From Melioribacteraceae bacterium (lineage in GTDB: Bacteria; Bacteroidota; Ignavibacteria; Ignavibacteriales; Melioribacteraceae): a stretch of 64,000 nt of DNA. The position numbers and the translations under genes are program-made. Location: contig CP129490.1 in the NCBI GenBank assembly GCA_030584085.1, forward strand, positions 589,511 to 653,510, read 5' to 3'. The notes below the pieces were generated by a model. The model ran no database searches. It saw only the letters and a list, made by a program, of their open reading frames with translations, and had not been told where the DNA came from. Of this stretch, positions 1 to 64,000 are shown piece by piece (positions within the stretch are counted from its first letter, which is position 1; every line of letters begins with the position of its first letter).

Positions 1-1886
1 CTTGTAAACTTATCAATAAGTCTTGCAATATTTTGTTTAAGTGTATTTAATAAATTCGGATTCAATCCGAGAGTTTGTATAGCATCTTTCTGTTCCTTTA
101 TTGATGAGATTATATGTTGTTCAAGTTTTTCTCCAAGAGCAGCTGCGTGAATAATATTGTTATAATCCTTAAAGTTATTTGCAATTACATCTCCCACTGC
201 ATGTCTTGCATATTCTGTTAACACATCAATATTTTTTGTGACTTTTGAATAATCTATTAGCGCTTCAAGAATTTGGACTAGATCTTTAATCGGAATGTAT
301 TCTCGCAATAAATTTTGTAGTACTTTTTGTATTGTTCCAAGCGGAAGAACTTCCGGATTAATATCTTCAATAACCGCATTGTAATCTTTTTTCAAGTTCT
401 CTAATAATTGTTTAACTGATTGTCTTGTTAAAATCTTATCAAAATTTTTCTTCAATGTTTCTTGCAGATGAGTTGTTAAAACAGAAATAGCATCGACAAC
501 TGTGTAGCCAAGAATTTCTGATTTTTCTTTGCCTTCCTTATTAACCCAAACAGCAGGGAGATCAAATGCCGGATCTTTTGTAGGAATGCCATCCGGTACC
601 TCGTCAATCAATCCGCTGTTCATTGCAAGCCATCTGTCAGTATGAATTTCAAACGAAGAGACGATGTTGCCTTTAATTTTTATAATGTATTGATTCGGTT
701 CTAATTGTAAGTTATCTCTAACTCTAACAGGGGGAATTAAAATTCCGTATTCTAATGCAATAAATTTTCTTGTTGATGAAATTTTTTCAAATAAATTTCC
801 GCCTTCATTTTCATCTACAAGACTAATTAAACCATAACCAATCTCTAACTCGATCGGATCGACTTGCAGATATTGCTCAACATTCTCTTCTTTTTCTTCT
901 TCGGCGTTCTCTTCTTTGTCCGTAATGTCTAATTGTTTTTTATTCAAACTCTTCTTAGTAAAAAATGAACCGGCACCCGCTGCGATACTTATAAACATGA
1001 AAGGAATCATAGGCATTCCGGGAACAAAAGCCATTAACATAACAACACCGGCAAGTGTACCAAGCACACGAGGATTTGATAGAAGCTGTAACTTCATTTG
1101 TGAATCCAATGATGATCCAGAAGCACTTCGTGTAACCACCATACCGGCAGAAGTTGCAATAACCAATGCCGGAATCTGTGAAACCAATCCATCACCGATT
1201 GTTAAAATTGTATAGCTTTGAAGAGCATCCGTAAATGGCATTCCTTTTTGAGCAACACCTATTATAAATCCACCAATAATGTTTATAGCATTAATTAAAA
1301 TCCCGGCGATAGCATCACCCTTAACAAACTTGCTGGCGCCATCCATAGCGCCAAAAAATTCGGCTTCACGTGAAATGTTATCTCTCCTTGATCTGGCTTC
1401 AGATTCGGAAATTAATCCAGAGCTTAAATCAGCGTCGATTGCCATTTGCTTACCCGGCATAGCATCTAAGGTAAACCGTGCAGAAACTTCAGAGATTCTT
1501 CCCGAACCTTTTACGATAACAATAAACTGGATAATAACGAGAATCATAAAGATGATAAAACCAACAACAAAGTTTCCACTTACAACAAAGCTCCCGAAAG
1601 ATTCAATAACTTGTCCGGCATAACCATCTATTAATATTAATCTTGTTGAACTGATATTTAATGCCAATCTGAATAGAGTCAGAATTAAGAGTAATCCTGG
1701 GAAAACTGAGAAATCTAAGGGTGATTTTATGTATAAAGATAGAACTAACACTAAAAGAGCGAGCGAAATATTCAACGCCAAAAAGAAATCTAAAAATACT
1801 GCCGGTAGAGGAATTAGCATTAATCCCAGCATTAAGATCAAGCCAAATGCTAATATAACATCGCTATTTTTATTGATGCTGAACAT
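1..1886 (-). CDS. flhA: Flagellar export apparatus protein FlhA, C-terminally truncated by the window edge
   Basis: Minus-strand frame is open from ATG 1886-1884 (TAATG overlap with the flhB stop) to position 1. It is absent from the ORF track because it runs off the window. My translation starts MFSINKNSDVILAFGLILMLGLMLIPLP and contains GRISEVSARFTLDAMPGKQMAIDADL, typical of the FlhA TM/FHIPEP region. It sits immediately downstream of flhB. Confidence 0.9.
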   Translation of the reverse strand, partial: MFSINKNSDVILAFGLILMLGLMLIPLPAVFLDFFLALNISLALLVLVLSLYIKSPLDFSVFPGLLLILTLFRLALNISSTRLILIDGYAGQVIESFGSFVVSGNFVVGFIIFMILVIIQFIVIVKGSGRISEVSARFTLDAMPGKQMAIDADLSSGLISESEARSRRDNISREAEFFGAMDGASKFVKGDAIAGILINAINIIGGFIIGVAQKGMPFTDALQSYTILTIGDGLVSQIPALVIATSAGMVVTRSASGSSLDSQMKLQLLSNPRVLGTLAGVVMLMAFVPGMPMIPFMFISIAAGAGSFFTKKSLNKKQLDITDKEENAEEEKEENVEQYLQVDPIELEIGYGLISLVDENEGGNLFEKISSTRKFIALEYGILIPPVRVRDNLQLEPNQYIIKIKGNIVSSFEIHTDRWLAMNSGLIDEVPDGIPTKDPAFDLPAVWVNKEGKEKSEILGYTVVDAISVLTTHLQETLKKNFDKILTRQSVKQLLENLKKDYNAVIEDINPEVLPLGTIQKVLQNLLREYIPIKDLVQILEALIDYSKVTKNIDVLTEYARHAVGDVIANNFKDYNNIIHAAALGEKLEQHIISSIKEQKDAIQTLGLNPNLLNTLKQNIARLIDKFT

Positions 1887-2968
1887 TATACTATACTCTT
1901 CCTCTTACTATGTTTAGCCTTGAATACAAATGCTAGAATTTTTGCGACAGCTTCAAAAAGTTTTTCCGGAATTTCATCACCGATGTTGCAAGCTTTATAC
2001 AATGCTTGAGCTAAAGGCTTATCTTCATATAATGGTATGTTATTTTTACGAGCAATTTCTTTTATTTTCAATGCAACTTCATCCATACCTTTTGCAAGAA
2101 CTATTGGTGCTGAATTTTTTGCCGAATCATATTTTAAAGCAATTGCAAAGTGAGTTGGGTTTGTAATAACAACATCGGCTTTCGGCACTTCCATAATCAT
2201 TCTGTTACGAGACATTTGAAACTGCTTGGTTTTAATTTTCCCTTTAATAAATGGATCACCTTCGGTTTGTTTATGCTCATCTTTAATTTCTTGCTTGGTC
2301 ATCATCATGTCTTTCTTAAACTTGTATTTCTGAAATAGAAAATCTGCAATCGAAAGAACAGCGTAAACAATCAGTATCTTCCACAAAAATGAAAGTGCTG
2401 CATCAGCCATAAAATCAACTATTTCTTCTATTGATTGATCCAGCAAGTTGGTTGATTGAATAATTAACGTGCTTAATGAAATGTAAGTAAACAACCCGAT
2501 CATCACGAGTTTCAATATTGACTTAAGCGCCTCGACCAATGCTCGGGAAGAGAATATTTTGTTTTTTAATCCTTTAATCGGATCGAGTTTTTCAAATTTC
2601 GGCTGTAAAGCTTTAGGTGAAAGTTTTATTCCAACTTGAGCCAAGTTTACTGCAAGTGCTAAAACAATAATGCCAATAAAGAAAGGGGATAGCGATATGA
2701 AAAAAAATCCCGCACCCTTTAATGCGTACATTTGAACTAAGTTATAGCTCAGTTCCAAAGTGCTTAGTGAAGAAAAAACAGAAGTAGAGATTTGAGATAA
2801 TCTTTGTCCTATAAAACCCTGAAATAGAAATAGAATTAACAGACCGGTTCCAAATACGGTAAATGAAGAAATTTCCATACTTTTAGCAACTTGGCCTTTA
2901 TCTCTGGCGTCATCAAGTTTCTTCTGCGTAGGTTGTTCGGTTTTTTCTTGTCCCGGTTGCTCGGCCAT
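1886..2968 (-). CDS. flhB: Flagellar export switch protein FlhB
   Basis: 360 aa. N-terminus is MAEQPGQEKTEQPTQKKLDDARDKGQVAKS. The NPTH autocleavage motif is present (VVITNPTHFAIALKY). Four TM segments. Lies between fliR and flhA. Confidence 0.95.
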   Translation of the reverse strand: MAEQPGQEKTEQPTQKKLDDARDKGQVAKSMEISSFTVFGTGLLILFLFQGFIGQRLSQISTSVFSSLSTLELSYNLVQMYALKGAGFFFISLSPFFIGIIVLALAVNLAQVGIKLSPKALQPKFEKLDPIKGLKNKIFSSRALVEALKSILKLVMIGLFTYISLSTLIIQSTNLLDQSIEEIVDFMADAALSFLWKILIVYAVLSIADFLFQKYKFKKDMMMTKQEIKDEHKQTEGDPFIKGKIKTKQFQMSRNRMIMEVPKADVVITNPTHFAIALKYDSAKNSAPIVLAKGMDEVALKIKEIARKNNIPLYEDKPLAQALYKACNIGDEIPEKLFEAVAKILAFVFKAKHSKRKSIV

Positions 2969-2971
2969 TTC

Positions 2972-3748
2972 TTAACTCATATACTGAATTAGTTGATATA
3001 ACTTTTCTTCATAAAGATGTAGTAGATTTTTAATCATGTGTAAATACAATGGAATTGTAACCATTAAGAGAACAATACCTAATCCAATTTTAAGGGGATA
3101 AGTAACAAAGAAAACTTGCATTTGCGGAATTACTCTTGCCATGATTCCTTCGGCGATATGAACGAGGAAAAAGGAAACCAATATTGGAGATGCAATTTTT
3201 ACTGCAAGTACAAAAACCATTGCACCCATTTTCACCAAGTAATCATACACTTCGGCATTAATAGTGTAATGCCCAAGTGGAATTATAGTAAACGAATAAA
3301 CAGCACCGCGAATTATATAATGGTGACCATCTATTAATATTAAAACGAGTATTGCAAGAATGTAAAGATATTCGCCAAGTACGTTATTATTTGTTTCTTC
3401 TGTCGGATTAAATACCTGAGCCATGGCAAGACCAATATCAAAACCGATAATGGTTCCGGCGAATGATATTGCGTAAAAAACCAATGTGACACTAAAACCA
3501 ATAAGCGCCCCGGTTATAATTTCTTTAATTACGTTGGTGGCTATAAACCAAATTGTGATTTCCAATTGCACACTTGACTTATCTATAAAAGTAAATATTA
3601 AATAGGAAATAACGAGAGCTAAGGAAACTTTTGCCATACTAGGGAATGCTTTATTGCTGAATAACGGAGCTGTTACAAATACAGCAACAATCCGTACAAA
3701 AATGAAAAGGAAAATCATGAAATGTGTAACAAGAATTTCACTCATCAT
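2972..3748 (-). CDS. fliR: Flagellar export apparatus protein FliR
   Basis: 258 aa polytopic membrane protein in the fliP-fliQ-fliR-flhB position. Confidence 0.9.
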   Translation of the reverse strand: MMSEILVTHFMIFLFIFVRIVAVFVTAPLFSNKAFPSMAKVSLALVISYLIFTFIDKSSVQLEITIWFIATNVIKEIITGALIGFSVTLVFYAISFAGTIIGFDIGLAMAQVFNPTEETNNNVLGEYLYILAILVLILIDGHHYIIRGAVYSFTIIPLGHYTINAEVYDYLVKMGAMVFVLAVKIASPILVSFFLVHIAEGIMARVIPQMQVFFVTYPLKIGLGIVLLMVTIPLYLHMIKNLLHLYEEKLYQLIQYMS

Positions 3749-4011
3749 ACAATTGTCACCATTATATTAAACAGTTTTAGTGTTATGCTTATCAGCTTGT
3801 CTAAAATCCATGGTATCAAAAACACGATCATTACTGCAGTGAATAAAATTTTTGGTACAAATGTTAATGTCATTTCTTGGATTGATGTAACTGCTTGGAA
3901 AATTGAAATTGCAATACCAACGACTAATGAAACACCAAGTATTGGTAAAAGTATTATAAATACTGTGTAGAAAACCTCGGTCAATACTTCTATTACTAAT
4001 TCTTCTGTCAT
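3745..4011 (-). CDS. fliQ: Flagellar export apparatus protein FliQ
   Basis: The track ORF is 3745-4053. The likely start is the internal ATG at 4011 (MTEELVIEVLTEVFYTVFIILLPILG), giving about 88 aa with two TM helices and overlapping the fliP stop. The upstream 14 codons are Cys-rich and overlap fliP. Confidence 0.9.
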   Translation of the reverse strand: MTEELVIEVLTEVFYTVFIILLPILGVSLVVGIAISIFQAVTSIQEMTLTFVPKILFTAVMIVFLIPWILDKLISITLKLFNIMVTIV

Positions 4012-4763
4012 TTTAATATTCCTTGCACAACAGATGCAACAATTAGATTCCAACCGTCAACCAATATGAAAAGTAAAATCTTAAATGGAAGAGAAATCAT
4101 CATCGGAGGTATCATCATCATACCCATCGAAAGCAAAATACTTCCGATTATAAGATCAATCATCACAAATGGTATAAACAAAAAGAACCCGATAATAAAT
4201 CCAGCTCTCAACTCACTAAGTGCATAAGCCGGGACTAAGATGTACGTCGGTAAATCATTTCTATCTTCCGGTTGTTCAATATTTGCTAAGCCGACAAATA
4301 ATTCCAGATCCTCATTTCTTACTTGAGTAAACATAAATTCTCTTATCGGTTCAACACCGGCATCATAGGCTTGTTCAAGAGTCATTTCACCGTCCATCAA
4401 AGGTTTTAATGCTATGTCGTTAACTTTAGACCAAGTCGGCGCCATAATAAAAAATGTAATGAACAATGCAATTCCCGCCAAAAGTTGGCTGGGTGGCATT
4501 TGTTGTGTACCTAAAGCATTTTTCAAGAAATGAAAAACTATAATTATTCTTAAGTAAGAAGTGGTCATTATAAGAATAGATGGTGCTAGAGATAAAACAG
4601 TAAGTAAAAGTAAGATTTGTAAAGTTGTAGAAACATCTTCACCACTTTGAGCTTGACCAACATCAATTCCAATTTTGGGAAATGGAATAGTTGATTGAGC
4701 TTGAATTTCTTGTGCTGCTAATGAAAGCAATATGATAAACAATATAATTTTAACTGCTTTCAT
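4008..4763 (-). CDS. fliP: Flagellar export apparatus protein FliP
   Basis: 251 aa with a signal peptide. FliP-like segments include TSYLRIIIVFHFLKNALGTQQMPPSQ and LSELRAGFIIGFFLFIPFVMIDL. Confidence 0.95.
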   Translation of the reverse strand: MKAVKIILFIILLSLAAQEIQAQSTIPFPKIGIDVGQAQSGEDVSTTLQILLLLTVLSLAPSILIMTTSYLRIIIVFHFLKNALGTQQMPPSQLLAGIALFITFFIMAPTWSKVNDIALKPLMDGEMTLEQAYDAGVEPIREFMFTQVRNEDLELFVGLANIEQPEDRNDLPTYILVPAYALSELRAGFIIGFFLFIPFVMIDLIIGSILLSMGMMMIPPMMISLPFKILLFILVDGWNLIVASVVQGILK

Positions 4764-5101
4764 TTACCTGGCCAACTGTTTTTTAATATTTCATGAAATT
4801 TTGAACGAACTTTTTCACTGTTTGGATTAATCAACTGCTCTGAATCAAAATCTTTTTCTTGTAAAAGATTTATTGAATGATCCGAGATTCCAAGAATTAA
4901 AAGTTTGTCTTCAACTTTAACAGCAGCGATATACTTCTTCGGCATTATTGATTTTACACTAACAATATCAATCGGGATTGAATTGTATTTAGCAAAATTA
5001 CCGATGAACTTTTTCTTACTAATAAAAAAGTAAACACCGCCTAACAGCAAAGTTATTGCCAATAGTGGAAAGATCATTTGGAAAACATCGGAGATTCCCA
5101 T
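4760..5101 (-). CDS. fliO: Flagellar biosynthesis protein FliO/FliZ-like
   Basis: 113 aa, one N-terminal TM helix, located between fliN and fliP. Both junctions overlap (translational coupling). Confidence 0.7.
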   Translation of the reverse strand: MGISDVFQMIFPLLAITLLLGGVYFFISKKKFIGNFAKYNSIPIDIVSVKSIMPKKYIAAVKVEDKLLILGISDHSINLLQEKDFDSEQLINPNSEKVRSKFHEILKNSWPGK

Positions 5102-5472
5102 TAATACAATCCTTTTAATCTTTCTGCCGGTTGGCTTAGGTTAGTAATGCGAATTCCGAAATGCTTATCGATCACAACAACTTCGCCTTCTGCAATTTTT
5201 TTGTTGTTTACGTAGATATCAACCGGTTCACTTGCCATCTTATCAAGTTCAATTACGTAACCGCGTTCTAATTCTAGAATATCTTTGATCTGCATTTTTG
5301 TTCTACCCAGTTCAATAAATACATTAAGCTGCAGATCTTGCAGAAAGTCCAGTTTGTTTTCACCGAATGTTTTCTTTGTCGATTCATCAAACTCGTCAAA
5401 AACGGCTGCTTGAGTTTCTACTGATGGATTTCCACTTTTTTCTGATTCGGGTTTTGTTGTTTTATCTTCCAT
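5101..5472 (-). CDS. fliN: Flagellar motor switch protein FliN
   Basis: 123 aa. C-terminal SpoA-type domain (LNVFIELGRTKMQIKDILELERGYVIELDKMASEPVDIYVNNKKIAEGEVVVIDKHFGIRIT). Confidence 0.9.
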   Translation of the reverse strand: MEDKTTKPESEKSGNPSVETQAAVFDEFDESTKKTFGENKLDFLQDLQLNVFIELGRTKMQIKDILELERGYVIELDKMASEPVDIYVNNKKIAEGEVVVIDKHFGIRITNLSQPAERLKGLY

Positions 5473-5490
5473 TTTATTACCACTCTTACT

Positions 5491-6459
5491 TTATATTAAT
5501 TTTTGAATGATCTTTATGGCTTTACGCTTATTAACTAATCCGGGTCTGCCGTAGCCAATAACTTTATTTTCCATTTTTACTTCACAGTTATCGGATATTT
5601 TTTTGTTCAAGTTGATTATATCGCCGACTTCTAAGTTCATAAACTCTGCAACTGAAATTGTTGATTTTCCAAGTTCAATTTTTAAAGGAACTTCTGCATA
5701 TAATAAGCTCTTAGAAATTACTTCACGTGAAGTTGAACCATGATAATCCGTGGGTCTAATTGATGAAAACTTTTGTGAAGCTAGTTTTGCAAGAATTCTA
5801 TCGAAAGAGAAAGTCGCAAAACACAAATTCATAAAATGACTTTCTTCACCTATCATTACTTCAAATGAAATAAGTAAAACTGATTCATTTTGTGACGTTA
5901 TTTGTGCGAAGTCTATATCGGGTTCAAATCTATCAACCGCAAAATCTAATTTATCAACAACGCTCCATGCTTTTGTCAAATTTACCATCGCACTTTCAAC
6001 AACAACGTTTAGAACTTTTTGTTCTATAGGAGTAATGATCTTCGATTCTTTTTTACCTTCGCCACTGCCACCGAGTAAGCGATCAACAAGTACCAAAGCT
6101 AATTCGGGACTGAATTCTAAAATTCCTTTTATATCCGTATTTCTAATATCAAAGGTGAACAAACAAGAGGGATTGGATACCGATAGAACATATTCCGAAT
6201 AATATAGCTGATCTACAGAAGCTACGGATGTTGATACCAATGTCTGAAGTTTTGAAACTAAAAATGAACTCAAACTTTCGGCAAAATTTTCGTGAATGTT
6301 TGTGATGGTTCTTAATTGATGCTTTGATATTCTATTTGGTAAACGAAAGTCAAAAGGAACAGCTTCTTTTTGTTCGAACGAATCGTTTTTTTCTTCCGTT
6401 CCGCTTTTGACGTTGTTTAACAGATTATCAATTTCTTGTTGATTTAGTACTTCAGCCAT
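5491..6459 (-). CDS. fliM: Flagellar motor switch protein FliM
   Basis: 322 aa. N-terminal CheY-P binding peptide style (MAEVLNQQEIDNLLN), a FliM middle domain and a C-terminal SpoA-like domain. Confidence 0.95.
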   Translation of the reverse strand: MAEVLNQQEIDNLLNNVKSGTEEKNDSFEQKEAVPFDFRLPNRISKHQLRTITNIHENFAESLSSFLVSKLQTLVSTSVASVDQLYYSEYVLSVSNPSCLFTFDIRNTDIKGILEFSPELALVLVDRLLGGSGEGKKESKIITPIEQKVLNVVVESAMVNLTKAWSVVDKLDFAVDRFEPDIDFAQITSQNESVLLISFEVMIGEESHFMNLCFATFSFDRILAKLASQKFSSIRPTDYHGSTSREVISKSLLYAEVPLKIELGKSTISVAEFMNLEVGDIINLNKKISDNCEVKMENKVIGYGRPGLVNKRKAIKIIQKLI

Positions 6460-6464
6460 AGTTT

Positions 6465-7031
6465 TTAGTTGATTATATATTTACTGAAATAAACTCTGTT
6501 AATTTTCATATCACTAAAACTGCTTTGCAACTTATTGGTGATTTCAACTCTTAAAGTGTCTTTATAAGTTACGTTACTGAGTTGGTTAATCGTCTTGCTG
6601 GAAAGGATTGAGATAATCATATCCTTAACCAGAATTTGTTTTTTCTCAAGTTCTTTTCTTGTAACTTCAGTTGGTACATCGAACGCAACAGAAGATAGAA
6701 GTAACTGCTCGCCTTTGGTATAAGCCGGGTTTACAATTATGTCCTCTATTTGAAAAATATATTCACCAAAATGATTCATGGTTGTGTCTTTTTCCTCAGC
6801 TTCCGCCGGTGATTCCGCTACAGCTTCAGTTGCGGTTTTCTCGGGAGTTCTTCCATCCATCTTTTTGATTAAGATGTTTGCGGTTATGAAATACACAACT
6901 ATTAATTGAAGTACAAAAAGGGGCAATCCGAAAATCAAGATTTTTGGATTGAATTTAGATTTTGGTTTAACTTCCGGTGTGGAAGTTATTTCCTCTAAAT
7001 TTTCGTCTAAGTTTTTTTCTTTTGGTTCCAT
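6465..7031 (-). CDS. fliL: Flagellar basal-body-associated protein FliL
   Basis: 188 aa, single TM helix, C-terminal FliL-like domain (ends INRVYFSKYIIN). First gene after a terminator. Confidence 0.85.
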   Translation of the reverse strand: MEPKEKNLDENLEEITSTPEVKPKSKFNPKILIFGLPLFVLQLIVVYFITANILIKKMDGRTPEKTATEAVAESPAEAEEKDTTMNHFGEYIFQIEDIIVNPAYTKGEQLLLSSVAFDVPTEVTRKELEKKQILVKDMIISILSSKTINQLSNVTYKDTLRVEITNKLQSSFSDMKINRVYFSKYIIN

Positions 7032-7045
7032 AGTATCTATTTAAT

Positions 7046-7061
7046 TTCAACTGCTGTGCCA
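7046..7061 (-). promoter_or_regulatory. Sigma-54-like promoter candidate upstream of fliL (non-canonical -12)
   Basis: Minus-strand reading is TGGCACagcagTTGAA (GG-N10-GA), only 14 nt before the fliL ATG. It is the only promoter-like motif I see between the flgE terminator and fliL. It lacks the canonical -12 C and implies an almost leaderless mRNA. Confidence 0.3.
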
Positions 7062-7130
7062 TGGAAAAAAGTTCGAAAATTTAGATTTTTGAAGGAAAAT
7101 GAAGAAAAGAGTGGCTGATATTAACCACTT

Positions 7131-7167
7131 GATCAAAATGAAAAGGAGAGAATATTTCATCTCTCCT
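7131..7167 (-). terminator. Rho-independent terminator after flgE
   Basis: Minus-strand reading is AGGAGAGA-tgaaatat-TCTCTCCT followed by TTTCATTTT. Perfect 8-bp stem. Confidence 0.7.
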
Positions 7168-7187
7168 TATAATGGGCTTAACTTAAA

Positions 7188-8894
7188 TTATCTTATTAGA
7201 TTAGTTATTTCTTGAAGAAGATTATCCGCGGTAGTTATTACTCTGGCGTTTGCTTGAAATCCTCTTTGTGATACGATCATTTTTGTGAATTCTTCAGAAA
7301 GATCAACATTTGATTGTTCTAACGCACCGGACTGAACTGTAGTTCCTGTTTCTTCACCCAGACTTCCGATTCTTGGTTCACCCGAGTTTGCGTATGCTGA
7401 GTACATGTTATCACCAACACTTATCAATCCGTTTAGGTTGGTAAATGTCGCAGCCATAATTTGCGCTAATGTTCTCGAATTACCATTTGAAAAAATACCA
7501 ACTATATTTCCGTATTGATCGATATTTAAGTTTGAAAGTGATGCTGCAGCTGATCCGTCTTGACTCAATGCAGAAACAACCGAACTAGATGAAGTCTGAG
7601 TAACACCTGAGAATCCGCTACCGAAATTTAAGTCGATTACAACAGGGTTAGCACCACCATCAGGCTGGAATGTGAATTGCGGATTATTTGGTGAAATATT
7701 TGCAGGATCCAATGTACCATCAGCATTAAATGCAATTGTTCCGCTTGTCGATGTTGATTGTCCACCAGCAGTGCTTGTACCGGGAACGGTTACTGTCCAA
7801 GCCCATTCGTTTGTATTAATCTTTGTGAATTTTAAAGTCAATTGATGTGAGTTACCGAGAGAATCAAATGCTGTAACCGAACCGGAAACTATATTTGGAG
7901 TTCTATTTCCATCAGCTGAAATACTTAGTGTCTGAGTGCTTGCATTGTTTGAAGTGGTTGAAGCATCAATTTGAAATTGAAGATCACCGGCGTTTGCACC
8001 GACACCTGTGAAAGATACTGATGTGTTTGCATCATAACCTGCTGCATTAGGATCAAATTTTTCTTTTGAAGCATCATCCATTACAAAATTACCTGAACCG
8101 TCATCGACAAATGCAACAGTAATTGCTGCTGCTGAAGTACCGACTGAGTTTCCGTCTGCATCCAAAACTTCCCAAGTCATATCATATTCGTTTGGATTAG
8201 CTGTCTCTGTGTATTTTACTTCTAGTTTGTATTCTTCACCAAAAGTATCATAAACTTTTGTGGACACCATTGTGGAAGATCCATCTAAGGTTCCGTCATT
8301 CTGAATATTTCCGCGCATCATAACGCTTTCACTTCTAGTTAAATCAGAATTACTTTTTAAGTTACCGCCCCAGCTAATTAAACTTGTAGCGACAGCTGGT
8401 AATTTTTGGTTTGTGTCGATTATAATATCTTCTAAATTGTTTCCGGGAGGTATTGCGCCTTCACTGTTTGCAATTTTACCTTGAACAATCGCTCCGTTTT
8501 GTGGATTAACCAATTTACCTTCAGCATCAAAAACGAAAGCACCTGCACGTGAATAGAATTGTTCTCCGTTACTCTTAAGAACAAACATTCCCGGACCTTG
8601 TAATGCTAAGTCAGTTGTGATTCCTGTTCTTTCAAATGTACCTTGATTCCAGTTACGATCGATTGAATTGATTTTCATACCAAGACCAACTTGGAATGTA
8701 TTTGTACCGCCTGTGTTTTCGGTTGGGTTTGTACCGGCTTTTACGAATTGATTAAAAGTATCACTGAAAGTAACTCTTGAACCTTTGTAACCTATTGTAT
8801 TGACGTTGGCAATATTGTTACCAATTACGTCCATCATTGATTGGTGGTTTCTTAAACCGGATACACCAGCGAAAAGTGAATTTAGAAGTGCCAT
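7188..8894 (-). CDS. flgE: Flagellar hook protein FlgE
   Basis: 568 aa. N-terminus is MALLNSLFAGVSGLRNHQSMMDVIGNNIANVNTIGYK. C-terminus is SNVDLSEEFTKMIVSQRGFQANARVITTADNLLQEITNLIR. Strong SD (AGGAGG) upstream. Confidence 0.95.
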   Translation of the reverse strand: MALLNSLFAGVSGLRNHQSMMDVIGNNIANVNTIGYKGSRVTFSDTFNQFVKAGTNPTENTGGTNTFQVGLGMKINSIDRNWNQGTFERTGITTDLALQGPGMFVLKSNGEQFYSRAGAFVFDAEGKLVNPQNGAIVQGKIANSEGAIPPGNNLEDIIIDTNQKLPAVATSLISWGGNLKSNSDLTRSESVMMRGNIQNDGTLDGSSTMVSTKVYDTFGEEYKLEVKYTETANPNEYDMTWEVLDADGNSVGTSAAAITVAFVDDGSGNFVMDDASKEKFDPNAAGYDANTSVSFTGVGANAGDLQFQIDASTTSNNASTQTLSISADGNRTPNIVSGSVTAFDSLGNSHQLTLKFTKINTNEWAWTVTVPGTSTAGGQSTSTSGTIAFNADGTLDPANISPNNPQFTFQPDGGANPVVIDLNFGSGFSGVTQTSSSSVVSALSQDGSAAASLSNLNIDQYGNIVGIFSNGNSRTLAQIMAATFTNLNGLISVGDNMYSAYANSGEPRIGSLGEETGTTVQSGALEQSNVDLSEEFTKMIVSQRGFQANARVITTADNLLQEITNLIR

Positions 8895-8918
8895 TTTTAA
8901 CCTCCTAAGGTTGTTTTA

Positions 8919-8970
8919 CTCAGCGTCAGTCGGTCGGCCGAGTTAGAGCGTCCTCATTAGGTCCCGCTCT
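8919..8970 (-). promoter_or_regulatory. GC-rich double hairpin in the intercistronic leader before flgE
   Basis: Minus-strand reading is AGAGCG..CGCTCT (6-bp stem plus an inner CCT/AGG stem), then CTCGGC..GCTGAG around the TCGGCCGA palindrome. It is visibly much more GC-rich than the surrounding DNA. No U-tract follows. Confidence 0.4.
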
Positions 8971-8994
8971 TTATTGTTATTGTTTAATTATTTT

Positions 8995-9369
8995 TTAAGC
9001 AAAAACTACACTATCAATATTTGTGAAAACATTATCATTGCTACCTAAAGGCATTGCTGTGATCACTGTTTTGTTTGGGATGTTTACAATGAAAGCATTT
9101 CCGTTCATCATCACTAATGAATCTTTAGAGCCTTTGTCTTCTGCTCTTTGAACTGCTTCATTAATTTTTCCCATTTCTTCATTACTTAGAACAATGTTCC
9201 TATCTTCAAGCCGTTTTGTTGCGTGGCTTGAGAATTTCAGTTTCGATAACTCATCATTAAGAAGATCATTGAATTTTGAACTGACTTCTTTCGATGAGTT
9301 AAAGCGATCGAAGTTATTATTTTCAATTATCGGGACGAAAGGAACACTTACACCGTTAATTTGTGGCAT
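8995..9369 (-). CDS. Flagellar operon protein of unknown function (TIGR02530-like, between flgD and flgE)
   Basis: The track ORF is 8995-9444. The likely start is ATG 9369 (MPQINGVSVPF). The C-terminal half (KFSSHATKRLEDRNIVLSNEEMGKINEAVQRAEDKGSKDSLVMMNGNAFIVNIPNKTVITAM) matches my memory of the conserved flgD-flgE intervening protein of Firmicutes/Thermotogae. Confidence 0.7.
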   Translation of the reverse strand: MPQINGVSVPFVPIIENNNFDRFNSSKEVSSKFNDLLNDELSKLKFSSHATKRLEDRNIVLSNEEMGKINEAVQRAEDKGSKDSLVMMNGNAFIVNIPNKTVITAMPLGSNDNVFTNIDSVVFA

Positions 9370-10072
9370 CGTCTTCCGAACCTCCATTATTTGTAATTTG
9401 AGTTGGGTTAAGTATTTCGAGAATATCCGAGAGTAAGTATTCAATATTGTTTATTAAAATTTTAGTTCCATTTTCAGTGAACCTGACACCGGTTATAGAA
9501 CCATATTGAAATACATTGTTACTCACGCTTGTTTCTCCGCCATTTGTTACTTCTACTTCAAAAGTATATTTACCATTTGCTAATTTGTTACCATCATTAT
9601 CGGTAAAATCCCATGAAAGTTTATGGTCACCTTGAGTATTTCCTGCATTTTCTATCGTGCGGACTATTTTACCGTTTGCATCATAGATATTAACTTTAAC
9701 ATTAGTAGCATTTGCCGGTAAATTGTAGCCAAGACTTACAGTATTGTCACCTTTATTTTCCATTACATTGCTTTGGAATTTGACATCTTTCCCGATCAGG
9801 GTTGACATCATTGTATTGTTGATAGATTGGGACAATAAATAATTAGCATCAATACTTTCTCTCACATTGCTATTGAGGTTTGATAATTGTTCAAGTGATG
9901 TAAACTGAGCAAGTTGAGCGGCAAATTCTTGACTTTCCATGGGGCTTAACGGATCTTGATGTTTCAGTTGCTGTATCATCAATTTCATGAAATCATCTTT
10001 GCCAAGTACACCTTGTTGTTGTCCATAGACCGGAGTGTTTGTGTTGTAGTTGTTTGAAAGTATATCAATCAT
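9356..10072 (-). CDS. flgD: Flagellar hook capping/assembly protein FlgD
   Basis: 238 aa. Contains LGKDDFMKLMIQQLKHQDPLSPMESQEFAAQLAQFTSLEQL plus a C-terminal FLgD Ig-like domain. Confidence 0.95.
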   Translation of the reverse strand: MIDILSNNYNTNTPVYGQQQGVLGKDDFMKLMIQQLKHQDPLSPMESQEFAAQLAQFTSLEQLSNLNSNVRESIDANYLLSQSINNTMMSTLIGKDVKFQSNVMENKGDNTVSLGYNLPANATNVKVNIYDANGKIVRTIENAGNTQGDHKLSWDFTDNDGNKLANGKYTFEVEVTNGGETSVSNNVFQYGSITGVRFTENGTKILINNIEYLLSDILEILNPTQITNNGGSEDDATN

Positions 10073-10081
10073 AATAAGCCT

Positions 10082-12664
10082 CTATGCTATAAATTCGTAT
10101 GTGTTGTAACCTAAGGTTTTTGTTTTATTCTCTTTACTGCCTTTATCTTTGGATTCAAGTTTTTCAACATTTGTATCTTTGCGTTTTTCGCGAGCCGCTT
10201 TATTATTTTTTTGATCAGAATTCTGTAGTGAGATGTTAATAGTATTTAGTTGAAGTCCATTGCTGTTCAAACTTTCTTTAAGGAAATCAACTTGATTAGT
10301 TAACATTTCTTTTGCGGCTTGACTTTCAACTTCCAATCTTGCGTTAAGTTTGTTGTCTATAATTTCCAAAGCAATTCTAATCTTACCCAGTTTTGCCGGA
10401 GCCAGATTTATAATGGCTTTATCTTTCTTGTCAGAAATCGCCATATCGGAAATTTCATTAAGAAGTTTTTTATTTAACTCCGGTTGGAATATTTCTTTAG
10501 TTCTAACATGAACCGCTTCGTTAAAATTATTTGGTTGATTTTCTGAAATTACTTGTCGATTGCTTTGACTCAATGAAACTGGATTGTCAAGCTTAGTTGA
10601 TTGAGTATCAGTTGGTGCAGTGTTGTTTTTAGATACATTTTTATCCCTGCTGTCGGAATCGACTATTTTAGATTCTTTTCCACTATTTTCATTAGCGGGG
10701 GAATCAGCATCTTTTTGAGGTGTATCAATCTTCAATCGCATATCACTTTCATCAATATTGATTCCTGCTACTTCTTCCGGTTTTGAAGCTCGAATCTTCC
10801 CCGTTAAAGTTTCGTGTTCCGAAAATGTATTGCTTTGAGCATTTGACTGTGAACTCAAATTTATTTTCTCCAACCGCTGCTCAACTTTTTTAAATATATC
10901 TGAGATCTGATCGATTGCTTTTGTATTATTTTTTGGTTCTTTCTTCGTATCAGCAAATCTATTGTCTGAATTAATTACCTGATTTAATTTTAACGTCAAC
11001 TCTTCTTTATTGTCCAAAATACTTTCATCTATTTTAACAAAGTTTGTTTTGTTGACAGTTATAATCTTTTCAATATTCTCAACAAAATTTTTGCGAACGT
11101 TATTATTGAATTCGTCAATTTGTTTTTCTTGCTTGGGCTCTAGTTTGATTATAATTTCATTGTTTGTTTCATGCTTCTGAGCTGAATTGATTCTCTTAGT
11201 GAAAACATCATTACCTAAATTGCTATCCTCTGATATATCATTCTTATAAGAGATCTCAGAATTTGCTTCCAATTGATGTTTTGTTGAGTTTAATTTCGTA
11301 ACATCGTTATTCACAGAATGGCTTGATACTAATTTCCCGTCATTATCATTTAGCTTATTTGTGTTATGTAATGGGAGGTTCTCAATCTTAACATCGTTCT
11401 CTGATTTTATATCACCTTCAATTGTGCTTAATGGTTTGGAATCTACACGTAAATCTTTTTGATTATTAACTTGAGTGCTTTCGCCATTTAAATTTATTTT
11501 CATCGAAGCTTCTTCATTTCTTACAATCGGGCTATCATTCTTAGTAATTTTTGTTTGATTCTCGGATTTGGTTGAGGCGTCATCATTAATCTTTGTATTT
11601 GTTTCTGCTTTCTGATTTGTTGTTTTCGAATTTGCTGCTTCACTCTTTATTGCTGAGTCAAAGACTTTTTTCTGTTCAACCTCTGTAGAATTAATTCCTT
11701 TATTTAAAGAGTTTTTTTCAAGTTCTTTTACAGTTGAAAGATCAATTCCCTTATGCGATGGATTTTGATTTTCGCTTTGGGTTAGAGGTTTTTCTTGAAC
11801 TAAATTTATCTTTTGGTCAATATTTTTACCCGGACTATCTTTTTCGCTAGTCTGGAGGGATTCGATAATCTTTGAGTTGTTATTTTGTTGTGTATCCTTA
11901 TTTTTAATAAGTTTATTATCAACTGTTGGTTTAGAATTATCAGTTGGTCTAATATCCGGATTTTCTTCTTTCGCATTGATTTTCGAAATAAACTTCTCCA
12001 ATGAAGATTCTTGTAACTCAATACTTTTTGACTGAGTTAAGGTTAATGAATACAGTGTTTCATTAAATTTACCGGATTTCATTCCGATCGATTCTTGAGG
12101 AACCTTGTCAACACTTAGTGTGAGTAGGTTTTCGGAATTGTTTTGTAGAATATGAAATGTAAGTGGTTTATCAGAAAGTAAAAGTGAAGCTATATGTGCT
12201 GATAAATTTGATTCGTTAGATAAATCTTGTTCCGTTTCGCCGGGAAGGTCTTTGGGTAATACAATTTCTAGTTTAAATTCTTCTTCTAATTTTTTAAGAG
12301 CTTCGGTGATTAATTCAGTAACTTCTTTGGGTGAACCGGAAATAATACTTGATTCTTTAAATAAGGCATTTGATATATCATCTAAACCAATTTGATTGAC
12401 TGCACTTGAGATATTCAACTCATTCAATAATAAGTTGAGTTTATTATCAAGCTTAATTCCAGCATCTCCGGGAGAATTTATAAGCCCTTTAATATCACTT
12501 AAAATATTTGATAGAATAGAAGTAGAGTTGAATGATCTTTCTGCAGAAAAGTTTTTAGCGACATTAATTATATCTTTAAAAAGATATGTACTATTAGTCT
12601 TCCCAAAACCAACCGGGTTTATCTGCTTAGTGTCAGAATCTATGAACAATGGATTAAATATCAT
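10082..12664 (-). CDS. fliK: Flagellar hook-length control protein FliK, unusually long
   Basis: 860 aa. C-terminal Flg_hook-type domain (INLAPAKLGKIRIALEIIDNKLNARLEVESQAAKEMLTNQVDFLKESLNSNGLQLNTINISLQ). Long N/K/S/E/T-rich low-complexity centre. Position is fliJ-ylxF-fliK-flgD. Confidence 0.85.
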   Translation of the reverse strand: MIFNPLFIDSDTKQINPVGFGKTNSTYLFKDIINVAKNFSAERSFNSTSILSNILSDIKGLINSPGDAGIKLDNKLNLLLNELNISSAVNQIGLDDISNALFKESSIISGSPKEVTELITEALKKLEEEFKLEIVLPKDLPGETEQDLSNESNLSAHIASLLLSDKPLTFHILQNNSENLLTLSVDKVPQESIGMKSGKFNETLYSLTLTQSKSIELQESSLEKFISKINAKEENPDIRPTDNSKPTVDNKLIKNKDTQQNNNSKIIESLQTSEKDSPGKNIDQKINLVQEKPLTQSENQNPSHKGIDLSTVKELEKNSLNKGINSTEVEQKKVFDSAIKSEAANSKTTNQKAETNTKINDDASTKSENQTKITKNDSPIVRNEEASMKINLNGESTQVNNQKDLRVDSKPLSTIEGDIKSENDVKIENLPLHNTNKLNDNDGKLVSSHSVNNDVTKLNSTKHQLEANSEISYKNDISEDSNLGNDVFTKRINSAQKHETNNEIIIKLEPKQEKQIDEFNNNVRKNFVENIEKIITVNKTNFVKIDESILDNKEELTLKLNQVINSDNRFADTKKEPKNNTKAIDQISDIFKKVEQRLEKINLSSQSNAQSNTFSEHETLTGKIRASKPEEVAGINIDESDMRLKIDTPQKDADSPANENSGKESKIVDSDSRDKNVSKNNTAPTDTQSTKLDNPVSLSQSNRQVISENQPNNFNEAVHVRTKEIFQPELNKKLLNEISDMAISDKKDKAIINLAPAKLGKIRIALEIIDNKLNARLEVESQAAKEMLTNQVDFLKESLNSNGLQLNTINISLQNSDQKNNKAAREKRKDTNVEKLESKDKGSKENKTKTLGYNTYEFIA

Positions 12665-13251
12665 ATTTGTGATTTGGTTATTCTATTAACAAAATTGGGA
12701 TCTAAATGTGACAATATTGCTGCTGCTTTGCTTTGTTTCATTTTGTATATAAGTTCTCTTGCTTCATTATCGGAATAATTTTGGATTACTTTAGCAGCAT
12801 TTTTTGGGTTCATGGATTCAATTAGTTTTGCTGTCTTTTTAGCCCACTGTTCATCAATAATATTTTTATTAACAATCACATTATTCGTTGTATCTTTTTG
12901 TATAGCTTGTGTTCTTAATGTGCTTAATTCATTTTGCAATTTTTTTATACTGTCGGCTAACGCGGCATCTTTTAAAATTTCCTGATAAACTGTGTCAATC
13001 TTTACAAGAGTATTGGCTTTAATTGAATCTAAAAATTTTGATCGGAATTCGTTATCGAAGTAATCTTTTATGTATTCAAAGTTTTGTTTGTCAACCTCAG
13101 ATACAAATTCATGTGGATCGGGGGGAAGAACAACCTCGCTAAAATCAAATTCGAATATATTATTGTATATTGAATTCAACTGTATAATTGCAATTGTTAC
13201 AATTATAAATGCTGTCATAAAAGAAGTAATATAGATCAGTTTATTTTTCAC
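12661..13251 (-). CDS. YlxF/MotE-like flagellar protein with an MgtE_N-like helical domain
   Basis: 196 aa, N-terminal TM helix. C-terminal part is AKLIESMNPKNAAKVIQNYSDNEARELIYKMKQSKAAAILSHLDP. Same position as B. subtilis ylxF. Confidence 0.6.
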   Translation of the reverse strand: MKNKLIYITSFMTAFIIVTIAIIQLNSIYNNIFEFDFSEVVLPPDPHEFVSEVDKQNFEYIKDYFDNEFRSKFLDSIKANTLVKIDTVYQEILKDAALADSIKKLQNELSTLRTQAIQKDTTNNVIVNKNIIDEQWAKKTAKLIESMNPKNAAKVIQNYSDNEARELIYKMKQSKAAAILSHLDPNFVNRITKSQI

Positions 13252-13679
13252 TTTTCTTTTCTGTTAAATTTTTGGTTTGCTATTTCATCAATAAATTTCA
13301 TTTCTAACTTTGTTTGCTCTTTTGTGAACTCGTCCAAATGTTTTTCTTTTAGTCGCTCGAAAACTTTATGATCTTTATGATGTTCAACTAATTGTGCTAA
13401 CTTATGTTTTGACTCATCCTCGAGAATTGCTAATTCCTTTTCTTTTAATTCCATCTTTCTAATTAAAGCTTCTCTATAGCTGGCTCTAAAAATCATTTCT
13501 TGGGGAGTCATTTTAGCTTGCTCTGTGAAAGATTCTTCTAAATTATTCTTGATCTCATTAATTTCATCTTTTTTTGCATCAACAACTTTTCTACTGAGAG
13601 CATATTCCTTTTCGGAATTTTTTTTGATCTTTTCTTTAATATCTTCAATTGCTTGAAATTTATACTGGAATCTGCTCAT
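13248..13679 (-). CDS. fliJ: Flagellar export chaperone/stalk protein FliJ
   Basis: 143 aa, highly charged coiled coil, directly downstream of fliI. Confidence 0.8.
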   Translation of the reverse strand: MSRFQYKFQAIEDIKEKIKKNSEKEYALSRKVVDAKKDEINEIKNNLEESFTEQAKMTPQEMIFRASYREALIRKMELKEKELAILEDESKHKLAQLVEHHKDHKVFERLKEKHLDEFTKEQTKLEMKFIDEIANQKFNRKEK

Positions 13680-13681
13680 GA

Positions 13682-15013
13682 CTAACCTATTGGTTGCTCT
13701 ATAATTTTATTTAGCCGTTCTAATGTATCTTTATAATATGCAGTCTCAGTCATATCTTGTTTTAAAAATGTTCTTAGAGCTAAAATTTTTGAAAGTGCGT
13801 GATCGATTTGCGGATTACTTCCTTTAACATAAGCTCCTATATTAATCAGGTCTTCTGCTTCGTTGTAAGTTGATAGAATTTCATTAAAAACCATTGCACG
13901 TTCTCGATGATCAGCAGAAACTAGATCGGGCATTACTCGGCTTACACTTTGCAAAGGATCGATTGCCGGGTATTGTCCTTTGTTTGCAAGTTTACGTGAA
14001 AGTACTATATGTCCGTCTAAAATTGATCTTACGGCATCGGCAATTGGTTCGGTCATATCGTCGCCATCTACTAAAACAGTATATAAACCTGTTATAGAAC
14101 CGTTTGATTTATTTCCGGCGCGTTCAAGCAGTTTTGGTAATATTGCAAAAACCGAGGGTGTATAACCTTTTGTAGTTGGAGGTTCACCAATTGTTAACCC
14201 AATTTCTCTTTGTGCCATTGCAAAACGAGTTACCGAATCCATCATCAACACAACATCAGAACCTTTATCCCTAAAATATTCAGCGATAGTCGTTCCGATC
14301 AGTGCACCTTTCATTCTTATTAATGCTGATTGATCACTTGTAGCAACAACAATAACGGATCTTTTCAATCCGTCAGTACCTAAATCTTTTTCAATAAACT
14401 CTCTAACTTCTCTTCCGCGTTCTCCGATTAAAGTTATAACATTAACATCGGCATTAGTATTTCTTGCAATCATGCCAAGAGTAACGCTTTTCCCGACACC
14501 ACTTCCGGCAAATATACCTATGCGCTGTCCTTTGCCAACTGTTAGTAATCCATCAATTGTTCTTATACCGGTTTGAAGAGGTACTTCGATTCGTTTTCTC
14601 TCTAAAGGATTTGGCGGAAGCTGAAAAACTTCTCTATATGTTGAAGCTACAATCGGTCCTTTCCCATCAATTGGACGGCCTAAACCGTCTATAACTCTTC
14701 CTAGTAAACTTTCGTCAACAGGTATTTTAAAGTTTTCACCGGTTGATCTAATCTCACAACTTGGGGAAATACTATGAACTTCACCAAGCGCAATTGATAA
14801 AACCTTACCTTCTTTGAATCCAACAACTTCTGATTTGCAAATTTCTACTCCGTTTCGATCTACAATTGAACAAATTTCACCTAGCGCAACATTCGGTCCG
14901 TTGGATACAATAACTAAACCGATTACATCTTTAACTTTGCCATGAACTTTGATAGTCTCTAGTTCATCAAGAGTTGTATGAAAATTATCCAATATGGTAT
15001 TTAATGAGGTCAT
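13682..15013 (-). CDS. fliI: Flagellum-specific ATPase FliI
   Basis: 443 aa. Walker A is GSGVGKS. F1/T3SS ATPase-like throughout. Confidence 0.97.
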   Translation of the reverse strand: MTSLNTILDNFHTTLDELETIKVHGKVKDVIGLVIVSNGPNVALGEICSIVDRNGVEICKSEVVGFKEGKVLSIALGEVHSISPSCEIRSTGENFKIPVDESLLGRVIDGLGRPIDGKGPIVASTYREVFQLPPNPLERKRIEVPLQTGIRTIDGLLTVGKGQRIGIFAGSGVGKSVTLGMIARNTNADVNVITLIGERGREVREFIEKDLGTDGLKRSVIVVATSDQSALIRMKGALIGTTIAEYFRDKGSDVVLMMDSVTRFAMAQREIGLTIGEPPTTKGYTPSVFAILPKLLERAGNKSNGSITGLYTVLVDGDDMTEPIADAVRSILDGHIVLSRKLANKGQYPAIDPLQSVSRVMPDLVSADHRERAMVFNEILSTYNEAEDLINIGAYVKGSNPQIDHALSKILALRTFLKQDMTETAYYKDTLERLNKIIEQPIG

Positions 15014-15639
15014 TATTCTTCAACACTTGGTAGATTGCCGATTGCTTTTTTAATTTCATTTAACTGAGAGGAAATTTGCCCATCAATATTTCCAATATCG
15101 CTTTCAATGATAAAGCCACCTTTTTCAATACGTGGATCTTCTTCAAACTTTATTTTTGAATAATTACCTTCTGCAAATGCGTTATGTGAATTTTCTTTAA
15201 GAAGTTGCAGCTCTTCGGGATTTGTTTTTATGACTAAATAATTAGCGCCTATCATTTTTTGAGCAATTGAATTTATATTTTCTATCAAAGGTGAATTTTT
15301 CTCAATCTCTTGTTTCAATATTTTCTTTGACATAGATAAGGCAACAGTAATTACCATTTCAGAAAACTTTGCCTCATAGTGTTCCATCTCGTCATTTATT
15401 TTTGAGATGAGATCAGTTAAATATTTTTTCTCCTCAGAAATTTGCTTCTCATATTTTTCAGCATACTTCTTTTCCAAATCATTCACGGCAGTTTGATAAC
15501 CATTATCAAATTCTTTTTTCAACTTTTCAGCAAGACGCTCTTCGTCAGAATTGAAATCTGAATATAATTCTTCAACTCCGGATGCCACTTTAAGTTGAAT
15601 CTTTCTCGAATTATTTTGAAGTTTTATAACATTAGACAT
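15013..15639 (-). CDS. fliH: Flagellar assembly protein FliH
   Basis: 208 aa, charged coiled-coil N-terminal half, located between fliG and fliI. Confidence 0.8.
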   Translation of the reverse strand: MSNVIKLQNNSRKIQLKVASGVEELYSDFNSDEERLAEKLKKEFDNGYQTAVNDLEKKYAEKYEKQISEEKKYLTDLISKINDEMEHYEAKFSEMVITVALSMSKKILKQEIEKNSPLIENINSIAQKMIGANYLVIKTNPEELQLLKENSHNAFAEGNYSKIKFEEDPRIEKGGFIIESDIGNIDGQISSQLNEIKKAIGNLPSVEE

Positions 15640-16657
15640 AAACTTCTTCTCTGCTTCCTCTCATGTTTAAGGAAATTTCACCATCTTCTTCTAATCTTTT
15701 AACAACATCAATAATATTTGCTTGTGCGCCTTCAACTTCTTTTAGTTTTACCATGCCCATATATTGTAACTCTTCTTTAAGCAAGCTTGATGCTCGTTCG
15801 GACATATTTGAATAAATCTTATTTTTGAGTTTTTCATCAGCAATTTTTAAAGCAAGCACTAATTCTTTCCTGTCAACTTCGCGAAGTATTTTTTGCAAAT
15901 CTTTATCTTGAATATTTATTAAGTCATCGAACATGAACATAAGTCGTTTAATTTCCATGCCAACATCGGGATCTTTCTCGGCGATTTTATCTAATAGATC
16001 CTTACTTAAACTCACATTAGTTCTATTTAAGATTTGAGCTAAACTCTTAGTTCCGCCAATTTTTCCCATTGATTGGCTGATTGTTAATCCAGCCATATCA
16101 TCAACAACTTTTTCAATTCGCTTTAATGTTTGTGGTGAAATTTTTCCAAGTGTAGCGATGCGGTATGAGACTTCTACTCTCAAATCATCCGGCAGTTCAC
16201 GCAGAGCTGCGGCGGTTTGATCCGGACTTAAATGTGACAGTATCAAAGCGATTGTTTGAGGATGTTCTTTATTTAAGAAATTTACAAGCTGAGCGGAGTC
16301 TGCTTTTTTCAAAACATCAAATCCTCTAAGTGTTGTAAGGTTTTGAACTTTTTCCATTATTTCTTGAGCTTTACTAACACCGAATGATTTTTCCAATACA
16401 GCTTGAGCATATTCCAAACCGCCTTCAAGAACATATTCCCGTGCAGTAACCATATTGTAGAATTCTTCAAGTACTTGATCAACAGTAGCTGAGGGAGTAT
16501 TTCGAACGCGCGTTATTTCTGCAGAGATTTGTTCAACTTCGTTTGTATCTAAATATTGAAATACATCCGCGGCAGTATCAACATCTAATGCAATTAAAAG
16601 TATTGCAGCTTTTTGCGCACCCGATAAATTACTTTTCATTATTAAACTATTTGCCAT
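15632..16657 (-). CDS. fliG: Flagellar motor switch protein FliG
   Basis: 341 aa. Contains LSGAQKAAILLIALD and the C-terminal torque-helix region EVEGAQANIIDVVKRLEEDGEI. Confidence 0.97.
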   Translation of the reverse strand: MANSLIMKSNLSGAQKAAILLIALDVDTAADVFQYLDTNEVEQISAEITRVRNTPSATVDQVLEEFYNMVTAREYVLEGGLEYAQAVLEKSFGVSKAQEIMEKVQNLTTLRGFDVLKKADSAQLVNFLNKEHPQTIALILSHLSPDQTAAALRELPDDLRVEVSYRIATLGKISPQTLKRIEKVVDDMAGLTISQSMGKIGGTKSLAQILNRTNVSLSKDLLDKIAEKDPDVGMEIKRLMFMFDDLINIQDKDLQKILREVDRKELVLALKIADEKLKNKIYSNMSERASSLLKEELQYMGMVKLKEVEGAQANIIDVVKRLEEDGEISLNMRGSREEVYV

Positions 16658-16670
16658 AACTCAACTCTTC

Positions 16671-18278
16671 CTATACTTCAGCTTCTTCATGAAGCCATGA
16701 ATTAATTAGCTTAGCCGCATCAATAGGATTTTTAGAAACATAGTTAGCTATTTTGTCTTGCTGATTTTTCTTTAAAGCAGCTTCATCAGAAATTTCATCT
16801 TCAAGATCTCCGATAGGGAGGAGTTCTCTTTTTCTCGGAGCATTTAATGTTTTGGATTGTGATGATGCCGCATTTAATCTGTCCATAGATCCTCCCGTAC
16901 CGGCATAAGCCAATTCAGCAGGATTGACCGTGCCTATTAATATTTTTTCCTTTTTGATCTTTGACATCAAACTTCTTATAACTAATAACGATGTAATAAT
17001 TCCCACTAATACCATTACAATGTTTATAATCTGGTCCATATTATTAAAATCAAATGTCCCGGGTGTGCTAAACTCTTCATTGTTTAACGGATCTGAAATA
17101 TTTGTTTCAAATGGGATGTTAACCAAAGAGAAATTATCATTGCGATTGATATCATATCCTACACTGTTCTTGATAATTTGTTCAAGTTTTACAAGTTGAT
17201 CTTGCGGACGAGGTTCGTATATTATTGTTGAGCTGCCTTTTTCTACAATCGTTTTTGGTACTTCATTTACAACCGCGGCAACAGTAAGTTTTTTAATAGC
17301 TCCGCTGCCTTGAATTACTCTTTGAATGGTTTTACTAATTTCATAGTTAACGGTTGTATTCTCACTTACTTGGGCTGAGGAATCAACCATGTTCGAACCG
17401 ATATTTTCAGTTTTAGTTGTCTGCTCACTAATTGCAATTTGAGAATCGGGATCGTAAGTCTCCATGGTTTTTTCGACTTGATCAAAGTCTAACTCTATAT
17501 CAACTTGCACCATCGAGTTACCGAAGCCAACAACATTATCTAATAAAGTTTGAGCTTTTTGTGATAAATAATTTTCTATACTTTGTTTTAATTCATACTG
17601 CTTTGAAGTCGATATACCAAATCCATCTGTCCCATGATCTTTAGAAAGTAGTCTTCCTTGTGTATCCATTAAGGAAACTCTGTTTGTTTGAAGACCTTCG
17701 ACACTGCTGGAGACGAAATTCAAAATTGCTGTAATGCTTTCCTTATCAAGATTTGCACCTTGTTTAAGCTTAACTACAATTGACGCTGTAGGAGATTTTT
17801 GTTCTGATTTAAATACACTTTTTTCCGGAACAACAATGTGAACTCTTGCACTTTCAATTCCATTATGTTGAATTATAGTTCGTGCGAGTTCACCTTCAAG
17901 TGCGCGTTTATAGTTTAAGCGCTGGATAAATTCGGACATCCCAAGCGTACTATTATCAAAAATTTCATATCCAACAATACCACTGCTGGGTATTCCTTTT
18001 GCAGCCATATTAAGTCTTATCTCATGAACGCTTTCTGTGGGGACTTGAATTGTTTTGCCGCCGCTTTCTAACTTATAAGGGATTTTATCATTGTTTAGTT
18101 GATCTACAATTTTTGCAGCATCTTCTTCGTGAATGTTTGTATATAAAGTGGAATAACTTGGTTGATTAAGTAATCCAAAAAGAACAAACATTAATACTAT
18201 TGTTCCAACAACAGCAACGCCGAGAACAATTTTTTGCTGCGGCGCTAGTTTATTAAAAATTCCAAGTATATCACTCAT
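16671..18278 (-). CDS. fliF: Flagellar MS-ring protein FliF
   Basis: 535 aa, N- and C-terminal TM helices, YscJ/FliF-type periplasmic domains. Confidence 0.95.
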   Translation of the reverse strand: MSDILGIFNKLAPQQKIVLGVAVVGTIVLMFVLFGLLNQPSYSTLYTNIHEEDAAKIVDQLNNDKIPYKLESGGKTIQVPTESVHEIRLNMAAKGIPSSGIVGYEIFDNSTLGMSEFIQRLNYKRALEGELARTIIQHNGIESARVHIVVPEKSVFKSEQKSPTASIVVKLKQGANLDKESITAILNFVSSSVEGLQTNRVSLMDTQGRLLSKDHGTDGFGISTSKQYELKQSIENYLSQKAQTLLDNVVGFGNSMVQVDIELDFDQVEKTMETYDPDSQIAISEQTTKTENIGSNMVDSSAQVSENTTVNYEISKTIQRVIQGSGAIKKLTVAAVVNEVPKTIVEKGSSTIIYEPRPQDQLVKLEQIIKNSVGYDINRNDNFSLVNIPFETNISDPLNNEEFSTPGTFDFNNMDQIINIVMVLVGIITSLLVIRSLMSKIKKEKILIGTVNPAELAYAGTGGSMDRLNAASSQSKTLNAPRKRELLPIGDLEDEISDEAALKKNQQDKIANYVSKNPIDAAKLINSWLHEEAEV

Positions 18279-18299
18279 TCTGCATTACTCTTATCATTA

Positions 18300-18590
18300 T
18301 TAGATTTGCATCTTGCTTAATTCATTAAATGTATCTAATGCTTTGTTTCTTATTTCGGTCAAAAGCATCATATCGGTTTTAGCTTTTTCAGCGGCTATCA
18401 TTACTTCATGAATTTCTACATCTCCGCCAAGAATAAAATCTTGTGTTATTTGATTTGATGCGGCACCGCTCTCTTTAACTTGATCGATGAAAGAACCGAG
18501 AATATTTTCGAATTTTGCATCGGGCTGTTTCTTCTCAACTTGTAATTGAGGATTAATTTTTATCTGATTTATTATTCCTTCTATCTTCAT
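18300..18590 (-). CDS. fliE: Flagellar hook-basal body protein FliE
   Basis: The track ORF begins at a TTG (18611). ATG 18590 (MKIEGIINQIK) lies 4 nt after the upstream stop. The C-terminus (VMIAAEKAKTDMMLLTEIRNKALDTFNELSKMQI) is FliE-like. Confidence 0.85.
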   Translation of the reverse strand: MKIEGIINQIKINPQLQVEKKQPDAKFENILGSFIDQVKESGAASNQITQDFILGGDVEIHEVMIAAEKAKTDMMLLTEIRNKALDTFNELSKMQI

Positions 18591-18594
18591 CTTC

Positions 18595-18834
18595 TTACAT
18601 CCTTCTATCAAAATTCTTACCTACAGCAACACCGGCCATTTCACCTTTTTTGCTATAGAAGTGATAGTTAATTATTTCATCTTTTTGTGCTGGATATAGC
18701 TTTGTGAAAAATTCTTTTTCTCTGTTTGAGACTGAAGCCGCAGTTGATATGTCTTTAGCGGCAGTCTTCTGCTGTACTTTTGCAGTTAAATTACTGAGTG
18801 TATAGTTGCCAATATTGTTGGTTGTAATTTTCAT
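18595..18834 (-). CDS. Hypothetical 79-aa protein inserted between flgC and fliE
   Basis: ATG lies 4 nt after the flgC stop, and its own stop lies 4 nt before the fliE ATG. I recognise no family. Confidence 0.5.
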   Translation of the reverse strand: MKITTNNIGNYTLSNLTAKVQQKTAAKDISTAASVSNREKEFFTKLYPAQKDEIINYHFYSKKGEMAGVAVGKNFDRRM

Positions 18835-18838
18835 TTAA

Positions 18839-19336
18839 CTATATCTCCAATGCATCTTTTATCATTTCTTTGGAAGCATTTAGAGCTTTTAAGTTTGCTT
18901 CATAGTTTCGAGTAGCTTCAATCATCTCAACCATTTCATTGATGATGTTAACATTAGAAGATTCTACGTACCCATTTTGATCCGCATCCGGATGATTCGG
19001 CATAAAGATTAATTCACCGATTGATGAATCTTCTAGGATTTCTGCGTTTACTGGTTTAGAAGTTTTATTAAAGACGGACATATTATTAGTTGGGTTCATA
19101 ATATGCTCCTTTTTAGTTGTTAGTAATTTTGCTGTTGATTGAGGTGTCGATAAAATTTTATTATCATTTGTGACTTCGGAAATCTTCATGAATTTGCGTT
19201 TGTATGGTTGTCCATTTTCCATTCTTGTTGCATCTGCATTTGCAATGTTTTTTGCAATCACATCCATTTTCTTTCTTTGTAAACTCAACCCTTTTGAGCT
19301 AAGGTCAAAGCTGCTGAAATTGCCTCCTACTTTCAT
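18839..19336 (-). CDS. flgC: Flagellar proximal rod protein FlgC
   Basis: 165 aa. Contains LSLQRKKMDVIAKNIANADATR, with C-terminal NVNIINEMVEMIEATRNYEANLKAL. Confidence 0.95.
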   Translation of the reverse strand: MKVGGNFSSFDLSSKGLSLQRKKMDVIAKNIANADATRMENGQPYKRKFMKISEVTNDNKILSTPQSTAKLLTTKKEHIMNPTNNMSVFNKTSKPVNAEILEDSSIGELIFMPNHPDADQNGYVESSNVNIINEMVEMIEATRNYEANLKALNASKEMIKDALEI

Positions 19337-19338
19337 CC

Positions 19339-19689
19339 TTAACCTCCTGACTTAATGACGTTTTGAAGATTTTTATAATAACCGCTGACTCGCTTAGATG
19401 CGAATTTGAAGTTGATTGTATTCTTTGCCAGTTCTGACATCTCTTGTTCAATATTTACTCCACTTTCTTCCGTGGTAAAAGGATCATTAACGATAGAATT
19501 GATAGTAGAGTTTTCAATGCTTGAGTGAGATGTTGTTTTGTTCAACTGATTTTGCAGATATGATTGAAAATTCACATCACGTCGTTTGTAATCAGCTGTA
19601 TTAAGGTTAGCTATATTCTGATTAATTACTTTACTCTTATCAGAGCAGTAATTCATAAACGATTCTAAAAGTTTGATATTGCTTGCCAT
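19339..19689 (-). CDS. flgB: Flagellar proximal rod protein FlgB
   Basis: 116 aa. Contains SKVINQNIANLNTADYKRRDV, with C-terminal EMSELAKNTINFKFASKRVSGYYKNLQ. Confidence 0.9.
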   Translation of the reverse strand: MASNIKLLESFMNYCSDKSKVINQNIANLNTADYKRRDVNFQSYLQNQLNKTTSHSSIENSTINSIVNDPFTTEESGVNIEQEMSELAKNTINFKFASKRVSGYYKNLQNVIKSGG

Positions 19690-19715
19690 CAGAATTTCCT
19701 TTTTTGTAATGAAAA

Positions 19716-19731
19716 GTCAATTCTGATGCCA
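19716..19731 (-). promoter_or_regulatory. Sigma-54-like promoter candidate upstream of the flgB operon (non-canonical -12)
   Basis: Minus-strand reading is TGGCATcagaaTTGAC, 26 nt upstream of the flgB ATG, with an AAGGAA SD in between. Confidence 0.4.
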
Positions 19732-19808
19732 GGTGTTAAACGGGGATTTTAAGCAATTTTTAAAGATTTTCGAAGTATTTGTGGCTAAAATTGTGCAGTT
19801 GGGAGATA

Positions 19809-20054
19809 TTACTCATTGTAATCTAAGCTGATTGTTTTAGTTTCACCGCATGAACAGACGAATTTAATTTCTTTTACCTGATCATTTTCATCCTTTTTTA
19901 AGAGGACACGAACTCCATCATCATGTTCATCATGGTATTCAATTTTTGTACTTCCGGCATGATGTATTTCATTTTTCTTAATTACGTTGCCGGAGTTCTT
20001 CTTACTAGAATTAATTACTTCTCTGTATGTGTTTTCTATAAATGAATCAGACAT
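19809..20054 (-). CDS. Hypothetical 81-aa protein translationally coupled to cheB
   Basis: The ATG overlaps the cheB 3' end by 8 nt. His/Asp-rich centre (HHAGSTKIEYHDEHDDG) and a CSC motif. No family recognised. Confidence 0.45.
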   Translation of the reverse strand: MSDSFIENTYREVINSSKKNSGNVIKKNEIHHAGSTKIEYHDEHDDGVRVLLKKDENDQVKEIKFVCSCGETKTISLDYNE

Positions 20055-21129
20055 ATCGAACCACCAAATTATTTATTGTTTCTGGAATTTTTTCTAATGA
20101 TAAAACTGCATCGGCAAGATTGCAGTCAACTATTGCTTTAGGCATTCCGTAAACTACACATGTTTCTTCATCCTGTGCAATTGCATAGCCGTCAAGTTTT
20201 TTAAGAATTTTTATTGCTTCTAAACCGTCTTTACCCATGCCGGTCATAATTATACCGAGTGTGTTTTTACCATAAATTTTTATTACCGAATCCATCATTA
20301 CATCCACCGATGGTTTGTGTAAAGTATCAGAAGGCTCATCGGAGATTAAAATGCTGCTGCTTCCGTTATGTTGAACAACTACCATATGTTTCCCACCGGG
20401 GGCAATATAAACTGTTCCGCCTTTTACAGTTTCTCCATGTTCGGCTTCTTTAACTCTTAGTTTACTCATACTGTTTAATCTTTCCGATAACGATTGTGTA
20501 AACTTTGGAGGCATGTGCTGCACGATAAAAATTGGAATATTTATTCTTTCTGAAAGCTGCGGAATAACTTTTTGTAATGATAATGGTCCGCCTGTGGAAA
20601 TCCCAATTGCAATTGCCGAATATATAAAGCGTGGTAATAAAACTCGTGTTCTTTTATTTATGGGTGCAGTTTCTGTAGTTGGCACTACTCTGTTTGAAAC
20701 TATGCGGTTAAGTCTATTTTTTAATCTGGACTGTCTGCCGATAGTTTTTACTTTACTGATAATGTCTTCTTTTATCTTGATAATATTTACATTAACAAAG
20801 GAGAGTTCTTTCGGAATAAAATCAACGGCACCAAGTTCCATTGCTTTAAGAGTAGATTCCGCACCTTCCGAAGTTAGTGAACTTACCATAATAACAGCAG
20901 TCGGACATTCTTGCATTATTTTCTTTAATGCAGTAAGTCCATCCATCCTTGGCATTTCGATATCTAAAGTAACAACATCTGGACGATGCTTTTTAATTAG
21001 TTCTATACCTTGAATACCATCACGAGCAGTATCAACAATTTCAATTTGAGGATCACTCTCCAGCATAATTTGGAGAGATTTTCTCATAAAAGCAGAATCG
21101 TCTATAATGAGTGTCTTAATTTTATCCAT
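20047..21129 (-). CDS. cheB: Chemotaxis methylesterase/response regulator CheB
   Basis: 360 aa. N-terminal REC domain (TLDIEMPRMDG) and C-terminal methylesterase domain (IAIGISTGGP, GMGKDG). Confidence 0.95.
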   Translation of the reverse strand: MDKIKTLIIDDSAFMRKSLQIMLESDPQIEIVDTARDGIQGIELIKKHRPDVVTLDIEMPRMDGLTALKKIMQECPTAVIMVSSLTSEGAESTLKAMELGAVDFIPKELSFVNVNIIKIKEDIISKVKTIGRQSRLKNRLNRIVSNRVVPTTETAPINKRTRVLLPRFIYSAIAIGISTGGPLSLQKVIPQLSERINIPIFIVQHMPPKFTQSLSERLNSMSKLRVKEAEHGETVKGGTVYIAPGGKHMVVVQHNGSSSILISDEPSDTLHKPSVDVMMDSVIKIYGKNTLGIIMTGMGKDGLEAIKILKKLDGYAIAQDEETCVVYGMPKAIVDCNLADAVLSLEKIPETINNLVVRYV

Positions 21130-21131
21130 TT

Positions 21132-22934
21132 TTATTTAGCAGAAATGAAGTGAAGAATTTCACCAATGTCTAATATCATCACAACAGTTCCGTCCCCCAT
21201 AATTGTTGAACCGGCTAATCCATTTATGTTGCCAAGATAATTACCGAGTGTCTTAATTACAATTTCTTTTTGCCCGATCAATTCATCAACTTTAATCCCA
21301 AATCTTTGTTCGGCAATACCAACAGTTACAACATGTTGGTAAACTCTATCATCTTGAGCGTGAGATTTTCCATACATTATTTCATCTACATCAATTAAAG
21401 GTATAATTTGATCGCGAACTTTAATTACTTCTTTTCCGTTAATTGATTTAATATCCTCGATATGCATTCGTACAACTTCTAAAACGGAGTTTAGCGGAAT
21501 CACAATTGTTTCGCCGTTTACTTTTACTACCATACCGGAAATTATTGCTAAGGTTAAAGGTAGCTTTATCTTTACAGTTGTTCCTATATTTACTTCGGAT
21601 TCTATATCAATTATACCGCGAAGTTTTTTCACATTTGTGCGAACTACATCCATCCCAACGCCACGACCAGAAATATTTGTAACCTTTTCAGCCGTAGAAA
21701 AACCGGGCATAAAAATTATATTGAAGGCTTCTTGCTTTGTAAGTTCTTTTGCTTTTTCTTCTGTTAGCAATCCTTTTGCAATAGCTTTTGCTTTTAATTT
21801 TTCCGGATCGATTCCTTTACCATCGTCTTTTATTGCGATAACAATATTATTACCTTCTTGACTTGCTGATAAGGTAATAGTTCCTTGCGGATCTTTACCT
21901 AAACTCTTTCTTTCCTCAGGGGATTCAATTCCATGATCAATTGAATTTCTTACAAGGTGAACAAGCGGATCGTTTATTTCTTCGATCAATGTCTTATCAA
22001 GTTCTGTCTCTTCACCGAAGATATCAAGTTTAATATTTTTCTGAGTGTCTCTTGCTAAATCTCTGACCAATCTGGGAAACCGGTTAAAAACTTTTCCGAT
22101 TTTAACCATTCTTGTTTTCATTACAACAAGCTGTAGTTCATTTGTCATCAAATCAATTTGTTTTGTAGCATCTGCTAAGTCTCGCGCAATTTGTGTCCCT
22201 TCAAAACTTAAGGTTGCATGATTGTTTACTTGCTGTAATTGATTTCTTCCCAATACAAGTTCGGAAACAATATTTAATAGTTCGTCCAAGCGTTCTACAT
22301 CGACACGAATCGTCGAATCGGTTTTGCTTTGTGATAAAGCTTTTTTAACTGACTGATCACTTGATGAACTGTTCTCAACTTGATTTGTTTCCGCTTCCCT
22401 TAACTCTTCTTGATCATTTTCTATTAGTTCATTTTCAACTTTTTCTTTAGACTTTACTTCTGCTTTTTTCTTACGACTTGCTTTTTTAGGTTTTTCTGTT
22501 TCTTCAACTTTTCCTTCCAATACAGATAGAACTCTATCAAGCTCTTTTAATGTTTTTGTTACATTTACATTCTCTGTTTTCTCCTTTTCTATACAGGCAA
22601 CTATCGCTTGTATAGAGTCAAAAGAAAGCAAGATTGTATCCATCAGGTCAGAGTTTAATTTTGCTTCGCCTTTACGCAGCTTATTAAGAATATCTTCGCA
22701 TTTGTGCGTTACAGTTTGCAGTTTCTCTAAACCTAAAAATCCCGACGTACCTTTGATCGTGTGGAAAGCACGAAAGATTTGGTTAAGCAAATCAAGATCA
22801 TTTGAATTTTGCTCTAGTTCTACTAAATCTTTATTAAGGTTTTCAAAGATTTCTTTTGTCTCTTCCAAAAATGAATCTACAATTTCTTTCATTTCCGGAT
22901 CAACTAGCATTTCGTAATTGTTTTGTTCGCTCAT
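21132..22934 (-). CDS. cheA: Chemotaxis histidine kinase CheA
   Basis: 600 aa. Hpt domain (FRAFHTIKGTSGFLGL), charged linker, dimerisation domain, HATPase (DDGKGID, GRGVGMDVV) and a C-terminal CheW-like domain. Confidence 0.95.
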   Translation of the reverse strand: MSEQNNYEMLVDPEMKEIVDSFLEETKEIFENLNKDLVELEQNSNDLDLLNQIFRAFHTIKGTSGFLGLEKLQTVTHKCEDILNKLRKGEAKLNSDLMDTILLSFDSIQAIVACIEKEKTENVNVTKTLKELDRVLSVLEGKVEETEKPKKASRKKKAEVKSKEKVENELIENDQEELREAETNQVENSSSSDQSVKKALSQSKTDSTIRVDVERLDELLNIVSELVLGRNQLQQVNNHATLSFEGTQIARDLADATKQIDLMTNELQLVVMKTRMVKIGKVFNRFPRLVRDLARDTQKNIKLDIFGEETELDKTLIEEINDPLVHLVRNSIDHGIESPEERKSLGKDPQGTITLSASQEGNNIVIAIKDDGKGIDPEKLKAKAIAKGLLTEEKAKELTKQEAFNIIFMPGFSTAEKVTNISGRGVGMDVVRTNVKKLRGIIDIESEVNIGTTVKIKLPLTLAIISGMVVKVNGETIVIPLNSVLEVVRMHIEDIKSINGKEVIKVRDQIIPLIDVDEIMYGKSHAQDDRVYQHVVTVGIAEQRFGIKVDELIGQKEIVIKTLGNYLGNINGLAGSTIMGDGTVVMILDIGEILHFISAK

Positions 22935-22939
22935 AGTTT

Positions 22940-23695
22940 TTATGAAAATAGTTTATCAATCTCTTCTTGAGAAGCGTTGTAATTTTCGTTAACTAATGTA
23001 TCTGCCATATCTTGTCTGCTTGTTTCTTTGTTATATTTTGCTTCCGGGTCGAAGGCAACGTTTTCAAATCCGTTGCTATCTCCTTTGGTTAATTCTTTTA
23101 TTTCACTTTCACTTAAATTGCTGATTAAAGATGATAGTTTATCTTGCACAGATTCAATTAGATGATTTACCGCGGCTAATTGTTGTGAAGTAATATCTTG
23201 TACTTGAAGCGAAATCGTAATGTTATATGCATCGTTTTTGACCTTTGAAATATTTGTAAGTGTATTTGAGATCAAGGTTTCGGCGTTCAAATTCTCTTTT
23301 AGCTCTTTTAGTTTTAACTGTGCTATCGGATTATCAATTACTAAGTTTACTATATCATCTATTGCTGAGATCTGCTTAAGTTCTCTTGATTGCAATTCAT
23401 GAATTTGCTTTTCTACCGAGCCCAGGTCATCTGAAATTGTATCTACCAAATCAAGAATTTCAGTTGTTGCGAGTTCGGTTGCGTTTGTAACATCATTTAT
23501 GTGATGTTTAGCTTTGGGAATTTTATTTGTGCTTTCGGCAATTGATTTATTGATATTTTCTAGTAGGGGAACGGTATCTCTCATAAAATCAATTAAACTA
23601 TGGATGACGGGTATTATCTTTTGTCCATAAACAAAAACGGATTTTAGATCATCCAATTTTTCGAAAAGCTTAACCATTGTTGATTCTTGTGACAT
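22940..23695 (-). CDS. cheZ: CheZ-like CheY-P phosphatase
   Basis: 251 aa. Catalytic-motif-like VQDITSQQL (compare E. coli FQDLTGQVI). The C-terminal peptide NASQEEIDKLFS resembles the CheZ CheY-binding tail ASQDQVDDLLDSLGF. Adjacent to cheY. Confidence 0.65.
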   Translation of the reverse strand: MSQESTMVKLFEKLDDLKSVFVYGQKIIPVIHSLIDFMRDTVPLLENINKSIAESTNKIPKAKHHINDVTNATELATTEILDLVDTISDDLGSVEKQIHELQSRELKQISAIDDIVNLVIDNPIAQLKLKELKENLNAETLISNTLTNISKVKNDAYNITISLQVQDITSQQLAAVNHLIESVQDKLSSLISNLSESEIKELTKGDSNGFENVAFDPEAKYNKETSRQDMADTLVNENYNASQEEIDKLFS

Positions 23696-23712
23696 TGTTT
23701 CTCCGTTTTAAG

Positions 23713-24084
23713 TTAGCCAAGTATAGCTTCAATTTTTTCTTTAAGAATTTGTGGAGTGAAAGGTTTCACAATGTAGTTGTTTACTTTTGCCGCAAGTGCT
23801 TCCATGATATCATCTTTTACGCCACGGGTTGTTACCATTAAAACCGGGAGGTTCTTTAGTTTCTCATCACCTCGTATGCTTTTAATTAATTCCAATCCTG
23901 AAAATACCGGCATATTCCAATCGGTAATAACAAAGTTTATAGATTCATCGGCTGCTAATTTATCTAGGGCATCTTTGCCATCAGCGGCTTCAACAAAATC
24001 GTTATACCCGAGATTTTTTAGTGAATTAGCAACAATTCTTCTCATTGTTACCGAATCATCAACGACTAAAAACTTAATGCTCAT
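23713..24084 (-). CDS. cheY: Chemotaxis response regulator CheY
   Basis: 123 aa single REC domain. Motifs: VVDDS, TDWNMP, IVKPF. Confidence 0.9.
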   Translation of the reverse strand: MSIKFLVVDDSVTMRRIVANSLKNLGYNDFVEAADGKDALDKLAADESINFVITDWNMPVFSGLELIKSIRGDEKLKNLPVLMVTTRGVKDDIMEALAAKVNNYIVKPFTPQILKEKIEAILG

Positions 24085-24096
24085 TTCAATTCTCCT

Positions 24097-24462
24097 CTAA
24101 TTTAAATACTTAGAAACTTCGTAGAGTATTCTGCTTGGATCAAATGGTTTAATAAGATATGAATTAGCTCCAATGCTAAGACCTTTGTTAACTTCTTCTT
24201 GAGAGCTAAGTGAACTCAATATAATAATTGGAATATCTCTGTATTGATCGTTTTCACGAATCTTTGAGATCAACTCGAAGCCATCAACATTCGGCATATT
24301 TAAATCTGTAATTACCAGATCAATATTTTTTTGCGGTAATTTTTCAAGAGCTTCCATTCCGTCAGAAACCGGTATGATCTCAAAACCTTTTACGGTTAAT
24401 GAAAAAGAAACAAATTTTCTAATTGTAGCCGAATCATCAGCAACTAAAATAACTTTCTTCAT
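24097..24462 (-). CDS. Second single-domain response regulator (CheY-like)
   Basis: 121 aa REC domain. Motifs: VADDS, TDLNMPNVDG, LIKPF. Confidence 0.85.
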   Translation of the reverse strand: MKKVILVADDSATIRKFVSFSLTVKGFEIIPVSDGMEALEKLPQKNIDLVITDLNMPNVDGFELISKIRENDQYRDIPIIILSSLSSQEEVNKGLSIGANSYLIKPFDPSRILYEVSKYLN

Positions 24463-24471
24463 TTCCTCGAA

Positions 24472-25365
24472 TTACTCCTTTTTGTAACCGATTGTTTTAG
24501 GGAAACTTATTACTTGAAAAGCTTTGGATATACTATGAAGTGTTTCCGAATATCCTATAAACAAATAACCACCGTTGTTTAGTGAATTATATAAATGTGA
24601 TACTACTTTTATTTTTGATTTCAAATCAAAATAGATAAGAACATTTGCACAGAAAATTATATCATAATTTATCATACTCTTCATGGCTAAATCATCATAC
24701 AAGTTTAGAATCTTAAATTTGACCATGTTTGTAATCTTACTATCCAATTGAAATGAATTGTCATTCATCTTAAAATATTTTTTTAGATAGTATGACGGAG
24801 TTTGTCGAACAGAATATTCTTTATAGTTTCCGCTCTTAGCTGTATTAATAACTTGCTGACTGAGATCAGTTCCAACAATTTCATAATTGTAGCTTGGATA
24901 TGTCGGTTTAATTAAGTCATCTATAATCATTGCCACTGAATAGGCTTCTTCGCCTGAAGAGCTCGCGGCACTCCATATTTTAATTGTCTTGTTCCCGGTT
25001 TTTTCTTTTTTGGCAATTATCTCCGGTATTACTTTAGAAATTAAAGCCTCAAGTTGAGGTTGATTACGGAAGAAGAATGTTTCATTAATTGTAATGGCTT
25101 CGTATAAGTATTTATGTTCATCACTAAGTCTATCACGATTCTTCAAATAGTCCAAATATTGTTCAAAAGTTTCTAAGCCTAAGAATTTAATTCTCTTCTG
25201 TAATCTACTTTCCAGCAAGTATTTTTTATTGTCTTGAAAATAAATGCCACATTTTTCATAAATATATGATCGCCATTTTTCAAAAGATTCAATGGAAAGC
25301 TTAATGTCATTCGTAACATTTAGTAATGAACTAATTCCTAAAGCTGAAGATGATTGTTCAATCAT
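24472..25365 (-). CDS. cheR: Chemotaxis protein methyltransferase CheR
   Basis: 297 aa. CheR N-terminal helical domain plus SAM-binding domain (IWSAASSSGEEAYS, CANVLIYFD). Confidence 0.9.
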   Translation of the reverse strand: MIEQSSSALGISSLLNVTNDIKLSIESFEKWRSYIYEKCGIYFQDNKKYLLESRLQKRIKFLGLETFEQYLDYLKNRDRLSDEHKYLYEAITINETFFFRNQPQLEALISKVIPEIIAKKEKTGNKTIKIWSAASSSGEEAYSVAMIIDDLIKPTYPSYNYEIVGTDLSQQVINTAKSGNYKEYSVRQTPSYYLKKYFKMNDNSFQLDSKITNMVKFKILNLYDDLAMKSMINYDIIFCANVLIYFDLKSKIKVVSHLYNSLNNGGYLFIGYSETLHSISKAFQVISFPKTIGYKKE

Positions 25366-25382
25366 ATCTTGTCTTCTGTCTC

Positions 25383-26762
25383 TTAATTGTAAATAGAAGT
25401 TTTTTGATCTAACAAATCCGCTGCACGTTCACTGACCATTACTTCATTATCTTTTGATAATTGTTGGAGTAACGGGTTCACGATTTCATCGTTTATTTCC
25501 GCAAGGTTATCAATCAATCTTATTTTATTCCAAAGATTATCGTCGCTTAACATTTTATCGGCGAATAACACTGCTGTTTTATAGTCTATTTTAAAGAGTA
25601 AATTCATTGTTAATCTTCTTGCTTCTTCATCCGGATGATCTAAGTAGCTTGAGAGAGAGTCTATTAAACTTCTTACTTGTAAGCCGTTTAATATTTTGCT
25701 GATCGGTTCATCTATTGAATCGATAACTTCACTTAATAGCCCAAGAATATTCCCGGCATTTTTAAGATCCATTTTCAGTAAGGACGAGAAACCAATTAAT
25801 GCATGTTCTTTATTTTCGAGAACTTTTACTCTTAGAATTTCGTCGAGCTCAAAATCATCACCCAGAGTAGTTAATGCGGCTGTTAAAATCTCTTTATCAT
25901 TAAATTCTTTTAATAGAAGGATTGCTGCTTTTTTAAACTCGGGCTGTGCTTCGTATAGAGTATTTAAAATTGCATTTCTTACTTTTTCGTCATAAGGAAC
26001 ATCCAAATCAAGTTTATCTTTTAAAGATGCGATTGAATTCACGAGCACCCAGATCAGCGGTCCGTTTGCTGAGTGTAATTCTGAGATTAAGAAGAAAAAT
26101 GTATCAACGTTACCAATTAATCCTAAACTTTCTATTATCGCGAACTTTGTTAATTCATCTTCTTCGGGATACTTAGCAATCATAAAATCTAATGCTTTTT
26201 TCGAGCCTATTTTACCAAGAGCTTCATTTACTGTCGGTTTATAAAGTTCATCTTCCTCGTAACATTTCATTGCTAGATCAACGGCTTTTTCGGATTTAAT
26301 ATTTCCAAGTGCTTCTAAACAGGAAAGTTTAACATTACCATCTTCTGTTTTACGAAGTATCTCAAGAATCGGTTCTTCTGCTGATTTATCTTTTATTAAA
26401 CCAAGCAGATCGATGATAAACTTCTGGTCATCATAGCAAGTATTACCATTTAGGTAATCCAATAATGGAGTTACAGAAGGGCTGCCAATCATGACTAAAA
26501 TTTCACCGGCTAAATTTCTTGCAGCAATGTCTGCTGAGGAAATATATTTAACGAGAATTGCCGGAATTCTGTCATCGTTACTGTTAGCTAAAAGAATAGT
26601 TATACTATTTCTTACACCCTTATCTTGGTCTGTGAGAATTGAAAGAAGGAGTTCCAGAATTTCATCAGCTAATTCATTTGTAGAAATTTGTTGTAATAAT
26701 TCAATTTTCTGTTGAGGTTCAGCTTGCTCTAAAAAATTGGTTAGCTCAGATAATGTTGACAC
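25383..26762 (-). CDS. HEAT-repeat protein, first gene of the che operon
   Basis: 459 aa, GTG start. Repeated HEAT/PBS-lyase-like units (VRNSITILLANS, ARNLAGEILVMIGSP, LEALGNIKSEKAV, NEALGKIGSKKAL, IIESLGLIGNVD). Confidence 0.75.
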   Translation of the reverse strand: MSTLSELTNFLEQAEPQQKIELLQQISTNELADEILELLLSILTDQDKGVRNSITILLANSNDDRIPAILVKYISSADIAARNLAGEILVMIGSPSVTPLLDYLNGNTCYDDQKFIIDLLGLIKDKSAEEPILEILRKTEDGNVKLSCLEALGNIKSEKAVDLAMKCYEEDELYKPTVNEALGKIGSKKALDFMIAKYPEEDELTKFAIIESLGLIGNVDTFFFLISELHSANGPLIWVLVNSIASLKDKLDLDVPYDEKVRNAILNTLYEAQPEFKKAAILLLKEFNDKEILTAALTTLGDDFELDEILRVKVLENKEHALIGFSSLLKMDLKNAGNILGLLSEVIDSIDEPISKILNGLQVRSLIDSLSSYLDHPDEEARRLTMNLLFKIDYKTAVLFADKMLSDDNLWNKIRLIDNLAEINDEIVNPLLQQLSKDNEVMVSERAADLLDQKTSIYN

Positions 26763-26779
26763 TTTGTCTCTCTTATTTC

Positions 26780-26806
26780 TATCGGAAAATTTAATCTTGG
26801 TTTTAT
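26780..26806 (-). promoter_or_regulatory. Sigma-28 (FliA)-type promoter candidate for the che operon
   Basis: Minus-strand reading is TAAA-N15-tCCGATAg (consensus TAAA-N15-GCCGATAA), ending 18 nt before the GTG start at 26762. Confidence 0.45.
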
Positions 26807-26841
26807 AATCGAAATATTTTTACAAAAATTTATAGCTGAGA

Positions 26842-26856
26842 GACAAATTTAATGCC
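26842..26856 (-). promoter_or_regulatory. Weak sigma-54-like motif upstream of the che operon
   Basis: Minus-strand reading is aGGCATtaaatTTGTC. Same GG-N10-G(T/A) pattern as the other candidates, but the -24 box is also imperfect. Confidence 0.2.
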
Positions 26857-26946
26857 TGTGAATAGGGTTATTTTTTGAGGAAAATGAGGGTTTGAGCTAA
26901 TTTAATTGTATAATATTAGCCAAGTGATCATTCGATGCTGAAATGA

Positions 26947-28344
26947 TCACTCAATACTTTTTGTAACCGAAATTCCAAGCTGTTCCATTCTATAACGCAA
27001 TTTTGATCTGGATAATCCAAGCACTTTAGCGGCTTGTACTTGATTTCCTTTAGTTATTTTGAGTGTTTTTAAGATTAGGTCCTTAACAACGTCGTCAATC
27101 TTTATACCTTTTGGGGGGATTTTCAGAATGAAACTATCCGATTGTTTATCTTCTGCCGAATAAATTCCACTCATGAAACTCAAGAAATGAGATTTAATTG
27201 TTTTCTCTTCGTCATCAATCAGAAGAATTGCTCGTTCAATAACATTTCGTAATTCTCTTATGTTTCCTTTCCATGGATAAGATTTCAATCTCTCCATTGC
27301 TTCGGATTCTATATCATTAACTCTCTTTTGAAATTTATTATTGAATTCTGATAAAAACGAATATGACAATGCAGGAATATCTTCAATTCTTTCACGAAGA
27401 GGGGGGATTTCTATTTTTGCCACATTTAATCTGAAATATAAATCCTCTCTAAAATTGCCTGCTCTTATTTCATCTTCAAGATTTTTATTTGTTGCGGCTA
27501 AAACTCTTACATCAACTTCAACTTCTTTTTCACCACCGACTCTAAAGAATTTTCTTTCCTGTAAAACACGCAATAATTTAACCTGAAGATCAAGTGTTAA
27601 TTCACCAATTTCATCCAGCAATATTGTGCCATTGTTTGCAAGTTCAAACTTTCCGAGTTTAGTTTTTTGAGCTGCTCCGGTAAAAGCTCCTTTTTCATGA
27701 CCGAATAATTCACTTTCAGCTAAGTCTTTTGGTATTGTAGCGCAGTTAATTTGAATAAAGTTATTATTTTTTCTTGGACTGTTTTGATGTATAAATTTTG
27801 CAAACACTTCTTTTCCGGTTCCACTTTCTCCTTCAATAAGAATTGTTGTATCCGAACTTTTTGCAAGTTTTTGAGCAGTTTTTACTATTCTTTGAATTTT
27901 GTTACTCTTCCCAAAAAACTCAGGAGAAAGTTCATCTTGCTTCAATAATGTATGTAATGCTTCGACTTCTTGTTTTAGTCTAAGATTTTCAGAAGTCTTC
28001 TTTAAAACATTATTAAGTTGTTCTAGATCAAGTGGTTTTAAAAGAAAGTCGTGTGCCCCAGATTTTATGGCATTTACAGCAATATCAACATCTGCGTAAC
28101 CGGTGATCATAATAACCGGGATTTCGGTATGTTTTGCTTTAATCTCCTTTAAAATTTCTAAACCATTGTGAGTTGTAAGATAAATATCGAGTAAAACTAT
28201 ATCGGGATCAAAACTGCGAATGCTATCAAATACTTCGTCTCCATTGAGGCAAACTTCAACGTTATAGTTTAGCCTTGTTAATGCCTTTTTCAGCGACATA
28301 CATACTAGTTGATCATCATCCACAATTAAAATTTTATTCAACAT
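26947..28344 (-). CDS. Sigma-54-dependent response regulator (NtrC family; FlrC/FleR/FlgR-like by context)
   Basis: 465 aa. REC domain, AAA+ domain (GESGTGKE, ESELFGHEKGAFTGA) and a C-terminal Fis-type HTH (AAKVLGLSRSKLRYRMEQLGI). Confidence 0.9.
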   Translation of the reverse strand: MLNKILIVDDDQLVCMSLKKALTRLNYNVEVCLNGDEVFDSIRSFDPDIVLLDIYLTTHNGLEILKEIKAKHTEIPVIMITGYADVDIAVNAIKSGAHDFLLKPLDLEQLNNVLKKTSENLRLKQEVEALHTLLKQDELSPEFFGKSNKIQRIVKTAQKLAKSSDTTILIEGESGTGKEVFAKFIHQNSPRKNNNFIQINCATIPKDLAESELFGHEKGAFTGAAQKTKLGKFELANNGTILLDEIGELTLDLQVKLLRVLQERKFFRVGGEKEVEVDVRVLAATNKNLEDEIRAGNFREDLYFRLNVAKIEIPPLRERIEDIPALSYSFLSEFNNKFQKRVNDIESEAMERLKSYPWKGNIRELRNVIERAILLIDDEEKTIKSHFLSFMSGIYSAEDKQSDSFILKIPPKGIKIDDVVKDLILKTLKITKGNQVQAAKVLGLSRSKLRYRMEQLGISVTKSIE

Positions 28345-29065
28345 TTTCTACGCTCGGCTCGTTATTAAATAATATACTAAATGTTGTTCCAACTCCAAAT
28401 TCACTATGGAATTCAAGTTTCGCGTCTTTCTCGTCAAGCAGCGATCTGCAAACAGAAAGACCGATTCCTGTTCCACTTTTTTTACTAGTAAAAAATTCAC
28501 CGAAAATTTTTTCTTTATTTTCTTCGGAGATACCGCCACCGTTATCTTTAATTTCCCAAACAATTTTGTTTTGGTTAAGATGAATTGCCGTGTAAGAACT
28601 GATTTCTATTTTACCACCGGATTCCTCACAAGCTTCAATTGCATTTGTAATGAGATTTAAAAATACTTGCAATAGATTACTTTCGCTGAATTCAATTTTG
28701 GGAAGTGTGCTTGCGTAGTCGGTAAGAATTTTTACTCCTTCACGATTTGCTTTTGCCGAACTTAAATTAATCGCAGTTTCAGAAATATCGTTAACTGAAA
28801 CAAGCATCTCATTATCGCGATTCTTTCTTGAAAAGCTGAGGATATTTTCAATAAGGTATTCAATTCTTTGAACGCCTGCAAGGCAACCGTCTAATGATTC
28901 GACTAAGTCTTCCGGTAAATCATCTGAAGACATGCGCATATAATCTAAGTTTAGTTTTATAGCCGAAAGGGGGTTACGTAATTCGTGAGAAAGACTTGCG
29001 GTAAGCTTACCTAATATTTCCAGTTTATTTTTCTGAGTGATTTCTGAATACATTAAACAGCCCAT
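28334..29065 (-). CDS. Cytoplasmic histidine kinase with no recognisable input domain
   Basis: 243 aa. The H-box SHELRNPL is about 35 aa from the start. N-box NLITNAIEA, G-boxes IKDNGGGI and GTGIGLSV. No TM or PAS segment. Overlaps the regulator gene by 11 nt. Confidence 0.85.
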   Translation of the reverse strand: MGCLMYSEITQKNKLEILGKLTASLSHELRNPLSAIKLNLDYMRMSSDDLPEDLVESLDGCLAGVQRIEYLIENILSFSRKNRDNEMLVSVNDISETAINLSSAKANREGVKILTDYASTLPKIEFSESNLLQVFLNLITNAIEACEESGGKIEISSYTAIHLNQNKIVWEIKDNGGGISEENKEKIFGEFFTSKKSGTGIGLSVCRSLLDEKDAKLEFHSEFGVGTTFSILFNNEPSVENVE

Positions 29066-29150
29066 TCTAGAGGCTGCTAAGATACAAATTTATTGTAATT
29101 TGTGAAACGAAATTTGCACAATATTAACCACATGTGTAAATGTGGATAAT

Positions 29151-29399
29151 TTATCCTTTGAGTTCTTTTAATATTGCTTCAGCAGTTTTTTCTAAAACTT
29201 CTTTTCTGCTATAGAAGTTTTCGCTTAATTTTTGACGAATTTCGTTTAATTTAGCGGTTTGCTCGCTGTTAATTAATTCACGCGCTTCAGGAGAGATATT
29301 GATTGAGTCAACACCTTGACCCTTTTTTTCATCCTTTGCGGGAATGTTTTTCTTCGATGCCGGAAGAATCGGTTGATTATTTACATTGTTAATTTTCAT
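29151..29399 (-). CDS. flgM: Anti-sigma-28 factor FlgM-like protein
   Basis: 82 aa. DSINISPEARELI followed by KLNEIRQKLSENFYSRKEVLEKTAEAILKEL resembles the FlgM C-terminal sigma-28-binding region. Flagellar context. Confidence 0.55.
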   Translation of the reverse strand: MKINNVNNQPILPASKKNIPAKDEKKGQGVDSINISPEARELINSEQTAKLNEIRQKLSENFYSRKEVLEKTAEAILKELKG

Positions 29400-29761
29400 A
29401 ACTCACCTTTAGAATAACTCGCTAATTTTCGCTTATTGCTAATATTTCGCATTTCTATTCTAATATTATCAATTTCTGTGGAATAATTCCTAATCACATT
29501 ATCGTATTCTTTCTTAATAAGTTTAGTGTTTATATCAATTTTTTTTAGAATTTTTTCTGATTCAGCGTCGAGACTTTCTAAATCGATTATTTCACGCAAT
29601 AATCTCGCTTGCGTAAGAGCTGAAAATGCTCCATTATAATTTGTATCAAAATTATCCGGATCAAGAGTTATTAAAAACTGCAGACAGTTATTTATTAGTT
29701 CATCAATCTTATTAAGGATATCAATTACACTATTCATATTAGTAGTTAGATCCTGTACCAA
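29396..29761 (-). CDS. Hypothetical helical protein between fliD and flgM (possible export chaperone)
   Basis: 121 aa. An alternative ATG at 29737 lies 1 nt after the fliD stop. No motif recognised; assignment rests on position only. Confidence 0.4.
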   Translation of the reverse strand: MVQDLTTNMNSVIDILNKIDELINNCLQFLITLDPDNFDTNYNGAFSALTQARLLREIIDLESLDAESEKILKKIDINTKLIKKEYDNVIRNYSTEIDNIRIEMRNISNKRKLASYSKGEL

Positions 29762-31508
29762 AAAATGACTGAGTACTTAATAAAGTTGCCAATTGTGTTT
29801 GCATTGATTGATAACGCCTTCTGAGAACTTCTGCACTTTTATCAATACTTGTTGTAACACTATCTATACGATCACTTAAATACTTAGCAGAGTTATCGTA
29901 ACTTTGTTTTGCAAGCGAAAGATATCCTTCCGCTCCGGAATATTTCTTTAATGAATCATACAATGTTGTTGCAAGTCCATTTGAAGAATTGAAGATATTT
30001 TCAACTTCGCTTGTATTGTTATTTACTTTGTCATCGAATAGGGTAGAGTCGGAAATTGATAGACCCGTAGTAGCGTCAAACTTAATCCCGATTTGTGAAA
30101 GATATCTAAACTCATTATCCGAATCACCAAAAGTTGTATGACCAATTGATCGAAGAGAATTAAGTAATGAGCTTACTGTAGCTTCGCCTCTTAAAATCCC
30201 TCTGGAAGTCTCAGTTGATTTTGTCTTTTCCTTCAATAAAGTATAGACATCGTTAAATTTCTTGATGAAATCATTTACATCGTTTCTAATTGTTTCATTA
30301 TTATGTTCAACAGTAATATTCACTTTTGGATCAGTATCTTTCATTACGGATTTAATATTGAATGTCATTCCGCTAACTAAATCACTTACAGTGTTTGAAT
30401 TTTTCTGAATCTGAACATTATTAAAGCTAAACTTTGCATTAAGTTGATTGTTTGCATTTGTGATATCCGAATAGACAAATCCGGCAGTATCAGGTTCTAT
30501 TGATTGATCAAAAGATGGACGAGATGAACCTAAGTTTAAACCCAGTTGAGCTAAAATTGTTGAACCGGAATTATCTGCAATGCTTTTAATTCTATAATCA
30601 AGACCGGAATTCTTGGAAGTAATTGAAAGTTGAGAAGTATCTGAACCGGGAGCAAAACTTGAAGCTGATAAAACAGATGCAGCACCAACTTCTTTATCTA
30701 CTTGAATTCCAAGATCAGTTACCAAATCAAATCCGGAGTCATGTGAAATGCTAATGAAATCTGTAGTTTTTGATCCGGTAACTTTTAGCTGAACATCGCC
30801 CGTTGAAGGATCATCAAGAACCTTCTCCGCATTAATTCCATCAATACCGGAGTTAATATTCTCAACAAGTTCATCAATTAATTGTTCGTAAGTACCGCCG
30901 CCGGTTACGTTGATTGAATAATCCGTCCCATTTAAGTTAATTTTTATAGTACTTTCGTTACCTGTATAATTATTTGCTGCAGTCTTTGCACTTGAGTTTA
31001 CTTCGACATAATCAGTATTTATTGCTGAAGAAATTTTACTTAATAATTCCGAGTTTGTTTCTGTGCCATCGAGATCTACTGATATTGTGCTGGTAAAATC
31101 AGCGTTAGTTCCATCACCGGTTTTTACTGTAAACGAATGTTTTCCGGTAAGACCGGAAACAGCAGAAGAACTAACATCTTGCGAAATAACCATATCGTTT
31201 TTAGCAAGCTGAGTGACGAATAATTCGTATGATCCGATATTAGCTGTTTTATCCGCAGTGGCTGTTAAATATGATTCATTACTTGAGAGGGCGGACTTTG
31301 TATTAAAAATTGAACTTGATGATGTAGCTTTTAATTTATCTAATGAACTAAGTAAATTTGTTACTTTCGAGCTAACATCAGTAATTGTACTGCTTAAGGA
31401 AGAAAAGTTAGTCTTCTTCGTTTGTATAGAGGAGAGTCTTTTCTTAATCTCTACAGATTTGAAATTGTAAATCATTTCGTTGATATAAGATGAAGAAAGA
31501 ATTTCCAT
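29739..31508 (-). CDS. fliD: Flagellar filament cap protein FliD
   Basis: 589 aa. FliD-like termini (N-terminal SSLSSTITDVSSKVTNL; C-terminal IDKSAEVLRRRYQSMQTQLATL). Downstream of fliS. Confidence 0.85.
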   Translation of the reverse strand: MEILSSSYINEMIYNFKSVEIKKRLSSIQTKKTNFSSLSSTITDVSSKVTNLLSSLDKLKATSSSSIFNTKSALSSNESYLTATADKTANIGSYELFVTQLAKNDMVISQDVSSSAVSGLTGKHSFTVKTGDGTNADFTSTISVDLDGTETNSELLSKISSAINTDYVEVNSSAKTAANNYTGNESTIKINLNGTDYSINVTGGGTYEQLIDELVENINSGIDGINAEKVLDDPSTGDVQLKVTGSKTTDFISISHDSGFDLVTDLGIQVDKEVGAASVLSASSFAPGSDTSQLSITSKNSGLDYRIKSIADNSGSTILAQLGLNLGSSRPSFDQSIEPDTAGFVYSDITNANNQLNAKFSFNNVQIQKNSNTVSDLVSGMTFNIKSVMKDTDPKVNITVEHNNETIRNDVNDFIKKFNDVYTLLKEKTKSTETSRGILRGEATVSSLLNSLRSIGHTTFGDSDNEFRYLSQIGIKFDATTGLSISDSTLFDDKVNNNTSEVENIFNSSNGLATTLYDSLKKYSGAEGYLSLAKQSYDNSAKYLSDRIDSVTTSIDKSAEVLRRRYQSMQTQLATLLSTQSFFGTGSNY

Positions 31509-31517
31509 TACAATTAC

Positions 31518-31862
31518 CTAAATCTTTTTATTTGCTTTGAGCGTTTGTTCCCAAGTCTCTTTTAGTTCCGATAAGATTTTTTCAACAATTTCATAATTAT
31601 GCTTACGCATTTGATCTTTACAAAAATTGTACAGTTGAAATAAACCCGAGGAAATTTTTTCTAATTCGGTTTCATCAAATCTTAAACCGAAGATAAGTTC
31701 ATTTAGCGCTTTGTTAGTTTTTTCAATATTATGAAGACGGCAATTAGTGATTGCAAAATCATAAAGCTTCAACAAGAGTTTTTCTTGTGAAGATTCCATT
31801 ATGTCATTCACTAAATATGGATTAGCACGGTTTCTTGATTTTGCGGATAATGAAGAGTACAT
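31518..31862 (-). CDS. fliS: Flagellin-specific chaperone FliS
   Basis: The ATG at 31862 is preceded by AGGAG with a 6-nt spacer (the track ORF begins 2 codons earlier at TTG). About 114 aa four-helix-type protein (LLLKLYDFAI, ALNELIFGLRFD, LFQLYNF). Confidence 0.85.
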   Translation of the reverse strand: MYSSLSAKSRNRANPYLVNDIMESSQEKLLLKLYDFAITNCRLHNIEKTNKALNELIFGLRFDETELEKISSGLFQLYNFCKDQMRKHNYEIVEKILSELKETWEQTLKANKKI

Positions 31863-31880
31863 AAACAACTCCTACAGTTT

Positions 31881-31914
31881 GAAAAAATAGCCCTTCCGGT
31901 TTCCCGGAAGAGCT
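31881..31914 (-). terminator. Rho-independent terminator after flagellin 1
   Basis: Minus-strand reading is AGCTCTTCCGG-gaaa-CCGGAAGGGCT followed by ATTTTTTC. 11-bp stem with one G-U pair. Confidence 0.8.
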
Positions 31915-31939
31915 TTATGATAAATCAAGATCAAGTCAA

Positions 31940-32773
31940 TTATCCGAATAACTGTAATACTTGTTGTGGTGCAAAGTTCATTTGAGCAACCATAGCTGTA
32001 GCTGCTTGAGCACCAATTGAGTATTTGGTAGCGTTTAATTGTTCGACGGCAACGTCAGCGTCAAACAATCTTGATACAGATGCTTGAGAATTTGTGATAG
32101 CAGATGTTAAGAAGTCATCTTTTGCATCTAGTCTCTGAATAAAGTTACCAACTTTACCAAGTGAAGAACTAATTGTTGCCTCAAATGTATTTAAGTTGGT
32201 TTCTAGAGCAGTAAAATTAGAACGACTAGCAGTTGAAGTTAACAAATCAATTTGAGCTTTCGATGTGTTAAAGTTAGAAGCTATATCATCAGCATAATCA
32301 ACTGATAAAGTTTCGCTGGTTGATGCACCTGTCTGGAACGAGAATCCTGTAGCAGCTGTTGTTCCAAGTAGATTTGTATCATTGAATTTGGTGTTTGTAA
32401 TACCATTTCCAATTTCTTCAGCGATAGCTTTAATATCATTTACTAACGAGCCCAAATCAGCAGCAGCATTACCAGAATCGGCAATTTTGCCTTTGATTTG
32501 TGTGATCATATCACGGATACTAACCAACTGACTTTCGGCAGTTGCAAGCATATCTTTTGCAGATCCAACGTTCTTTTGAGCAGATTGCATAAGAGCAACT
32601 TTTGATTCTAAAGATTTTCCGATACTGAAACCGGAAGTATCATCTGCAACACTGTTTATTCTTTTTTGTGTTGCTAATCTCAACTGAGCTTTTTGAGTTT
32701 GTGAGTTGAGTTTTGCTAGAGCATTATAAGCTTCTAAAGCTCCAATGTTTGATGCGATTCTGAAATTAGACAT
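31940..32773 (-). CDS. Flagellin (paralogue 1)
   Basis: 277 aa. N-terminal RLATQKRINSVADDTSGFSIG. C-terminal DADVAVEQLNATKYSIGAQAATAMVAQMNFAPQQVLQLFG. Confidence 0.92.
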   Translation of the reverse strand: MSNFRIASNIGALEAYNALAKLNSQTQKAQLRLATQKRINSVADDTSGFSIGKSLESKVALMQSAQKNVGSAKDMLATAESQLVSIRDMITQIKGKIADSGNAAADLGSLVNDIKAIAEEIGNGITNTKFNDTNLLGTTAATGFSFQTGASTSETLSVDYADDIASNFNTSKAQIDLLTSTASRSNFTALETNLNTFEATISSSLGKVGNFIQRLDAKDDFLTSAITNSQASVSRLFDADVAVEQLNATKYSIGAQAATAMVAQMNFAPQQVLQLFG

Positions 32774-32882
32774 TACAACCTCCTTGTTATTTGTTAATTA
32801 GGCTTCCTTGCCTTGTTTGTTGTCTGAGTAGATCATTTTTTGCTACCAGCTATTTAATTTATTGATCTTGTTTCCACTAACA

Positions 32883-32909
32883 TTATCGCAGAAGTGTGGA
32901 AATAGTTTA
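32883..32909 (-). promoter_or_regulatory. Sigma-28 (FliA)-type promoter for flagellin 1
   Basis: Minus-strand reading is TAAA-N15-tGCGATAA, about 110 nt upstream of the ATG at 32773. Confidence 0.6.
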
Positions 32910-32934
32910 GCGGATTTTTTGTAGAAAATTTAGG

Positions 32935-32972
32935 GGAATGAAAGTGGCTTCACAAATTCATTTTGTGAAGCC
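32935..32972 (-). terminator. Hairpin terminator after flagellin 2
   Basis: GGCTTCACAAA-5 nt loop-TTTGTGAAGCC. Perfect 11-bp stem a few nt after the stop at 32984. The U-tract is weak (ACTTTCATT). Confidence 0.6.
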
Positions 32973-32983
32973 ATTGAAATATA

Positions 32984-33817
32984 TCACCCGAAAAGTTGTA
33001 ATACTTGTTGTGGACTCATATTCAACTGAGCTAACATAGCTGTTGCAGCTTGTGCTCCAATAGAGGCTTTAGTAGCATTAAGTTGTTCAAGTGCAACATC
33101 TGCATCAAACAATCTTGATACAGAAGCTTCAGAGTTTGTAATAGCGGAAGTTAAGAAATCTTCTTTGGCATCCATTCTCTGAATATAATTTCCGATTTTA
33201 CCAAGGGAATCACTTATTGTAGATTCGAATGTATTTAAGTTAGTTTCAAGATTCGTAAAATCTGTACGAGATGAGGAAGAAGTAAGGAGATCAATTTGTG
33301 TTTTTGAAGTGTTAAAGTTAGAAGCTATATCGTCGGCATAGTCGACAGTAAGTGTATCTGAGCTAGAAACACCGGTTTGGAAAGTAAATCCACTTGCAGC
33401 TGTCGTACCAAGCAAAACAGTATCGTTGAATTTAGTGTTTTGAATACCGTTGCCGATTTCTTCGGCTAGCGCTTTTATATCATTTACTAATGAACTTAAG
33501 TCTGCGGCTGCATTACCAGAGTCAGCAATCTTTGCTTTAATTTGTGTTACCATATCACGCATGCTAACCAACTGGCTTTCTGCAGTAGCTAACATATCTT
33601 TTGCAGAACCAACATTTTTTTGAGCCGCATGCATTAATGCTACTTTTGATTCTAATGATTTCCCGATATTAAAACCGGAAGTATCATCTGCAACACTGTT
33701 GATTCTTTTTTGTGTCGCCAATCTTAATTGTGCTTTTTGTGTTTGTGAGTTTAGTTTTGCAAGAGCATTGTATGCTTCCAAAGCTCCAATGTTCGATGCA
33801 ATTTTGAATGTAGACAT
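32984..33817 (-). CDS. Flagellin (paralogue 2)
   Basis: 277 aa, collinear with paralogue 1 and roughly 85 percent identical by eye. Differences are concentrated in the central S/T-rich part. Confidence 0.92.
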   Translation of the reverse strand: MSTFKIASNIGALEAYNALAKLNSQTQKAQLRLATQKRINSVADDTSGFNIGKSLESKVALMHAAQKNVGSAKDMLATAESQLVSMRDMVTQIKAKIADSGNAAADLSSLVNDIKALAEEIGNGIQNTKFNDTVLLGTTAASGFTFQTGVSSSDTLTVDYADDIASNFNTSKTQIDLLTSSSSRTDFTNLETNLNTFESTISDSLGKIGNYIQRMDAKEDFLTSAITNSEASVSRLFDADVALEQLNATKASIGAQAATAMLAQLNMSPQQVLQLFG

Positions 33818-33830
33818 TCTTCCTCCTAAT

Positions 33831-35357
33831 TCAATTGATTTTTTGTAAGTATGAGTTAATTTTTTCTTCGAATTTATTTATGTGGTTCATTACTAATTTA
33901 TTTTTGGTAAATCTATTCTTAGACTGTTCTATTAATTGTTTAAGATCATCGAATTTTTTCATTTCAAGATAAATCGGGATTAAATAGAATACAGGTGTGG
34001 CTTCATCATGATTTTCTTTTAACAACTTTTCAAACACTTCGGCAGCTTCGGGATTTTTGCCTGCTTTACTTAAATCGTATCCTAGTCTATTTTTTACCGA
34101 AACATTATCGATAAATTTTCCGATTAATTTTTGATCAAACTCCAATTTTGTATCAATATGATCATAGTGTTTTGTGAGAGCCAAGTAAAAATCCAGATTG
34201 TTTTCGTTTATAATACCAACCAGTTCGTCTAATTCTTCAGAAGTTAGTTGAGAGTTTGAGGATAATCGTTGAATCAAGCTAGATTCTTTCTGCCATTCAG
34301 AATGATTTTTTCTTTTGGTTTCTTCTAATTTATTAAAGAAGAAATCAATCCCTTCTGTAGCATTTTGATTATATGAAATTGTTAAACCATGATAGATGAT
34401 TTTTACATCGTCCAGAATTACATCCAGTAATCGATTGTTCATGCTATTTATTACAGTGCGATTAAGTTCTAAAGCTTTCTTGCAAAATTCGATTGCCTCA
34501 TTTGGTTTCCCGGCTTTTTCGTAAATTTGAGATGCGGTAAGATTTGCAATCATATTTTCTGAATCAGTTTTTATTGCTTCGTTTATTGAACTAAAAGCAT
34601 TGGAGATATCGTTTGATCGTAAGAAATATTCTGCAATACTGCTTAATGAATAGCCTCTATACTCATTAGTAAGAGAAGAATCATTTATTGCAAGTGTATA
34701 GTATCGATAGGTACTATCAAAATCTTTTAGTATGCTGTAACTATTTGCAATTTGAAAAGCGCAATAACCATTCGGATTGTTTTTATAATCTAAAAGTAAC
34801 AAATCAAGATTACGTTTTGCTTTTTGTTTTAGCCCTTCTCTATCAATATTATAACCGATATGATTAATCAATAATTCCGTGTTTTGAATCTTGCAGCCAT
34901 GCGCAAAGAGCGAATCATCAATTTGTTCATGAGCTTTACCTATAAATTTTATACCACTAAAATTTCTAAACAATCTTGTATAACGTTGAAGTTTGGGTTT
35001 GTTGTGAATCTCGTCAACGTTATAAATTTTACATCTATAGCCGACTTTATCTTTATTTGAAGTAAGCTTTTTCAATATGTGTTTTGAATTTGCATCTAAT
35101 CGTTCGTCTGCGTCAAGATATAACACCCAGTCAGACGTTACTTTTGATAGAGAAAAGTTTCGAGCTTCAGAGAAATCATTACTCCACTTATGATGATAAA
35201 CCGAAGCACCACAGGATTCAGCAATCTTAATGGTATTGTCGTTAGAGCCTGTGTCAACGACTATGATCTCATCAACGACATCTTTTACCGATTGAAGACA
35301 TTCCTCTAGATGCTGTTCTTCGTTTTTTACAATCATGCTAAGTGAAATTGTGGACAC
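33831..35357 (-). CDS. Family-2 glycosyltransferase fused to C-terminal TPR repeats (GmaR/FlmG-like architecture)
   Basis: 508 aa. N-terminal GT2 domain (ISLSMIVKNEEQHLEECLQSV, VVDTGSNDNT, LYLDADE), then TPR-like repeats. The stop is 13 nt from the flagellin 2 ATG. Confidence 0.8.
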   Translation of the reverse strand: MSTISLSMIVKNEEQHLEECLQSVKDVVDEIIVVDTGSNDNTIKIAESCGASVYHHKWSNDFSEARNFSLSKVTSDWVLYLDADERLDANSKHILKKLTSNKDKVGYRCKIYNVDEIHNKPKLQRYTRLFRNFSGIKFIGKAHEQIDDSLFAHGCKIQNTELLINHIGYNIDREGLKQKAKRNLDLLLLDYKNNPNGYCAFQIANSYSILKDFDSTYRYYTLAINDSSLTNEYRGYSLSSIAEYFLRSNDISNAFSSINEAIKTDSENMIANLTASQIYEKAGKPNEAIEFCKKALELNRTVINSMNNRLLDVILDDVKIIYHGLTISYNQNATEGIDFFFNKLEETKRKNHSEWQKESSLIQRLSSNSQLTSEELDELVGIINENNLDFYLALTKHYDHIDTKLEFDQKLIGKFIDNVSVKNRLGYDLSKAGKNPEAAEVFEKLLKENHDEATPVFYLIPIYLEMKKFDDLKQLIEQSKNRFTKNKLVMNHINKFEEKINSYLQKIN

Positions 35358-35358
35358 T

Positions 35359-36243
35359 TTAGCTAACCTTTTTTTCTTCTAATGAATTGTGATTTACTTC
35401 TAATCCCAAAACTCTATTAATTTTTGCTAATCCGTTAAGAGCAAAGTCGTTTCTGGAATCATAAGTTATTGAATACTCGAACATTGTTTTTGATTCTGTG
35501 TCCATACCTTTTAGATAGAATAGTTCACCAAGACCGGCGCAAGCTTGTGATGACCGTGAATCAAGATTTAATGCCTTTTCAAAACATGCTTGAGCTTCGT
35601 CAAATTGCTCTAAAGCTAGGTAGTTAAATCCTTTGAAGTTTTCTAAAGAAGAAATTTTCAAAAGAGTTGAGTTGCTCATTATCCCGGTTGTCAATAGCTC
35701 TTCCGCTTTAACTACTTTATCTAATGAATTTTGATAATCCTTATTTCTGAATAACTTATAAGCATCCGTAACACATTGATTGAATATTGCTGACTCTTCT
35801 TCAGAAATTGAGTCATCAACCAAAGAGTTGTGGTGACTATGTAAACCGAGTGAATTGTTAACTTTTGTTAATCCATTCCTAGCAAATTCGTTGTCTGAAT
35901 TGAGATCTAATGCCCATTCAAACATTATTTTTGCTTCTTCATCTTGGTTTTGTAAGAATAAAACTTCACCAAGACCTGCGCATGCTTGTGAAGAATGAGG
36001 ATTTAATTGTAAACCTCTTTCAAAACATGATTGAGCTGATTTATTATCGCCTGTTCCTAGGCAAATAAATCCACGTAAGTTTTGAACACTTGCTAAGTAT
36101 TCATCGCGTTGATCTTCGTCGATATTCTGAAGTTCATTTTCAAGATCTTCGCTGGAATTATTAAGAACATCTAATGCAGTTTCGAACTCTTTTTTTGCAA
36201 AAAGTTCAAACGCTTGAGTAACGGTGTTTTCTAGTACTTCCAT
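35359..36243 (-). CDS. TPR-repeat protein made of two tandem ~140-aa units
   Basis: 294 aa. Unit 1 ends SQACAGLGEVLFLQNQDEEAKIMFEWALDLNSDNEFARNGLTKVNNSLGLHSHHNSL. Unit 2 ends SQACAGLGELFYLKGMDTESKTMFEYSITYDSRNDFALNGLAKINRVLGLEVNHNSL. Confidence 0.75.
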   Translation of the reverse strand: MEVLENTVTQAFELFAKKEFETALDVLNNSSEDLENELQNIDEDQRDEYLASVQNLRGFICLGTGDNKSAQSCFERGLQLNPHSSQACAGLGEVLFLQNQDEEAKIMFEWALDLNSDNEFARNGLTKVNNSLGLHSHHNSLVDDSISEEESAIFNQCVTDAYKLFRNKDYQNSLDKVVKAEELLTTGIMSNSTLLKISSLENFKGFNYLALEQFDEAQACFEKALNLDSRSSQACAGLGELFYLKGMDTESKTMFEYSITYDSRNDFALNGLAKINRVLGLEVNHNSLEEKKVS

Positions 36244-36284
36244 GTCATTTCTCCTTGTTTGACTAAAGAATTTGAGTTATAAGA

Positions 36285-36300
36285 AACAACAGTTATGCCA
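36285..36300 (-). promoter_or_regulatory. Sigma-54-like promoter candidate for the TPR / GT2-TPR / flagellin 2 unit
   Basis: Minus-strand reading is TGGCATaactgTTGTT, about 40 nt upstream of the ATG at 36243 and downstream of the terminator at 36380-36416. Confidence 0.35.
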
Positions 36301-36379
36301 TATTGCTTTTGAGGAGAAAAGTGAGTTATTTTGGATAAAAATGCGGTTATTACAAGAAAAGACTGGTTAATATTGTGCA

Positions 36380-36416
36380 GATGTAAAATAGTGGTCTATT
36401 GAAAGACCACTATTTT
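36380..36416 (-). terminator. Hairpin terminator after the 1630-aa glycosyltransferase gene
   Basis: ATAGTGGTCT-ttcaat-AGACCACTAT directly after the stop, followed by TTTACAT on the minus strand. Confidence 0.6.
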
Positions 36417-39400
36417 TTAAGGAGTTACATGAGTTTCAATATATTTTAGATTTTCGAGGGCAATTTCATTTTGAGGATCGAGTTCGATTACTCTGCTAAT
36501 AAATCCAAGTGCATCTTCAATTTGATTCTGCATAATTTTTACAACAGCTAAATCATTTAATACCTCGGTAGAAGATGGACTTTGTCTTAGTAATTTATTC
36601 AATATTTCGAGAGCGCCATCCAAATCGGAATTATTAATTAGTTCTTCAGCTTCTTCAAGAGAAGGGAAGGATTCTTCAGATGATAAATCCAAATTATAGT
36701 CTTTAGCATCTAAGCTAAGTTTTTTATTTACGATTGCTAATTTATCCCAGACTTCTTTTCTGTTCTCACCATTTTTTATTGCCCATTCATACATTGTTTT
36801 TGCTTCGTGGAATAATTCAGCTACAAAAAATGTTTCTGCTAAACCTAGGCATGCTCTGCCGGAATTGGGATTTAACTCTAATTCTGTTTGAAAATAATTT
36901 TGAGCTTTTTCCAAACTACCAAGCTGGAGAGCAATATTAGCTGTAAAATTAATCACATCGGTTTTAGAAATATTTTCATAGCCAGTTCGGTCGCTGTTTT
37001 CAAAATTTTTAATTGCTCTTTCAGATTCTGTTAATGCAAGCTCAAAATCATTTTCTTCGGAGTGTAAAAGAGCTCTTGAAAATGCTTCAATAAAGATACT
37101 GTTGTTTATCGGGTAGTGAATGTTTCTGATTCTGAGTTGTTTCCCTTTAAGCCATATTTCGTCAGGATTACCACCCCACTTCTTTGAGAATTTCTCTCGA
37201 TTTATTTCAGATACACTATTTTGTGTAGTCGTACCGTTTTCTTTAAAGGTGATTGAGCCATAGTGATGTATAAAAACATCCTCTGCAATTACTCCCTTAA
37301 ATCCGGCTAACTGTGCACGCAGACAAAAATCATCATCTTCGTAATAGCCTGGAGAAAATCTTTCGTCCAGACCACCTATTTTTTCAATTACTTCTCGTTT
37401 AATTAGAGTAAATAAAAAGGCAATTCGGGGAAATTCATAGAATTTCCCTTTATGTTCCAATCTAGTCTTTTTCGCATAAGCATGCATTTGGTTCAATGTG
37501 CTGTATTTAGCTTTTCGATCCCATTGTGGCCCACTTGCATTATTACTGATGACTCCCACCAGACCATAATCCTTTTTAGATTCAGCAATCTCAACCATTC
37601 TGTCAATACTAGACTTAGTGCAAACTGTATCATTATTTACTAATAATATATACTTTCCTGTTGCTGCTTTGATTCCTTTATTGACTGATTTTGAGAACCC
37701 TGAGTTAATTTCGTTTCTTAGGACTTTTACTGTTTTATTATTTTTAAAAGGTTCGATCATATCTTCTGTAGAGGCATCGTCAACAATTAATATTTCGTAA
37801 TCCATCTCAAGGGTTTTTTCAAGACTTGTTATAGCTTCTATAACGTATTTAAGTTTATTATAAGTTGGGATGATTATGGAGATCAAATCTTTAGCATTTA
37901 TTTTATTGGATATATCAGATGAGGATAATACATTTTTGATATTCTCCTCAGATAATTCCTTCGGTGTACCGGTTTCATTTAACAGTTTTTCGACTACTTG
38001 TTTCTTGAATGTTAAATTGGTAATTGATTCGAATACGTTTACAAGAGTTTTTAATGTGTTTCTTTCATTAAATTCATAAGATGTTTTAATTCCCTCAATT
38101 ACCGGAGAAGTATATGAATCGGTATTTTGCATAATCACAATTATTCTTTTACCAAGCGAATCAACATCTCCAAAATCTACCAAAAAAGAATTCTTCCCAT
38201 CTACGCAAAAACTTTCGGCACCCATATTACGAGTTGTTATTACAGGGGTTCCGCAAGCCATCGCTTCTAAAATTGGCAGTGAAAAACCTTCGTAAACCGA
38301 ACTACAGACAACTAGACTACTTTTTTGTAAAACAGTTGCAACTTCTGCTGAAGTTAATTCTGTAAGTATTTCGATTTTTATTCCTGTTTCCTGTTCAAGA
38401 TTGTTCTCAAGTGATACTTTATTCTGGGGATTAAAACCCATAACTATAGTTAATTTCAAATCCTCAATTTTATAATTCGATTTTTGAATTGCTTTAATAG
38501 TACTCACCAGGAAAGATAATCCTTTTAGAAAATGGAAGGGATTGCCAATAAAAGCTATGGATTTTTCTCTTGATGTTAAAGATCGCGAAGGTTTAAAAAT
38601 ATTGTGATCAATTCCATTCGGTATATAATAACTATCTTTATTAAACTTTTCTTTGAATAGATCGACCAAGTGTTTTGAGATAACTATACTGCCTATCGGC
38701 AGACGATGCATTTCATTCAATAAATATTTATCTGTACGAATATCATCATAGTTTCTTCCGTAATGATAACCCTCGAACCCTTGACAAAACAAATATATAC
38801 GTGATGGATGGATTCTTTGGACTATTTCAGGAATTTCAAAAATACTGAACACAATTATCTGATCGAATTTTTTATCATATAATTCTTCAAAACTCTGTAT
38901 TTGTGTGAAATTGATTTTATAATCAATCCACCGCGGCTGCGGTTCAAAAGAATATACTGTTACATCTACACCTAATTTCATCAACCAGTTGATATGTTGA
39001 AAAACCACTTTAGCCCCACCAGTAATTATGTGTGCATCTTTTATAAAGTAAGCAAGTCTCGATTTTGTTATAGGATTAAGATTATGTTTTAATACTTGAT
39101 TCTTAGTTTTAAGTAACGATGTGAAATATGGTGTGAATAACTCTTCACTGAATAGTGAAATATTTTTACATTTATGACAAATAAAAATCGAGCTACTAGG
39201 CTGTTCTTTTATTTCATGTATAGCAATAAAATTTGATTCACTATCACATCGATTACACTTAATTATAAGCCGATGTTCAACGTTATTAATATTAACAGTT
39301 CCGCGACCTATTGTCCATGAAAGAATGGATTTCAATGAAAGTTGTGGCAATAGTTCTTTATTATTAGACTGTTGATTAGTATAAAGTCTAGTCAGAACAC

Positions 39401-41309
39401 CATTGTAAATTTCGGATGCTAAATTAGCAGTTTCTTGGAATGGGAATTTATCTAAACTCATTTGAATAAATTTAGTGGAATTGTGAAAATCATTTAATCT
39501 AAACATTCTCAATGCAACTCTTTGATATACAATGGCTTTTGCTTTATTTGAATCAACAATATCCCAATCGAGATCAGGACTCAATTCTCGTAGAGAATAT
39601 TGTTCAAGCATATTTTGAACAACCCTGGATTCAAAGTCAGTATTAATTTCAACTGTTCCGGATGACATATTGTTATCGTGCCAACGCCATTTATATACAA
39701 AATCATTAAGATGTACAAAGCTAACTTTTAATGCAGCTCTGCTCCACCATTCATAATCATGAGCGCGTGTAAACTCTTTATTATACTTCCCAATTTTATC
39801 ATAGCATGATTTGCGAATTATTGATCCGCCATCCGGTATTGGATTGTATTTTATGAGCATTCCCAGAAGTTCAGAGTTTTTTCCAGACCAATCTTGAAAT
39901 ATCTCATTTTTAATTGGATTCAATTTTGCATCAGTAACAATTAAATTCCCATATATTACATCAATGTCAGATTGGTTTCTTAAAATACTTGCATATTTAT
40001 TCAAAGTATTTGGCATCAATAAATCATCAGATCCGAGCCATAGAATAAATTCGCCCTTTGCTTCGGAAATTGCTCTATTGCGGGTATCCGATGCACCTGT
40101 ATGATCTTTACGAATGTACTGTATTTTATCGTTGTTAATTAGATTAATTAAATCACCAGTTTCATCTGTTGAACCATCATCAACAACTACAATTTCATAA
40201 TTATCATATTCTTGACTAAGAACACTATTAATAGCCTCTTCAATAAAATGTCTCCTGTTATATGTTGGGATACAAATTGAAATCATTGGATTCATAGATG
40301 AGCAGTCCTTCATATTACTTGAATAGCCTTTTATCGCAAAATGCATTTTTTCGATTGATTTAGCCGTAAAAAAAGTATAATCTTTATTCTTGTAAACTTG
40401 CTTGATGGAATTCTCCATATGCCATGGTTCATAAAAAGCATTTACTTGAATACCATATAATTTCCCAAATTCTAAATAATCAACATACCTTCCATCTCTC
40501 ATCAGAATCCAAAGATCTTTTTTGCAGAGTGCCGGTAAATATAAATTACCTCCTTGAGGCCCTATAACAAATTCCGAATCATTATATAATGACAATTGGA
40601 ATCGATTTCTTTCTTCAGGCTCTAAACCTTTATAATAATTATTTAGGCTTATAATCTGATCATCTCTTTCCCCGATTTGATTAAAATCATATTGGAAATA
40701 TTGATCACTTGATGTTTTTTCAATATAGTGGTTATAGACAACCATATATCCCATTTCATTGAGAGTTTTTGCCATACTTTTAAATTCTTGGGGATCGAAA
40801 TAATTTAAGGGTGCCTTGTATGTATTATACCATTGTCTGAAATATTTATTATTTACAACAACGAATGGCTTCTTTAATTTAAAGTCATAATTGAATTTTA
40901 CATCTGTATAATCTGGAACAGCATAGTTTTCAGTACTAATTATAGTATGAATGTCTTTGTTTGTCCATTCAATATCTTCAACAACTATCTGTTTCTTGTT
41001 TACTAAGTCAGGTCCGGGGTAAACTAAAAGTCGATCGGGATATAATTTTTGTAGTTCTCCATATTTTTTCTGATCGCCCCACATGTCTCCAATGAATTCC
41101 GGGCCAACTTCGATGTGATTATCTGAAAAGTAATAAAAAACTTTAGAACCTCTTCTGCTTATAGTATTGAATCGAATCCCAAGTGTATCCTTTAAATATA
41201 GGAGGTATGGGATCCACGAAATCATTTCATATCCAAATTCACCGGTGAAACAAAAGATACTGTTCGATGCTTCAGTTTTACTTAATACTATTCTTTCGTT
41301 TGTTTTCAT
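36417..41309 (-). CDS. Giant multidomain glycosyltransferase: unassigned N-domain, GT2, zinc-ribbon-like segment, GT4 (GT-B), GT2, TPR
   Basis: 1630 aa. First GT2 domain: ISICIPTYNRRHFIEEAINSVLSQEYDNYEIVVVDDGSTDETGD. CxxC..CxxC segment: CNRCDSESNF...CHKCKN. GT4 domain: GGAKVVFQHINWL...EGFSLPILEAMACGTPVITT. Second GT2 domain: ISIIIPTYNKLKYVIEAI...ILIVDDASTED...LLVNNDT. C-terminal TPR with the same GLAE..MYEWAI module as the neighbouring TPR protein. Confidence 0.8.
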   Translation of the reverse strand: MKTNERIVLSKTEASNSIFCFTGEFGYEMISWIPYLLYLKDTLGIRFNTISRRGSKVFYYFSDNHIEVGPEFIGDMWGDQKKYGELQKLYPDRLLVYPGPDLVNKKQIVVEDIEWTNKDIHTIISTENYAVPDYTDVKFNYDFKLKKPFVVVNNKYFRQWYNTYKAPLNYFDPQEFKSMAKTLNEMGYMVVYNHYIEKTSSDQYFQYDFNQIGERDDQIISLNNYYKGLEPEERNRFQLSLYNDSEFVIGPQGGNLYLPALCKKDLWILMRDGRYVDYLEFGKLYGIQVNAFYEPWHMENSIKQVYKNKDYTFFTAKSIEKMHFAIKGYSSNMKDCSSMNPMISICIPTYNRRHFIEEAINSVLSQEYDNYEIVVVDDGSTDETGDLINLINNDKIQYIRKDHTGASDTRNRAISEAKGEFILWLGSDDLLMPNTLNKYASILRNQSDIDVIYGNLIVTDAKLNPIKNEIFQDWSGKNSELLGMLIKYNPIPDGGSIIRKSCYDKIGKYNKEFTRAHDYEWWSRAALKVSFVHLNDFVYKWRWHDNNMSSGTVEINTDFESRVVQNMLEQYSLRELSPDLDWDIVDSNKAKAIVYQRVALRMFRLNDFHNSTKFIQMSLDKFPFQETANLASEIYNGVLTRLYTNQQSNNKELLPQLSLKSILSWTIGRGTVNINNVEHRLIIKCNRCDSESNFIAIHEIKEQPSSSIFICHKCKNISLFSEELFTPYFTSLLKTKNQVLKHNLNPITKSRLAYFIKDAHIITGGAKVVFQHINWLMKLGVDVTVYSFEPQPRWIDYKINFTQIQSFEELYDKKFDQIIVFSIFEIPEIVQRIHPSRIYLFCQGFEGYHYGRNYDDIRTDKYLLNEMHRLPIGSIVISKHLVDLFKEKFNKDSYYIPNGIDHNIFKPSRSLTSREKSIAFIGNPFHFLKGLSFLVSTIKAIQKSNYKIEDLKLTIVMGFNPQNKVSLENNLEQETGIKIEILTELTSAEVATVLQKSSLVVCSSVYEGFSLPILEAMACGTPVITTRNMGAESFCVDGKNSFLVDFGDVDSLGKRIIVIMQNTDSYTSPVIEGIKTSYEFNERNTLKTLVNVFESITNLTFKKQVVEKLLNETGTPKELSEENIKNVLSSSDISNKINAKDLISIIIPTYNKLKYVIEAITSLEKTLEMDYEILIVDDASTEDMIEPFKNNKTVKVLRNEINSGFSKSVNKGIKAATGKYILLVNNDTVCTKSSIDRMVEIAESKKDYGLVGVISNNASGPQWDRKAKYSTLNQMHAYAKKTRLEHKGKFYEFPRIAFLFTLIKREVIEKIGGLDERFSPGYYEDDDFCLRAQLAGFKGVIAEDVFIHHYGSITFKENGTTTQNSVSEINREKFSKKWGGNPDEIWLKGKQLRIRNIHYPINNSIFIEAFSRALLHSEENDFELALTESERAIKNFENSDRTGYENISKTDVINFTANIALQLGSLEKAQNYFQTELELNPNSGRACLGLAETFFVAELFHEAKTMYEWAIKNGENRKEVWDKLAIVNKKLSLDAKDYNLDLSSEESFPSLEEAEELINNSDLDGALEILNKLLRQSPSSTEVLNDLAVVKIMQNQIEDALGFISRVIELDPQNEIALENLKYIETHVTP

Positions 41310-42388
41310 AATTTGTCATCTTCAATTTGTCTAAAAATTTTAAAGGCTTCTGAAATAGCTATGTCCATATCATAGTATTTATATTTCCCCAATCTGCCGC
41401 AAAAAATTATATTATTATCAGTATTTTCTTTTTCATACTTCTTATAAATCTCTTGATCAATGTAGCTAGGGAAGGGATATTCATTTTCCCAAGAGGAACT
41501 TGGGTTCTGTGGAATTTCATATGTTATTAAGGTGCCCGAAATCTTTTCTCTAAAGTTTTGAGGCAGCATATATTTCCATTCTAATATTCTTACATATTCA
41601 TATTCCTCTCCCGGATAATTAACCTGTTCACAATTTTGAAATGAATCAAATTCGGAGAAGTATTTATCTATTCTTTTTTGGGTTCTATATCTCAGTTTAC
41701 CAAATTTGCTATTATAATATTCATCTATAGAACCTGTATAAATGAGCTTAGAATACTGAAATTGGTCCCTATTTTTTAAAAAATCACAATTTAGAATAAC
41801 GGGAATTCCTTCTAACATCTTACTTATTAATGCAGTAAAACCGTTAACTGGTAATCCTTGATATTTATGATCCATTAGTCTTATGTCATTATTTATTCTT
41901 ATATCAAATCTTTTTGCTAAATCCTTTGATAATTGCTTCGGATCAACAGCCCATTGCTTTTTCGTATATCCCTTAACAAATTTTTCATAAATCAAGCTTG
42001 GCATCATTTTAAGAGAAGCTTCTTCAAAATTAGTAGCTTCCCCATCAAAACTATAGACGAACTTGTCGTCAACAATTCTTTTAAAATCTTGTTCATGTAA
42101 AGGCCAGTTAAATAATTGGGAATTAGAAAAAGTCTTTAATTTTGCTTCAAATTTGTAAAACTCAGAAAACCTATTCACAAACTTCCATACTTTCTCAGAA
42201 TTTGTCCTAAAATAGTGTGGGCCATATTTATTCAGTCTTATACCACTCTTGTGGTAATAATCGTAGATGTTTCCAGCGATGTGATCTCGGCGTTCAAGTA
42301 CAATAACTTTTTTGCCGATATCAGTTAAACTTCGTGCTAGAACACTTCCAGTCAATCCAGACCCAATTATTAAGTATTCTGTTTTCAT
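41306..42388 (-). CDS. glf: UDP-galactopyranose mutase
   Basis: Likely start is ATG 42388 (MKTEYLIIGSGLTGSVLARSL, FAD dinucleotide fold). The track ORF begins at an upstream TTG. GPHYFRTNSEKVWKFV and the C-terminal IIFCGRLGKYKYYDMDIAI are UGM-like. Overlaps the giant GT gene by 4 nt. Confidence 0.8.
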   Translation of the reverse strand: MKTEYLIIGSGLTGSVLARSLTDIGKKVIVLERRDHIAGNIYDYYHKSGIRLNKYGPHYFRTNSEKVWKFVNRFSEFYKFEAKLKTFSNSQLFNWPLHEQDFKRIVDDKFVYSFDGEATNFEEASLKMMPSLIYEKFVKGYTKKQWAVDPKQLSKDLAKRFDIRINNDIRLMDHKYQGLPVNGFTALISKMLEGIPVILNCDFLKNRDQFQYSKLIYTGSIDEYYNSKFGKLRYRTQKRIDKYFSEFDSFQNCEQVNYPGEEYEYVRILEWKYMLPQNFREKISGTLITYEIPQNPSSSWENEYPFPSYIDQEIYKKYEKENTDNNIIFCGRLGKYKYYDMDIAISEAFKIFRQIEDDKL

Positions 42389-42511
42389 AAATTTTCTTTT
42401 TTGTTTGCAAAACAATTTTTATTCCAGAGAATAACATTAATTATAGCTTCAAAACACTAAGTATTCTTGGAACTTTTCATCGGGATTAGCCCTTTGGCCA
42501 ATATTAACCAC

Positions 42512-44296
42512 TTACATCTGCAGTAATTGTTCCAGCGGTTGGTGGAGGGTTGTTCGTTCTTCGCGGAATTTTTCTTCTAATAATTTTCGTTCTTCAAGCT
42601 TGTTGTTCTTGTAGGTTTCAATTTCTTCGTTTAATCTTATCTTGGATTTCTCGTATTTCTCTTCGTGATGTTTTTTCTTTTGTTCGTGTTTTGAGCGAAT
42701 AGCGTTTTTACCTTGTTCTTTCTCGGTGTTTAAATTGCTTATTCTTTGTACCAAATTATTTTTTGCTGAATAGCGCTGATGTAAAGTGCTAAGCAGCATG
42801 AATATTGAGATGAAAATGCCGATTATGAAACTAATCGTTCCCCATTTTAATCCGCCCATAATTACTATTGAAATTACGCTTCCAATATTTGCGATGTCGG
42901 CGACATAGCTATTTGAATATTCTGCAAATCCACCGGATAGCAACACAAACAAGGAAAACAATCCATTGTAAAGCATGGAATTTTTGATTGAAGAAAATGA
43001 TGAATTGTTTGAATCATTATCAAAACGTGAAAGTAGGTCTTCAAAATATTTTAATTCATGATTAATTTTATTTTCGTATTCGGTCAATACTTTCTGAAAC
43101 TTTGCATCTTCTTTCTGAATTATATCTCTATTGTTTTCTTCTAGTGTTCTTAATAAATCTCGGTTGGTATTAATTTTCTCGTCATATCGCACCAATAAGT
43201 CATTGATCATTTTTTCAAATTTTTGATCGATATTGCTTGAGATTTCATTAAGGATGGAACGGCACTTATTATTAAGAAAATCCAGACTTGTGGTAAAGTA
43301 AAAACTTTTTGAGTTTCCGTATTTAGCAATTATAAATTCTATAAATGATATTTTGCTTTTAATTTCATCACTCTTGTACTCCGAGAACATCTCTTGCGAA
43401 AGACCTTTCATTGCAGCATTTATCTTTGCAATTAATTCGGATTTTTTCTGAACAATTAGATTTAGTGTTGTGATTTTTTCGGTAAGCAACGGTCCTTCAT
43501 TGAGCAAGAAGAATTTTTGTAGAAATGAATTCCGAATAAGCATTTCGAAGAACTTAAGATTATTGTTTTCAACCGCGTAGGAAATTCTGCTTAAGTCATA
43601 TTCAACTAATTTATCGACTAGTATTTCCGCTTGTTCAAACTGCTCGGTTTTCAACATTATTACTGATTTATAAAATGCCGCATTCGGTGAAAATCCACCG
43701 GAAGTTTCGATTTCATTGATAGCATATAACGCTGTTTCAATTTCTTCTATATCTATATAATACAAGCTTTTTATGAGATTCATCATCAGTTTAAGATGAA
43801 CGTCATTTTCAGTCGCTTCCATTGCAGTAAGGTATTCTAATTTTCGGTCGATTAAAGAAAAATCTTTAATGAGATTTTTATCACGTATAATGAATGAACT
43901 TAATAGCAGTTCATCATAAAAAGGCAGATTGTTCGCTTTACTTAATTTAAAGATTGTGTGTAAGTTTGATTCTTTCTCCAAAGTCGATTTTGTAAAAAAC
44001 CACTTCAATAACGAATCTCTTACTGTATCTTTTGATAAGATTCCATTTGTTTTTTTTGTGAGAGCAAATTTGTAGTAATCAAGCAAATAGAGAGTAATAT
44101 TCTCTTTTGAAAGAAAATTTTCGGAAATGTTTTCAGGTAAGTTTAGACTAAAAAATTTGTGAAATTTCTGTGATTCTTTTAACGGATCGAATTCTTCCTT
44201 GTCATCAAAAAAGAAAAATTCTTTTCCAAGTCTGCTAAACTTTCGTCTATCTTCTAGTTGTATGTCATCTAAAGTTAGAATCATTTGAATCTTCAC
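42512..44296 (-). CDS. Hypothetical 594-aa membrane-anchored coiled-coil protein
   Basis: Long helical N-terminal region, coiled-coil middle, 2-3 TM helices at about aa 440-510 (LFSLFVLLSGGF, VISIVIMGG, ISFIIGIFISIFMLL) and a K/E-rich C-terminal coiled coil. No family recognised. Confidence 0.6.
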   Translation of the reverse strand: MKIQMILTLDDIQLEDRRKFSRLGKEFFFFDDKEEFDPLKESQKFHKFFSLNLPENISENFLSKENITLYLLDYYKFALTKKTNGILSKDTVRDSLLKWFFTKSTLEKESNLHTIFKLSKANNLPFYDELLLSSFIIRDKNLIKDFSLIDRKLEYLTAMEATENDVHLKLMMNLIKSLYYIDIEEIETALYAINEIETSGGFSPNAAFYKSVIMLKTEQFEQAEILVDKLVEYDLSRISYAVENNNLKFFEMLIRNSFLQKFFLLNEGPLLTEKITTLNLIVQKKSELIAKINAAMKGLSQEMFSEYKSDEIKSKISFIEFIIAKYGNSKSFYFTTSLDFLNNKCRSILNEISSNIDQKFEKMINDLLVRYDEKINTNRDLLRTLEENNRDIIQKEDAKFQKVLTEYENKINHELKYFEDLLSRFDNDSNNSSFSSIKNSMLYNGLFSLFVLLSGGFAEYSNSYVADIANIGSVISIVIMGGLKWGTISFIIGIFISIFMLLSTLHQRYSAKNNLVQRISNLNTEKEQGKNAIRSKHEQKKKHHEEKYEKSKIRLNEEIETYKNNKLEERKLLEEKFREERTTLHQPLEQLLQM

Positions 44297-44498
44297 ATTA
44301 ATTTGGTGAACGTATTTCTATAGATGATAATCGAAAAATTATTCCAATTATTTAGTAATTCACTGAAATTAATTGCTGGAAAAGTTAGGATTATAAACTC
44401 GATACGAGATACTGTTTGAAATTGAAATTAGGAAAATCCTAAATCCCATAAAATTCTTGAGAAGTGACAAAAAAAATAAAAAAAATCTCTCCAAAGCA

Positions 44499-44525
44499 TA
44501 AAATCTCGCCAAAAATTTTCGATGA
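44499..44525 (+). promoter_or_regulatory. Weak sigma-28-type promoter candidate for the TonB_C-MCP pair
   Basis: TAAA-N15-ttCGATgA about 45 nt upstream of the ATG at 44571. AAGGAG SD downstream. Confidence 0.25.
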
Positions 44526-44570
44526 TATAGCAAGTTATCTTAAAACTTTTCACAAAAGGAGAAATGAGTC

Positions 44571-44984
44571 ATGCTCTCTAAATTAAAAAACAATTCATTT
44601 TTGATCGTTTTTATTGTTTTTGTATTTACAGGAATCATAAATCAAAATGTATTAGTCGCTGATTCAGGAGTGAATCAAGCAGATCCATATTTAGCATTTG
44701 CAGAACAAATGCCGGAAGTCGAAGGTGGATTACCAAATCTGTATAAAACTATTAAATATCCGGAGATTGCAAGAAAAGCCGGTATTACGGGAAAAGTATT
44801 TGTTATGGCTTTTATAAATGAAAGCGGTAATGTAGAAGATGTTCAAGTAATAAAAGGTATTGGCGGCGGTTGTGATGAAGCAGCTGTTGAAGCAATTAAA
44901 AAAGCAAAGTTTGTACCCGGTAAAAATAATGGACAAGCAGTAAAAGTTAAATTGTCCCTTCCAATAAGTTTTCAATTACAATGA
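44571..44984 (+). CDS. Small exported TonB C-terminal-domain protein
   Basis: 137 aa. N-terminal signal/anchor, then a TonB_C-like fold ([49 protein letters not shown]...[21 protein letters not shown]). No Pro-rich spacer. Confidence 0.75.
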
Positions 44985-44991
44985 GAAAAAA

Positions 44992-47058
44992 ATGCTAAAC
45001 AAATTAAACAATCTGAAATTTGTTAGAAAAATTCAAATTGGATTTTTGATTATCGCGGTTATATCAACATTTATTGCATTGAATGATTATGTGCGTATAT
45101 CAGCTTTTGAAACAACCAAAGAAAATATTTTCTCGGATTATATGGAGCCGATGGTTGAACTAAAAGAGATGTACACCGAATTTCAGCAAATGCAATTTGT
45201 ACTTCTTCAATTATCAATTCCCGAATTTGCCGATGAGTTTAGTAAGAATGAACAAACCTACAGAGGTTTCAGTGCAGACTTTGATTCGTCGTTAGTTAGT
45301 CTCGGTGAAACTCAGTTCAATAATGAAGTGATTGAAACCGCTTTAACCGATATTCAATCTATCTGGCAAAATTATAAAGGATTAGTTGCCGACGGTATTA
45401 TAAGTGCCAGCGCATCTCAAATGTTTGATATGGCAGCTATTATTGCTGCAACTTCAGGCAAAGAAGTTGGTGATCAATTAGTTAAAAAGTTTGAAATGAT
45501 TGTCAAAGAACTCGATGCAACTGCTGTCGCATTAGATAATGATATGGCAGGCCAAATATCATATTCTAAAACGTCAATAGTAATTGGTATGATTGTAGGA
45601 GCTTTATTTTTCTTTTTTGCCGCTTTTTACTTAGCGCCGACAATCAGCAAACCGATTAATGAACTTAAGAACTCTGTATTGCAATTCGCAAATGGAAATT
45701 ATAATGTAAATCTGAATTTAGATAGAAAAGATGAATTTGGTGAACTTGCTGATCTGATGAACCATATGAAAGAAAAGCAGCTTGAAAAAATTCAAGCAGT
45801 TAAAAATGTTGCGGAAGGAAAACTTAATAAAGTTACTCCCGCTTCGGAACAAGATGAATTAGCATACTCAATTAATAAGCAAGTCGATATTCTTCAAAAT
45901 TTATTATTAGAAGCAGATATGCTTGTTGAAGCTAATAAAATTGGCGACCTTTCGCTTCAAGGTGATGTTTCGAAGTTCAACGGTGATTGGCAGAAATTTA
46001 TTATAGGTATAAACTCCATTCTTGATTCGATGATCGAACCGATTAGAGAAGCTACGGTTGTATTAAACGAGATTGCTCGCGGTAATCTTACCGTAAAAAT
46101 GGAGAATAATTACAAAGGTGATTATAAGTTAATCAAAGATAACATCAATGCAGTTGTTGATGCACTTAATGATATTCTATTAAAAGTAATCAGCAATTCG
46201 CACGAACTAGAAATGATGACAGGTTCTATCTATAACGGAACAGAAGAATTAGTTCATGGATCAGAAAGACAAAAGAGCCAAACTTATGAAGTAGCCTCAG
46301 CTATTGAAGAGATGACAACTACAATTCAAGATAATAGTAAGAGTGCGTTAACAACTTCACAACTTGCTGATAAAGCCGGTGAAAAGGCTAAAGAAGGTGG
46401 TAATGTTGTCACCGAAACAATTAAAGGTATTCAAAGAATTGCTGATGTTGTTTCTAAATCCGAAAAAACAATTCATGAACTTGCGAACAACACAAATAAA
46501 ATCGGTGAGATTATAAAAGTAATTAATGAAATTGCAGATCAGACAAACTTGCTTGCATTGAATGCCGCTATTGAAGCTGCGAGAGCTGGTGAACAAGGTC
46601 GTGGATTTGCAGTAGTTGCTGATGAAGTAAGAAAGCTTGCCGAAAGAACAACTAATGCAACCGAAGAAATCGAAGATATGTTAAATAGAATTCAGAAAGA
46701 TACTTCTGACGCGGTTCTTGTCATTAACGAAGGAACTAAAGAAGTTGAAACCGGGAAAAAATTAGCATATCAAGCAAATACTGCACTGGAAGAAATTATT
46801 AAAGGTGCCGATGAAGTTTCAATAACAATAAAGCATCTTGCTGCGGCAAATGAAGAACAAAGTACAACCAGCGCTGTCATTTCTCAAAATGTTGAAAGCA
46901 TAAGATTAGTAACCGAAGATTATAGTTTGCACATTAGTCAGATTAAAGATTCAGTTCGTAAACTTTCTGAATCATCAAGTGAATTAAAAGGATCCTTGAG
47001 TAAATTTAATTTATCTGAATTACGTGCCGTTGAAGAGGAAGAACTGCGTTACAATTAA
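44992..47058 (+). CDS. Methyl-accepting chemotaxis protein with periplasmic sensor and two HAMP-like units
   Basis: 688 aa, two TM helices, HAMP ([19 protein letters not shown]) and the highly conserved signalling hairpin ([38 protein letters not shown]). Confidence 0.92.
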
Positions 47059-47071
47059 TTTTCCTTTACTC

Positions 47072-47122
47072 AAACCCGGACAAATATTCTTTTTCTCTAT
47101 TGTCCGGGTTTTTCCTTTTTTG
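47072..47122 (+). terminator. Rho-independent terminator after the MCP gene
   Basis: AAACCCGGACAA-16 nt loop-TTGTCCGGGTTT followed by TTCCTTTTTT. Perfect 12-bp stem. Confidence 0.8.
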
Positions 47123-47214
47123 TTGATCAACTAAGCGATACCGATACTCACTATCAGATCAATATATTCTGATTTAGTTTATTTTGTCTCAATTATTGGG
47201 TAATTTTTAGGAAA

Positions 47215-48642
47215 TTGTTTGAGACATACGTGAAAAATTCAAAGTTATCGTTCATACTAAATCAATCATTAATTCAAACAGATGTAAATCCATCCCTCCC
47301 ACTATTAGATTTCATTCGTAAAGAGAAACATTTAACCGGAACAAAGGAAGTCTGCAAAGAAGGTGACTGCGGAGCGTGCACTGTTTTGCTCGGTGAACTC
47401 GTCGAAGGAAAACTCAAATATAAAACTGTGACTTCGTGTATTTATCCGGTTGGAAATTGTCAAGGTAAACACGTTGTAACAATAGAAGGCATAAACAAAA
47501 GCGAGTTACTTCTTCAACAGCAAATTTTTGCCGATGAAAATGCTTCGCAATGCGGGTTCTGCACACCAGGATTTATAATGTCGTTTACTTTTTATCTGCT
47601 TAATAACTTCAAATATTCTCACGATGAAGCAATCAACGCAATTGCCGGAAATATTTGTCGCTGTACAGGTTATCATTCAATTATTCGTGCTGTTGATAAA
47701 GTTATAACTGAACTTAAAGATGCTAACGAATCAAGTCACATTTCATATCTAATTGAGAAAAATGTGCTGCCGAAAACATTTGTCGATATTGAAAACAGAT
47801 TGAAGGAAATAATATTAGAGCAAGTCGAAGCAAATGAGAAATCAACTATCTTTATCGGCGGCGGAAGTGATTTGTTCGTACAGAAACCGGATGATCTTTT
47901 AGAAAGAGATGCTGCTTTTCTCGAACATCAGCATTTGAATTACATTGTTGAAAATAACAATCGCATTGAACTTGGCGGCGGAACAACTTTTGAAGAATTC
48001 AAGCAATCCGAAATATTACGAAAGATTATTCCATCAATAAAAAGGGATATTGATTTAATTGCCTCCCTTCCTATTAGAAATTCTGCAACGATCGGCGGCA
48101 ACTTATCAAACGCTTCACCGATTGGAGATTTAACGCTTATTCTTCTTGCGCTAAACTCCACATTAATTTTATCCAATGGCAAATATGAAAGAGAAGTCCC
48201 ACTTTCGGAATATTACCTCGATTATAAAAAACTCAATAAAAAAGAAGATGAATTCATAAAAGCAGTTTGGTTCGAAGTTCCTCAAAACAATTTCAATTTT
48301 AGTTTTGAAAAAGTTTCTAAAAGAACTTACTTAGATATTGCATCAGTTAACACGGCAATGTTAATAGAAACCAACAGTAATAGAATAAAAAATATTTTTA
48401 TTTCTGCCGGTGGTGTTGCACCGGTTCCCAAATTATTGAAAGAGACAAATCAATATTTAATCGGCAAGGATATTTCAATCGATACAATTGATTCTGCTTT
48501 AGCAGTTATGCAAAATGAAATATCACCGATAAGCGATGTAAGAGGAAGTGCTGAGTATAAAAAAATATTGCTTGGTCAATTAGTAAAAGCACACTTTCTA
48601 AAGTTGTTCCCGCAATTAATAAACGAGAAAGAAATTGTATGA
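47215..48642 (+). CDS. xdhA: Xanthine dehydrogenase small subunit ([2Fe-2S] + FAD-binding; Rhodobacter-type XdhA)
   Basis: 475 aa. The start is uncertain (TTG 47215 or GTG 47230). Motifs: CKEGDCGACTV, CGFCTPGF, CRCTGY, FAD domain GGGSDLFVQ and RNSATIGGNLSNASPIGD, C-terminal DVRGSAEYKK. Confidence 0.85.
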   Translation: MFETYVKNSKLSFILNQSLIQTDVNPSLPLLDFIRKEKHLTGTKEVCKEGDCGACTVLLGELVEGKLKYKTVTSCIYPVGNCQGKHVVTIEGINKSELLLQQQIFADENASQCGFCTPGFIMSFTFYLLNNFKYSHDEAINAIAGNICRCTGYHSIIRAVDKVITELKDANESSHISYLIEKNVLPKTFVDIENRLKEIILEQVEANEKSTIFIGGGSDLFVQKPDDLLERDAAFLEHQHLNYIVENNNRIELGGGTTFEEFKQSEILRKIIPSIKRDIDLIASLPIRNSATIGGNLSNASPIGDLTLILLALNSTLILSNGKYEREVPLSEYYLDYKKLNKKEDEFIKAVWFEVPQNNFNFSFEKVSKRTYLDIASVNTAMLIETNSNRIKNIFISAGGVAPVPKLLKETNQYLIGKDISIDTIDSALAVMQNEISPISDVRGSAEYKKILLGQLVKAHFLKLFPQLINEKEIV

Positions 48643-50942
48643 AATCGAGTGACGTAATAAAACACGTAAAAGGGGAATCAATTTTTGTTGATGATATGCC
48701 GGTTCCGCAAGGTACATTGTATGCATCTGTTTTCGATTCAAAAATAGCACACGGTAAAATTACCAAACTCGATTTGTCGGAAACTCTCAAAGTCCCCGGT
48801 GTTGTCAAGGTTATTACTTACAAAGATATACCGGGTGAAAATCAAATCGGTAATATAATTCCCGATGAACATTTACTTGCAGAAGGCACAGTTCAATTTA
48901 TCGGCGAACCTATTGCAATAGTTATTGCTGAAACTGAAATGATTGCAAAGAAAGCTAAGAGCAAAATTAAAATTGAATATGAAGAACTAACTCCAATAAC
49001 CGATCCACGTGAAGCTTATGAAAAGGGAAGTTTAATAATCCCACCAAGAATTTTCTCCATGGGCGATGTTGAAAATTCTTTTAACGATTGTGAATATATA
49101 ATTGAAGACAGAATCGAAATAAGCGGACAAGAACATTTATATCTCGAAACACAAGGTGCTGTTGCAGTTCCGTCTGAAGGCAGAGGAATAAAAATTTATT
49201 CATCGACACAAGGTCCAACAGCAGTTCAAAGCACTGCTGCAAAAGTACTTAACTTAAAGATGCATCAAGTTGAAGTTGATGTGTTACGATTAGGCGGTGC
49301 TTTCGGTGGTAAAGAAGATCAAGCAACTCCTTGGGCTGTGATGGCAGCACTTGGAGCAAAGTTAACTAATAAACCGGTCAAGTTGATACTTCACCGCCAC
49401 GACGATTTAAGAATGACGGGCAAACGTCATCCTTACTCTGCCGATTATAAAATTGGTCTATCAAAAGATTATAAAATTTTAGCATACGAAGTTACATTCT
49501 ATCAAAATGCCGGAGCCGCAGCTGATCTTTCTCCCGCAGTTTTGGAAAGAACATTATTTCATACTACAAATAGTTACTTCATACCAAACGTTAAAGCTAC
49601 TGCAATTTCGTGCAAAACAAATCTTCCGCCTAACACAGCATTCAGAGGATTCGGCGGACCGCAAGGTATGTTCGTGATTGAATCTGCTATTCATAAAGCC
49701 GCGAATAAAATTGGAATTGAGCCGTACATAATTCAAAAGAAAAATTTACTCGCAGAAGGAAACAAATTTTACTACGGTCAGATTGCTGAAAGGGTTAATG
49801 CTTCGAGATGTTGGAACAAAGCTGAAACAAAATATTCATTTGATACGATAAAAAGTTCAGTCGAAGAGTTTAATAAACACAATACCTTAAAGAAAAAAGG
49901 TGTTTCGTTTATGCCGGTTTGTTTCGGTATCTCATTCACAAATACTATGATGAACCAAGCCAGCGCTTTAGTTCATATTTACACTGATGGTTCTGTTTCG
50001 GTGAGTACTGCCGCAGTTGAAATGGGACAAGGCGTAAACGAAAAGATGATAAATATTGCTTCAAAAGTTTTTTCGATTGATAAAGCTAAAGTAAAAGTCG
50101 AATCGACAAACACAACCAGAGTTGCAAACACTTCGCCGACTGCAGCAAGCAGTGCTGCCGATCTTAATGGGAACGCTCTTCTTTTTGCATGCAGCAGTTT
50201 GCTTTCTCGTCTTAAAAAACACGCTGCTGATTTACTAAAGTTAGATGATGAAAATAATATCGAAATAGTTGACGGAAGAATTTTGTGCAACGGACAAGAA
50301 ACTGAACTTGATTGGAATAAATTAATTCGATCAGCAAATCAACATAGAATTAGTTTAACGGCTCAGGCGTTTTATGCAACTCCTGATATCTATTTCGACA
50401 AAAAGAAAGAACAAGGTCACCCGTTCGCTTATCACGTTTACGGAACAGCAATTACTGAAGTTACCGTTGATTGTCTGCGAGGCACTTATGAAATTGATTC
50501 AGTAAAAGTTGTTCACGATTACGGCAAGACTCTAAATCACGCAATTGATTTGGGACAGGTTGAAGGCGGGATTGTGCAAGGTATCGGCTGGATGACGGTC
50601 GAAGAACTTGTACAGGACAGTAAAGGCAGGCTTAACTCAAATTCCTTATCGACATATAAAATCCCTGATATTTATTCTGCACCAAAAATAATTGAGACAT
50701 ATTTTTTAGAAGAATCGGAAAATCCTTACGGACCTTTCAAATCAAAAGCAGTCGGTGAGCCGCCATTGATGTACGGTATTGGAGCATTTTTTGCAATTTC
50801 AAATGCTGTTAAAGCTTTCAATCCTTATGTTGATTTGAAATATTCTTCTCCGATTACACACGAGAAAACTTTGATGCAATTGTACCAAGGCAGAAAAACT
50901 GCAAAAGAAAGATCTAAAATGGCTTCTTCCGAAATAGGATAG
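48639..50942 (+). CDS. xdhB: Xanthine dehydrogenase molybdopterin-binding large subunit (XdhB)
   Basis: 767 aa. Motifs: GGAFGGKE, FRGFGGPQG, KAVGEPPLM. 4-nt overlap with xdhA. Confidence 0.88.
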   Translation: MKSSDVIKHVKGESIFVDDMPVPQGTLYASVFDSKIAHGKITKLDLSETLKVPGVVKVITYKDIPGENQIGNIIPDEHLLAEGTVQFIGEPIAIVIAETEMIAKKAKSKIKIEYEELTPITDPREAYEKGSLIIPPRIFSMGDVENSFNDCEYIIEDRIEISGQEHLYLETQGAVAVPSEGRGIKIYSSTQGPTAVQSTAAKVLNLKMHQVEVDVLRLGGAFGGKEDQATPWAVMAALGAKLTNKPVKLILHRHDDLRMTGKRHPYSADYKIGLSKDYKILAYEVTFYQNAGAAADLSPAVLERTLFHTTNSYFIPNVKATAISCKTNLPPNTAFRGFGGPQGMFVIESAIHKAANKIGIEPYIIQKKNLLAEGNKFYYGQIAERVNASRCWNKAETKYSFDTIKSSVEEFNKHNTLKKKGVSFMPVCFGISFTNTMMNQASALVHIYTDGSVSVSTAAVEMGQGVNEKMINIASKVFSIDKAKVKVESTNTTRVANTSPTAASSAADLNGNALLFACSSLLSRLKKHAADLLKLDDENNIEIVDGRILCNGQETELDWNKLIRSANQHRISLTAQAFYATPDIYFDKKKEQGHPFAYHVYGTAITEVTVDCLRGTYEIDSVKVVHDYGKTLNHAIDLGQVEGGIVQGIGWMTVEELVQDSKGRLNSNSLSTYKIPDIYSAPKIIETYFLEESENPYGPFKSKAVGEPPLMYGIGAFFAISNAVKAFNPYVDLKYSSPITHEKTLMQLYQGRKTAKERSKMASSEIG

Positions 50943-50950
50943 GTGAAAAT

Positions 50951-51913
50951 TTGAATGAAAAAAGATTCTGGCAATTTGCGAGAGATAATATAAACGAATA
51001 TGATAAAGTTCTCCTTTTAACCGTAGCTGATTCTTCAAATCATTCTCCCGGACGACAAGGATTTAAAATGTTGTTGACGCAGAGCGGTTTGACAAAAGGT
51101 ACTGTCGGCGGCGGAATTATGGAGAAACAGTTAATTGATTATGGGATTGAACTTCTTTCCAGGAAAGAAGAAAAACAAATTAAAAGATTACAACATTCTC
51201 CTAAAACAGATCTTGAAGAATCCGGCTTAATCTGCGGTGGATATCAAACAATTATTTTTTCGTTATTAGCTTCTGAAGAAATTAAGTCGATTGATAAAAT
51301 ATTAGAGAATCTCAATAAGCGTGAGAACGGTATATTGAAATTATCATATAACTTGTTTGATTATGATTCCTCCCAATCTCAAAAAGATGATTGTACTTTC
51401 AATTACGAAAATGACACTGATTATATCTACAAAGAAAATATCGGTTTTACGGATACTGCTTATATAATTGGCGGGGGACACGTTGGTTTGGCGGTTTCGC
51501 AAATTATGAAGTTCATCGGTTTTTATGTTGTTGTATTTGATCACCGCGAGGATGTTTTTACTATGAATCAAAACACTTATGCAGATGAAAAAATTATAAC
51601 CGATTATAAGGATGTAAATCAATTTATAAAAGAAGGAAGCAAATCTTATGCAATTATTGTAACACCGATGCATATGGGAGATAAAGATGCGCTCTGTTCT
51701 GTAATTAACTTGGATCTAAAATATATTGGTATGATGGGAAGCGCCCGTAAAATTAAAACTGTGTTTAACAATCTTGTCAAAGATGGAGTCGATAAAAAAC
51801 TCTTTGATAAAGTTTACACTCCAATAGGATTAGAAATTGAAGCCGAAACTCCGGAAGAAATCGCAGTAAGCATTGCAGCAGAAATAATAAGTATAAAACG
51901 GAAAACAGAATAA
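50951..51913 (+). CDS. xdhC: XdhC/CoxI-family molybdenum hydroxylase maturation protein
   Basis: 320 aa, TTG start. N-terminal XdhC_CoxI-like region (GTVGGGIME) and a C-terminal Rossmann-like domain (IIGGGHVGLAVSQ, YIGMMGSARK). Confidence 0.75.
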   Translation: MNEKRFWQFARDNINEYDKVLLLTVADSSNHSPGRQGFKMLLTQSGLTKGTVGGGIMEKQLIDYGIELLSRKEEKQIKRLQHSPKTDLEESGLICGGYQTIIFSLLASEEIKSIDKILENLNKRENGILKLSYNLFDYDSSQSQKDDCTFNYENDTDYIYKENIGFTDTAYIIGGGHVGLAVSQIMKFIGFYVVVFDHREDVFTMNQNTYADEKIITDYKDVNQFIKEGSKSYAIIVTPMHMGDKDALCSVINLDLKYIGMMGSARKIKTVFNNLVKDGVDKKLFDKVYTPIGLEIEAETPEEIAVSIAAEIISIKRKTE

Positions 51914-51918
51914 AAATT

Positions 51919-54900
51919 ATGCAAGATAAATTACACATCTACCCGCTTGAAAAAGTTTTGAAATGGATGCTGTCCGAAGAAAAAGAAGGAAGGATTTTTG
52001 GTTATTACAATGATCTTTTCTTCAAGCCGAAGTCAACCGATCCCTTCAAAGTAGAAAGATATAAACAAACTCTCGCTGCACCGCTTGGTGTTGCAGCCGG
52101 TCCGCACACACAGCTCTCGCAAAATATTGTCTTGTCTTGGTTATTCGGCGCTCGTTATATTGAGTTGAAAACCGTTCAAGTGTTTGATGAGATTGAAGTC
52201 GCAAAACCTTGTATCGATATGTATGATGAAGGTTATAACTGCGAATGGTCTCAAGAATTGAGAATTGAAGAGAGTCTCGGTCAATATATTGATGCATGGA
52301 TTTTGCTTCACATTCTCAGTGATAAACAAGAGTATGAATTTGAAACAATTTTTAATATAAGCGTTGGTTATGATCTAAAAGGAATCAAAAGCGAAAAAGT
52401 TGCTTCATTTTTGTGTAAGATGAAAGATGCTTCGAGTGAGATTGAGGAAAAAATTGAAAAATTAAAGAAGATTTATCCACGTATTACTCATATTAAAATA
52501 CCGAGCAAGATAAGCAACAATGTTACACTTTCAACAATGCACGGTTGTCCGCCTGATGAAATTGAAGCAATAGCAAAACATTTGATGAATGAATACAAAT
52601 TTCATACAGCCGTAAAATTAAATCCCACAATTCTCGGCAAAGAAAAATTAAGAGAAATCTTAAACGAAAAGCTAGGTTATAAAATAACAATTCCGGATGA
52701 AGCATTTGAACACGATTTGAAATTCAATGATGCAAAGAATCTTATAAATGAACTTCTTAATTGTGCACAAGCAAACAATGTTGAGTTTGGTTTAAAATTA
52801 ACAAACACACTTGAGTCGTTAAATCCCTCTCAAATGTTACCAAATGATCAAAAGATGGTTTATATGAGCGGTCGATCGCTTCATCCGCTCACTATTAACG
52901 TGGCCGCGTTACTTCAAAATGAATATCAAGGAAAATTAGACCTTTCATTTTCCGGTGGAGCAGATGCATTTAATTTTGCTGATATTGTTAGCTGTAACCT
53001 GACACCGGTTACCGTCTGCTCGGATTTACTGCGTCCTGGTGGTTATTCACGTCTTCGACAATATTTGTCAAACCTTCAATCAGAAATGGATAAAGCGAAT
53101 ACTTCGACTATTGACAAGTTTATCCTAAGTAAAAACAGTAAAGAAGATTTACAGTCAGCCGCACTTGAGAATTTAAATACCTATGCTGAATCGGTAATTA
53201 ATGATGGACGTTACAAAAAATCTTTTGCGAAGCATCAAAACATAAAAACAAACAGAGAGTTAACCGAACTCGATTGCATTCATCCACCTTGTGTTGAAGC
53301 CTGTGCTATTGATCAAGATGTACCGGAATATTTATATAATATCGGCAATAAAAATTATACTGCTGCATACGAAACGATTGTAAGAGAAAATCCACTGCCG
53401 AATATAACTGGAATGGTTTGCGATCATCTTTGCCAAACCAAGTGTACGCGAATGAATATCGACAATTCAATTTTGATAAGAGAGTTAAAAAGGTTTGCGG
53501 CAGAGAAAGAATCAAATCATTTTGATAAACATTCTTCAAAAATTTTGAATAAGAAAGTAGCAGTAATTGGTGCGGGTCCGTCGGGACTTTCAGCTGCATA
53601 CTTTTTAGCGTTGGAAGGTATTAACGTAGAAGTTTTCGAAGCACACGGTTTCGGCGGAGGAATGGCTTCGTCTACTATACCAAAGTTTAGAATTGACGAC
53701 AAACTTTTGGAACTCGATGTAAAAAATATTGAATCCCTCGGAGTTAAGATCCATTACAATCGCGCAATAACTAAAGATGACTTTGAAGGAATTAGAAATA
53801 AGTTTGATTTTGTTTATTTGGGAGTAGGTGCACAGAAAGGGAAGAAACTTGAAATCGAAGGTGAAGAAAATGAAAACGTTTTTGATCAAATTGAATTTTT
53901 GGAAAAGATTAAACTCGGTGAAAAAGTAAGTCTCGGTAAAAGTGCCGCAGTAATAGGCGGCGGGAACTCCGCGATGGATGCAGCACGAACAGCACAAAGA
54001 TTGGTAAACGGCGGTGAAGGCGTAACGCTGCTCTACAGAAGAACAGTCAACGAAATGCCCGCCGACAAAGAAGAAATTGAAGAATTGATTCATGAAGGAA
54101 TTAATGTTGTTGAACTAACTACACCGAAGAAAATTGAAAAAGTTGATGATAGACTTAGATTAACTTGTATAAAGATGAAACTCGGCGATGAAGACGAATC
54201 GGGAAGAAGACGCCCGGTTGAAATCCCAAACTCCGATTATGAACTGGAGTTTGATTCGATTATAACAGCAATTGGACAAGAAGTAAATTTAGATTTTCTT
54301 CCGAATAAAAAACTGGAAGTGAATTCACACACTAAAGAAACGGAAATTAAAAACGTTTTTGCCGGCGGCGATGCAGTTCGTGGAGCGGATTCATTAATCA
54401 ATGCAATTGGCGACGGCAAAGATGCAGCAAAAATAATTTTATCAAAGATTGAGCAGGAATATAAAACATTAAAACCTGATCTTGAGAAGATTGATTTAAA
54501 AAATTATCAGCATAAATTATCTCATCGAGTTTATGGAAAGGATTTACAATCTATACCATTAGAGCAGCGTAATTCATTCGATTTAGTTAACCCGGTAATG
54601 GATGAAGCAACAGCAGTTGAAGAAGCCTTACGCTGTCTTTACTGTGATGAAATATGTAATATATGCGTAAGTGTTTGCCCGAATCTCGCAAACGTTTATT
54701 ATGAAATCGCCCCTTTCAAAAAGAAATATCCTCAAATCAATTTTGAAAATGGAGATTATAAAATAACAAGTTGGGAAGAGTTTGAGGTTAATCAAAAGTA
54801 TCAGATAATTAATATAAACGATTTCTGTAATGAGTGCGGAAACTGCGATACATTTTGTCCGACCAGCGGAGCTCCTTATAAAGTAAAACCGAAATTTGCA

Positions 54901-55212
54901 TTAAGTAAAGATAGCTTTGATGAAATCAGCAAAGGATATTTCCTTGAAGGAAATAAATTAATTTATAAAGAAGATAATGAAATACACGAATTGGTTTTTA
55001 ACGATAATGAAATTCTATATAGCGATAAGTATTTTGAATCAATTTTTGATTTGGAGATGAACCCAATTAATGTTTTGAAAAAATTTGATCACAATAAACA
55101 GTTAAATACAAAAAAAATTATTGAGATGTATTATTATTTAACAAATTTAAAAGAGACATTTGTTAATCAACAATGGAACACAGATGATACAGATGCGACT
55201 GATTCTCGCTGA
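51919..55212 (+). CDS. ygfK: YgfK-like multidomain Fe-S flavoprotein (DPD/DHOD-like barrel + GltD-like FAD/NAD(P) domain + 4Fe-4S clusters)
   Basis: 1097 aa. Motifs: VAVIGAGPSGLSAAYFLALEG, AAVIGGGNSAMDAART, ferredoxin motifs CLYCDEICNICVSVCPN and CNECGNCDTFCP. Located beside an XdhD-like gene, as in E. coli. The last ~12 codons (NTDDTDATDSR) lie in an inverted repeat. Confidence 0.8.
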   Translation: MQDKLHIYPLEKVLKWMLSEEKEGRIFGYYNDLFFKPKSTDPFKVERYKQTLAAPLGVAAGPHTQLSQNIVLSWLFGARYIELKTVQVFDEIEVAKPCIDMYDEGYNCEWSQELRIEESLGQYIDAWILLHILSDKQEYEFETIFNISVGYDLKGIKSEKVASFLCKMKDASSEIEEKIEKLKKIYPRITHIKIPSKISNNVTLSTMHGCPPDEIEAIAKHLMNEYKFHTAVKLNPTILGKEKLREILNEKLGYKITIPDEAFEHDLKFNDAKNLINELLNCAQANNVEFGLKLTNTLESLNPSQMLPNDQKMVYMSGRSLHPLTINVAALLQNEYQGKLDLSFSGGADAFNFADIVSCNLTPVTVCSDLLRPGGYSRLRQYLSNLQSEMDKANTSTIDKFILSKNSKEDLQSAALENLNTYAESVINDGRYKKSFAKHQNIKTNRELTELDCIHPPCVEACAIDQDVPEYLYNIGNKNYTAAYETIVRENPLPNITGMVCDHLCQTKCTRMNIDNSILIRELKRFAAEKESNHFDKHSSKILNKKVAVIGAGPSGLSAAYFLALEGINVEVFEAHGFGGGMASSTIPKFRIDDKLLELDVKNIESLGVKIHYNRAITKDDFEGIRNKFDFVYLGVGAQKGKKLEIEGEENENVFDQIEFLEKIKLGEKVSLGKSAAVIGGGNSAMDAARTAQRLVNGGEGVTLLYRRTVNEMPADKEEIEELIHEGINVVELTTPKKIEKVDDRLRLTCIKMKLGDEDESGRRRPVEIPNSDYELEFDSIITAIGQEVNLDFLPNKKLEVNSHTKETEIKNVFAGGDAVRGADSLINAIGDGKDAAKIILSKIEQEYKTLKPDLEKIDLKNYQHKLSHRVYGKDLQSIPLEQRNSFDLVNPVMDEATAVEEALRCLYCDEICNICVSVCPNLANVYYEIAPFKKKYPQINFENGDYKITSWEEFEVNQKYQIININDFCNECGNCDTFCPTSGAPYKVKPKFALSKDSFDEISKGYFLEGNKLIYKEDNEIHELVFNDNEILYSDKYFESIFDLEMNPINVLKKFDHNKQLNTKKIIEMYYYLTNLKETFVNQQWNTDDTDATDSR

Positions 55213-55254
55213 TTTTATCTGTGAATATCAATTTATTCTGTGTCATCTGCGTTC
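55176..55254. repeat. Inverted repeat spanning the ygfK stop codon
   Basis: Left arm GAACACAGATGATACAGA (55176-55193) pairs with right arm TCTGTGTCATCTGCGTTC (55237-55254). 18 positions with one mismatch and one G-U. 43-nt spacer containing the stop at 55210-55212. Confidence 0.7.
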
Positions 55255-55272
55255 CTTTAAACGAGATTTAAA

Positions 55273-57834
55273 ATGAAATTTTACTTAAACGGAATTGAAA
55301 AAGAATACAACGGTGTTCCTAAGCAATCATTGCTTAGTTTTCTGCGCAACGAAGAAGGAATAACAACAGTAAAAGATGGCTGCTCGCCTCAAGGTGGATG
55401 CGGTGCCTGCTCGGTTTTAATCGACGGCAAAGGGAGATTATCCTGCACAACTTTTATGGAACGCTTGGAAGGAAAAGAAATTGTAACTCCCGATGGATTG
55501 GATGATTACACTAAGCGCGTTTTCACGAATGCATTTGTTGAAAAAAGCGGAGTGCAGTGCGGATTCTGTATTCCGGGAATTGTAATGCAGTCGGTTGCAC
55601 TGCTGAAGAAGAAACCAAATCCAACTCGAACTGAAATTGCTACGGGATTACAATCAAACATTTGCCGCTGCACCGGTTATAAAAAAATAATAGATTCTGT
55701 TGAATACGCTGCAGAAGCGATTCGTGAATTAAAAGAAATACCAATACCCGAAATAAAGCAAACAGGAGTCGGTAAAAGATATCCTAAATATAATGCTGAA
55801 AATATGGTTCTTGGATTCAGTCCATACGTTGAAGATGTAAAGTTAGAAGGCATGGTTTACGGTGCATTAAAGTTCAGTGATCACCCTAGAGCAAAGGTTT
55901 TATCGATTGATATTACAAAAGCAGAAAAACTAGATGGTGTAGAGAAAATTGTAACTGCAAAAGATATTCCCGGCACAAGAAATACAGGCTTGATTGTGCA
56001 TGATTGGCCGATGATGGTTGATATCGGAGAAGAAACGCGATACATCGGAGATGTTTTGGCTATTGCTGTTGCAGAGAACGAAGCAATTGCACGAGAAGCT
56101 GCAAAACTCATCAAAATTGAATACGAAGTTTTAAAACCGGTAACTGATCCTTTCGAAGCAATTAAAAATGATGCGCCTCAAATTCATTCAACCGGAAATA
56201 TTTTATCAACGACGGAAATTCATCGGGGCGATACCGACAAAGCAATTAATGAATCTTCATTTGTTTCGAAAGGAAGATACACTACACAAATTATTGAACA
56301 CGGTTACATAGAAACCGAATGTTCTGTTGCAAAACCTGAAGAGGGTGGAGTTGAAATTCTCTCACAAGGACAAGGTGTTTACGAGGACAGAAAACAAATT
56401 GCAAAGGTATTAAATCTACCTGAAGAAAAAGTTAGAGTGATACTTGTTCCGAACGGCGGCGGATTCGGCGGCAAAGAAGATTTATCCGTTCAGCATCACG
56501 CAGCACTCTGTGCATTTCTTCTTGATAAACCAGTCAAAGTAAAGCTAAATAGAGATGAATCAGTTCGTATGCATCCTAAACGTCATCCGCTAATAATGGA
56601 TTATACATTAGCTTGCGATAAAGACGGAATGCTGACAGCAATTAAAGCCGATATAATTGGAGATACAGGAGCTTATGCTTCAGTAGGAATGAAAGTTTTG
56701 GAAAGAGCTGCCGGACATGCAACCGGAGCTTATTCAATTCCTAATGCCGATATAGTTAGTAAAGCAGTATATACTAATAATATCCCATGTGGTGCAATGC
56801 GTGGCTTCGGAGTCAACCAAGTTACATTCGCTATTGAAAACTGCATAGACGATCTCTGCGAACAAGGCGGATTTGATAGATGGCAATTTAGATATAATAA
56901 TGCATTAGTTGATGGCGGAGTTGCTTCAACCGGACAAATATTAAAAGGGGGAACGGGCGTAAGAGAAACATTGCTTGCGGTTAAAGATCAATTCTATAAC
57001 GCAAATTATGCCGGCATTGCCTGCGGGATTAAAAACACTGGAATCGGAAACGGAATGCCTGATGACGGAGTTGTGAAAATTGAAATTGTATCGAAAGATA
57101 AAGTTATACTTCATCACGGCTGGACGGAAATGGGGCAGGGCGTAAACACAATGGCTGTTCAATTTTTGTGCAATGAAACCGGTATCGATCCGAGTATAAT
57201 TGAAGTAAAGGTCGATACAAAAATTAACGCAACAGCAGGAATGACAACCGCATCACGTGCTACATCAATCATAGGGAATGCAATTATTGAAGCATCAAAA
57301 AAATTAAAAGAAGATTTGGAGAATTCTGATTTATCCGAATTGAGCGGGAAAATTTACGAAGGGAAATGGATTTGCGACTGGACGACAAAACCGGGCGCTA
57401 CCGATAAAGATATAATTACTCATTACTCTTACAGTTATGCAACTCAAGTAGTTATACTGGATGATAACGGAGAGATTGAAAAAGTAATTGCAGCGCACGA
57501 TGCGGGAAAAATTATTAATCCGAATTTGTTTGAAGGACAGATTGAAGGTTCGGTTCATATGGGGTTAGGTTATGCTATTTCTGAAGAACTTGTGTTGAAA
57601 GACGGTTTCCCGGTGAGTACAAATTTCAGAGACTTAGGAATACTTCGAGCAAGAGAAATGCCGGAAGTTGAAGTGATAGGAGTTGAGGTGAAAGATCCAA
57701 TCGGTCCGCACGGGGCAAAGGGAGTCGGAGAAATCGGCTTAGTTCCAACTGCGGGTGCAGTTGCAAATGCTTTTTACCAGTTTGATAAGCAGAGATATTT
57801 TACATTACCAATTAAAAAGCGAATTAAGAATTAG
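55273..57834 (+). CDS. xdhD: Fused [2Fe-2S]/molybdopterin molybdenum hydroxylase (XdhD / selenium-dependent Mo-hydroxylase-like; no FAD domain)
   Basis: 853 aa. Motifs: CSPQGGCGACSV, CGFCIPG, CRCTGY, GGGFGGKED, MRGFGVNQ, AKGVGEIG. Follows the ygfK-like gene. Confidence 0.8.
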   Translation: MKFYLNGIEKEYNGVPKQSLLSFLRNEEGITTVKDGCSPQGGCGACSVLIDGKGRLSCTTFMERLEGKEIVTPDGLDDYTKRVFTNAFVEKSGVQCGFCIPGIVMQSVALLKKKPNPTRTEIATGLQSNICRCTGYKKIIDSVEYAAEAIRELKEIPIPEIKQTGVGKRYPKYNAENMVLGFSPYVEDVKLEGMVYGALKFSDHPRAKVLSIDITKAEKLDGVEKIVTAKDIPGTRNTGLIVHDWPMMVDIGEETRYIGDVLAIAVAENEAIAREAAKLIKIEYEVLKPVTDPFEAIKNDAPQIHSTGNILSTTEIHRGDTDKAINESSFVSKGRYTTQIIEHGYIETECSVAKPEEGGVEILSQGQGVYEDRKQIAKVLNLPEEKVRVILVPNGGGFGGKEDLSVQHHAALCAFLLDKPVKVKLNRDESVRMHPKRHPLIMDYTLACDKDGMLTAIKADIIGDTGAYASVGMKVLERAAGHATGAYSIPNADIVSKAVYTNNIPCGAMRGFGVNQVTFAIENCIDDLCEQGGFDRWQFRYNNALVDGGVASTGQILKGGTGVRETLLAVKDQFYNANYAGIACGIKNTGIGNGMPDDGVVKIEIVSKDKVILHHGWTEMGQGVNTMAVQFLCNETGIDPSIIEVKVDTKINATAGMTTASRATSIIGNAIIEASKKLKEDLENSDLSELSGKIYEGKWICDWTTKPGATDKDIITHYSYSYATQVVILDDNGEIEKVIAAHDAGKIINPNLFEGQIEGSVHMGLGYAISEELVLKDGFPVSTNFRDLGILRAREMPEVEVIGVEVKDPIGPHGAKGVGEIGLVPTAGAVANAFYQFDKQRYFTLPIKKRIKN

Positions 57835-57843
57835 GTGTTTGGC

Positions 57844-57992
57844 AATGGGGCTGAGTCCCAATTAGTTCTTCTGTTGAATTATTATCCATCGCTTAAAAGC
57901 GAAGACAATGAATAGCGAATTGAGAATTATAATTGCCGTTGGCTTTAGCCAACGGAATATTTAGGTGAAAATTATTGGGCTTTAGCCCCATT
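57844..57992. repeat. Cluster of four small hairpin (REP-like) elements between convergent xdhD and mocA
   Basis: 57844-57863 is TGGGGCT-GA-GTCCCA. 57889-57902 is TCGCTT-AA-AAGCGA. 57931-57958 is AATTG-CCGTTGGCT-TT-AGCCAACGG-AAT. 57974-57992 is GGGCT-TT-AGCCC. TTAGGTG..TGGG(G)CT..AG(Y)CCCA(A)TTAG occurs as a direct repeat at both ends. Confidence 0.75.
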
Positions 57993-58593
57993 AGGTCAAG
58001 TTATTCTTAGTCCTTTTATAATCTTTGGGAGAATCTAAATCCTGAAAAATCAAATCGGTATCACACTCCCAAAATTTCTTTTTAATTGAATTATCTTGTG
58101 TAACATCACGAAGTGTCTTATCAATACTGATTTCCAGAATTTTATGCTTTACGAAATCATCAAATAGAATTGGGTGACCTTTTCTATTGTTATACTTTGG
58201 TTGAATCCAGTTAAATTGCTTATCAATTTGTTGAATAAAATCAGAATAAAAACTTAACGGTAAACTTGGTTGATCTACAAAGTGATAAAGATGCCATTGA
58301 GAATTTGCTTCATTTATACCAGCTTGAAGAGACGTGAACATTCCCGATTGATAATTTTCGTTGAATACAAATCTCAACTTCTCTTTCTGTTTAATTGAAT
58401 TCAAATTCTCTTCAATTTCATTCGATTTAAATCCGGTTACAATTATTACTTCATCACAAACTTGTATAAGTTTTCCAGCAATATTTTGAATGAAAGTCTT
58501 ACCATCGTTTAATTTTAACAATGGCTTAAAACTGTTCATTCTACCGGAGAGTCCGGCGGTTAAAATTATTCCGGTTATAGAGTGGTGCATCAT
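57991..58593 (-). CDS. mocA: MobA/MocA-like nucleotidyltransferase (molybdenum cofactor cytidylyltransferase, YgfJ-like)
   Basis: 200 aa. N-terminal ITGIILTAGLSGRM. The start abuts the upstream stop. Confidence 0.7.
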   Translation of the reverse strand: MMHHSITGIILTAGLSGRMNSFKPLLKLNDGKTFIQNIAGKLIQVCDEVIIVTGFKSNEIEENLNSIKQKEKLRFVFNENYQSGMFTSLQAGINEANSQWHLYHFVDQPSLPLSFYSDFIQQIDKQFNWIQPKYNNRKGHPILFDDFVKHKILEISIDKTLRDVTQDNSIKKKFWECDTDLIFQDLDSPKDYKRTKNNLT

Positions 58594-59847
58594 TTAATTA
58601 ACTTTAATCAAAAAACTTTTCCATTCATTAGTGCTTTTAACAGACAGCTTTTCATTCCACTTTTTTAATGCCTCAAAATCTTTTAAACCACTACCTGTTA
58701 TAAGCAACATTACTTTTTCGTCTTTTTCAAATTTGTCTTTCACTTTTTGATAACCAGCGAAAGTTGAAGCACACGAAGGTTCAACAAGTAAACCGGTTTT
58801 ATAAGCGAGTATCTTTTGAGAAGAAAGTATTTCCTCATCGCTGACTTTAATTCCAAATCCATTTGATTGTTTTACTGCATTTACTGCCATAAAAAGATTC
58901 CGAGGAGCACCCGCGCTGATGCTGTCTGCAATTGTATTTGCCGGTTTATATTCAAATCTATTAGAAGAAAAATGATCAACAACAGCGCAGCTACCTTCTG
59001 CTTGAACTGCAATAAGTTTTGGAAGTCTTTCAATTATGCCGAGCTTTTTCAACTCAAGAAAACCTTTGTAAATTCCGCTTATAATAACACCATCCCCAAC
59101 CGGGACAAAAATGTAATCAGGCAAATTCCCATTTGTATTAATAAAAATATCATAGGCTGCCGATTTCTTTCCTTCAATTGTTAATGGATTGTAAGCGGTG
59201 TTCCGGTTATACCAATTGTTTTTTGTTGAAACTTCCAGACACAAATCAAACGCTTGGTCGTAGTCTCCGTCAACTATATAAATATTTGCACCGTAGGATT
59301 GAATTTGAATTCGTTTAGCCTCGGGAATGTTTTTCGGAACGAAGATGTGTGAAGTTATTCCAAGTCTAGCACAAATACCCGCTAGCGAAGAACCGGCGTT
59401 TCCGGTAGAAGCTGCAGCAATTTCATTAATTCCAAGTTCTTTAGCTTTAAGTGCGACTAAAATTGAAGCACGATCTTTGTAAGAATAAGTTGGATTTCTA
59501 GTTTCATCTTGAAAATATAATTCTCTTCCATCAATATTATATTTCAATATTTGATTAGACGGAAGAGATAGTTTATATAAATCATTTTTATCAATCTTAT
59601 TAAATTCAACCGGCCAAAGATCAGGATAATCCCATATTTTACCGGCTATAAAACTGAGTAATTTGTCTTTACTGTAATTAGCTATTAGACTTTCATAATC
59701 ATATCCAATTGTAAGAACACCTTTTAGTGGTTGGTTCTTTTCACAGCTTCCGCAATCGGGACATAGGTAAATCATTTTTGATTCTATTAATGCAGAATCA
59801 AATTCTGTGTTGCAGTCTTTGCATATATATTTATAATTTATATTCAT
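58594..59847 (-). CDS. PLP-dependent fold-type-II enzyme, threonine-synthase-like, with N-terminal zinc ribbon
   Basis: 417 aa. Zinc ribbon CKDCNTEF...CPDCGS. PLP-lysine motif YSYKDRAS. Also ASTGNAGSSLAG. Unlike the TDGNHGRG motif of E. coli YgeX as I remember it. Confidence 0.7.
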   Translation of the reverse strand: MNINYKYICKDCNTEFDSALIESKMIYLCPDCGSCEKNQPLKGVLTIGYDYESLIANYSKDKLLSFIAGKIWDYPDLWPVEFNKIDKNDLYKLSLPSNQILKYNIDGRELYFQDETRNPTYSYKDRASILVALKAKELGINEIAAASTGNAGSSLAGICARLGITSHIFVPKNIPEAKRIQIQSYGANIYIVDGDYDQAFDLCLEVSTKNNWYNRNTAYNPLTIEGKKSAAYDIFINTNGNLPDYIFVPVGDGVIISGIYKGFLELKKLGIIERLPKLIAVQAEGSCAVVDHFSSNRFEYKPANTIADSISAGAPRNLFMAVNAVKQSNGFGIKVSDEEILSSQKILAYKTGLLVEPSCASTFAGYQKVKDKFEKDEKVMLLITGSGLKDFEALKKWNEKLSVKSTNEWKSFLIKVN

Positions 59848-59854
59848 CTATCGG

Positions 59855-60859
59855 TTACATCGTCAAAGACATAATAGCTTTAGCAGTATGCAGTCGGTTT
59901 TCTGCTTCGTCAAAAACCACTGAAATATTTGGATCATCCAAAATTTCATCTGTTACTTCGTGATTTCTATCTGCCGGAAGTGCGTGCATAAGTTTTACAT
60001 TTTTATCTGCTAACTTTATTCTTCTATCATCACAAATCCAATCGTGATACTTTTCCAAATTTACTTTCATTTCTTTTTTGCATTCGTCTTCATTGTCGAG
60101 ATATTCCTGCACACCGTAAGCTCCAAAACCGCCCCAGTTTTTAGGAATAACTACATGTGCACCTTCAAACGCTTCGTCCATGTTATTAGTGAAACTAATT
60201 TTAGTCCCGTTTTCGTCTGCACGTTTCCTTGCTCTTTCAACAATGTTTTTGCTCAAAGGAAATTCTTTCGGATGAGCAATTGTTAAATCGATTCCAAATC
60301 TCGGGAAAAGTAAAGCTTGTGTCTGTGGAACTGACAAAGGTTTTGAGTGTGTATCTGCGTAGGCCCATGAAACAGTAACTTTTAATCCGCGCGGATCGTT
60401 TCCGAATTTTTCAAATATTGTCATTAAATCTGCAAGTCCTTGAAACGGATGATAAATATCATCTTGTAATGACATTATCGGTTTTGTAGAATGCTTTGAC
60501 ATTTCTGCTAAGTAATCAGCACCGATTCCGTAAAAGCAATTTCTAGAAGCAATTCCGTGACCCATTCTTGATAAAATTATTGCCGTATCTTTTGCAGATT
60601 CGCCGTGTGATAATTGCATTTTATCGGCTGTTAAATCGTGTGCATGACCGCCGAGTTGTGTCATTCCTGCTTCCATTGAGTTTCTTGTGCGGGTTGACTG
60701 TTCAAAGAAAATCATAAACAAAGTTTTGTGAGGAAGGTAAAGATGTGGTTTTTCTTCATAGAATTCTTTCTTTAATTCAAATGATCTTTTGAATACAACA
60801 TCTAATTCTTCTTTTGTCCAATCATCACAAGTTAAAAAGTGCTTTCCTTTTAGATTCAT
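59855..60859 (-). CDS. ygeW: Carbamoyltransferase (ATCase/OTCase superfamily; YgeW-like by context)
   Basis: 334 aa. Motifs: FEQSTRTRNS, HPFQGLADL, MHALPADRN. Context includes ygeY, ssnA and hyuA homologues. Confidence 0.65.
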   Translation of the reverse strand: MNLKGKHFLTCDDWTKEELDVVFKRSFELKKEFYEEKPHLYLPHKTLFMIFFEQSTRTRNSMEAGMTQLGGHAHDLTADKMQLSHGESAKDTAIILSRMGHGIASRNCFYGIGADYLAEMSKHSTKPIMSLQDDIYHPFQGLADLMTIFEKFGNDPRGLKVTVSWAYADTHSKPLSVPQTQALLFPRFGIDLTIAHPKEFPLSKNIVERARKRADENGTKISFTNNMDEAFEGAHVVIPKNWGGFGAYGVQEYLDNEDECKKEMKVNLEKYHDWICDDRRIKLADKNVKLMHALPADRNHEVTDEILDDPNISVVFDEAENRLHTAKAIMSLTM

Positions 60860-60886
60860 TGTTGCTCCTAAATGTAAAATTTAGTT

Positions 60887-61048
60887 AATTGCCGTCCACT
60901 TCTCCCTTAGGGATGGCTATGCCAAGTGGACGGAGAAAATATTTCCAATCTATATGGACTTTAGTCCCATTCAAGATTGCATTATGGGGCTAAAGCCCAA
61001 TTATATTTAAGTGTGTTTGTATTCCGTCGGTTAAAACCGACGGCAATT
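60887..61048. repeat. Second cluster of four hairpin (REP-like) elements between ygeY-like and ygeW-like genes
   Basis: 60887-60937 is AATTG-CCGTCCACTT-22 nt-AAGTGGACGG. 60954-60971 is GGACT-TT-AGTCC. 60981-61003 is GGGCT-AA-AGCCC. 61021-61048 is CCGTCGGTT-AA-AACCGACGG-CAATT. These are the same two families as at 57844-57992, some inverted. Confidence 0.75.
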
Positions 61049-61062
61049 TGTTCTATTTCTAA

Positions 61063-62250
61063 TCAATAACTCATAGCAAACAAAGCATAGAACGCTGATG
61101 CTTTTACAAGATGTTCAATCGGGACTTTCTCGTTTGGTGCGTGTGCTAAAACTTCATTGCCGGGACCAAAACCTATAACTGGGATTTTGTAATAACCGTT
61201 AATCGTTACACCGTTTGTGGAGAAAGTCCATTTATCAACCTTTGGATCAGCTTCAAATAATTGTTTGTACACATCAACCCCTTTTAGAACCAACGGATGA
61301 TCTTCTTCAAGTTTCCAAGTCGGATAATATTTTTCCATTCCGTATTCAAAACCGGTGTATGCTTTGGTTTTATAATCGAGTAAGAATGCTATAGCTTTCA
61401 TATTCTTAATAATTTCATTTACTTGGGAAAGAGCTAATTTGCGGTCTTCACCCCAAGTCAATCTGCGATCCATATGAATTTTAGCATAATCGGAAACGGC
61501 GCAAAGTGAAGGACTATTAGAAATAAACTCGGTGACAGTTATACTTCCTTTACCGAGGAATTCATCAGTGTCAAATTTTTCGTGAAGTTTTTCAATTTCG
61601 AGTGCTGCTTTCGATGCCATATAAATTGCGTTCTTTCCTCGTTCGGGTGCCGAACCGTGCGAAGAAATACCGAAAAACTCAGCGTTCATTTCCATTCTTC
61701 CGCGATGACCGCGATAAATATTTAAATTTGTCGGCTCAGTAATTATCACGGCATCCGGTTTTAAGTTTTCTTCTTCAACAAGATACTTCCAACACAAGCC
61801 GTCGCAGTCTTCTTCCATAACTGTTCCGGTTACGTATAAAGTTATGTCGTTTGTTAATCCAAGTTCTTTTAAAATTTTTCCGGCAGTAACAGCAGCAACA
61901 GGACCGCCTTTCTGATCAACGCTTCCGCGTCCGTGAACAAATCCGTCTTTTATCTCGCCACCGAGCGGATCGAAATTCCAGTTATCCAAATTTCCCATAT
62001 CAACTGTATCAATGTGTCCGTCGATTGCAATTATTTTTTTACCGTTACCGATTCGTCCAATCACGTTCCCTAGTTTATCAATTCTTACTTCATCAAAACC
62101 GGCTTCATTCATTTGTCTTTGCAATTCATCTGCCGCATCTTTTTCTTGTGTGCTTAGTGATTTTTTTTGAATCAACTTTGATAAGTTTTCAGCTGAATAA
62201 TCTTGATAATTTTCAGCTAACTTGTTTACTTCTTTTGCAATGTTTTCCAT
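61063..62250 (-). CDS. ygeY: M20-family metallohydrolase (YgeY-like)
   Basis: 395 aa. Motifs: IDGHIDTV, GRGSVDQKG, EEDCDG. Cluster context. Confidence 0.7.
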   Translation of the reverse strand: MENIAKEVNKLAENYQDYSAENLSKLIQKKSLSTQEKDAADELQRQMNEAGFDEVRIDKLGNVIGRIGNGKKIIAIDGHIDTVDMGNLDNWNFDPLGGEIKDGFVHGRGSVDQKGGPVAAVTAGKILKELGLTNDITLYVTGTVMEEDCDGLCWKYLVEEENLKPDAVIITEPTNLNIYRGHRGRMEMNAEFFGISSHGSAPERGKNAIYMASKAALEIEKLHEKFDTDEFLGKGSITVTEFISNSPSLCAVSDYAKIHMDRRLTWGEDRKLALSQVNEIIKNMKAIAFLLDYKTKAYTGFEYGMEKYYPTWKLEEDHPLVLKGVDVYKQLFEADPKVDKWTFSTNGVTINGYYKIPVIGFGPGNEVLAHAPNEKVPIEHLVKASAFYALFAMSY

Positions 62251-62253
62251 AAA

Positions 62254-63579
62254 TCATCTCAACTTTTTGAATTCTTTGAATAATCTTTCACCTTGTTTAT
62301 AAATTTCTTTTTGAACTTCTGATTCGTTTATTCCAATTAGTCTTTTATCCTTCATTAAAAACTTTCCACCTTTTACTGTTGATGAAACTTGACTTTCGGC
62401 TATGCCGTAAATGTAATGTCCCCAAAAATTATTTTTATTGAAAGGGGTAGGAGGTACATAATCCCAAATAATGAAATCGGCTTTATCGTTTTTGTTTAGT
62501 GTTGAAAAACCGGGGAAAAACTTTTTAACAAATTTTATTTGATTGAAATAAGTATAGATCACTCTTTCGAAAGCTTCATCAGAAGATAGACCGGAATGTC
62601 TCATCAATAAGAAAAATGTCTTCAAAGTTTTAGCCGGATCAGCATGCATTCCGTCTGTACCGCATAGTATTATCTGTTCTTTGGGAATATTATTAAAATT
62701 TGGAACTCCGACAGAGTTATTAAGATTTGAATCCGGGTTGAAAGCAATTGCGCTTCCGTACTCGTAGATTTTTTTATACTCAGATTTAGTTAAATGAATT
62801 GCATGTGATATAATGCTTTTATCGTTAAGTAGATTGTACTTTATTAATCGTGTTAACGGAAGATTACCGAATTTATCTTTACTGATTTTTCTATCTGCCG
62901 GATCTTCGCATAAGTGAATGTGAATTCCCAAATCGTTTTCGTTAATGAAATCAGATACGGTTTTTAGAGTATCATTGTTGAACGTAAATGAAGCGTGAAG
63001 TCCGAAAAGATATTTTATGTCCGGATCAACAAAATCTATTCTCGAACTGTTTTCAATTATGCCTTCGGTTTTTAGCAATTCTCCGTTTCTATCTGATGTT
63101 TCAAAAGCCAAAACACCATTCAATTTTCTTTTACGAAGCACGTCACCTATTACATCCAAACTGCCGATTGTATTTCTCGGTGATGCGTGATGATCAAAAA
63201 TATAAGTAACACCGTTCTTAATTGATTCAAGCGAAGCCATTTCGGCGGATGCACTTGTCATTTCGTGATCGAGTGAGCAATCGAGTTTCCACCAAAGATT
63301 CTTGAGAATGTTGATGAAGTTGTCAGTCGGCCCGCTTATAGGTAAACCTTTTGATAAACGTGAATAAATGTGTTCGTGAAAATTTACATTAGGGATAGTG
63401 ATTACTTTCCCTTTAGCATCGTAAGCATTTTTATCGATCCTAGTTTTTCCATTTAAATAATCATACCAGTTTTTCTTTTTTATCTCTTTGATTTTACCAT
63501 CGGATAAAATCAAATCACCGAAAACCGGAGAAATTGAATTCTTTTTTATACTGCATATCCAAGCGTTAGCAATTTTCAT
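62254..63579 (-). CDS. ssnA: Amidohydrolase-superfamily enzyme (SsnA-like)
   Basis: Likely start is ATG 63579 (MKIANAWICS). The 24-codon upstream extension in the track ORF reads through an intergenic palindrome. HxH motif NFHEHIYS. Cluster context. Confidence 0.65.
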   Translation of the reverse strand: MKIANAWICSIKKNSISPVFGDLILSDGKIKEIKKKNWYDYLNGKTRIDKNAYDAKGKVITIPNVNFHEHIYSRLSKGLPISGPTDNFINILKNLWWKLDCSLDHEMTSASAEMASLESIKNGVTYIFDHHASPRNTIGSLDVIGDVLRKRKLNGVLAFETSDRNGELLKTEGIIENSSRIDFVDPDIKYLFGLHASFTFNNDTLKTVSDFINENDLGIHIHLCEDPADRKISKDKFGNLPLTRLIKYNLLNDKSIISHAIHLTKSEYKKIYEYGSAIAFNPDSNLNNSVGVPNFNNIPKEQIILCGTDGMHADPAKTLKTFFLLMRHSGLSSDEAFERVIYTYFNQIKFVKKFFPGFSTLNKNDKADFIIWDYVPPTPFNKNNFWGHYIYGIAESQVSSTVKGGKFLMKDKRLIGINESEVQKEIYKQGERLFKEFKKLR

Positions 63580-63598
63580 AATTCTCTCAAATTTATAT

Positions 63599-63660
63599 AC
63601 CGCCAAGACGCAGAGACGCAAAGAAAAAGTAATCCCTTTGCGCCTTAGCAACTCTGCGGT
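63599..63660. repeat. Imperfect palindrome between the hydantoinase-like and ssnA-like genes
   Basis: ACCGC..GCAGAG.CGCAAAG (63599-63623) pairs with CTTTGCG..CTCTGCGGT (63636-63660). The inner 7-bp and outer 5-bp stems are perfect; the middle is imperfect. Confidence 0.55.
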
Positions 63661-64000
63661 TAAGTTTTTATTTCAATAAACTTTCCGTAACCAATTTTAC
63701 CAAATGTATTTTTATCTCGATTCATAATCTCTTCACCTCGTAAAAATGTTTGCTTTACTACCGCGTTAAAAGTTATGTTTTCAAAAGGAGTGTACTTTCC
63801 TTTGCTATGCATATTTTCAGCCGAAATAACTTGTGAATTCCATAAATCAATTAATGTAAAATCAGAAGCTTTTTTTTCTGATAATTCACCTTTATCCGTA
63901 AGATTAAAAAACTTTGCAGCATTAGTCGACAACAGTTTGATTGTCTGCTCAAGTGTTAATCTGTTTTTTAGAAAACCCTCACTAAATAAAAAATGAACTC
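63660..64000 (-). CDS. Cyclic amidohydrolase (hydantoinase/dihydropyrimidinase, HyuA-like), C-terminal fragment; gene continues beyond the window
   Basis: The frame stays open to position 64000 (my translation: ...EGFLKNRLTLEQTIKLLSTNAAKFFNLTDKGELSEKKASDFTLIDL...FLRGEEIM...GYGKFIEIKT). This is the typical C-terminal pattern of this family. The track shows only the part from an internal TTG. Confidence 0.55.
   Translation of the reverse strand, partial: VHFLFSEGFLKNRLTLEQTIKLLSTNAAKFFNLTDKGELSEKKASDFTLIDLWNSQVISAENMHSKGKYTPFENITFNAVVKQTFLRGEEIMNRDKNTFGKIGYGKFIEIKT

Follow-up and report, generated by a model that had tools for sequence, protein, structure and literature searches.

A glycosyltransferase island inside a flagellar cluster

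The window analyzed here, a stretch of 64 kb, comes from an uncultured Melioribacteraceae bacterium. A flagellar and chemotaxis cluster of about 44 kb encloses an island of four genes, in the order glf, a giant ORF of 1630 aa, a duplicated TPR protein and a GT2-TPR protein, located directly 5' of the genes for two flagellins of 277 aa. All of them are on the minus strand, and within the flagellar regulon the glycosyltransferase (GT) and sugar-nucleotide genes form one continuous row with the flagellin genes. The initial annotation had counted five genes upstream of the flagellins. Their strand and positions hold, including the 4-nt overlap of glf and the 13-nt gap before flagellin, but the five are actually four genes and a hairpin.

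Flagellin 1 (32984..33817, minus strand; Pfam Flagellin_N and Flagellin_C) has an AGGAGG ribosome-binding site and starts 13 nt past the stop of the GT2-TPR gene; the gap is also of 13-15 nt in two of the related loci described below (L002 and L008). Flagellin 2 (31940..32773, minus strand) is 87% identical to flagellin 1 (240/277) and is followed by a terminator-like hairpin (31889-31914). Both had been described as carrying an S/T-rich central segment, and the composition bears this out. Serine plus threonine amount to 33-37% at residues 151-210 (37% in flagellin 1) versus 10-23% in the other 30-residue blocks, and the central enrichment is kept in 13 orthologous flagellins.

The upstream border of the island is a 594-aa protein of no known family (42512..44296, minus strand), coiled-coil-rich, with two predicted membrane segments at about 465-507 (hydrophobic windows) and no Pfam or NCBIfam match. 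Homologues of it (23-27% identity, E 4e-24 to 5e-41) sit at the same border in L003, L005, L006, L007 and L034. In L059 there is a 614-aa ORF without Pfam match at this border. A sigma-54 activator gene is found at 26947-28344, and an 82-aa ORF near the island is weakly FlgM-like. None of the ORFs of 150 aa or more in the 64-kb window is a gene of the pse/leg/neu/maf type, in agreement with the previously claimed lack of nonulosonic acid genes, and Pfam searches of ORFs of this size detected no phosphoglycosyltransferase, Wzx flippase, Wzy polymerase, ABC exporter or chain-length regulator. The four island proteins show no membrane or hydrophobic segments and are all predicted to be soluble.

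Just 3' of the giant ORF stop, what had been called a terminator is a terminator-like 13-bp hairpin (approximately 36387-36414, minus strand; dG -17.5 kcal/mol, z -8.4). A generic terminator scan missed it because its T-run is short, and L002, L008 and L009 likewise have a hairpin or a canonical terminator at this point. A sigma-54-like -24/-12 element, TGGCAT-N5-TTGT (36286..36300, minus strand), precedes the TPR gene by about 55 nt. It is the single match in the window, yet 28 of 100 shuffles gave at least one match. We have accepted it because L002, L008 and L009 carry the version TGGCATA-N4-GTTGAT at the corresponding place, and not because of the rarity of the match. The TPR, GT2-TPR and flagellin 1 genes are probably co-transcribed from this sigma-54-type promoter. 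Flagellin 2 is preceded by a sigma-28-like promoter, TAAA-N16-GCGATAA (32883..32909, minus strand; a single match in the window), and three related TAAA-N-CCGATAA sites are present in the flagellar cluster versus 0.5 expected.

The proteins of the island

The glf gene (41306..42388, minus strand) codes for 360 aa from an ATG, and its last 4 nt (41306-41309) are shared with the giant ORF. The longest ORF, 41306-42415, would begin at a TTG, and the ATG at 42388 agrees with the end coordinate given before. Its product, with an FAD-binding N-terminus, matches Pfam GLF (2.1e-51) and NAD_binding_8 (5.7e-16), aligns full-length with the E. coli UDP-galactopyranose mutase (UGM) 1i8t (E 1e-63, residues 4-350) and keeps the UGM motifs KGYTxKQW, YR(S/T) and GRLxxYxYYDM. 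The homology argues for the UGM assignment made from the start, and interconversion of UDP-galactopyranose and UDP-galactofuranose (UDP-Galf) is predicted. The protein is divergent, and its score against NCBIfam TIGR00031 (250.8 bits) falls under the equivalog cut-off of 303.75, so the sugar could be another furanose or another UDP-sugar.

The GT2-TPR protein (508 aa; 33831..35357, minus strand) is of the GmaR/SunS type by phmmer, AF2, Foldseek and Pfam. Among solved proteins it is nearest in sequence to GmaR of Listeria monocytogenes, which is both a flagellin O-GlcNAc transferase and the MogR anti-repressor: searching the PDB with phmmer gave the GmaR GT domain 22ao (E 1.6e-30, residues 4-195) and SunS (5.7e-23). 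The likeness to GmaR pointed out initially is therefore a sequence homology of the GT domain. In the AF2 model (pLDDT 93) everything from residue 173 on is helical, and this C-terminal part is predicted to pack against the GT domain as a TPR or helical-repeat domain; Pfam TPR_1/TPR_2 match at 274-300. Among more than 1500 homologues, the best 120 are orthologues of about 500 aa. In 26 orthologues (35-80% identity) the motifs for nucleotide-sugar and metal binding, D35-T-G-S-x-D40 and D82-A-D84-E85, do not vary, and they align with the same motifs in GmaR. This protein is likely the initiating flagellin O-glycosyltransferase, transfer to Ser/Thr being suggested by the conserved adjacency of its gene to flagellin genes.

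Between the hairpin and the GT2-TPR gene lies the gene for the 294-aa TPR protein (35359..36243, minus strand; Pfam TPR families), which consists of two copies of a unit of about 145 aa. The halves are 39% identical (E 8e-36), as expected for the duplicated protein first described. Orthologues with 2-5 copies of the unit, free or fused, occur in L002, L005-L009, L012, L034, L035 and L059.

The giant ORF (36417-41309, minus strand) contains five modules and a zinc-ribbon-like segment. The fusion is real, since an independent assembly encodes a protein identical at 1629/1630 residues. Module 1 (residues 1-338; 40296..41309, minus strand) is treated below. Module 2 (residues ~341-640; 39390..40289, minus strand) is a GT2 of GT-A fold with a helical extension, with Pfam Glycos_transf_2 at 344-469, the motifs DDGSTD and SDD, and K4CP as best solved match (6.6e-21). 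It is followed by the CxxC..CxxC zinc-ribbon-like segment (39150..39272, minus strand), whose four cysteines C685, C688, C711 and C714 are all kept in three orthologues (L001, L003, L004). Module 3 (residues ~760-1100; 38010..39032, minus strand) is a GT4 of GT-B fold (Pfam Glycos_transf_1, 3.3e-23, and Glyco_trans_1_4) with the EX7E motif EGFSLPILE, 47-65% identical to the same three orthologues from flagellin loci. Module 4 (residues ~1140-1392; 37134..37892, minus strand) is a second GT2 of the Glyco_tranf_2_3 type with the motif YEDDDF (Pfam 3.9e-31). Conservation within the family is highest here, with 48-66% identity to the L001-L007 orthologues and 46% to the last module of the non-flagellar giant of L046. 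Module 5 (residues ~1395-1630; 36417..37127, minus strand; Pfam TPR_19 and others) has one ~145-aa TPR unit and then a shorter TPR tail. Against the two halves of the 294-aa protein this unit shows 38% identity (E 1e-14) and 33% identity (E 2e-11). Pfam places GT2 at 344-~550, GT4 at ~764-1067, the second GT2 at 1143-1369 and TPR at 1456-1617, and together with the conserved cysteines this matches the series of modules initially read in the ORF.

The N-terminal module of the giant enzyme

Pfam gave no match to residues 1-340, not even at E<=10. Five members of the family gave none below E 0.01 (the nearest was GT61, E 0.013, in one homologue), and no NCBIfam match covers residues 1-330. The AF2 model (pLDDT 87.5, pTM 0.86) retrieved TibC, TagF, WaaC and GT9 enzymes by Foldseek at probability 1.00, with TM-scores of only 0.3-0.5. 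Both methods predict a GT-B fold, with two alpha/beta domains of Rossmann type and a cleft, which had been offered before as a possibility for these residues. The family has 554 representatives, and one giant virus shows a structural match (TM 0.63, 19% identity).

The gene neighborhoods link this domain to mutases. In 5/9 independent contexts a GLF or GT75/RGP mutase gene is found near the module 1 homologue: GLF overlaps or abuts the N-domain gene in Phycisphaerae, L060 and L077, lies 1.3 kb away in a Wzx/Wzy cluster in L058, and in L051 and L052 the neighbor is a GT75/RGP mutase. GT75 enzymes make NDP-furanoses (PMC9937993). There is no mutase within 7-10 kb in 4/9 contexts, and N-domain relatives occur also in clusters of Wzx/Wzy and LPS type. 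Module 1 is thus a candidate for a family of furanosyl (Galf) transferases undescribed in Pfam and NCBIfam, its NDP-furanose donor being proposed from gene neighborhood only. Known galactofuranosyltransferases belong to GT2 (GlfT1/2, PamC), GT111/DUF4422 (WbbM-N, PamA), GT31 (GfsA) and LPG1 (PMC12269835). They share with module 1 an adjoining UGM gene and the presumed UDP-Galf donor (PMC12269835), but module 1, with its predicted GT-B fold, matches none of those families, nor Pfam, and it differs also in standing beside GT75 mutases and in the giant-virus match. What is new here is that the unassigned N-terminal 338 aa appear as a mutase-linked GT-B fold without a Pfam family.

Conservation of the locus

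We compared the eleven loci with the closest homologues of residues ~338-1628 (L001-L004, L006, L008, L009, L012, L034, L035 and L059), all of Ignavibacteriota and with giant multi-GT ORFs of 1000-3071 aa, among which L009 and L012 end before a flagellin gene could appear. The order giant GT - (TPR) - GT2-TPR - flagellin - FliS - FliD is found in nine of them, with GT2-TPR orthologues 32-56% identical and flagellins 47-80% identical. In 8/9 loci flagellin follows the GT2-TPR gene at once or after at most ~460 nt; the exception is L006, with two ORFs between them. Among cultured relatives, Melioribacter roseus and Stygiobacter electus share the core of the island. Outside the phylum, a Thermodesulfovibrionales (Nitrospirota) MAG has a 2787-aa GT/methyltransferase/TPR giant beside FlaF-FlbT-flagellin. 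The neighborhood survey suggested at the outset therefore returned conserved linkage to flagellin, in nine Ignavibacteriota loci and one of Nitrospirota, and the homologues of the flagellin-locus core do not sit consistently in EPS or LPS loci. As for the suggestion that one mega-enzyme largely assembles the flagellin glycan, the linkage stands, but the constant and probably flagellin-directed part is the 508-aa GT2-TPR protein, and the giant is the variable and probably elongating one. Among flagellin-linked relatives glf is present only in L006.

Modules 1 and 2 form a recurrent didomain cassette, found in the same order in L054, L055, L057 and L060-L063; the 3009-aa P0031 is collinear with residues 1-635 at 47%. 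The cassette giant of L062 lies between PEPCK and a Mur ligase, not adjoining flagellin genes, those of L061 and L063 adjoin ClpXP and lack a flagellin gene in the 8 kb upstream of them, the side that was covered, and the giants of L046 and L057 neighbor other polysaccharide genes. One of the cassette loci elsewhere has glf, and one other locus was excluded. Since the cassette and the special TPR unit occur in giants elsewhere, these modules are not specific to flagellin, and the role of TPR modules as a flagellin dock stays an analogy. The giant enzyme looks like an evolutionary chimera of a Zn-ribbon-GT4-GT2-TPR core, seemingly specific to the flagellin locus in this phylum, to which glf and the new domain-GT2 cassette appear to have been added at the 5' end. 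This would explain the differing island content of related species.

Comparison with known glycosylation systems

TPR-bearing GTs are established or accepted flagellin glycosyltransferases, as the first reading had stated (PMC7591256, PMC13317340), and enzymes of the GmaR and SunS/ThuS types glycosylate polypeptides directly, in the case of GmaR in the cytoplasm (PMC9638930). GmaR shares with the GT2-TPR protein the order N-terminal GT-A (GT2) then TPR, homologous GT domains with common DTGSxD, DADE and HEQ motifs, and, as proposed here, a short flagellin of ~280 aa as substrate. The island protein differs in being 129 residues shorter (508 aa against 637 aa) and in having no detectable linker or anti-repressor domain: at E<=0.001 the only GmaR chain that matched it was the 204-residue GT domain, and its C-terminal 310 residues have no detectable similarity to any other GmaR chain. 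It belongs also to a different phylum, and its partners here (UGM, a free TPR protein and the multi-GT giant) imply an oligosaccharide and not the single GlcNAc of GmaR. The best structural match is SunS/ThuS (7msp, 7msk; Foldseek E 1e-16, TM 0.69), which likewise combine GT-A with a helical repeat recognizing polypeptide, and the best NCBIfam match is TIGR04195 (2.5e-25; 89 bits against a cut-off of 350). These enzymes are shorter (~420 aa), are found in bacteriocin clusters and modify Cys of ribosomal peptides (glycocins). In Caulobacter FlmG/Maf the TPR part also binds flagellin and the GT part transfers sugar in the cytoplasm (PMC7591256; bioRxiv 10.1101/2023.12.03.569772), but the domain order and GT folds are unlike those found here and the sugars are nonulosonic acids (pseudaminic/legionaminic), for which this window has no pse/leg/maf genes.

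In the available text of two surveys, glf is already reported in predicted flagellin glycosylation islands (PMC5109656, PMC4875605). Geobacillus types III/IV and Enterobacteriaceae type 39 have it among GT genes beside flagellin, and a Galf-containing flagellin glycan is, as here, a prediction. According to the same text those islands are sets of separate genes, and text searches of it found no mention of multi-GT fusions of 1600-3000 aa or of the N-domain family. Several GT modules fused in one soluble polypeptide are known from Klebsiella WbbM, the chondroitin synthase K4CP and capsule polymerases. Those enzymes polymerize on acceptors that are either free or bound to lipid, and their genes come with exporters. 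The giant described here differs, with four (up to ~7 in relatives) different modules plus TPR units, beside flagellin and without exporters.

A proposed multi-sugar glycan on the filament and its alternatives

Our analysis indicates that the filament is most likely decorated with a chain of several sugars, mainly by the 1630-residue fused enzyme. This reading, already put forward in the initial annotation, is supported on all the points that can be checked computationally, and the function itself is what we infer from them. The GT2-TPR protein would bind unfolded or FliS-bound flagellin before export and place the first sugar on Ser/Thr of the S/T-rich center. The 1630-aa enzyme would then extend it with its four catalytic modules, the new GT-B, the GT2, the GT4 and the second GT2. 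Glf, translationally coupled to the giant ORF, would turn UDP-galactopyranose into UDP-Galf, and the N-terminal GT-B module would be the transferase using the furanose donor. The ~145-aa TPR units, one in the giant C-terminus and two in the 294-aa protein, may keep the enzymes bound to the substrate or to one another. We regard it as fairly probable that the island is in this way a system of cytoplasmic flagellin O-glycosylation, with the giant extending the chain and glf plus module 1 giving a furanose.

Another situation would be that the GT2-TPR protein alone acts on flagellin, adding a single sugar like GmaR, with the giant and Glf as mere neighbors that, for instance, glycosylate some other protein, secreted or at the surface, or make a polysaccharide independent of lipid. 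The hairpin does stand between the giant ORF and the unit TPR - GT2-TPR - flagellin, away from flagellin there are giants that have the GT2b module, the TPR-unit motif and the N-domain-GT2 cassette in common with this one, and N-domain relatives belong to clusters of Wzx/Wzy and LPS type. We consider it unlikely, because a giant multi-GT ORF is found directly upstream of GT2-TPR in 9/9 complete Ignavibacteriota loci despite complete turnover of modules, the pairing reappears in the Nitrospirota MAG, the free TPR protein, itself apparently co-transcribed with flagellin, has a homologue of its units in the giant, and no export or carrier machinery is nearby among the ORFs of at least 150 aa. The same lack of machinery bears on the idea that the whole island makes an envelope polysaccharide (EPS, LPS or capsule) and adjoins flagellin by coincidence. 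Public annotations do read "glycosyltransferase involved in cell wall biosynthesis", and the best NCBIfam matches of the GT modules, all partial and far under the cut-offs, are to enzymes for EPS, teichuronic acid and colanic acid. Against this, the 64 kb lack a phosphoglycosyltransferase, Wzx, Wzy, ABC transporter and chain-length regulator (ORFs of at least 150 aa), the island proteins are predicted to be soluble, the flagellin synteny is conserved and the homology of GT2-TPR is to the GmaR/SunS type; we find this explanation quite improbable. Least probable of all appears a role in regulation first, with glycosylation as secondary. GmaR is bifunctional (PMC9638930), chaperone or regulator roles are common for TPR proteins, and the weakly FlgM-like ORF and the sigma-54 activator are nearby, but the C-terminal 310 residues of GT2-TPR do not resemble other GmaR chains detectably and the catalytic motifs are invariant across the 26 orthologues at 35-80% identity. 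Regulation alone would hardly explain four more catalytic GT modules and a sugar-nucleotide mutase.

Organization of the predicted glycosylation island

We have analyzed the minus-strand flagellar and chemotaxis supercluster found at positions 1 to ~44,300 of the window, which codes for FlhB, FliR, FliP, FliM, FliL, FlgE, FlgD, FliK, FliI, FliG, FliF, FliD and FliS together with CheB, CheA, CheR and a sigma-54 activator with its kinase. The predicted glycosylation island sits at its upstream end. In transcription order, this end starts with a gene for a 594-aa protein without a Pfam or NCBIfam family (42512-44296), followed by glf, coding for a UDP-galactopyranose mutase (UGM or GLF; 41306-42388, from the ATG), a 1630-aa ORF (36417-41309), a stable hairpin, a 294-aa TPR protein (35359-36243), a 508-aa GT2-TPR protein (33831-35357), flagellin 1 (32984-33817) and flagellin 2 (31940-32773), all of them on the minus strand. 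ORF and Pfam checks agreed with the coordinates and module list of the initial annotation. The five genes that it counted upstream of the flagellins are actually four genes and the hairpin.

The giant fusion is not an assembly artefact, since a second sequence record encodes a protein identical to it at 1629 of 1630 residues. The window has a low GC content (about 0.31-0.40), and the island (0.319) differs little from the somewhat higher value of the flagellar cluster (0.338), which gives no clear indication of a recent transfer. A search for phase-variable homopolymer tracts in the island found none.

A GmaR-type transferase next to the flagellins

Searches with the 508-aa GT2-TPR protein gave more than 1500 homologues, and the best 120 are all of about 500 aa. 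The few of these 120 with a named source carry the label Ignavibacteriota or 'Bacteroidota', and the only annotation throughout is 'glycosyltransferase'. Among solved proteins, the top match of the GT domain of the 508-aa protein was the corresponding domain of Listeria GmaR (E 1.6e-30), with SunS next. GmaR puts O-GlcNAc on flagellin and has the GT domain before the TPR (PMC9638930), an order common to both proteins, whereas the anti-repressor part of GmaR was undetectable in the 508-aa protein. The best matches of its AlphaFold model (pLDDT 93) were SunS and ThuS (E 1e-16, TM 0.69), enzymes that glycosylate peptides directly. The motifs DTGSxD and DADE are invariant in the orthologues. Homology and position thus suggest that this is a flagellin-directed, probably initiating transferase. 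As for the proposed acceptors, the flagellins are short (277 aa) and, in the segment flanked by the conserved helical regions of both termini, their S+T content reaches 33-37%, an enrichment kept in 13 orthologues that bears out the S/T-rich centre described before.

Conservation of the linkage and nature of the pathway

Homologue-bearing loci of other genomes are given here as L numbers. In a scan with one genome per species, the closest relatives came only from Ignavibacteriota, and we searched all the window genes against their loci. A recurring order of giant multi-GT ORF(s), (TPR protein), GT2-TPR, flagellin(s), FliS, FliD and (kinase, sigma-54 activator) was present in L001, L002, L003, L004, L006, L008, L034, L035 and L059, while the sequences of L009 and L012 stop short of the flagellin position. 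Identities to the window proteins were 32-56% for the GT2-TPR orthologues and 47-80% for the flagellins, and the linkage is thus conserved over considerable divergence. The module content of the giant ORFs (1000-3071 aa in the relatives) is not conserved; they carry differing sets of up to five GT2, GT4, Fringe-like, GT9, methyltransferases and TPR units. The flagellin-locus giants of L006 (6905-16120) and L008 (4211-12733) reach 3071 and 2840 aa. Their modules, among them a Fringe-like and a GT9 domain and as many as three methyltransferase domains, suggest that the glycans of the phylum are methylated and vary greatly.

Giant GT-TPR enzymes beside flagellins are not confined to Ignavibacteriota, since in a Thermodesulfovibrionales MAG (L056, 206-10230) a 2787-aa GT4/GT2/methyltransferase/TPR protein abuts FlaF-FlbT-flagellin-MotAB. 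The alphaproteobacterial matches (Ferrovibrio, Elioraea and others; L010-L045) were set aside as uninformative, their similarity being restricted to the second GT2 module; a tblastn search of these loci with the window flagellins was negative over 10 kb.

Searches of the window ORFs of at least 150 aa found no nonulosonic-acid genes, as had been noted from the sequence, and no phosphoglycosyltransferase, flippase, polymerase or ABC exporter in the window. None of the four island proteins has hydrophobic segments. The missing carrier and export genes and the predicted solubility of the island proteins fit a cytoplasmic protein glycosylation rather than a lipid-carrier pathway. In principle, the giant enzyme may act on a different acceptor. 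Its N-terminal cassette (the N-terminal module and the first GT2), its type of second GT2 and the motif of its TPR unit also occur in giant enzymes elsewhere, clearly without flagellin linkage in L062, and other giants with these features adjoin ClpXP or polysaccharide genes; therefore the TPR units cannot be called flagellin-specific. The proposal of the initial annotation that the locus glycosylates flagellin is supported by the linkage, the GmaR-type homology and the absence of carrier-pathway genes. We thus assign the locus to a known kind of system, the flagellin glycosylation islands that have a GmaR-type enzyme. The presence of glf in such predicted islands has already been reported (PMC5109656, PMC4875605). 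Its distinguishing traits are the apparently chimeric giant multi-transferase and, embedded in it, the candidate new furanosyltransferase family. A literature search found no publication on a Melioribacter flagellin glycosyltransferase.

The giant enzyme as an apparent chimera

Besides its TPR end, the giant enzyme comprises four catalytic modules. Its Zn-ribbon-like CxxC..CxxC segment, GT4, second GT2 and TPR unit share 42-66% identity with the flagellin-locus enzymes of L001, L003 and L004, whereas identity to these enzymes drops to only ~25% in the first GT2 and residues 1-338 (the N-terminal module, or N-domain) have no counterpart there. On the other hand, residues 1-635 are collinear, with 47% identity, with the start of P0031, a homologous protein of 3009 aa, and the N-domain followed by the same GT2 recurs, fused or as neighbouring genes, in L054, L055, L057 and L060-L063. 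Given these contrasting patterns of similarity, the 1630-aa protein looks like a chimera of a locus-specific core and an imported N-terminal cassette. The C-terminal TPR unit of ~145 aa has homology with each half of the 294-aa protein, and two to five copies of it, free or fused, are found in the relatives.

Two giant ORFs headed by the N-domain and GT2 appeared isolated: the one in L062 (7920-15860, 2646 aa) between PEPCK/Mur ligase housekeeping genes, and the one in L061 (7995-16984, at least 2996 aa, as the locus ends inside the ORF) among ClpP, ClpX and a T9SS plug protein.

A candidate family of furanosyltransferases

The N-domain matched no Pfam or NCBIfam family, and Pfam searches with five members at E<=10 gave noise and one weak GT61 match. 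The family is small: a profile search over 1.84 billion cluster representatives recovered 554 members, 53 of them matching strongly over the full length. The majority stand alone as proteins of 310-385 aa and bear the label 'hypothetical', and the family occurs in Ignavibacteriota, Phycisphaerae and other bacteria. The suggestion that this region may be GT-B-like agrees with its AlphaFold model, which has a predicted GT-B fold (pLDDT 87.5). The nearest solved structures, at modest TM-scores, were TibC (a GT9-type protein heptosyltransferase), TagF, WaaC and UDP-GlcNAc 2-epimerases. The closest match in a viral structure library, the giant-virus (Terrestrivirus) protein A0A3G4ZQV3, was much closer (TM 0.63).

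The neighbours of the N-domain were informative about its possible role. In the window its ORF overlaps by 4 nt with glf, the score of which is below the NCBI equivalog threshold, and in L060 a glf 61% identical to that of the window overlaps an N-domain-GT2 fusion. A GLF gene precedes the N-domain gene in the Phycisphaerae loci L048/L049, L050, L053, L066 and L077, the called genes overlapping in L048-L050 and L053, and in L058 GLF is found 1.3 kb from the N-domain, in a Wzx/Wzy cluster. In L051 the N-domain gene is followed by an overlapping gene of the other mutase type, GT75/RGP, and L052 has a GT75/RGP gene and a UGM-like flavoprotein, which was counted as a mutase, both within 5 kb. A flavoprotein of ~450 aa in L055 was not counted, since only the FAD motif aligns with UGM. 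Altogether, a pyranose-furanose mutase lies beside the N-domain in five of the nine independent contexts; those without one are L046/L064, L057, L054 and L055, plus L061-L063 among the fused forms.

GT75 enzymes are FAD-independent NDP-pyranose mutases (PMC9937993), so that two unrelated types of furanose-donor mutase, the FAD-dependent UGM and the Mn-dependent GT75/RGP, each recur beside the N-domain. Because both families keep company with it, the simplest reading of the gene neighbourhood is that the N-domain is a furanosyltransferase. PMC12269835 names known Galf-transferases from GT2 and GT111, and N-domain furanosyltransferases would therefore be a new family, in the sense of being set apart from these and from the Pfam/NCBIfam models. 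Our tentative proposal, to which we give slightly less than an even chance, is that residues 1-338 represent a new GT-B family using NDP-furanose donors (Galf, possibly Araf or related) that here would add Galf to the filament within a protein-bound 'assembly-line' giant glycosyltransferase.

The N-domain and GT75/RGP gene pair of L051 (8001-9904) is on a viral-looking contig, where numerous small ORFs overlap; T5orf172/MUG113 and Methyltransf_24 genes are among them. Three Phycisphaerae contigs (L048 7781-13509, L050 7648-13358 and L053 184-6011) share a four-gene arrangement of a B12-binding protein, GLF, the N-domain protein and a convergent 726-831-aa protein with a weak Glyco_trans_1_2 match, a candidate compact Galf-glycan module outside the flagellar context.

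Flagellin glycosylation is known mainly from pathogens, with nonulosonic acids transferred via Maf/FlmG or a single GlcNAc via GmaR. This locus and its relatives in an environmental phylum suggest a different design, in which a conserved GmaR-like initiator is paired with a highly variable giant fusion in which four to about seven catalytic modules are combined with repeated TPR units and, in some cases, methyltransferases. Shuffling of these modules would diversify the filament surface. The GT-B family found with both known types of furanose-forming mutase is a candidate for a missing enzyme class, that of GT-B furanosyltransferases. To our knowledge galactofuranose is absent from mammals, which makes Galf-handling enzymes interesting both as drug targets and for glyco-engineering. 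Among the relatives, Melioribacter roseus and Stygiobacter electus are in culture, and the glycan prediction is thus open to direct checking.

Transcription signals and other genes of the locus

All the transcription signals described here are predictions. The hairpin after the giant ORF (-17.5 kcal/mol, z -8.4) has positional counterparts in L002, L008 and L009; it was not listed by a generic terminator scan, and its assignment is based on its folding and conservation. A motif, TGGCATA-N4-GTTG(A/T)T, is kept some 55 nt ahead of the TPR gene in the window (36286-36300, minus strand), L002 (~2551-2567), L008 (~12900-12916) and L009 (~724-740). It resembles a sigma-54 -24/-12 element, an assignment that is tentative because the -12 is TTGA/TTGT and not TTGC; a strict sigma-54 pattern search gave no match in the relatives. 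Flagellin 2 has a sigma-28-like TAAA-N16-GCGATAA, and a search of 300 nt gave no sigma-28-type promoter ahead of flagellin 1, which starts 13 nt after the GT2-TPR stop with an AGGAGG site. Judging from these features, the GT2-TPR enzyme and its proposed substrate flagellin 1 are likely co-transcribed.

Much of the 594-aa protein is coiled-coil-like in sequence, and two hydrophobic segments are found near residues 465-507. Homologues of it (23-27% identity, E 4e-24 to 5e-41) form the upstream border of the island in L003, L005, L006, L007 and L034, and L059 has a 614-aa ORF without Pfam match that corresponds to it in position. Downstream of fliD there are two minus-strand ORFs of 82 aa (29151-29399), with a weak FlgM-like match (E 0.0075), and 121 aa (29396-29761), with a counterpart in L002 (43% identity). 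Their products may be an anti-sigma factor and a chaperone. In position and approximate size, two ORFs of L059 (111 and 81 aa) correspond to them. Finally, in the FliK-like hook-length control protein (10082-12664, minus strand, 860 aa) the Flg_hook match is confined to the last ~80 residues.

Follow-up and report, generated by a model that had tools for sequence, protein, structure and literature searches.

A block of 12 genes in a free-living Melioribacteraceae bacterium probably encodes, with a likelihood of about two in three, an ignavibacterial, selenium-independent form of reductive urate catabolism (the 2,8-dioxopurine pathway), a module that would lead from purines to pyruvate. The host genome, 3.74 Mb in a single contig, is 99.35% complete. 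The block extends over ~19.4 kb, from position 47215 to ~66707 counted from the start of the window (the whole 64,000-nt stretch of DNA analysed), and its right end falls outside that stretch. Five genes occupy the plus strand (47215-57834), and minus-strand genes converge on them from 57991 on. All open reading frames named in the original prediction are present in the place and order claimed, and HMM scans confirm their families; at the level of subfamilies YgfK and YgeY exceed their cut-offs, while the names ygeW, hyuA and xdhD give way to three different subfamilies by profile scores.

The anaerobic purine and urate pathway of gut bacteria was solved biochemically in 2025 (10.1101/2025.05.19.654654; 10.1101/2025.04.24.650524), and the gut-microbiome work on urate to which the prediction referred does exist (Liu et al., [quoted passage not shown], bioRxiv 10.1101/2022.07.24.501321). 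In E. coli K-12, the corresponding region reads ygeW-ygeX-ygeY-hyuA-yqeA ... mocA-ygfK-ssnA-ygfM-xdhD (Li et al. 2025, bioRxiv 10.1101/2025.05.19.654654). The proposal that the block mirrors this region holds for the functional categories, as both have a Mo hydroxylase, YgfK, an SsnA-type enzyme, a cyclic amidohydrolase, a carbamoyltransferase, an M20 hydrolase and MocA. Identities to the E. coli proteins are 37% for YgfK (over 1067 aa), 48% for YgeY, 32% for SsnA, 27% for HyuA and 31% for YgeW. Unlike the E. coli region, the block is devoid of ygfM, yqeA, yqeB, yqeC and ygeX, and contains neither a purine or urate transporter nor a regulator, including one of the sigma-54 type. The genome has no NCS2 permease and a single GhxQ-like gene far from the block. 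The Clostridium sporogenes cluster combines XdhAC/DOPDH, YgfK/DOPOR, SsnA, HyuA, YgeW, YgeY and YgeX with a separate xanthine dehydrogenase (XDH) (Liu et al. 2025, 10.1101/2025.04.24.650524). It resembles the present system in its YgfK and YgeY orthologues, in a fused FeS-Mo hydroxylase that lacks a FAD subunit and has Mo domains from ~residue 307, in a second, genuine XDH that would supply urate, and, in strain ATCC 15579, in a carbamate kinase encoded elsewhere on the chromosome. The differences are that XDH here is of the Rhodobacter/eukaryote XdhAB type, accompanied by XdhC and encoded within the operon itself, that divergent relatives stand in for YgeW, HyuA and SsnA, that YgeX lies outside the cluster with two other PLP enzymes inside it, and that the host belongs to a free-living Ignavibacteria lineage rather than to the gut Bacillota.

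The plus-strand arm begins with an XdhA-type small subunit of xanthine dehydrogenase (47215..48642) carrying 2Fe-2S and FAD domains (Pfam Fer2_2, FAD_binding_5 and CO_deh_flav_C; TIGR02963 359 bits, cut-off 467). Because its 475-aa form is absent from the protein collection searched and the orthologue is 470 aa long, translation may start at a GTG at 47230 instead of 47215. The xdhA stop overlaps by 4 nt the start of xdhB (48639..50942, plus strand), which encodes the molybdopterin subunit (TIGR02965 798 bits, cut-off 849.5); the scores of this subunit with bovine xanthine oxidase and with 1JRO chain B are 552 and 519 bits. XdhB keeps the equivalents of bovine E802 (GGAFGGKE), R880 (FRGFGGPQ), F1009/T1010 (GISFT) and E1261 (SKAVGEPP). 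With all xanthine-binding and catalytic residues conserved, XdhAB is, as judged from its sequence, a true xanthine dehydrogenase and would convert hypoxanthine and xanthine to urate. The next gene (50951..51913, plus strand) encodes an XdhC-family chaperone for Moco insertion and sulfuration (Pfam XdhC_CoxI and XdhC_C; NF045664 217 bits and TIGR02964 116 bits, both under cut-off) that gives zero signal with the TIGR03309 (YqeB) profile. The order XdhA (FeS and FAD), XdhB (Mo), XdhC is that of Rhodobacter capsulatus, and the purine-binding residues are shared with the R. capsulatus and bovine enzymes, although scores here fall slightly under the TIGR02963 and TIGR02965 cut-offs. Unlike those enzymes, XdhAB shares its transcript with YgfK and with another Mo hydroxylase, in a pathway of the anaerobic type.

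YgfK (51919..55212, plus strand; TIGR03315 921 bits, cut-off 835.3), an Fe-S flavoenzyme orthologous to DOPOR, is predicted to reduce 2,8-dioxopurine. The last gene of this arm (55273..57834, plus strand) encodes a fused 2Fe-2S and Mo hydroxylase that scores 969 bits against TIGR03311 (cut-off 830.45) and 251 bits against the TIGR03313/XdhD profile, and the label "xdhD-like" is therefore rejected. It is 26% identical to E. coli XdhD and keeps the E802, R880 and E1261 equivalents (GGGFGGKE, MRGFG and KGVGE), which XdhD does not; where the enzyme has Glu and Arg, XdhD has Gln and Gln. Its Mo domains begin at residue 307, matching C. sporogenes DOPDH (XdhAC), and no FAD partner (YgfM) accompanies the enzyme. 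This architecture suggests that it would reduce urate to 2,8-dioxopurine, giving the operon a xanthine dehydrogenase and a predicted DOPDH-type urate/2,8-dioxopurine enzyme. The proposed sequence of urate formation by XdhAB followed by anaerobic processing through a Mo enzyme and YgfK thus fits the 2025 biochemistry (10.1101/2025.05.19.654654; 10.1101/2025.04.24.650524). The natural experiment seen in two such hydroxylases for assigning their substrates has, however, already been done, as C. sporogenes genetics assigned both (10.1101/2025.04.24.650524). A MocA-like Moco cytidylyltransferase (57991..58593, minus strand; TIGR03310 118 bits, cut-off 186; Pfam NTP_transf_3) is by coordinate the first gene of the converging arm and, like XdhA, XdhB, XdhC and the SsnA-like enzyme, scores below its curated cut-off.

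Downstream steps are assigned largely from genomic context and from the exchange of genes among 36 related loci, each of at least 19 kb. The SsnA-like amidohydrolase (62254..63651, minus strand; NF005540 348 bits, cut-off 444), which likely starts at Met25 (63579), is the predicted enzyme for opening the pyrimidine ring once 2,8-dioxopurine has been reduced. Next to it lies the gene of a cyclic amidohydrolase of 480 aa (63660..65102, minus strand; the C-terminal part, 63660..64000, lies in the window). The full protein reaches 355.2 bits with the allantoinase profile, whose cut-off is 357.85, but only 249 bits with that of D-hydantoinase, whose cut-off is 393. It is allantoinase-like by profile, and its earlier "hydantoinase-like" (hyuA) identity is rejected; it would substitute for HyuA in opening the hydantoin ring. 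Among the 36 loci, the SsnA-like gene occurs in 30, and the cyclic amidohydrolase and the MocA-like gene in 21 each. Canonical SsnA or HyuA is found only in loci devoid of the divergent counterpart: canonical SsnA substitutes in four (the L082 copy, the only one scanned, scores 548 bits), and a HyuA-type gene does so in L063 and L082 (618 bits with the D-hydantoinase profile for the copy in L063).

The carbamoyltransferase (59855..60859, minus strand) is predicted to take over from YgeW, releasing carbamoyl phosphate by phosphorolysis of a ureido group in 2,3-diureidopropionate. It reaches 230 bits with the OTC model (cut-off 306) and 174-175 bits with two YgeW models (cut-offs 453 and 500), for which reason the "ygeW-like" identity is rejected. 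The higher scores with OTC than with YgeW models bear out in part the possibility that best hits would fall in unrelated subfamilies; YgfK, YgeY and the TIGR03311 enzyme exceed their specific cut-offs. Its motifs include STRTR and HPFQ, with HALP in place of HCLP, and its sequence has no SMG loop. Roughly equidistant from OTC, YgeW and AOTC structures, it represents by sequence a subfamily separate from both OTC and YgeW. Loci with related genes number 342 in a scan of genomes, and the best 80 of the 342 belong to Ignavibacteria, Calditrichota or unclassified MAGs. The carbamoyl phosphate could yield ATP through ArcC; carbamate kinase, which was thought possible beyond position 64000, is encoded 1.35 Mb from the block beside a genuine OTC, and yqeA is not in the block. 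YgeY (61063..62250, minus strand; NF009555 517 bits, cut-off 321), an M20 enzyme present in 35/36 loci and orthologous to the ureido-amidohydrolase, would hydrolyse the remaining ureido group.

The final conversion, of 2,3-diaminopropionate to pyruvate, may fall to one of two DpaL/YgeX homologues unlinked to the block (512 and 441 bits, cut-off 276), to two PLP enzymes of the cluster, or to both. One of the latter (58594..59847, minus strand) carries an N-terminal Cys4 zinc ribbon and resembles threonine synthase (TIGR00260 181 bits, cut-off 167), on which ground a YgeX identity was rejected. Positions T88, N154, S155 and R160 of the T. thermophilus threonine synthase are here A, T, A and T, a replacement invariant in all 50 aligned sequences (this protein and 49 orthologues), and relatives have a separate housekeeping ThrC (260-325 bits); by these comparisons, the enzyme is a cluster-specific paralogue and not a threonine synthase. 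The other is the twelfth gene (65229-66707, outside the window), a CysK-like protein of 486-492 aa (PALP 57 bits) whose AF2 model (pLDDT 85) has CBS, OASS and beta-cyanoalanine synthase as Foldseek neighbours. Both look suited to beta-substituted alanines. It is conceivable, if somewhat doubtful, that these two enzymes perform the terminal steps in place of YgeX and perhaps bypass YgeY through novel chemistry, for example a PLP-dependent reaction that eliminates or replaces the beta substituent of 3-ureidoalanine (albizziin) or of diaminopropionate, leaving the unlinked DpaL genes to serve otherwise. The ThrC-like gene occurs in 30 and the CysK-like gene in 27 of the 36 loci, where YgeX occurs in none; the lost threonine-synthase pocket, the superposition of the CysK-like model on synthases of beta-substituted alanines and the presence of both genes within the mobile unit described below point the same way. 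The retention of YgeY, however, makes a bypass unnecessary, and the genome holds two good DpaL homologues.

Selenium sets this lineage apart from the gut bacteria. Gut-library strains with the cluster all had SelD, YqeB and YqeC (10.1101/2025.04.24.650524), the markers that together define the selenium-dependent molybdenum hydroxylase trait. The block shares with that trait a full-length, above-cut-off TIGR03311 member, and public records label close homologues "selenium-dependent xanthine dehydrogenase", but every trait marker is missing here. The suggestion that selD, yqeB and yqeC might lie beyond 64000 fails for the whole 3.74-Mb genome: the top SelD match is 30.5 bits (cut-off 125), the YqeB and YqeC profiles have zero matches, and none of the 45 tRNAs that aragorn predicts is a tRNA-Sec. 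SelD is likewise absent from all 17 YgfK-positive genomes of a 151-genome class sample, from all 12 TIGR03311-positive Ignavibacteria of a 401-genome phylum sample, and from three further cluster-bearing Ignavibacteria genomes. Given these absences and the XdhC and MocA genes of the operon, both Mo enzymes are most likely matured with the ordinary sulfido Mo-cofactor, and the pathway would run selenium-free; the "selenium-dependent" name is probably wrong for this lineage, whose genome holds no trait marker. It is unlikely that the enzymes still require selenium through a SelD-independent route of supply or activation, or that they are inactive relics. In favour of such a requirement, the hydroxylase does pass the TIGR03311 equivalog cut-off, DOPDH is inactive when purified from a C. 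sporogenes selD mutant (10.1101/2025.04.24.650524), and SelD is present in Calditrichota with a near-identical cluster (enzyme 76% identical). Those SelD-positive Calditrichota nevertheless also lack YqeB and YqeC, and the TIGR03311-type genes are intact and strongly conserved, with 68-94% identity among more than 120 homologues.

A pathway other than that of 2,8-dioxopurine, whether an allantoin or ureide route (allantoinase, M20 allantoate amidohydrolase, oxamate-type transcarbamylase) or one for another N-heterocycle, is very improbable: the amidohydrolase comes just below the allantoinase cut-off, M20 hydrolases include allantoate amidohydrolase and the transcarbamylase is not YgeW, but YgeY, YgfK and the TIGR03311 enzyme each pass a specific cut-off, canonical SsnA and HyuA are swapped in at the same positions of related loci, XdhAB has the xanthine-specific residues, and HIU hydrolase and OHCU decarboxylase, the allantoin-making enzymes of the oxidative urate route, were not found in the genome.

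The reductive urate module also appears to travel intact. It shares 86-91% nucleotide identity with another genus over a match limited to 47281-66704, with unrelated flanks on either side; by this comparison, the 19.4-kb block is a single unit that moves between genera.

Taken together, the block represents a known type of pathway in which several enzymes have been exchanged for uncharacterised relatives and from which the selenium machinery that the gut version needs is missing.

The block of twelve genes that runs from window position 47215 to about 66707 is a variant of a known pathway, not a new kind of system. In gut bacteria this gene set has been tied to anaerobic urate degradation (Liu et al., bioRxiv 10.1101/2022.07.24.501321). 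The original prediction had made that link correctly, whereas its suggestion that selD, yqeB and yqeC may lie beyond the window, and its placing of several genes in their E. coli subfamilies, did not hold. In the published scheme (10.1101/2025.05.19.654654; 10.1101/2025.04.24.650524), XdhD-YgfM or DOPDH reduces urate to 2,8-dioxopurine, which YgfK reduces in turn. SsnA, which served Li et al. (10.1101/2025.05.19.654654) as marker enzyme, then opens the ring to give ureidomethylhydantoin, and HyuA forms 2,3-diureidopropionate from this by opening the hydantoin. One ureido group is then removed by YgeW, with carbamoyl phosphate yielding ATP via carbamate kinase; the other is removed by YgeY, and diaminopropionate is broken down by YgeX into pyruvate and ammonia (10.1101/2025.05.19.654654; 10.1101/2025.04.24.650524). 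In C. sporogenes, a separate XDH supplies the urate and both Mo enzymes need SelD, and every cluster-bearing strain of the gut library had SelD and YqeB/YqeC (10.1101/2025.04.24.650524). Searches of the two 2025 papers and their supplements gave nothing on Ignavibacteria, Melioribacter, Calditrichota, selenium-independence or threonine/cysteine synthase, and a literature search on Ignavibacteria and xanthine dehydrogenase returned no description of the pathway. Degradation by an oxidative or allantoin route is rejected, because neither HIU hydrolase nor OHCU decarboxylase was found in the genome.

The source genome is a single contig of 3.74 Mb, 99.35% complete and about 33% G+C, and the nearest homologues of the window proteins come from Melioribacteraceae and other Ignavibacteria metagenome-assembled genomes. 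An ORF survey of the window located every open reading frame that had been named in it. Upstream of the block, a hairpin terminator lies at about 47071-47110, 3' of a chemoreceptor gene; past its last gene are a TetR gene and an RND efflux operon unrelated to it. The start codons at 47215 (XdhA) and 63651 (SsnA-like) are doubtful: the resulting forms of 475 and 465 aa were not found in the public protein collection, and the orthologues have 470 and 454 aa. XdhA may start at a GTG at 47230, and for the SsnA-like protein the profile match to SsnA suggests Met25 as a probable start. Several hairpins that are short, GC-rich and related in sequence, among them TGGGGCTGAGTCCCA, GGGCTTTAGCCCC, TGGACTTTAGTCCCA and CCGTCGGTTAAAACCGACGG, occur in each of the intergenic gaps at 57835-57990 and 60860-61062.

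The block behaves as a single unit that can be transferred, and this speaks for treating its twelve genes as one module. In a genome of another genus (G129; loci L015/L016), nucleotide identity of 86-91% is confined to 47281-66704, exactly the block; the encoded proteins are 72-99.7% identical and the flanks unrelated. Within the genus, genome G056 has the same flanks and plus-strand operon, at just 67-75% nucleotide identity; its carbamoyltransferase, 98% identical, is encoded on another contig, as are its hydrolytic genes. This pattern points to block transfer, or to mosaic replacement.

Two different Mo hydroxylases are encoded on the plus strand. As predicted, xdhA, xdhB and xdhC are present there; the FeS+FAD subunit XdhA (47215-48642) and the Mo subunit XdhB (48639-50942, overlapping the preceding gene by 4 nt) are of the Rhodobacter/eukaryote type. 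XdhB matches bovine xanthine oxidase at 552 bits and retains the purine-binding and catalytic residues, its motifs GGAFGGKE, FRGFGGPQ, GISFT and SKAVGEPP aligning with bovine E802, R880, F1009/T1010 and E1261. Both subunits score slightly under the equivalog cut-offs of their profiles; despite this, their sequences make a xanthine dehydrogenase a credible assignment for XdhAB.

The second enzyme, a fused FeS-Mo hydroxylase (55273-57834, plus strand, starting 60 nt downstream of ygfK), had been taken as XdhD-like. It reaches just 251 bits against TIGR03313 and 26% identity to E. coli XdhD, and falls instead in TIGR03311, 'selenium-dependent xanthine dehydrogenase', at 969 bits against a cut-off of 830. 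Like C. sporogenes XdhAC/DOPDH, it has an N-terminal 2Fe-2S domain and lacks a FAD domain, and its Mo domains start at residue 307. The purine-binding and activating Glu, Arg and Glu of xanthine oxidoreductase are all kept, unlike in E. coli XdhD, which has Gln at the first two of these positions. A predicted Mo hydroxylase of the DOPDH/XdhD type adjoins YgfK, whose gene (51919-55212, plus strand) was identified as suspected, scoring 921 bits against the TIGR03315 cut-off of 835.3. A class-level genome sample shows that Ignavibacteria hold two YgfK subtypes. The first scores 1090-1380 bits with 45% identity to E. coli YgfK and tends to occur with a three-subunit XdhABC-like hydroxylase; the second, the type of this genome, scores about 865-885 bits in that sample, matches only profile positions 2-916 and tends to occur with the TIGR03311 enzyme.

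Despite the name of that family, the markers of the selenium trait are missing. The genes selD, yqeB and yqeC, for which a place beyond position 64000 had been suggested, were found neither just past the window end nor genome-wide: the best SelD match in the genome reaches 30.5 bits against a cut-off of 125, YqeB and YqeC have zero matches at E<=0.001, and aragorn found no tRNA-Sec among the 45 tRNAs. BLAST matches labelled 'yqeB' in some related loci are ordinary XdhC-family proteins by HMM scan. The same decoupling is seen across genomes that are relatives of one another, so that the counts are not independent events: in a class sample of 151 genomes, YgfK lies above cut-off in 17 and SelD in 15, with no overlap; in a phylum sample of 401, the TIGR03311 enzyme occurs in 13, and SelD is missing from all 12 that are Ignavibacteria and present in the one outside the class. 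SelD is also missing from three further cluster-bearing Ignavibacteria genomes; in two Calditrichota genomes whose cluster is near-identical, SelD is present and YqeB and YqeC are not. Because the selenium genes are absent here and in relatives, and because XdhC (50951-51913, plus strand) and a MocA-like protein (57991-58593, minus strand, converging on the plus-strand genes) are encoded inside the block, the simplest reading of the gene content is that the Mo enzymes carry an ordinary sulfido Mo-cofactor.

The genes for the hydrolytic steps lie on the minus strand and are in part divergent. YgeY (61063-62250) is as predicted, with 517 bits against the NF009555 cut-off of 321; together with YgfK and the TIGR03311 hydroxylase, it makes up the three proteins that pass curated equivalog cut-offs. 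For the SsnA-like protein (62254-63651), SsnA is the best family at 348 bits, against a cut-off of 444. The cyclic amidohydrolase (63660-65102, cut by the window end) had been called hydantoinase-like; it scores 249 bits as a D-hydantoinase (cut-off 393) and is nearer to allantoinase/dihydroorotase, reaching 355.2 bits against an allantoinase cut-off of 357.85. Its position in the block suggests equivalence to HyuA.

The carbamoyltransferase (59855-60859, minus strand) had been called ygeW-like. In the canonical cluster its place is taken by YgeW, a knotted carbamoyltransferase, or by UacY. The protein scores 174-175 bits with the two YgeW models, whose cut-offs are 453 and 500, and belongs to a separate subfamily. 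Its carbamoyl-phosphate motifs STRTR and HPFQ are kept. Identity as an ornithine carbamoyltransferase (OTC) is ruled out, given a score of 230 bits against a cut-off of 306, the lack of the SMG loop that binds ornithine, and a HALP motif where HCLP would be expected; the real OTC of the genome, at 584 bits, lies outside the block.

A carbamoyltransferase-based scan of species-representative genomes returned 342 related loci, over which this subfamily is spread; 80 of them were kept, all with an identity of at least 78% and all from Ignavibacteria, Calditrichota or unclassified metagenome-assembled genomes. In the 36 loci that span 19 kb or more, the neighbours include YgeY (35/36), the SsnA-like and ThrC-like proteins (30/36 each), the CysK-like protein (27/36), the amidohydrolase and MocA (21/36 each), YgfK of either subtype (18/36), a TIGR03311-type hydroxylase (14/36) and a three-subunit XdhABC-like hydroxylase (12/36); carbamate kinase is a neighbour in 2/36 and YgeX in none. 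A canonical SsnA-type gene replaces the SsnA-like gene in four loci (548 bits for the copy in locus L082, the only one scanned), and a HyuA-type gene replaces the amidohydrolase in two (618 bits for the copy in L063, again the only one scanned). The main argument that the divergent genes are equivalent in function to the canonical ones, as we infer them to be, is that the two replace each other in this mutually exclusive way.

Two steps of the scheme are covered outside the block. YgeX and carbamate kinase are not in the cluster, yet both are present in the genome, as two unlinked DpaL (YgeX) genes of 512 and 441 bits (cut-off 276) and an arcC of 386 bits (cut-off 358) that is paired with the OTC gene outside the block. 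The better DpaL homologue, about 61 kb upstream of the window start, stands directly beside formate-tetrahydrofolate ligase (6088-9089 of locus L103, at about 525.1-528.1 kb of the genome). The second adjoins a class D (OXA-type) beta-lactamase gene of 262 bits (cut-off 250) at 9138-9908 of locus L104, genome 3369137-3369907.

What the block itself encodes are two other PLP enzymes. The first (58594-59847, minus strand) is threonine-synthase-like and not YgeX. It scores 181 bits against TIGR00260 (cut-off 167), the sole match above the thrC cut-off in a genome where no housekeeping-type threonine synthase was found; the organism may depend on external threonine or may form this amino acid by a different route. 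Most genomes of the family have a housekeeping ThrC of 260-325 bits, and cluster-bearing relatives have in addition a paralogue of the ThrC-like type at 155-184 bits. When the protein is aligned with four threonine synthase structures, it has A, T, A and T where the T. thermophilus enzyme has T88, N154, S155 and R160, the residues that we take to hold the phosphate of O-phosphohomoserine. All 50 aligned sequences show these substitutions without variation, and the PLP lysine and a Cys4 ribbon at the N-terminus are equally invariant; because of the substitutions, the protein is not considered a threonine synthase. A housekeeping role is out on two grounds, the distinct ThrC of the relatives and the replaced pocket residues.

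The second, CysK-like, is encoded by the twelfth gene (65229-66707, past the window end; 486-492 aa). It is strongly conserved, with the motif FPTGAHKVGATYGC in 35 sequences. A PDB sequence profile search and Foldseek gave generic CBS/OASS-family matches only. Diaminopropionate, 3-ureidoalanine or another beta-substituted alanine would fit as its substrate, since its model (pLDDT 85) superposes on the cores of cystathionine beta-synthase, O-acetylserine sulfhydrylase and beta-cyanoalanine synthase.

Anaerobic urate degradation has been presented as selenium-dependent and mainly host-associated, with selenium supply and engineered probiotics proposed as therapeutic routes (10.1101/2025.05.19.654654; 10.1101/2025.04.24.650524). 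A conserved lineage of the pathway in free-living Ignavibacteria that lack selenophosphate synthetase, YqeB and YqeC suggests that the key urate reductase is able to work without selenium; if it does, pathway engineering would become simpler. What the window contributes is, first, a genome whose completeness lets the selenium trait be called absent with firmness. It also shows that the 'selenium-dependent' hydroxylase family and SelD are decoupled throughout the lineage, that a classical XdhAB-XdhC is joined into the same operon, and, cleanly, that the block moves as one unit. Four database names cannot be relied on in this lineage: 'selenium-dependent xanthine dehydrogenase', 'threonine synthase', 'ornithine carbamoyltransferase' and 'cysteine synthase'. 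A transcarbamylase subfamily and two PLP enzymes, both conserved, are now defined in it, with candidate substrates tightly constrained by context. It is possible, at a tentative probability of about 0.3, that the block encodes a fully selenium-free 2,8-dioxopurine pathway, in which a DOPDH-type enzyme would use a sulfido Mo-cofactor installed by XdhC, and the ThrC-like enzyme with its remodelled pocket and the CysK-like enzyme would carry out an undescribed PLP step on a beta-substituted alanine, for instance 3-ureidoalanine or diaminopropionate. If so, the terminal chemistry of the environmental pathway would differ from the published E. coli/Clostridium scheme.
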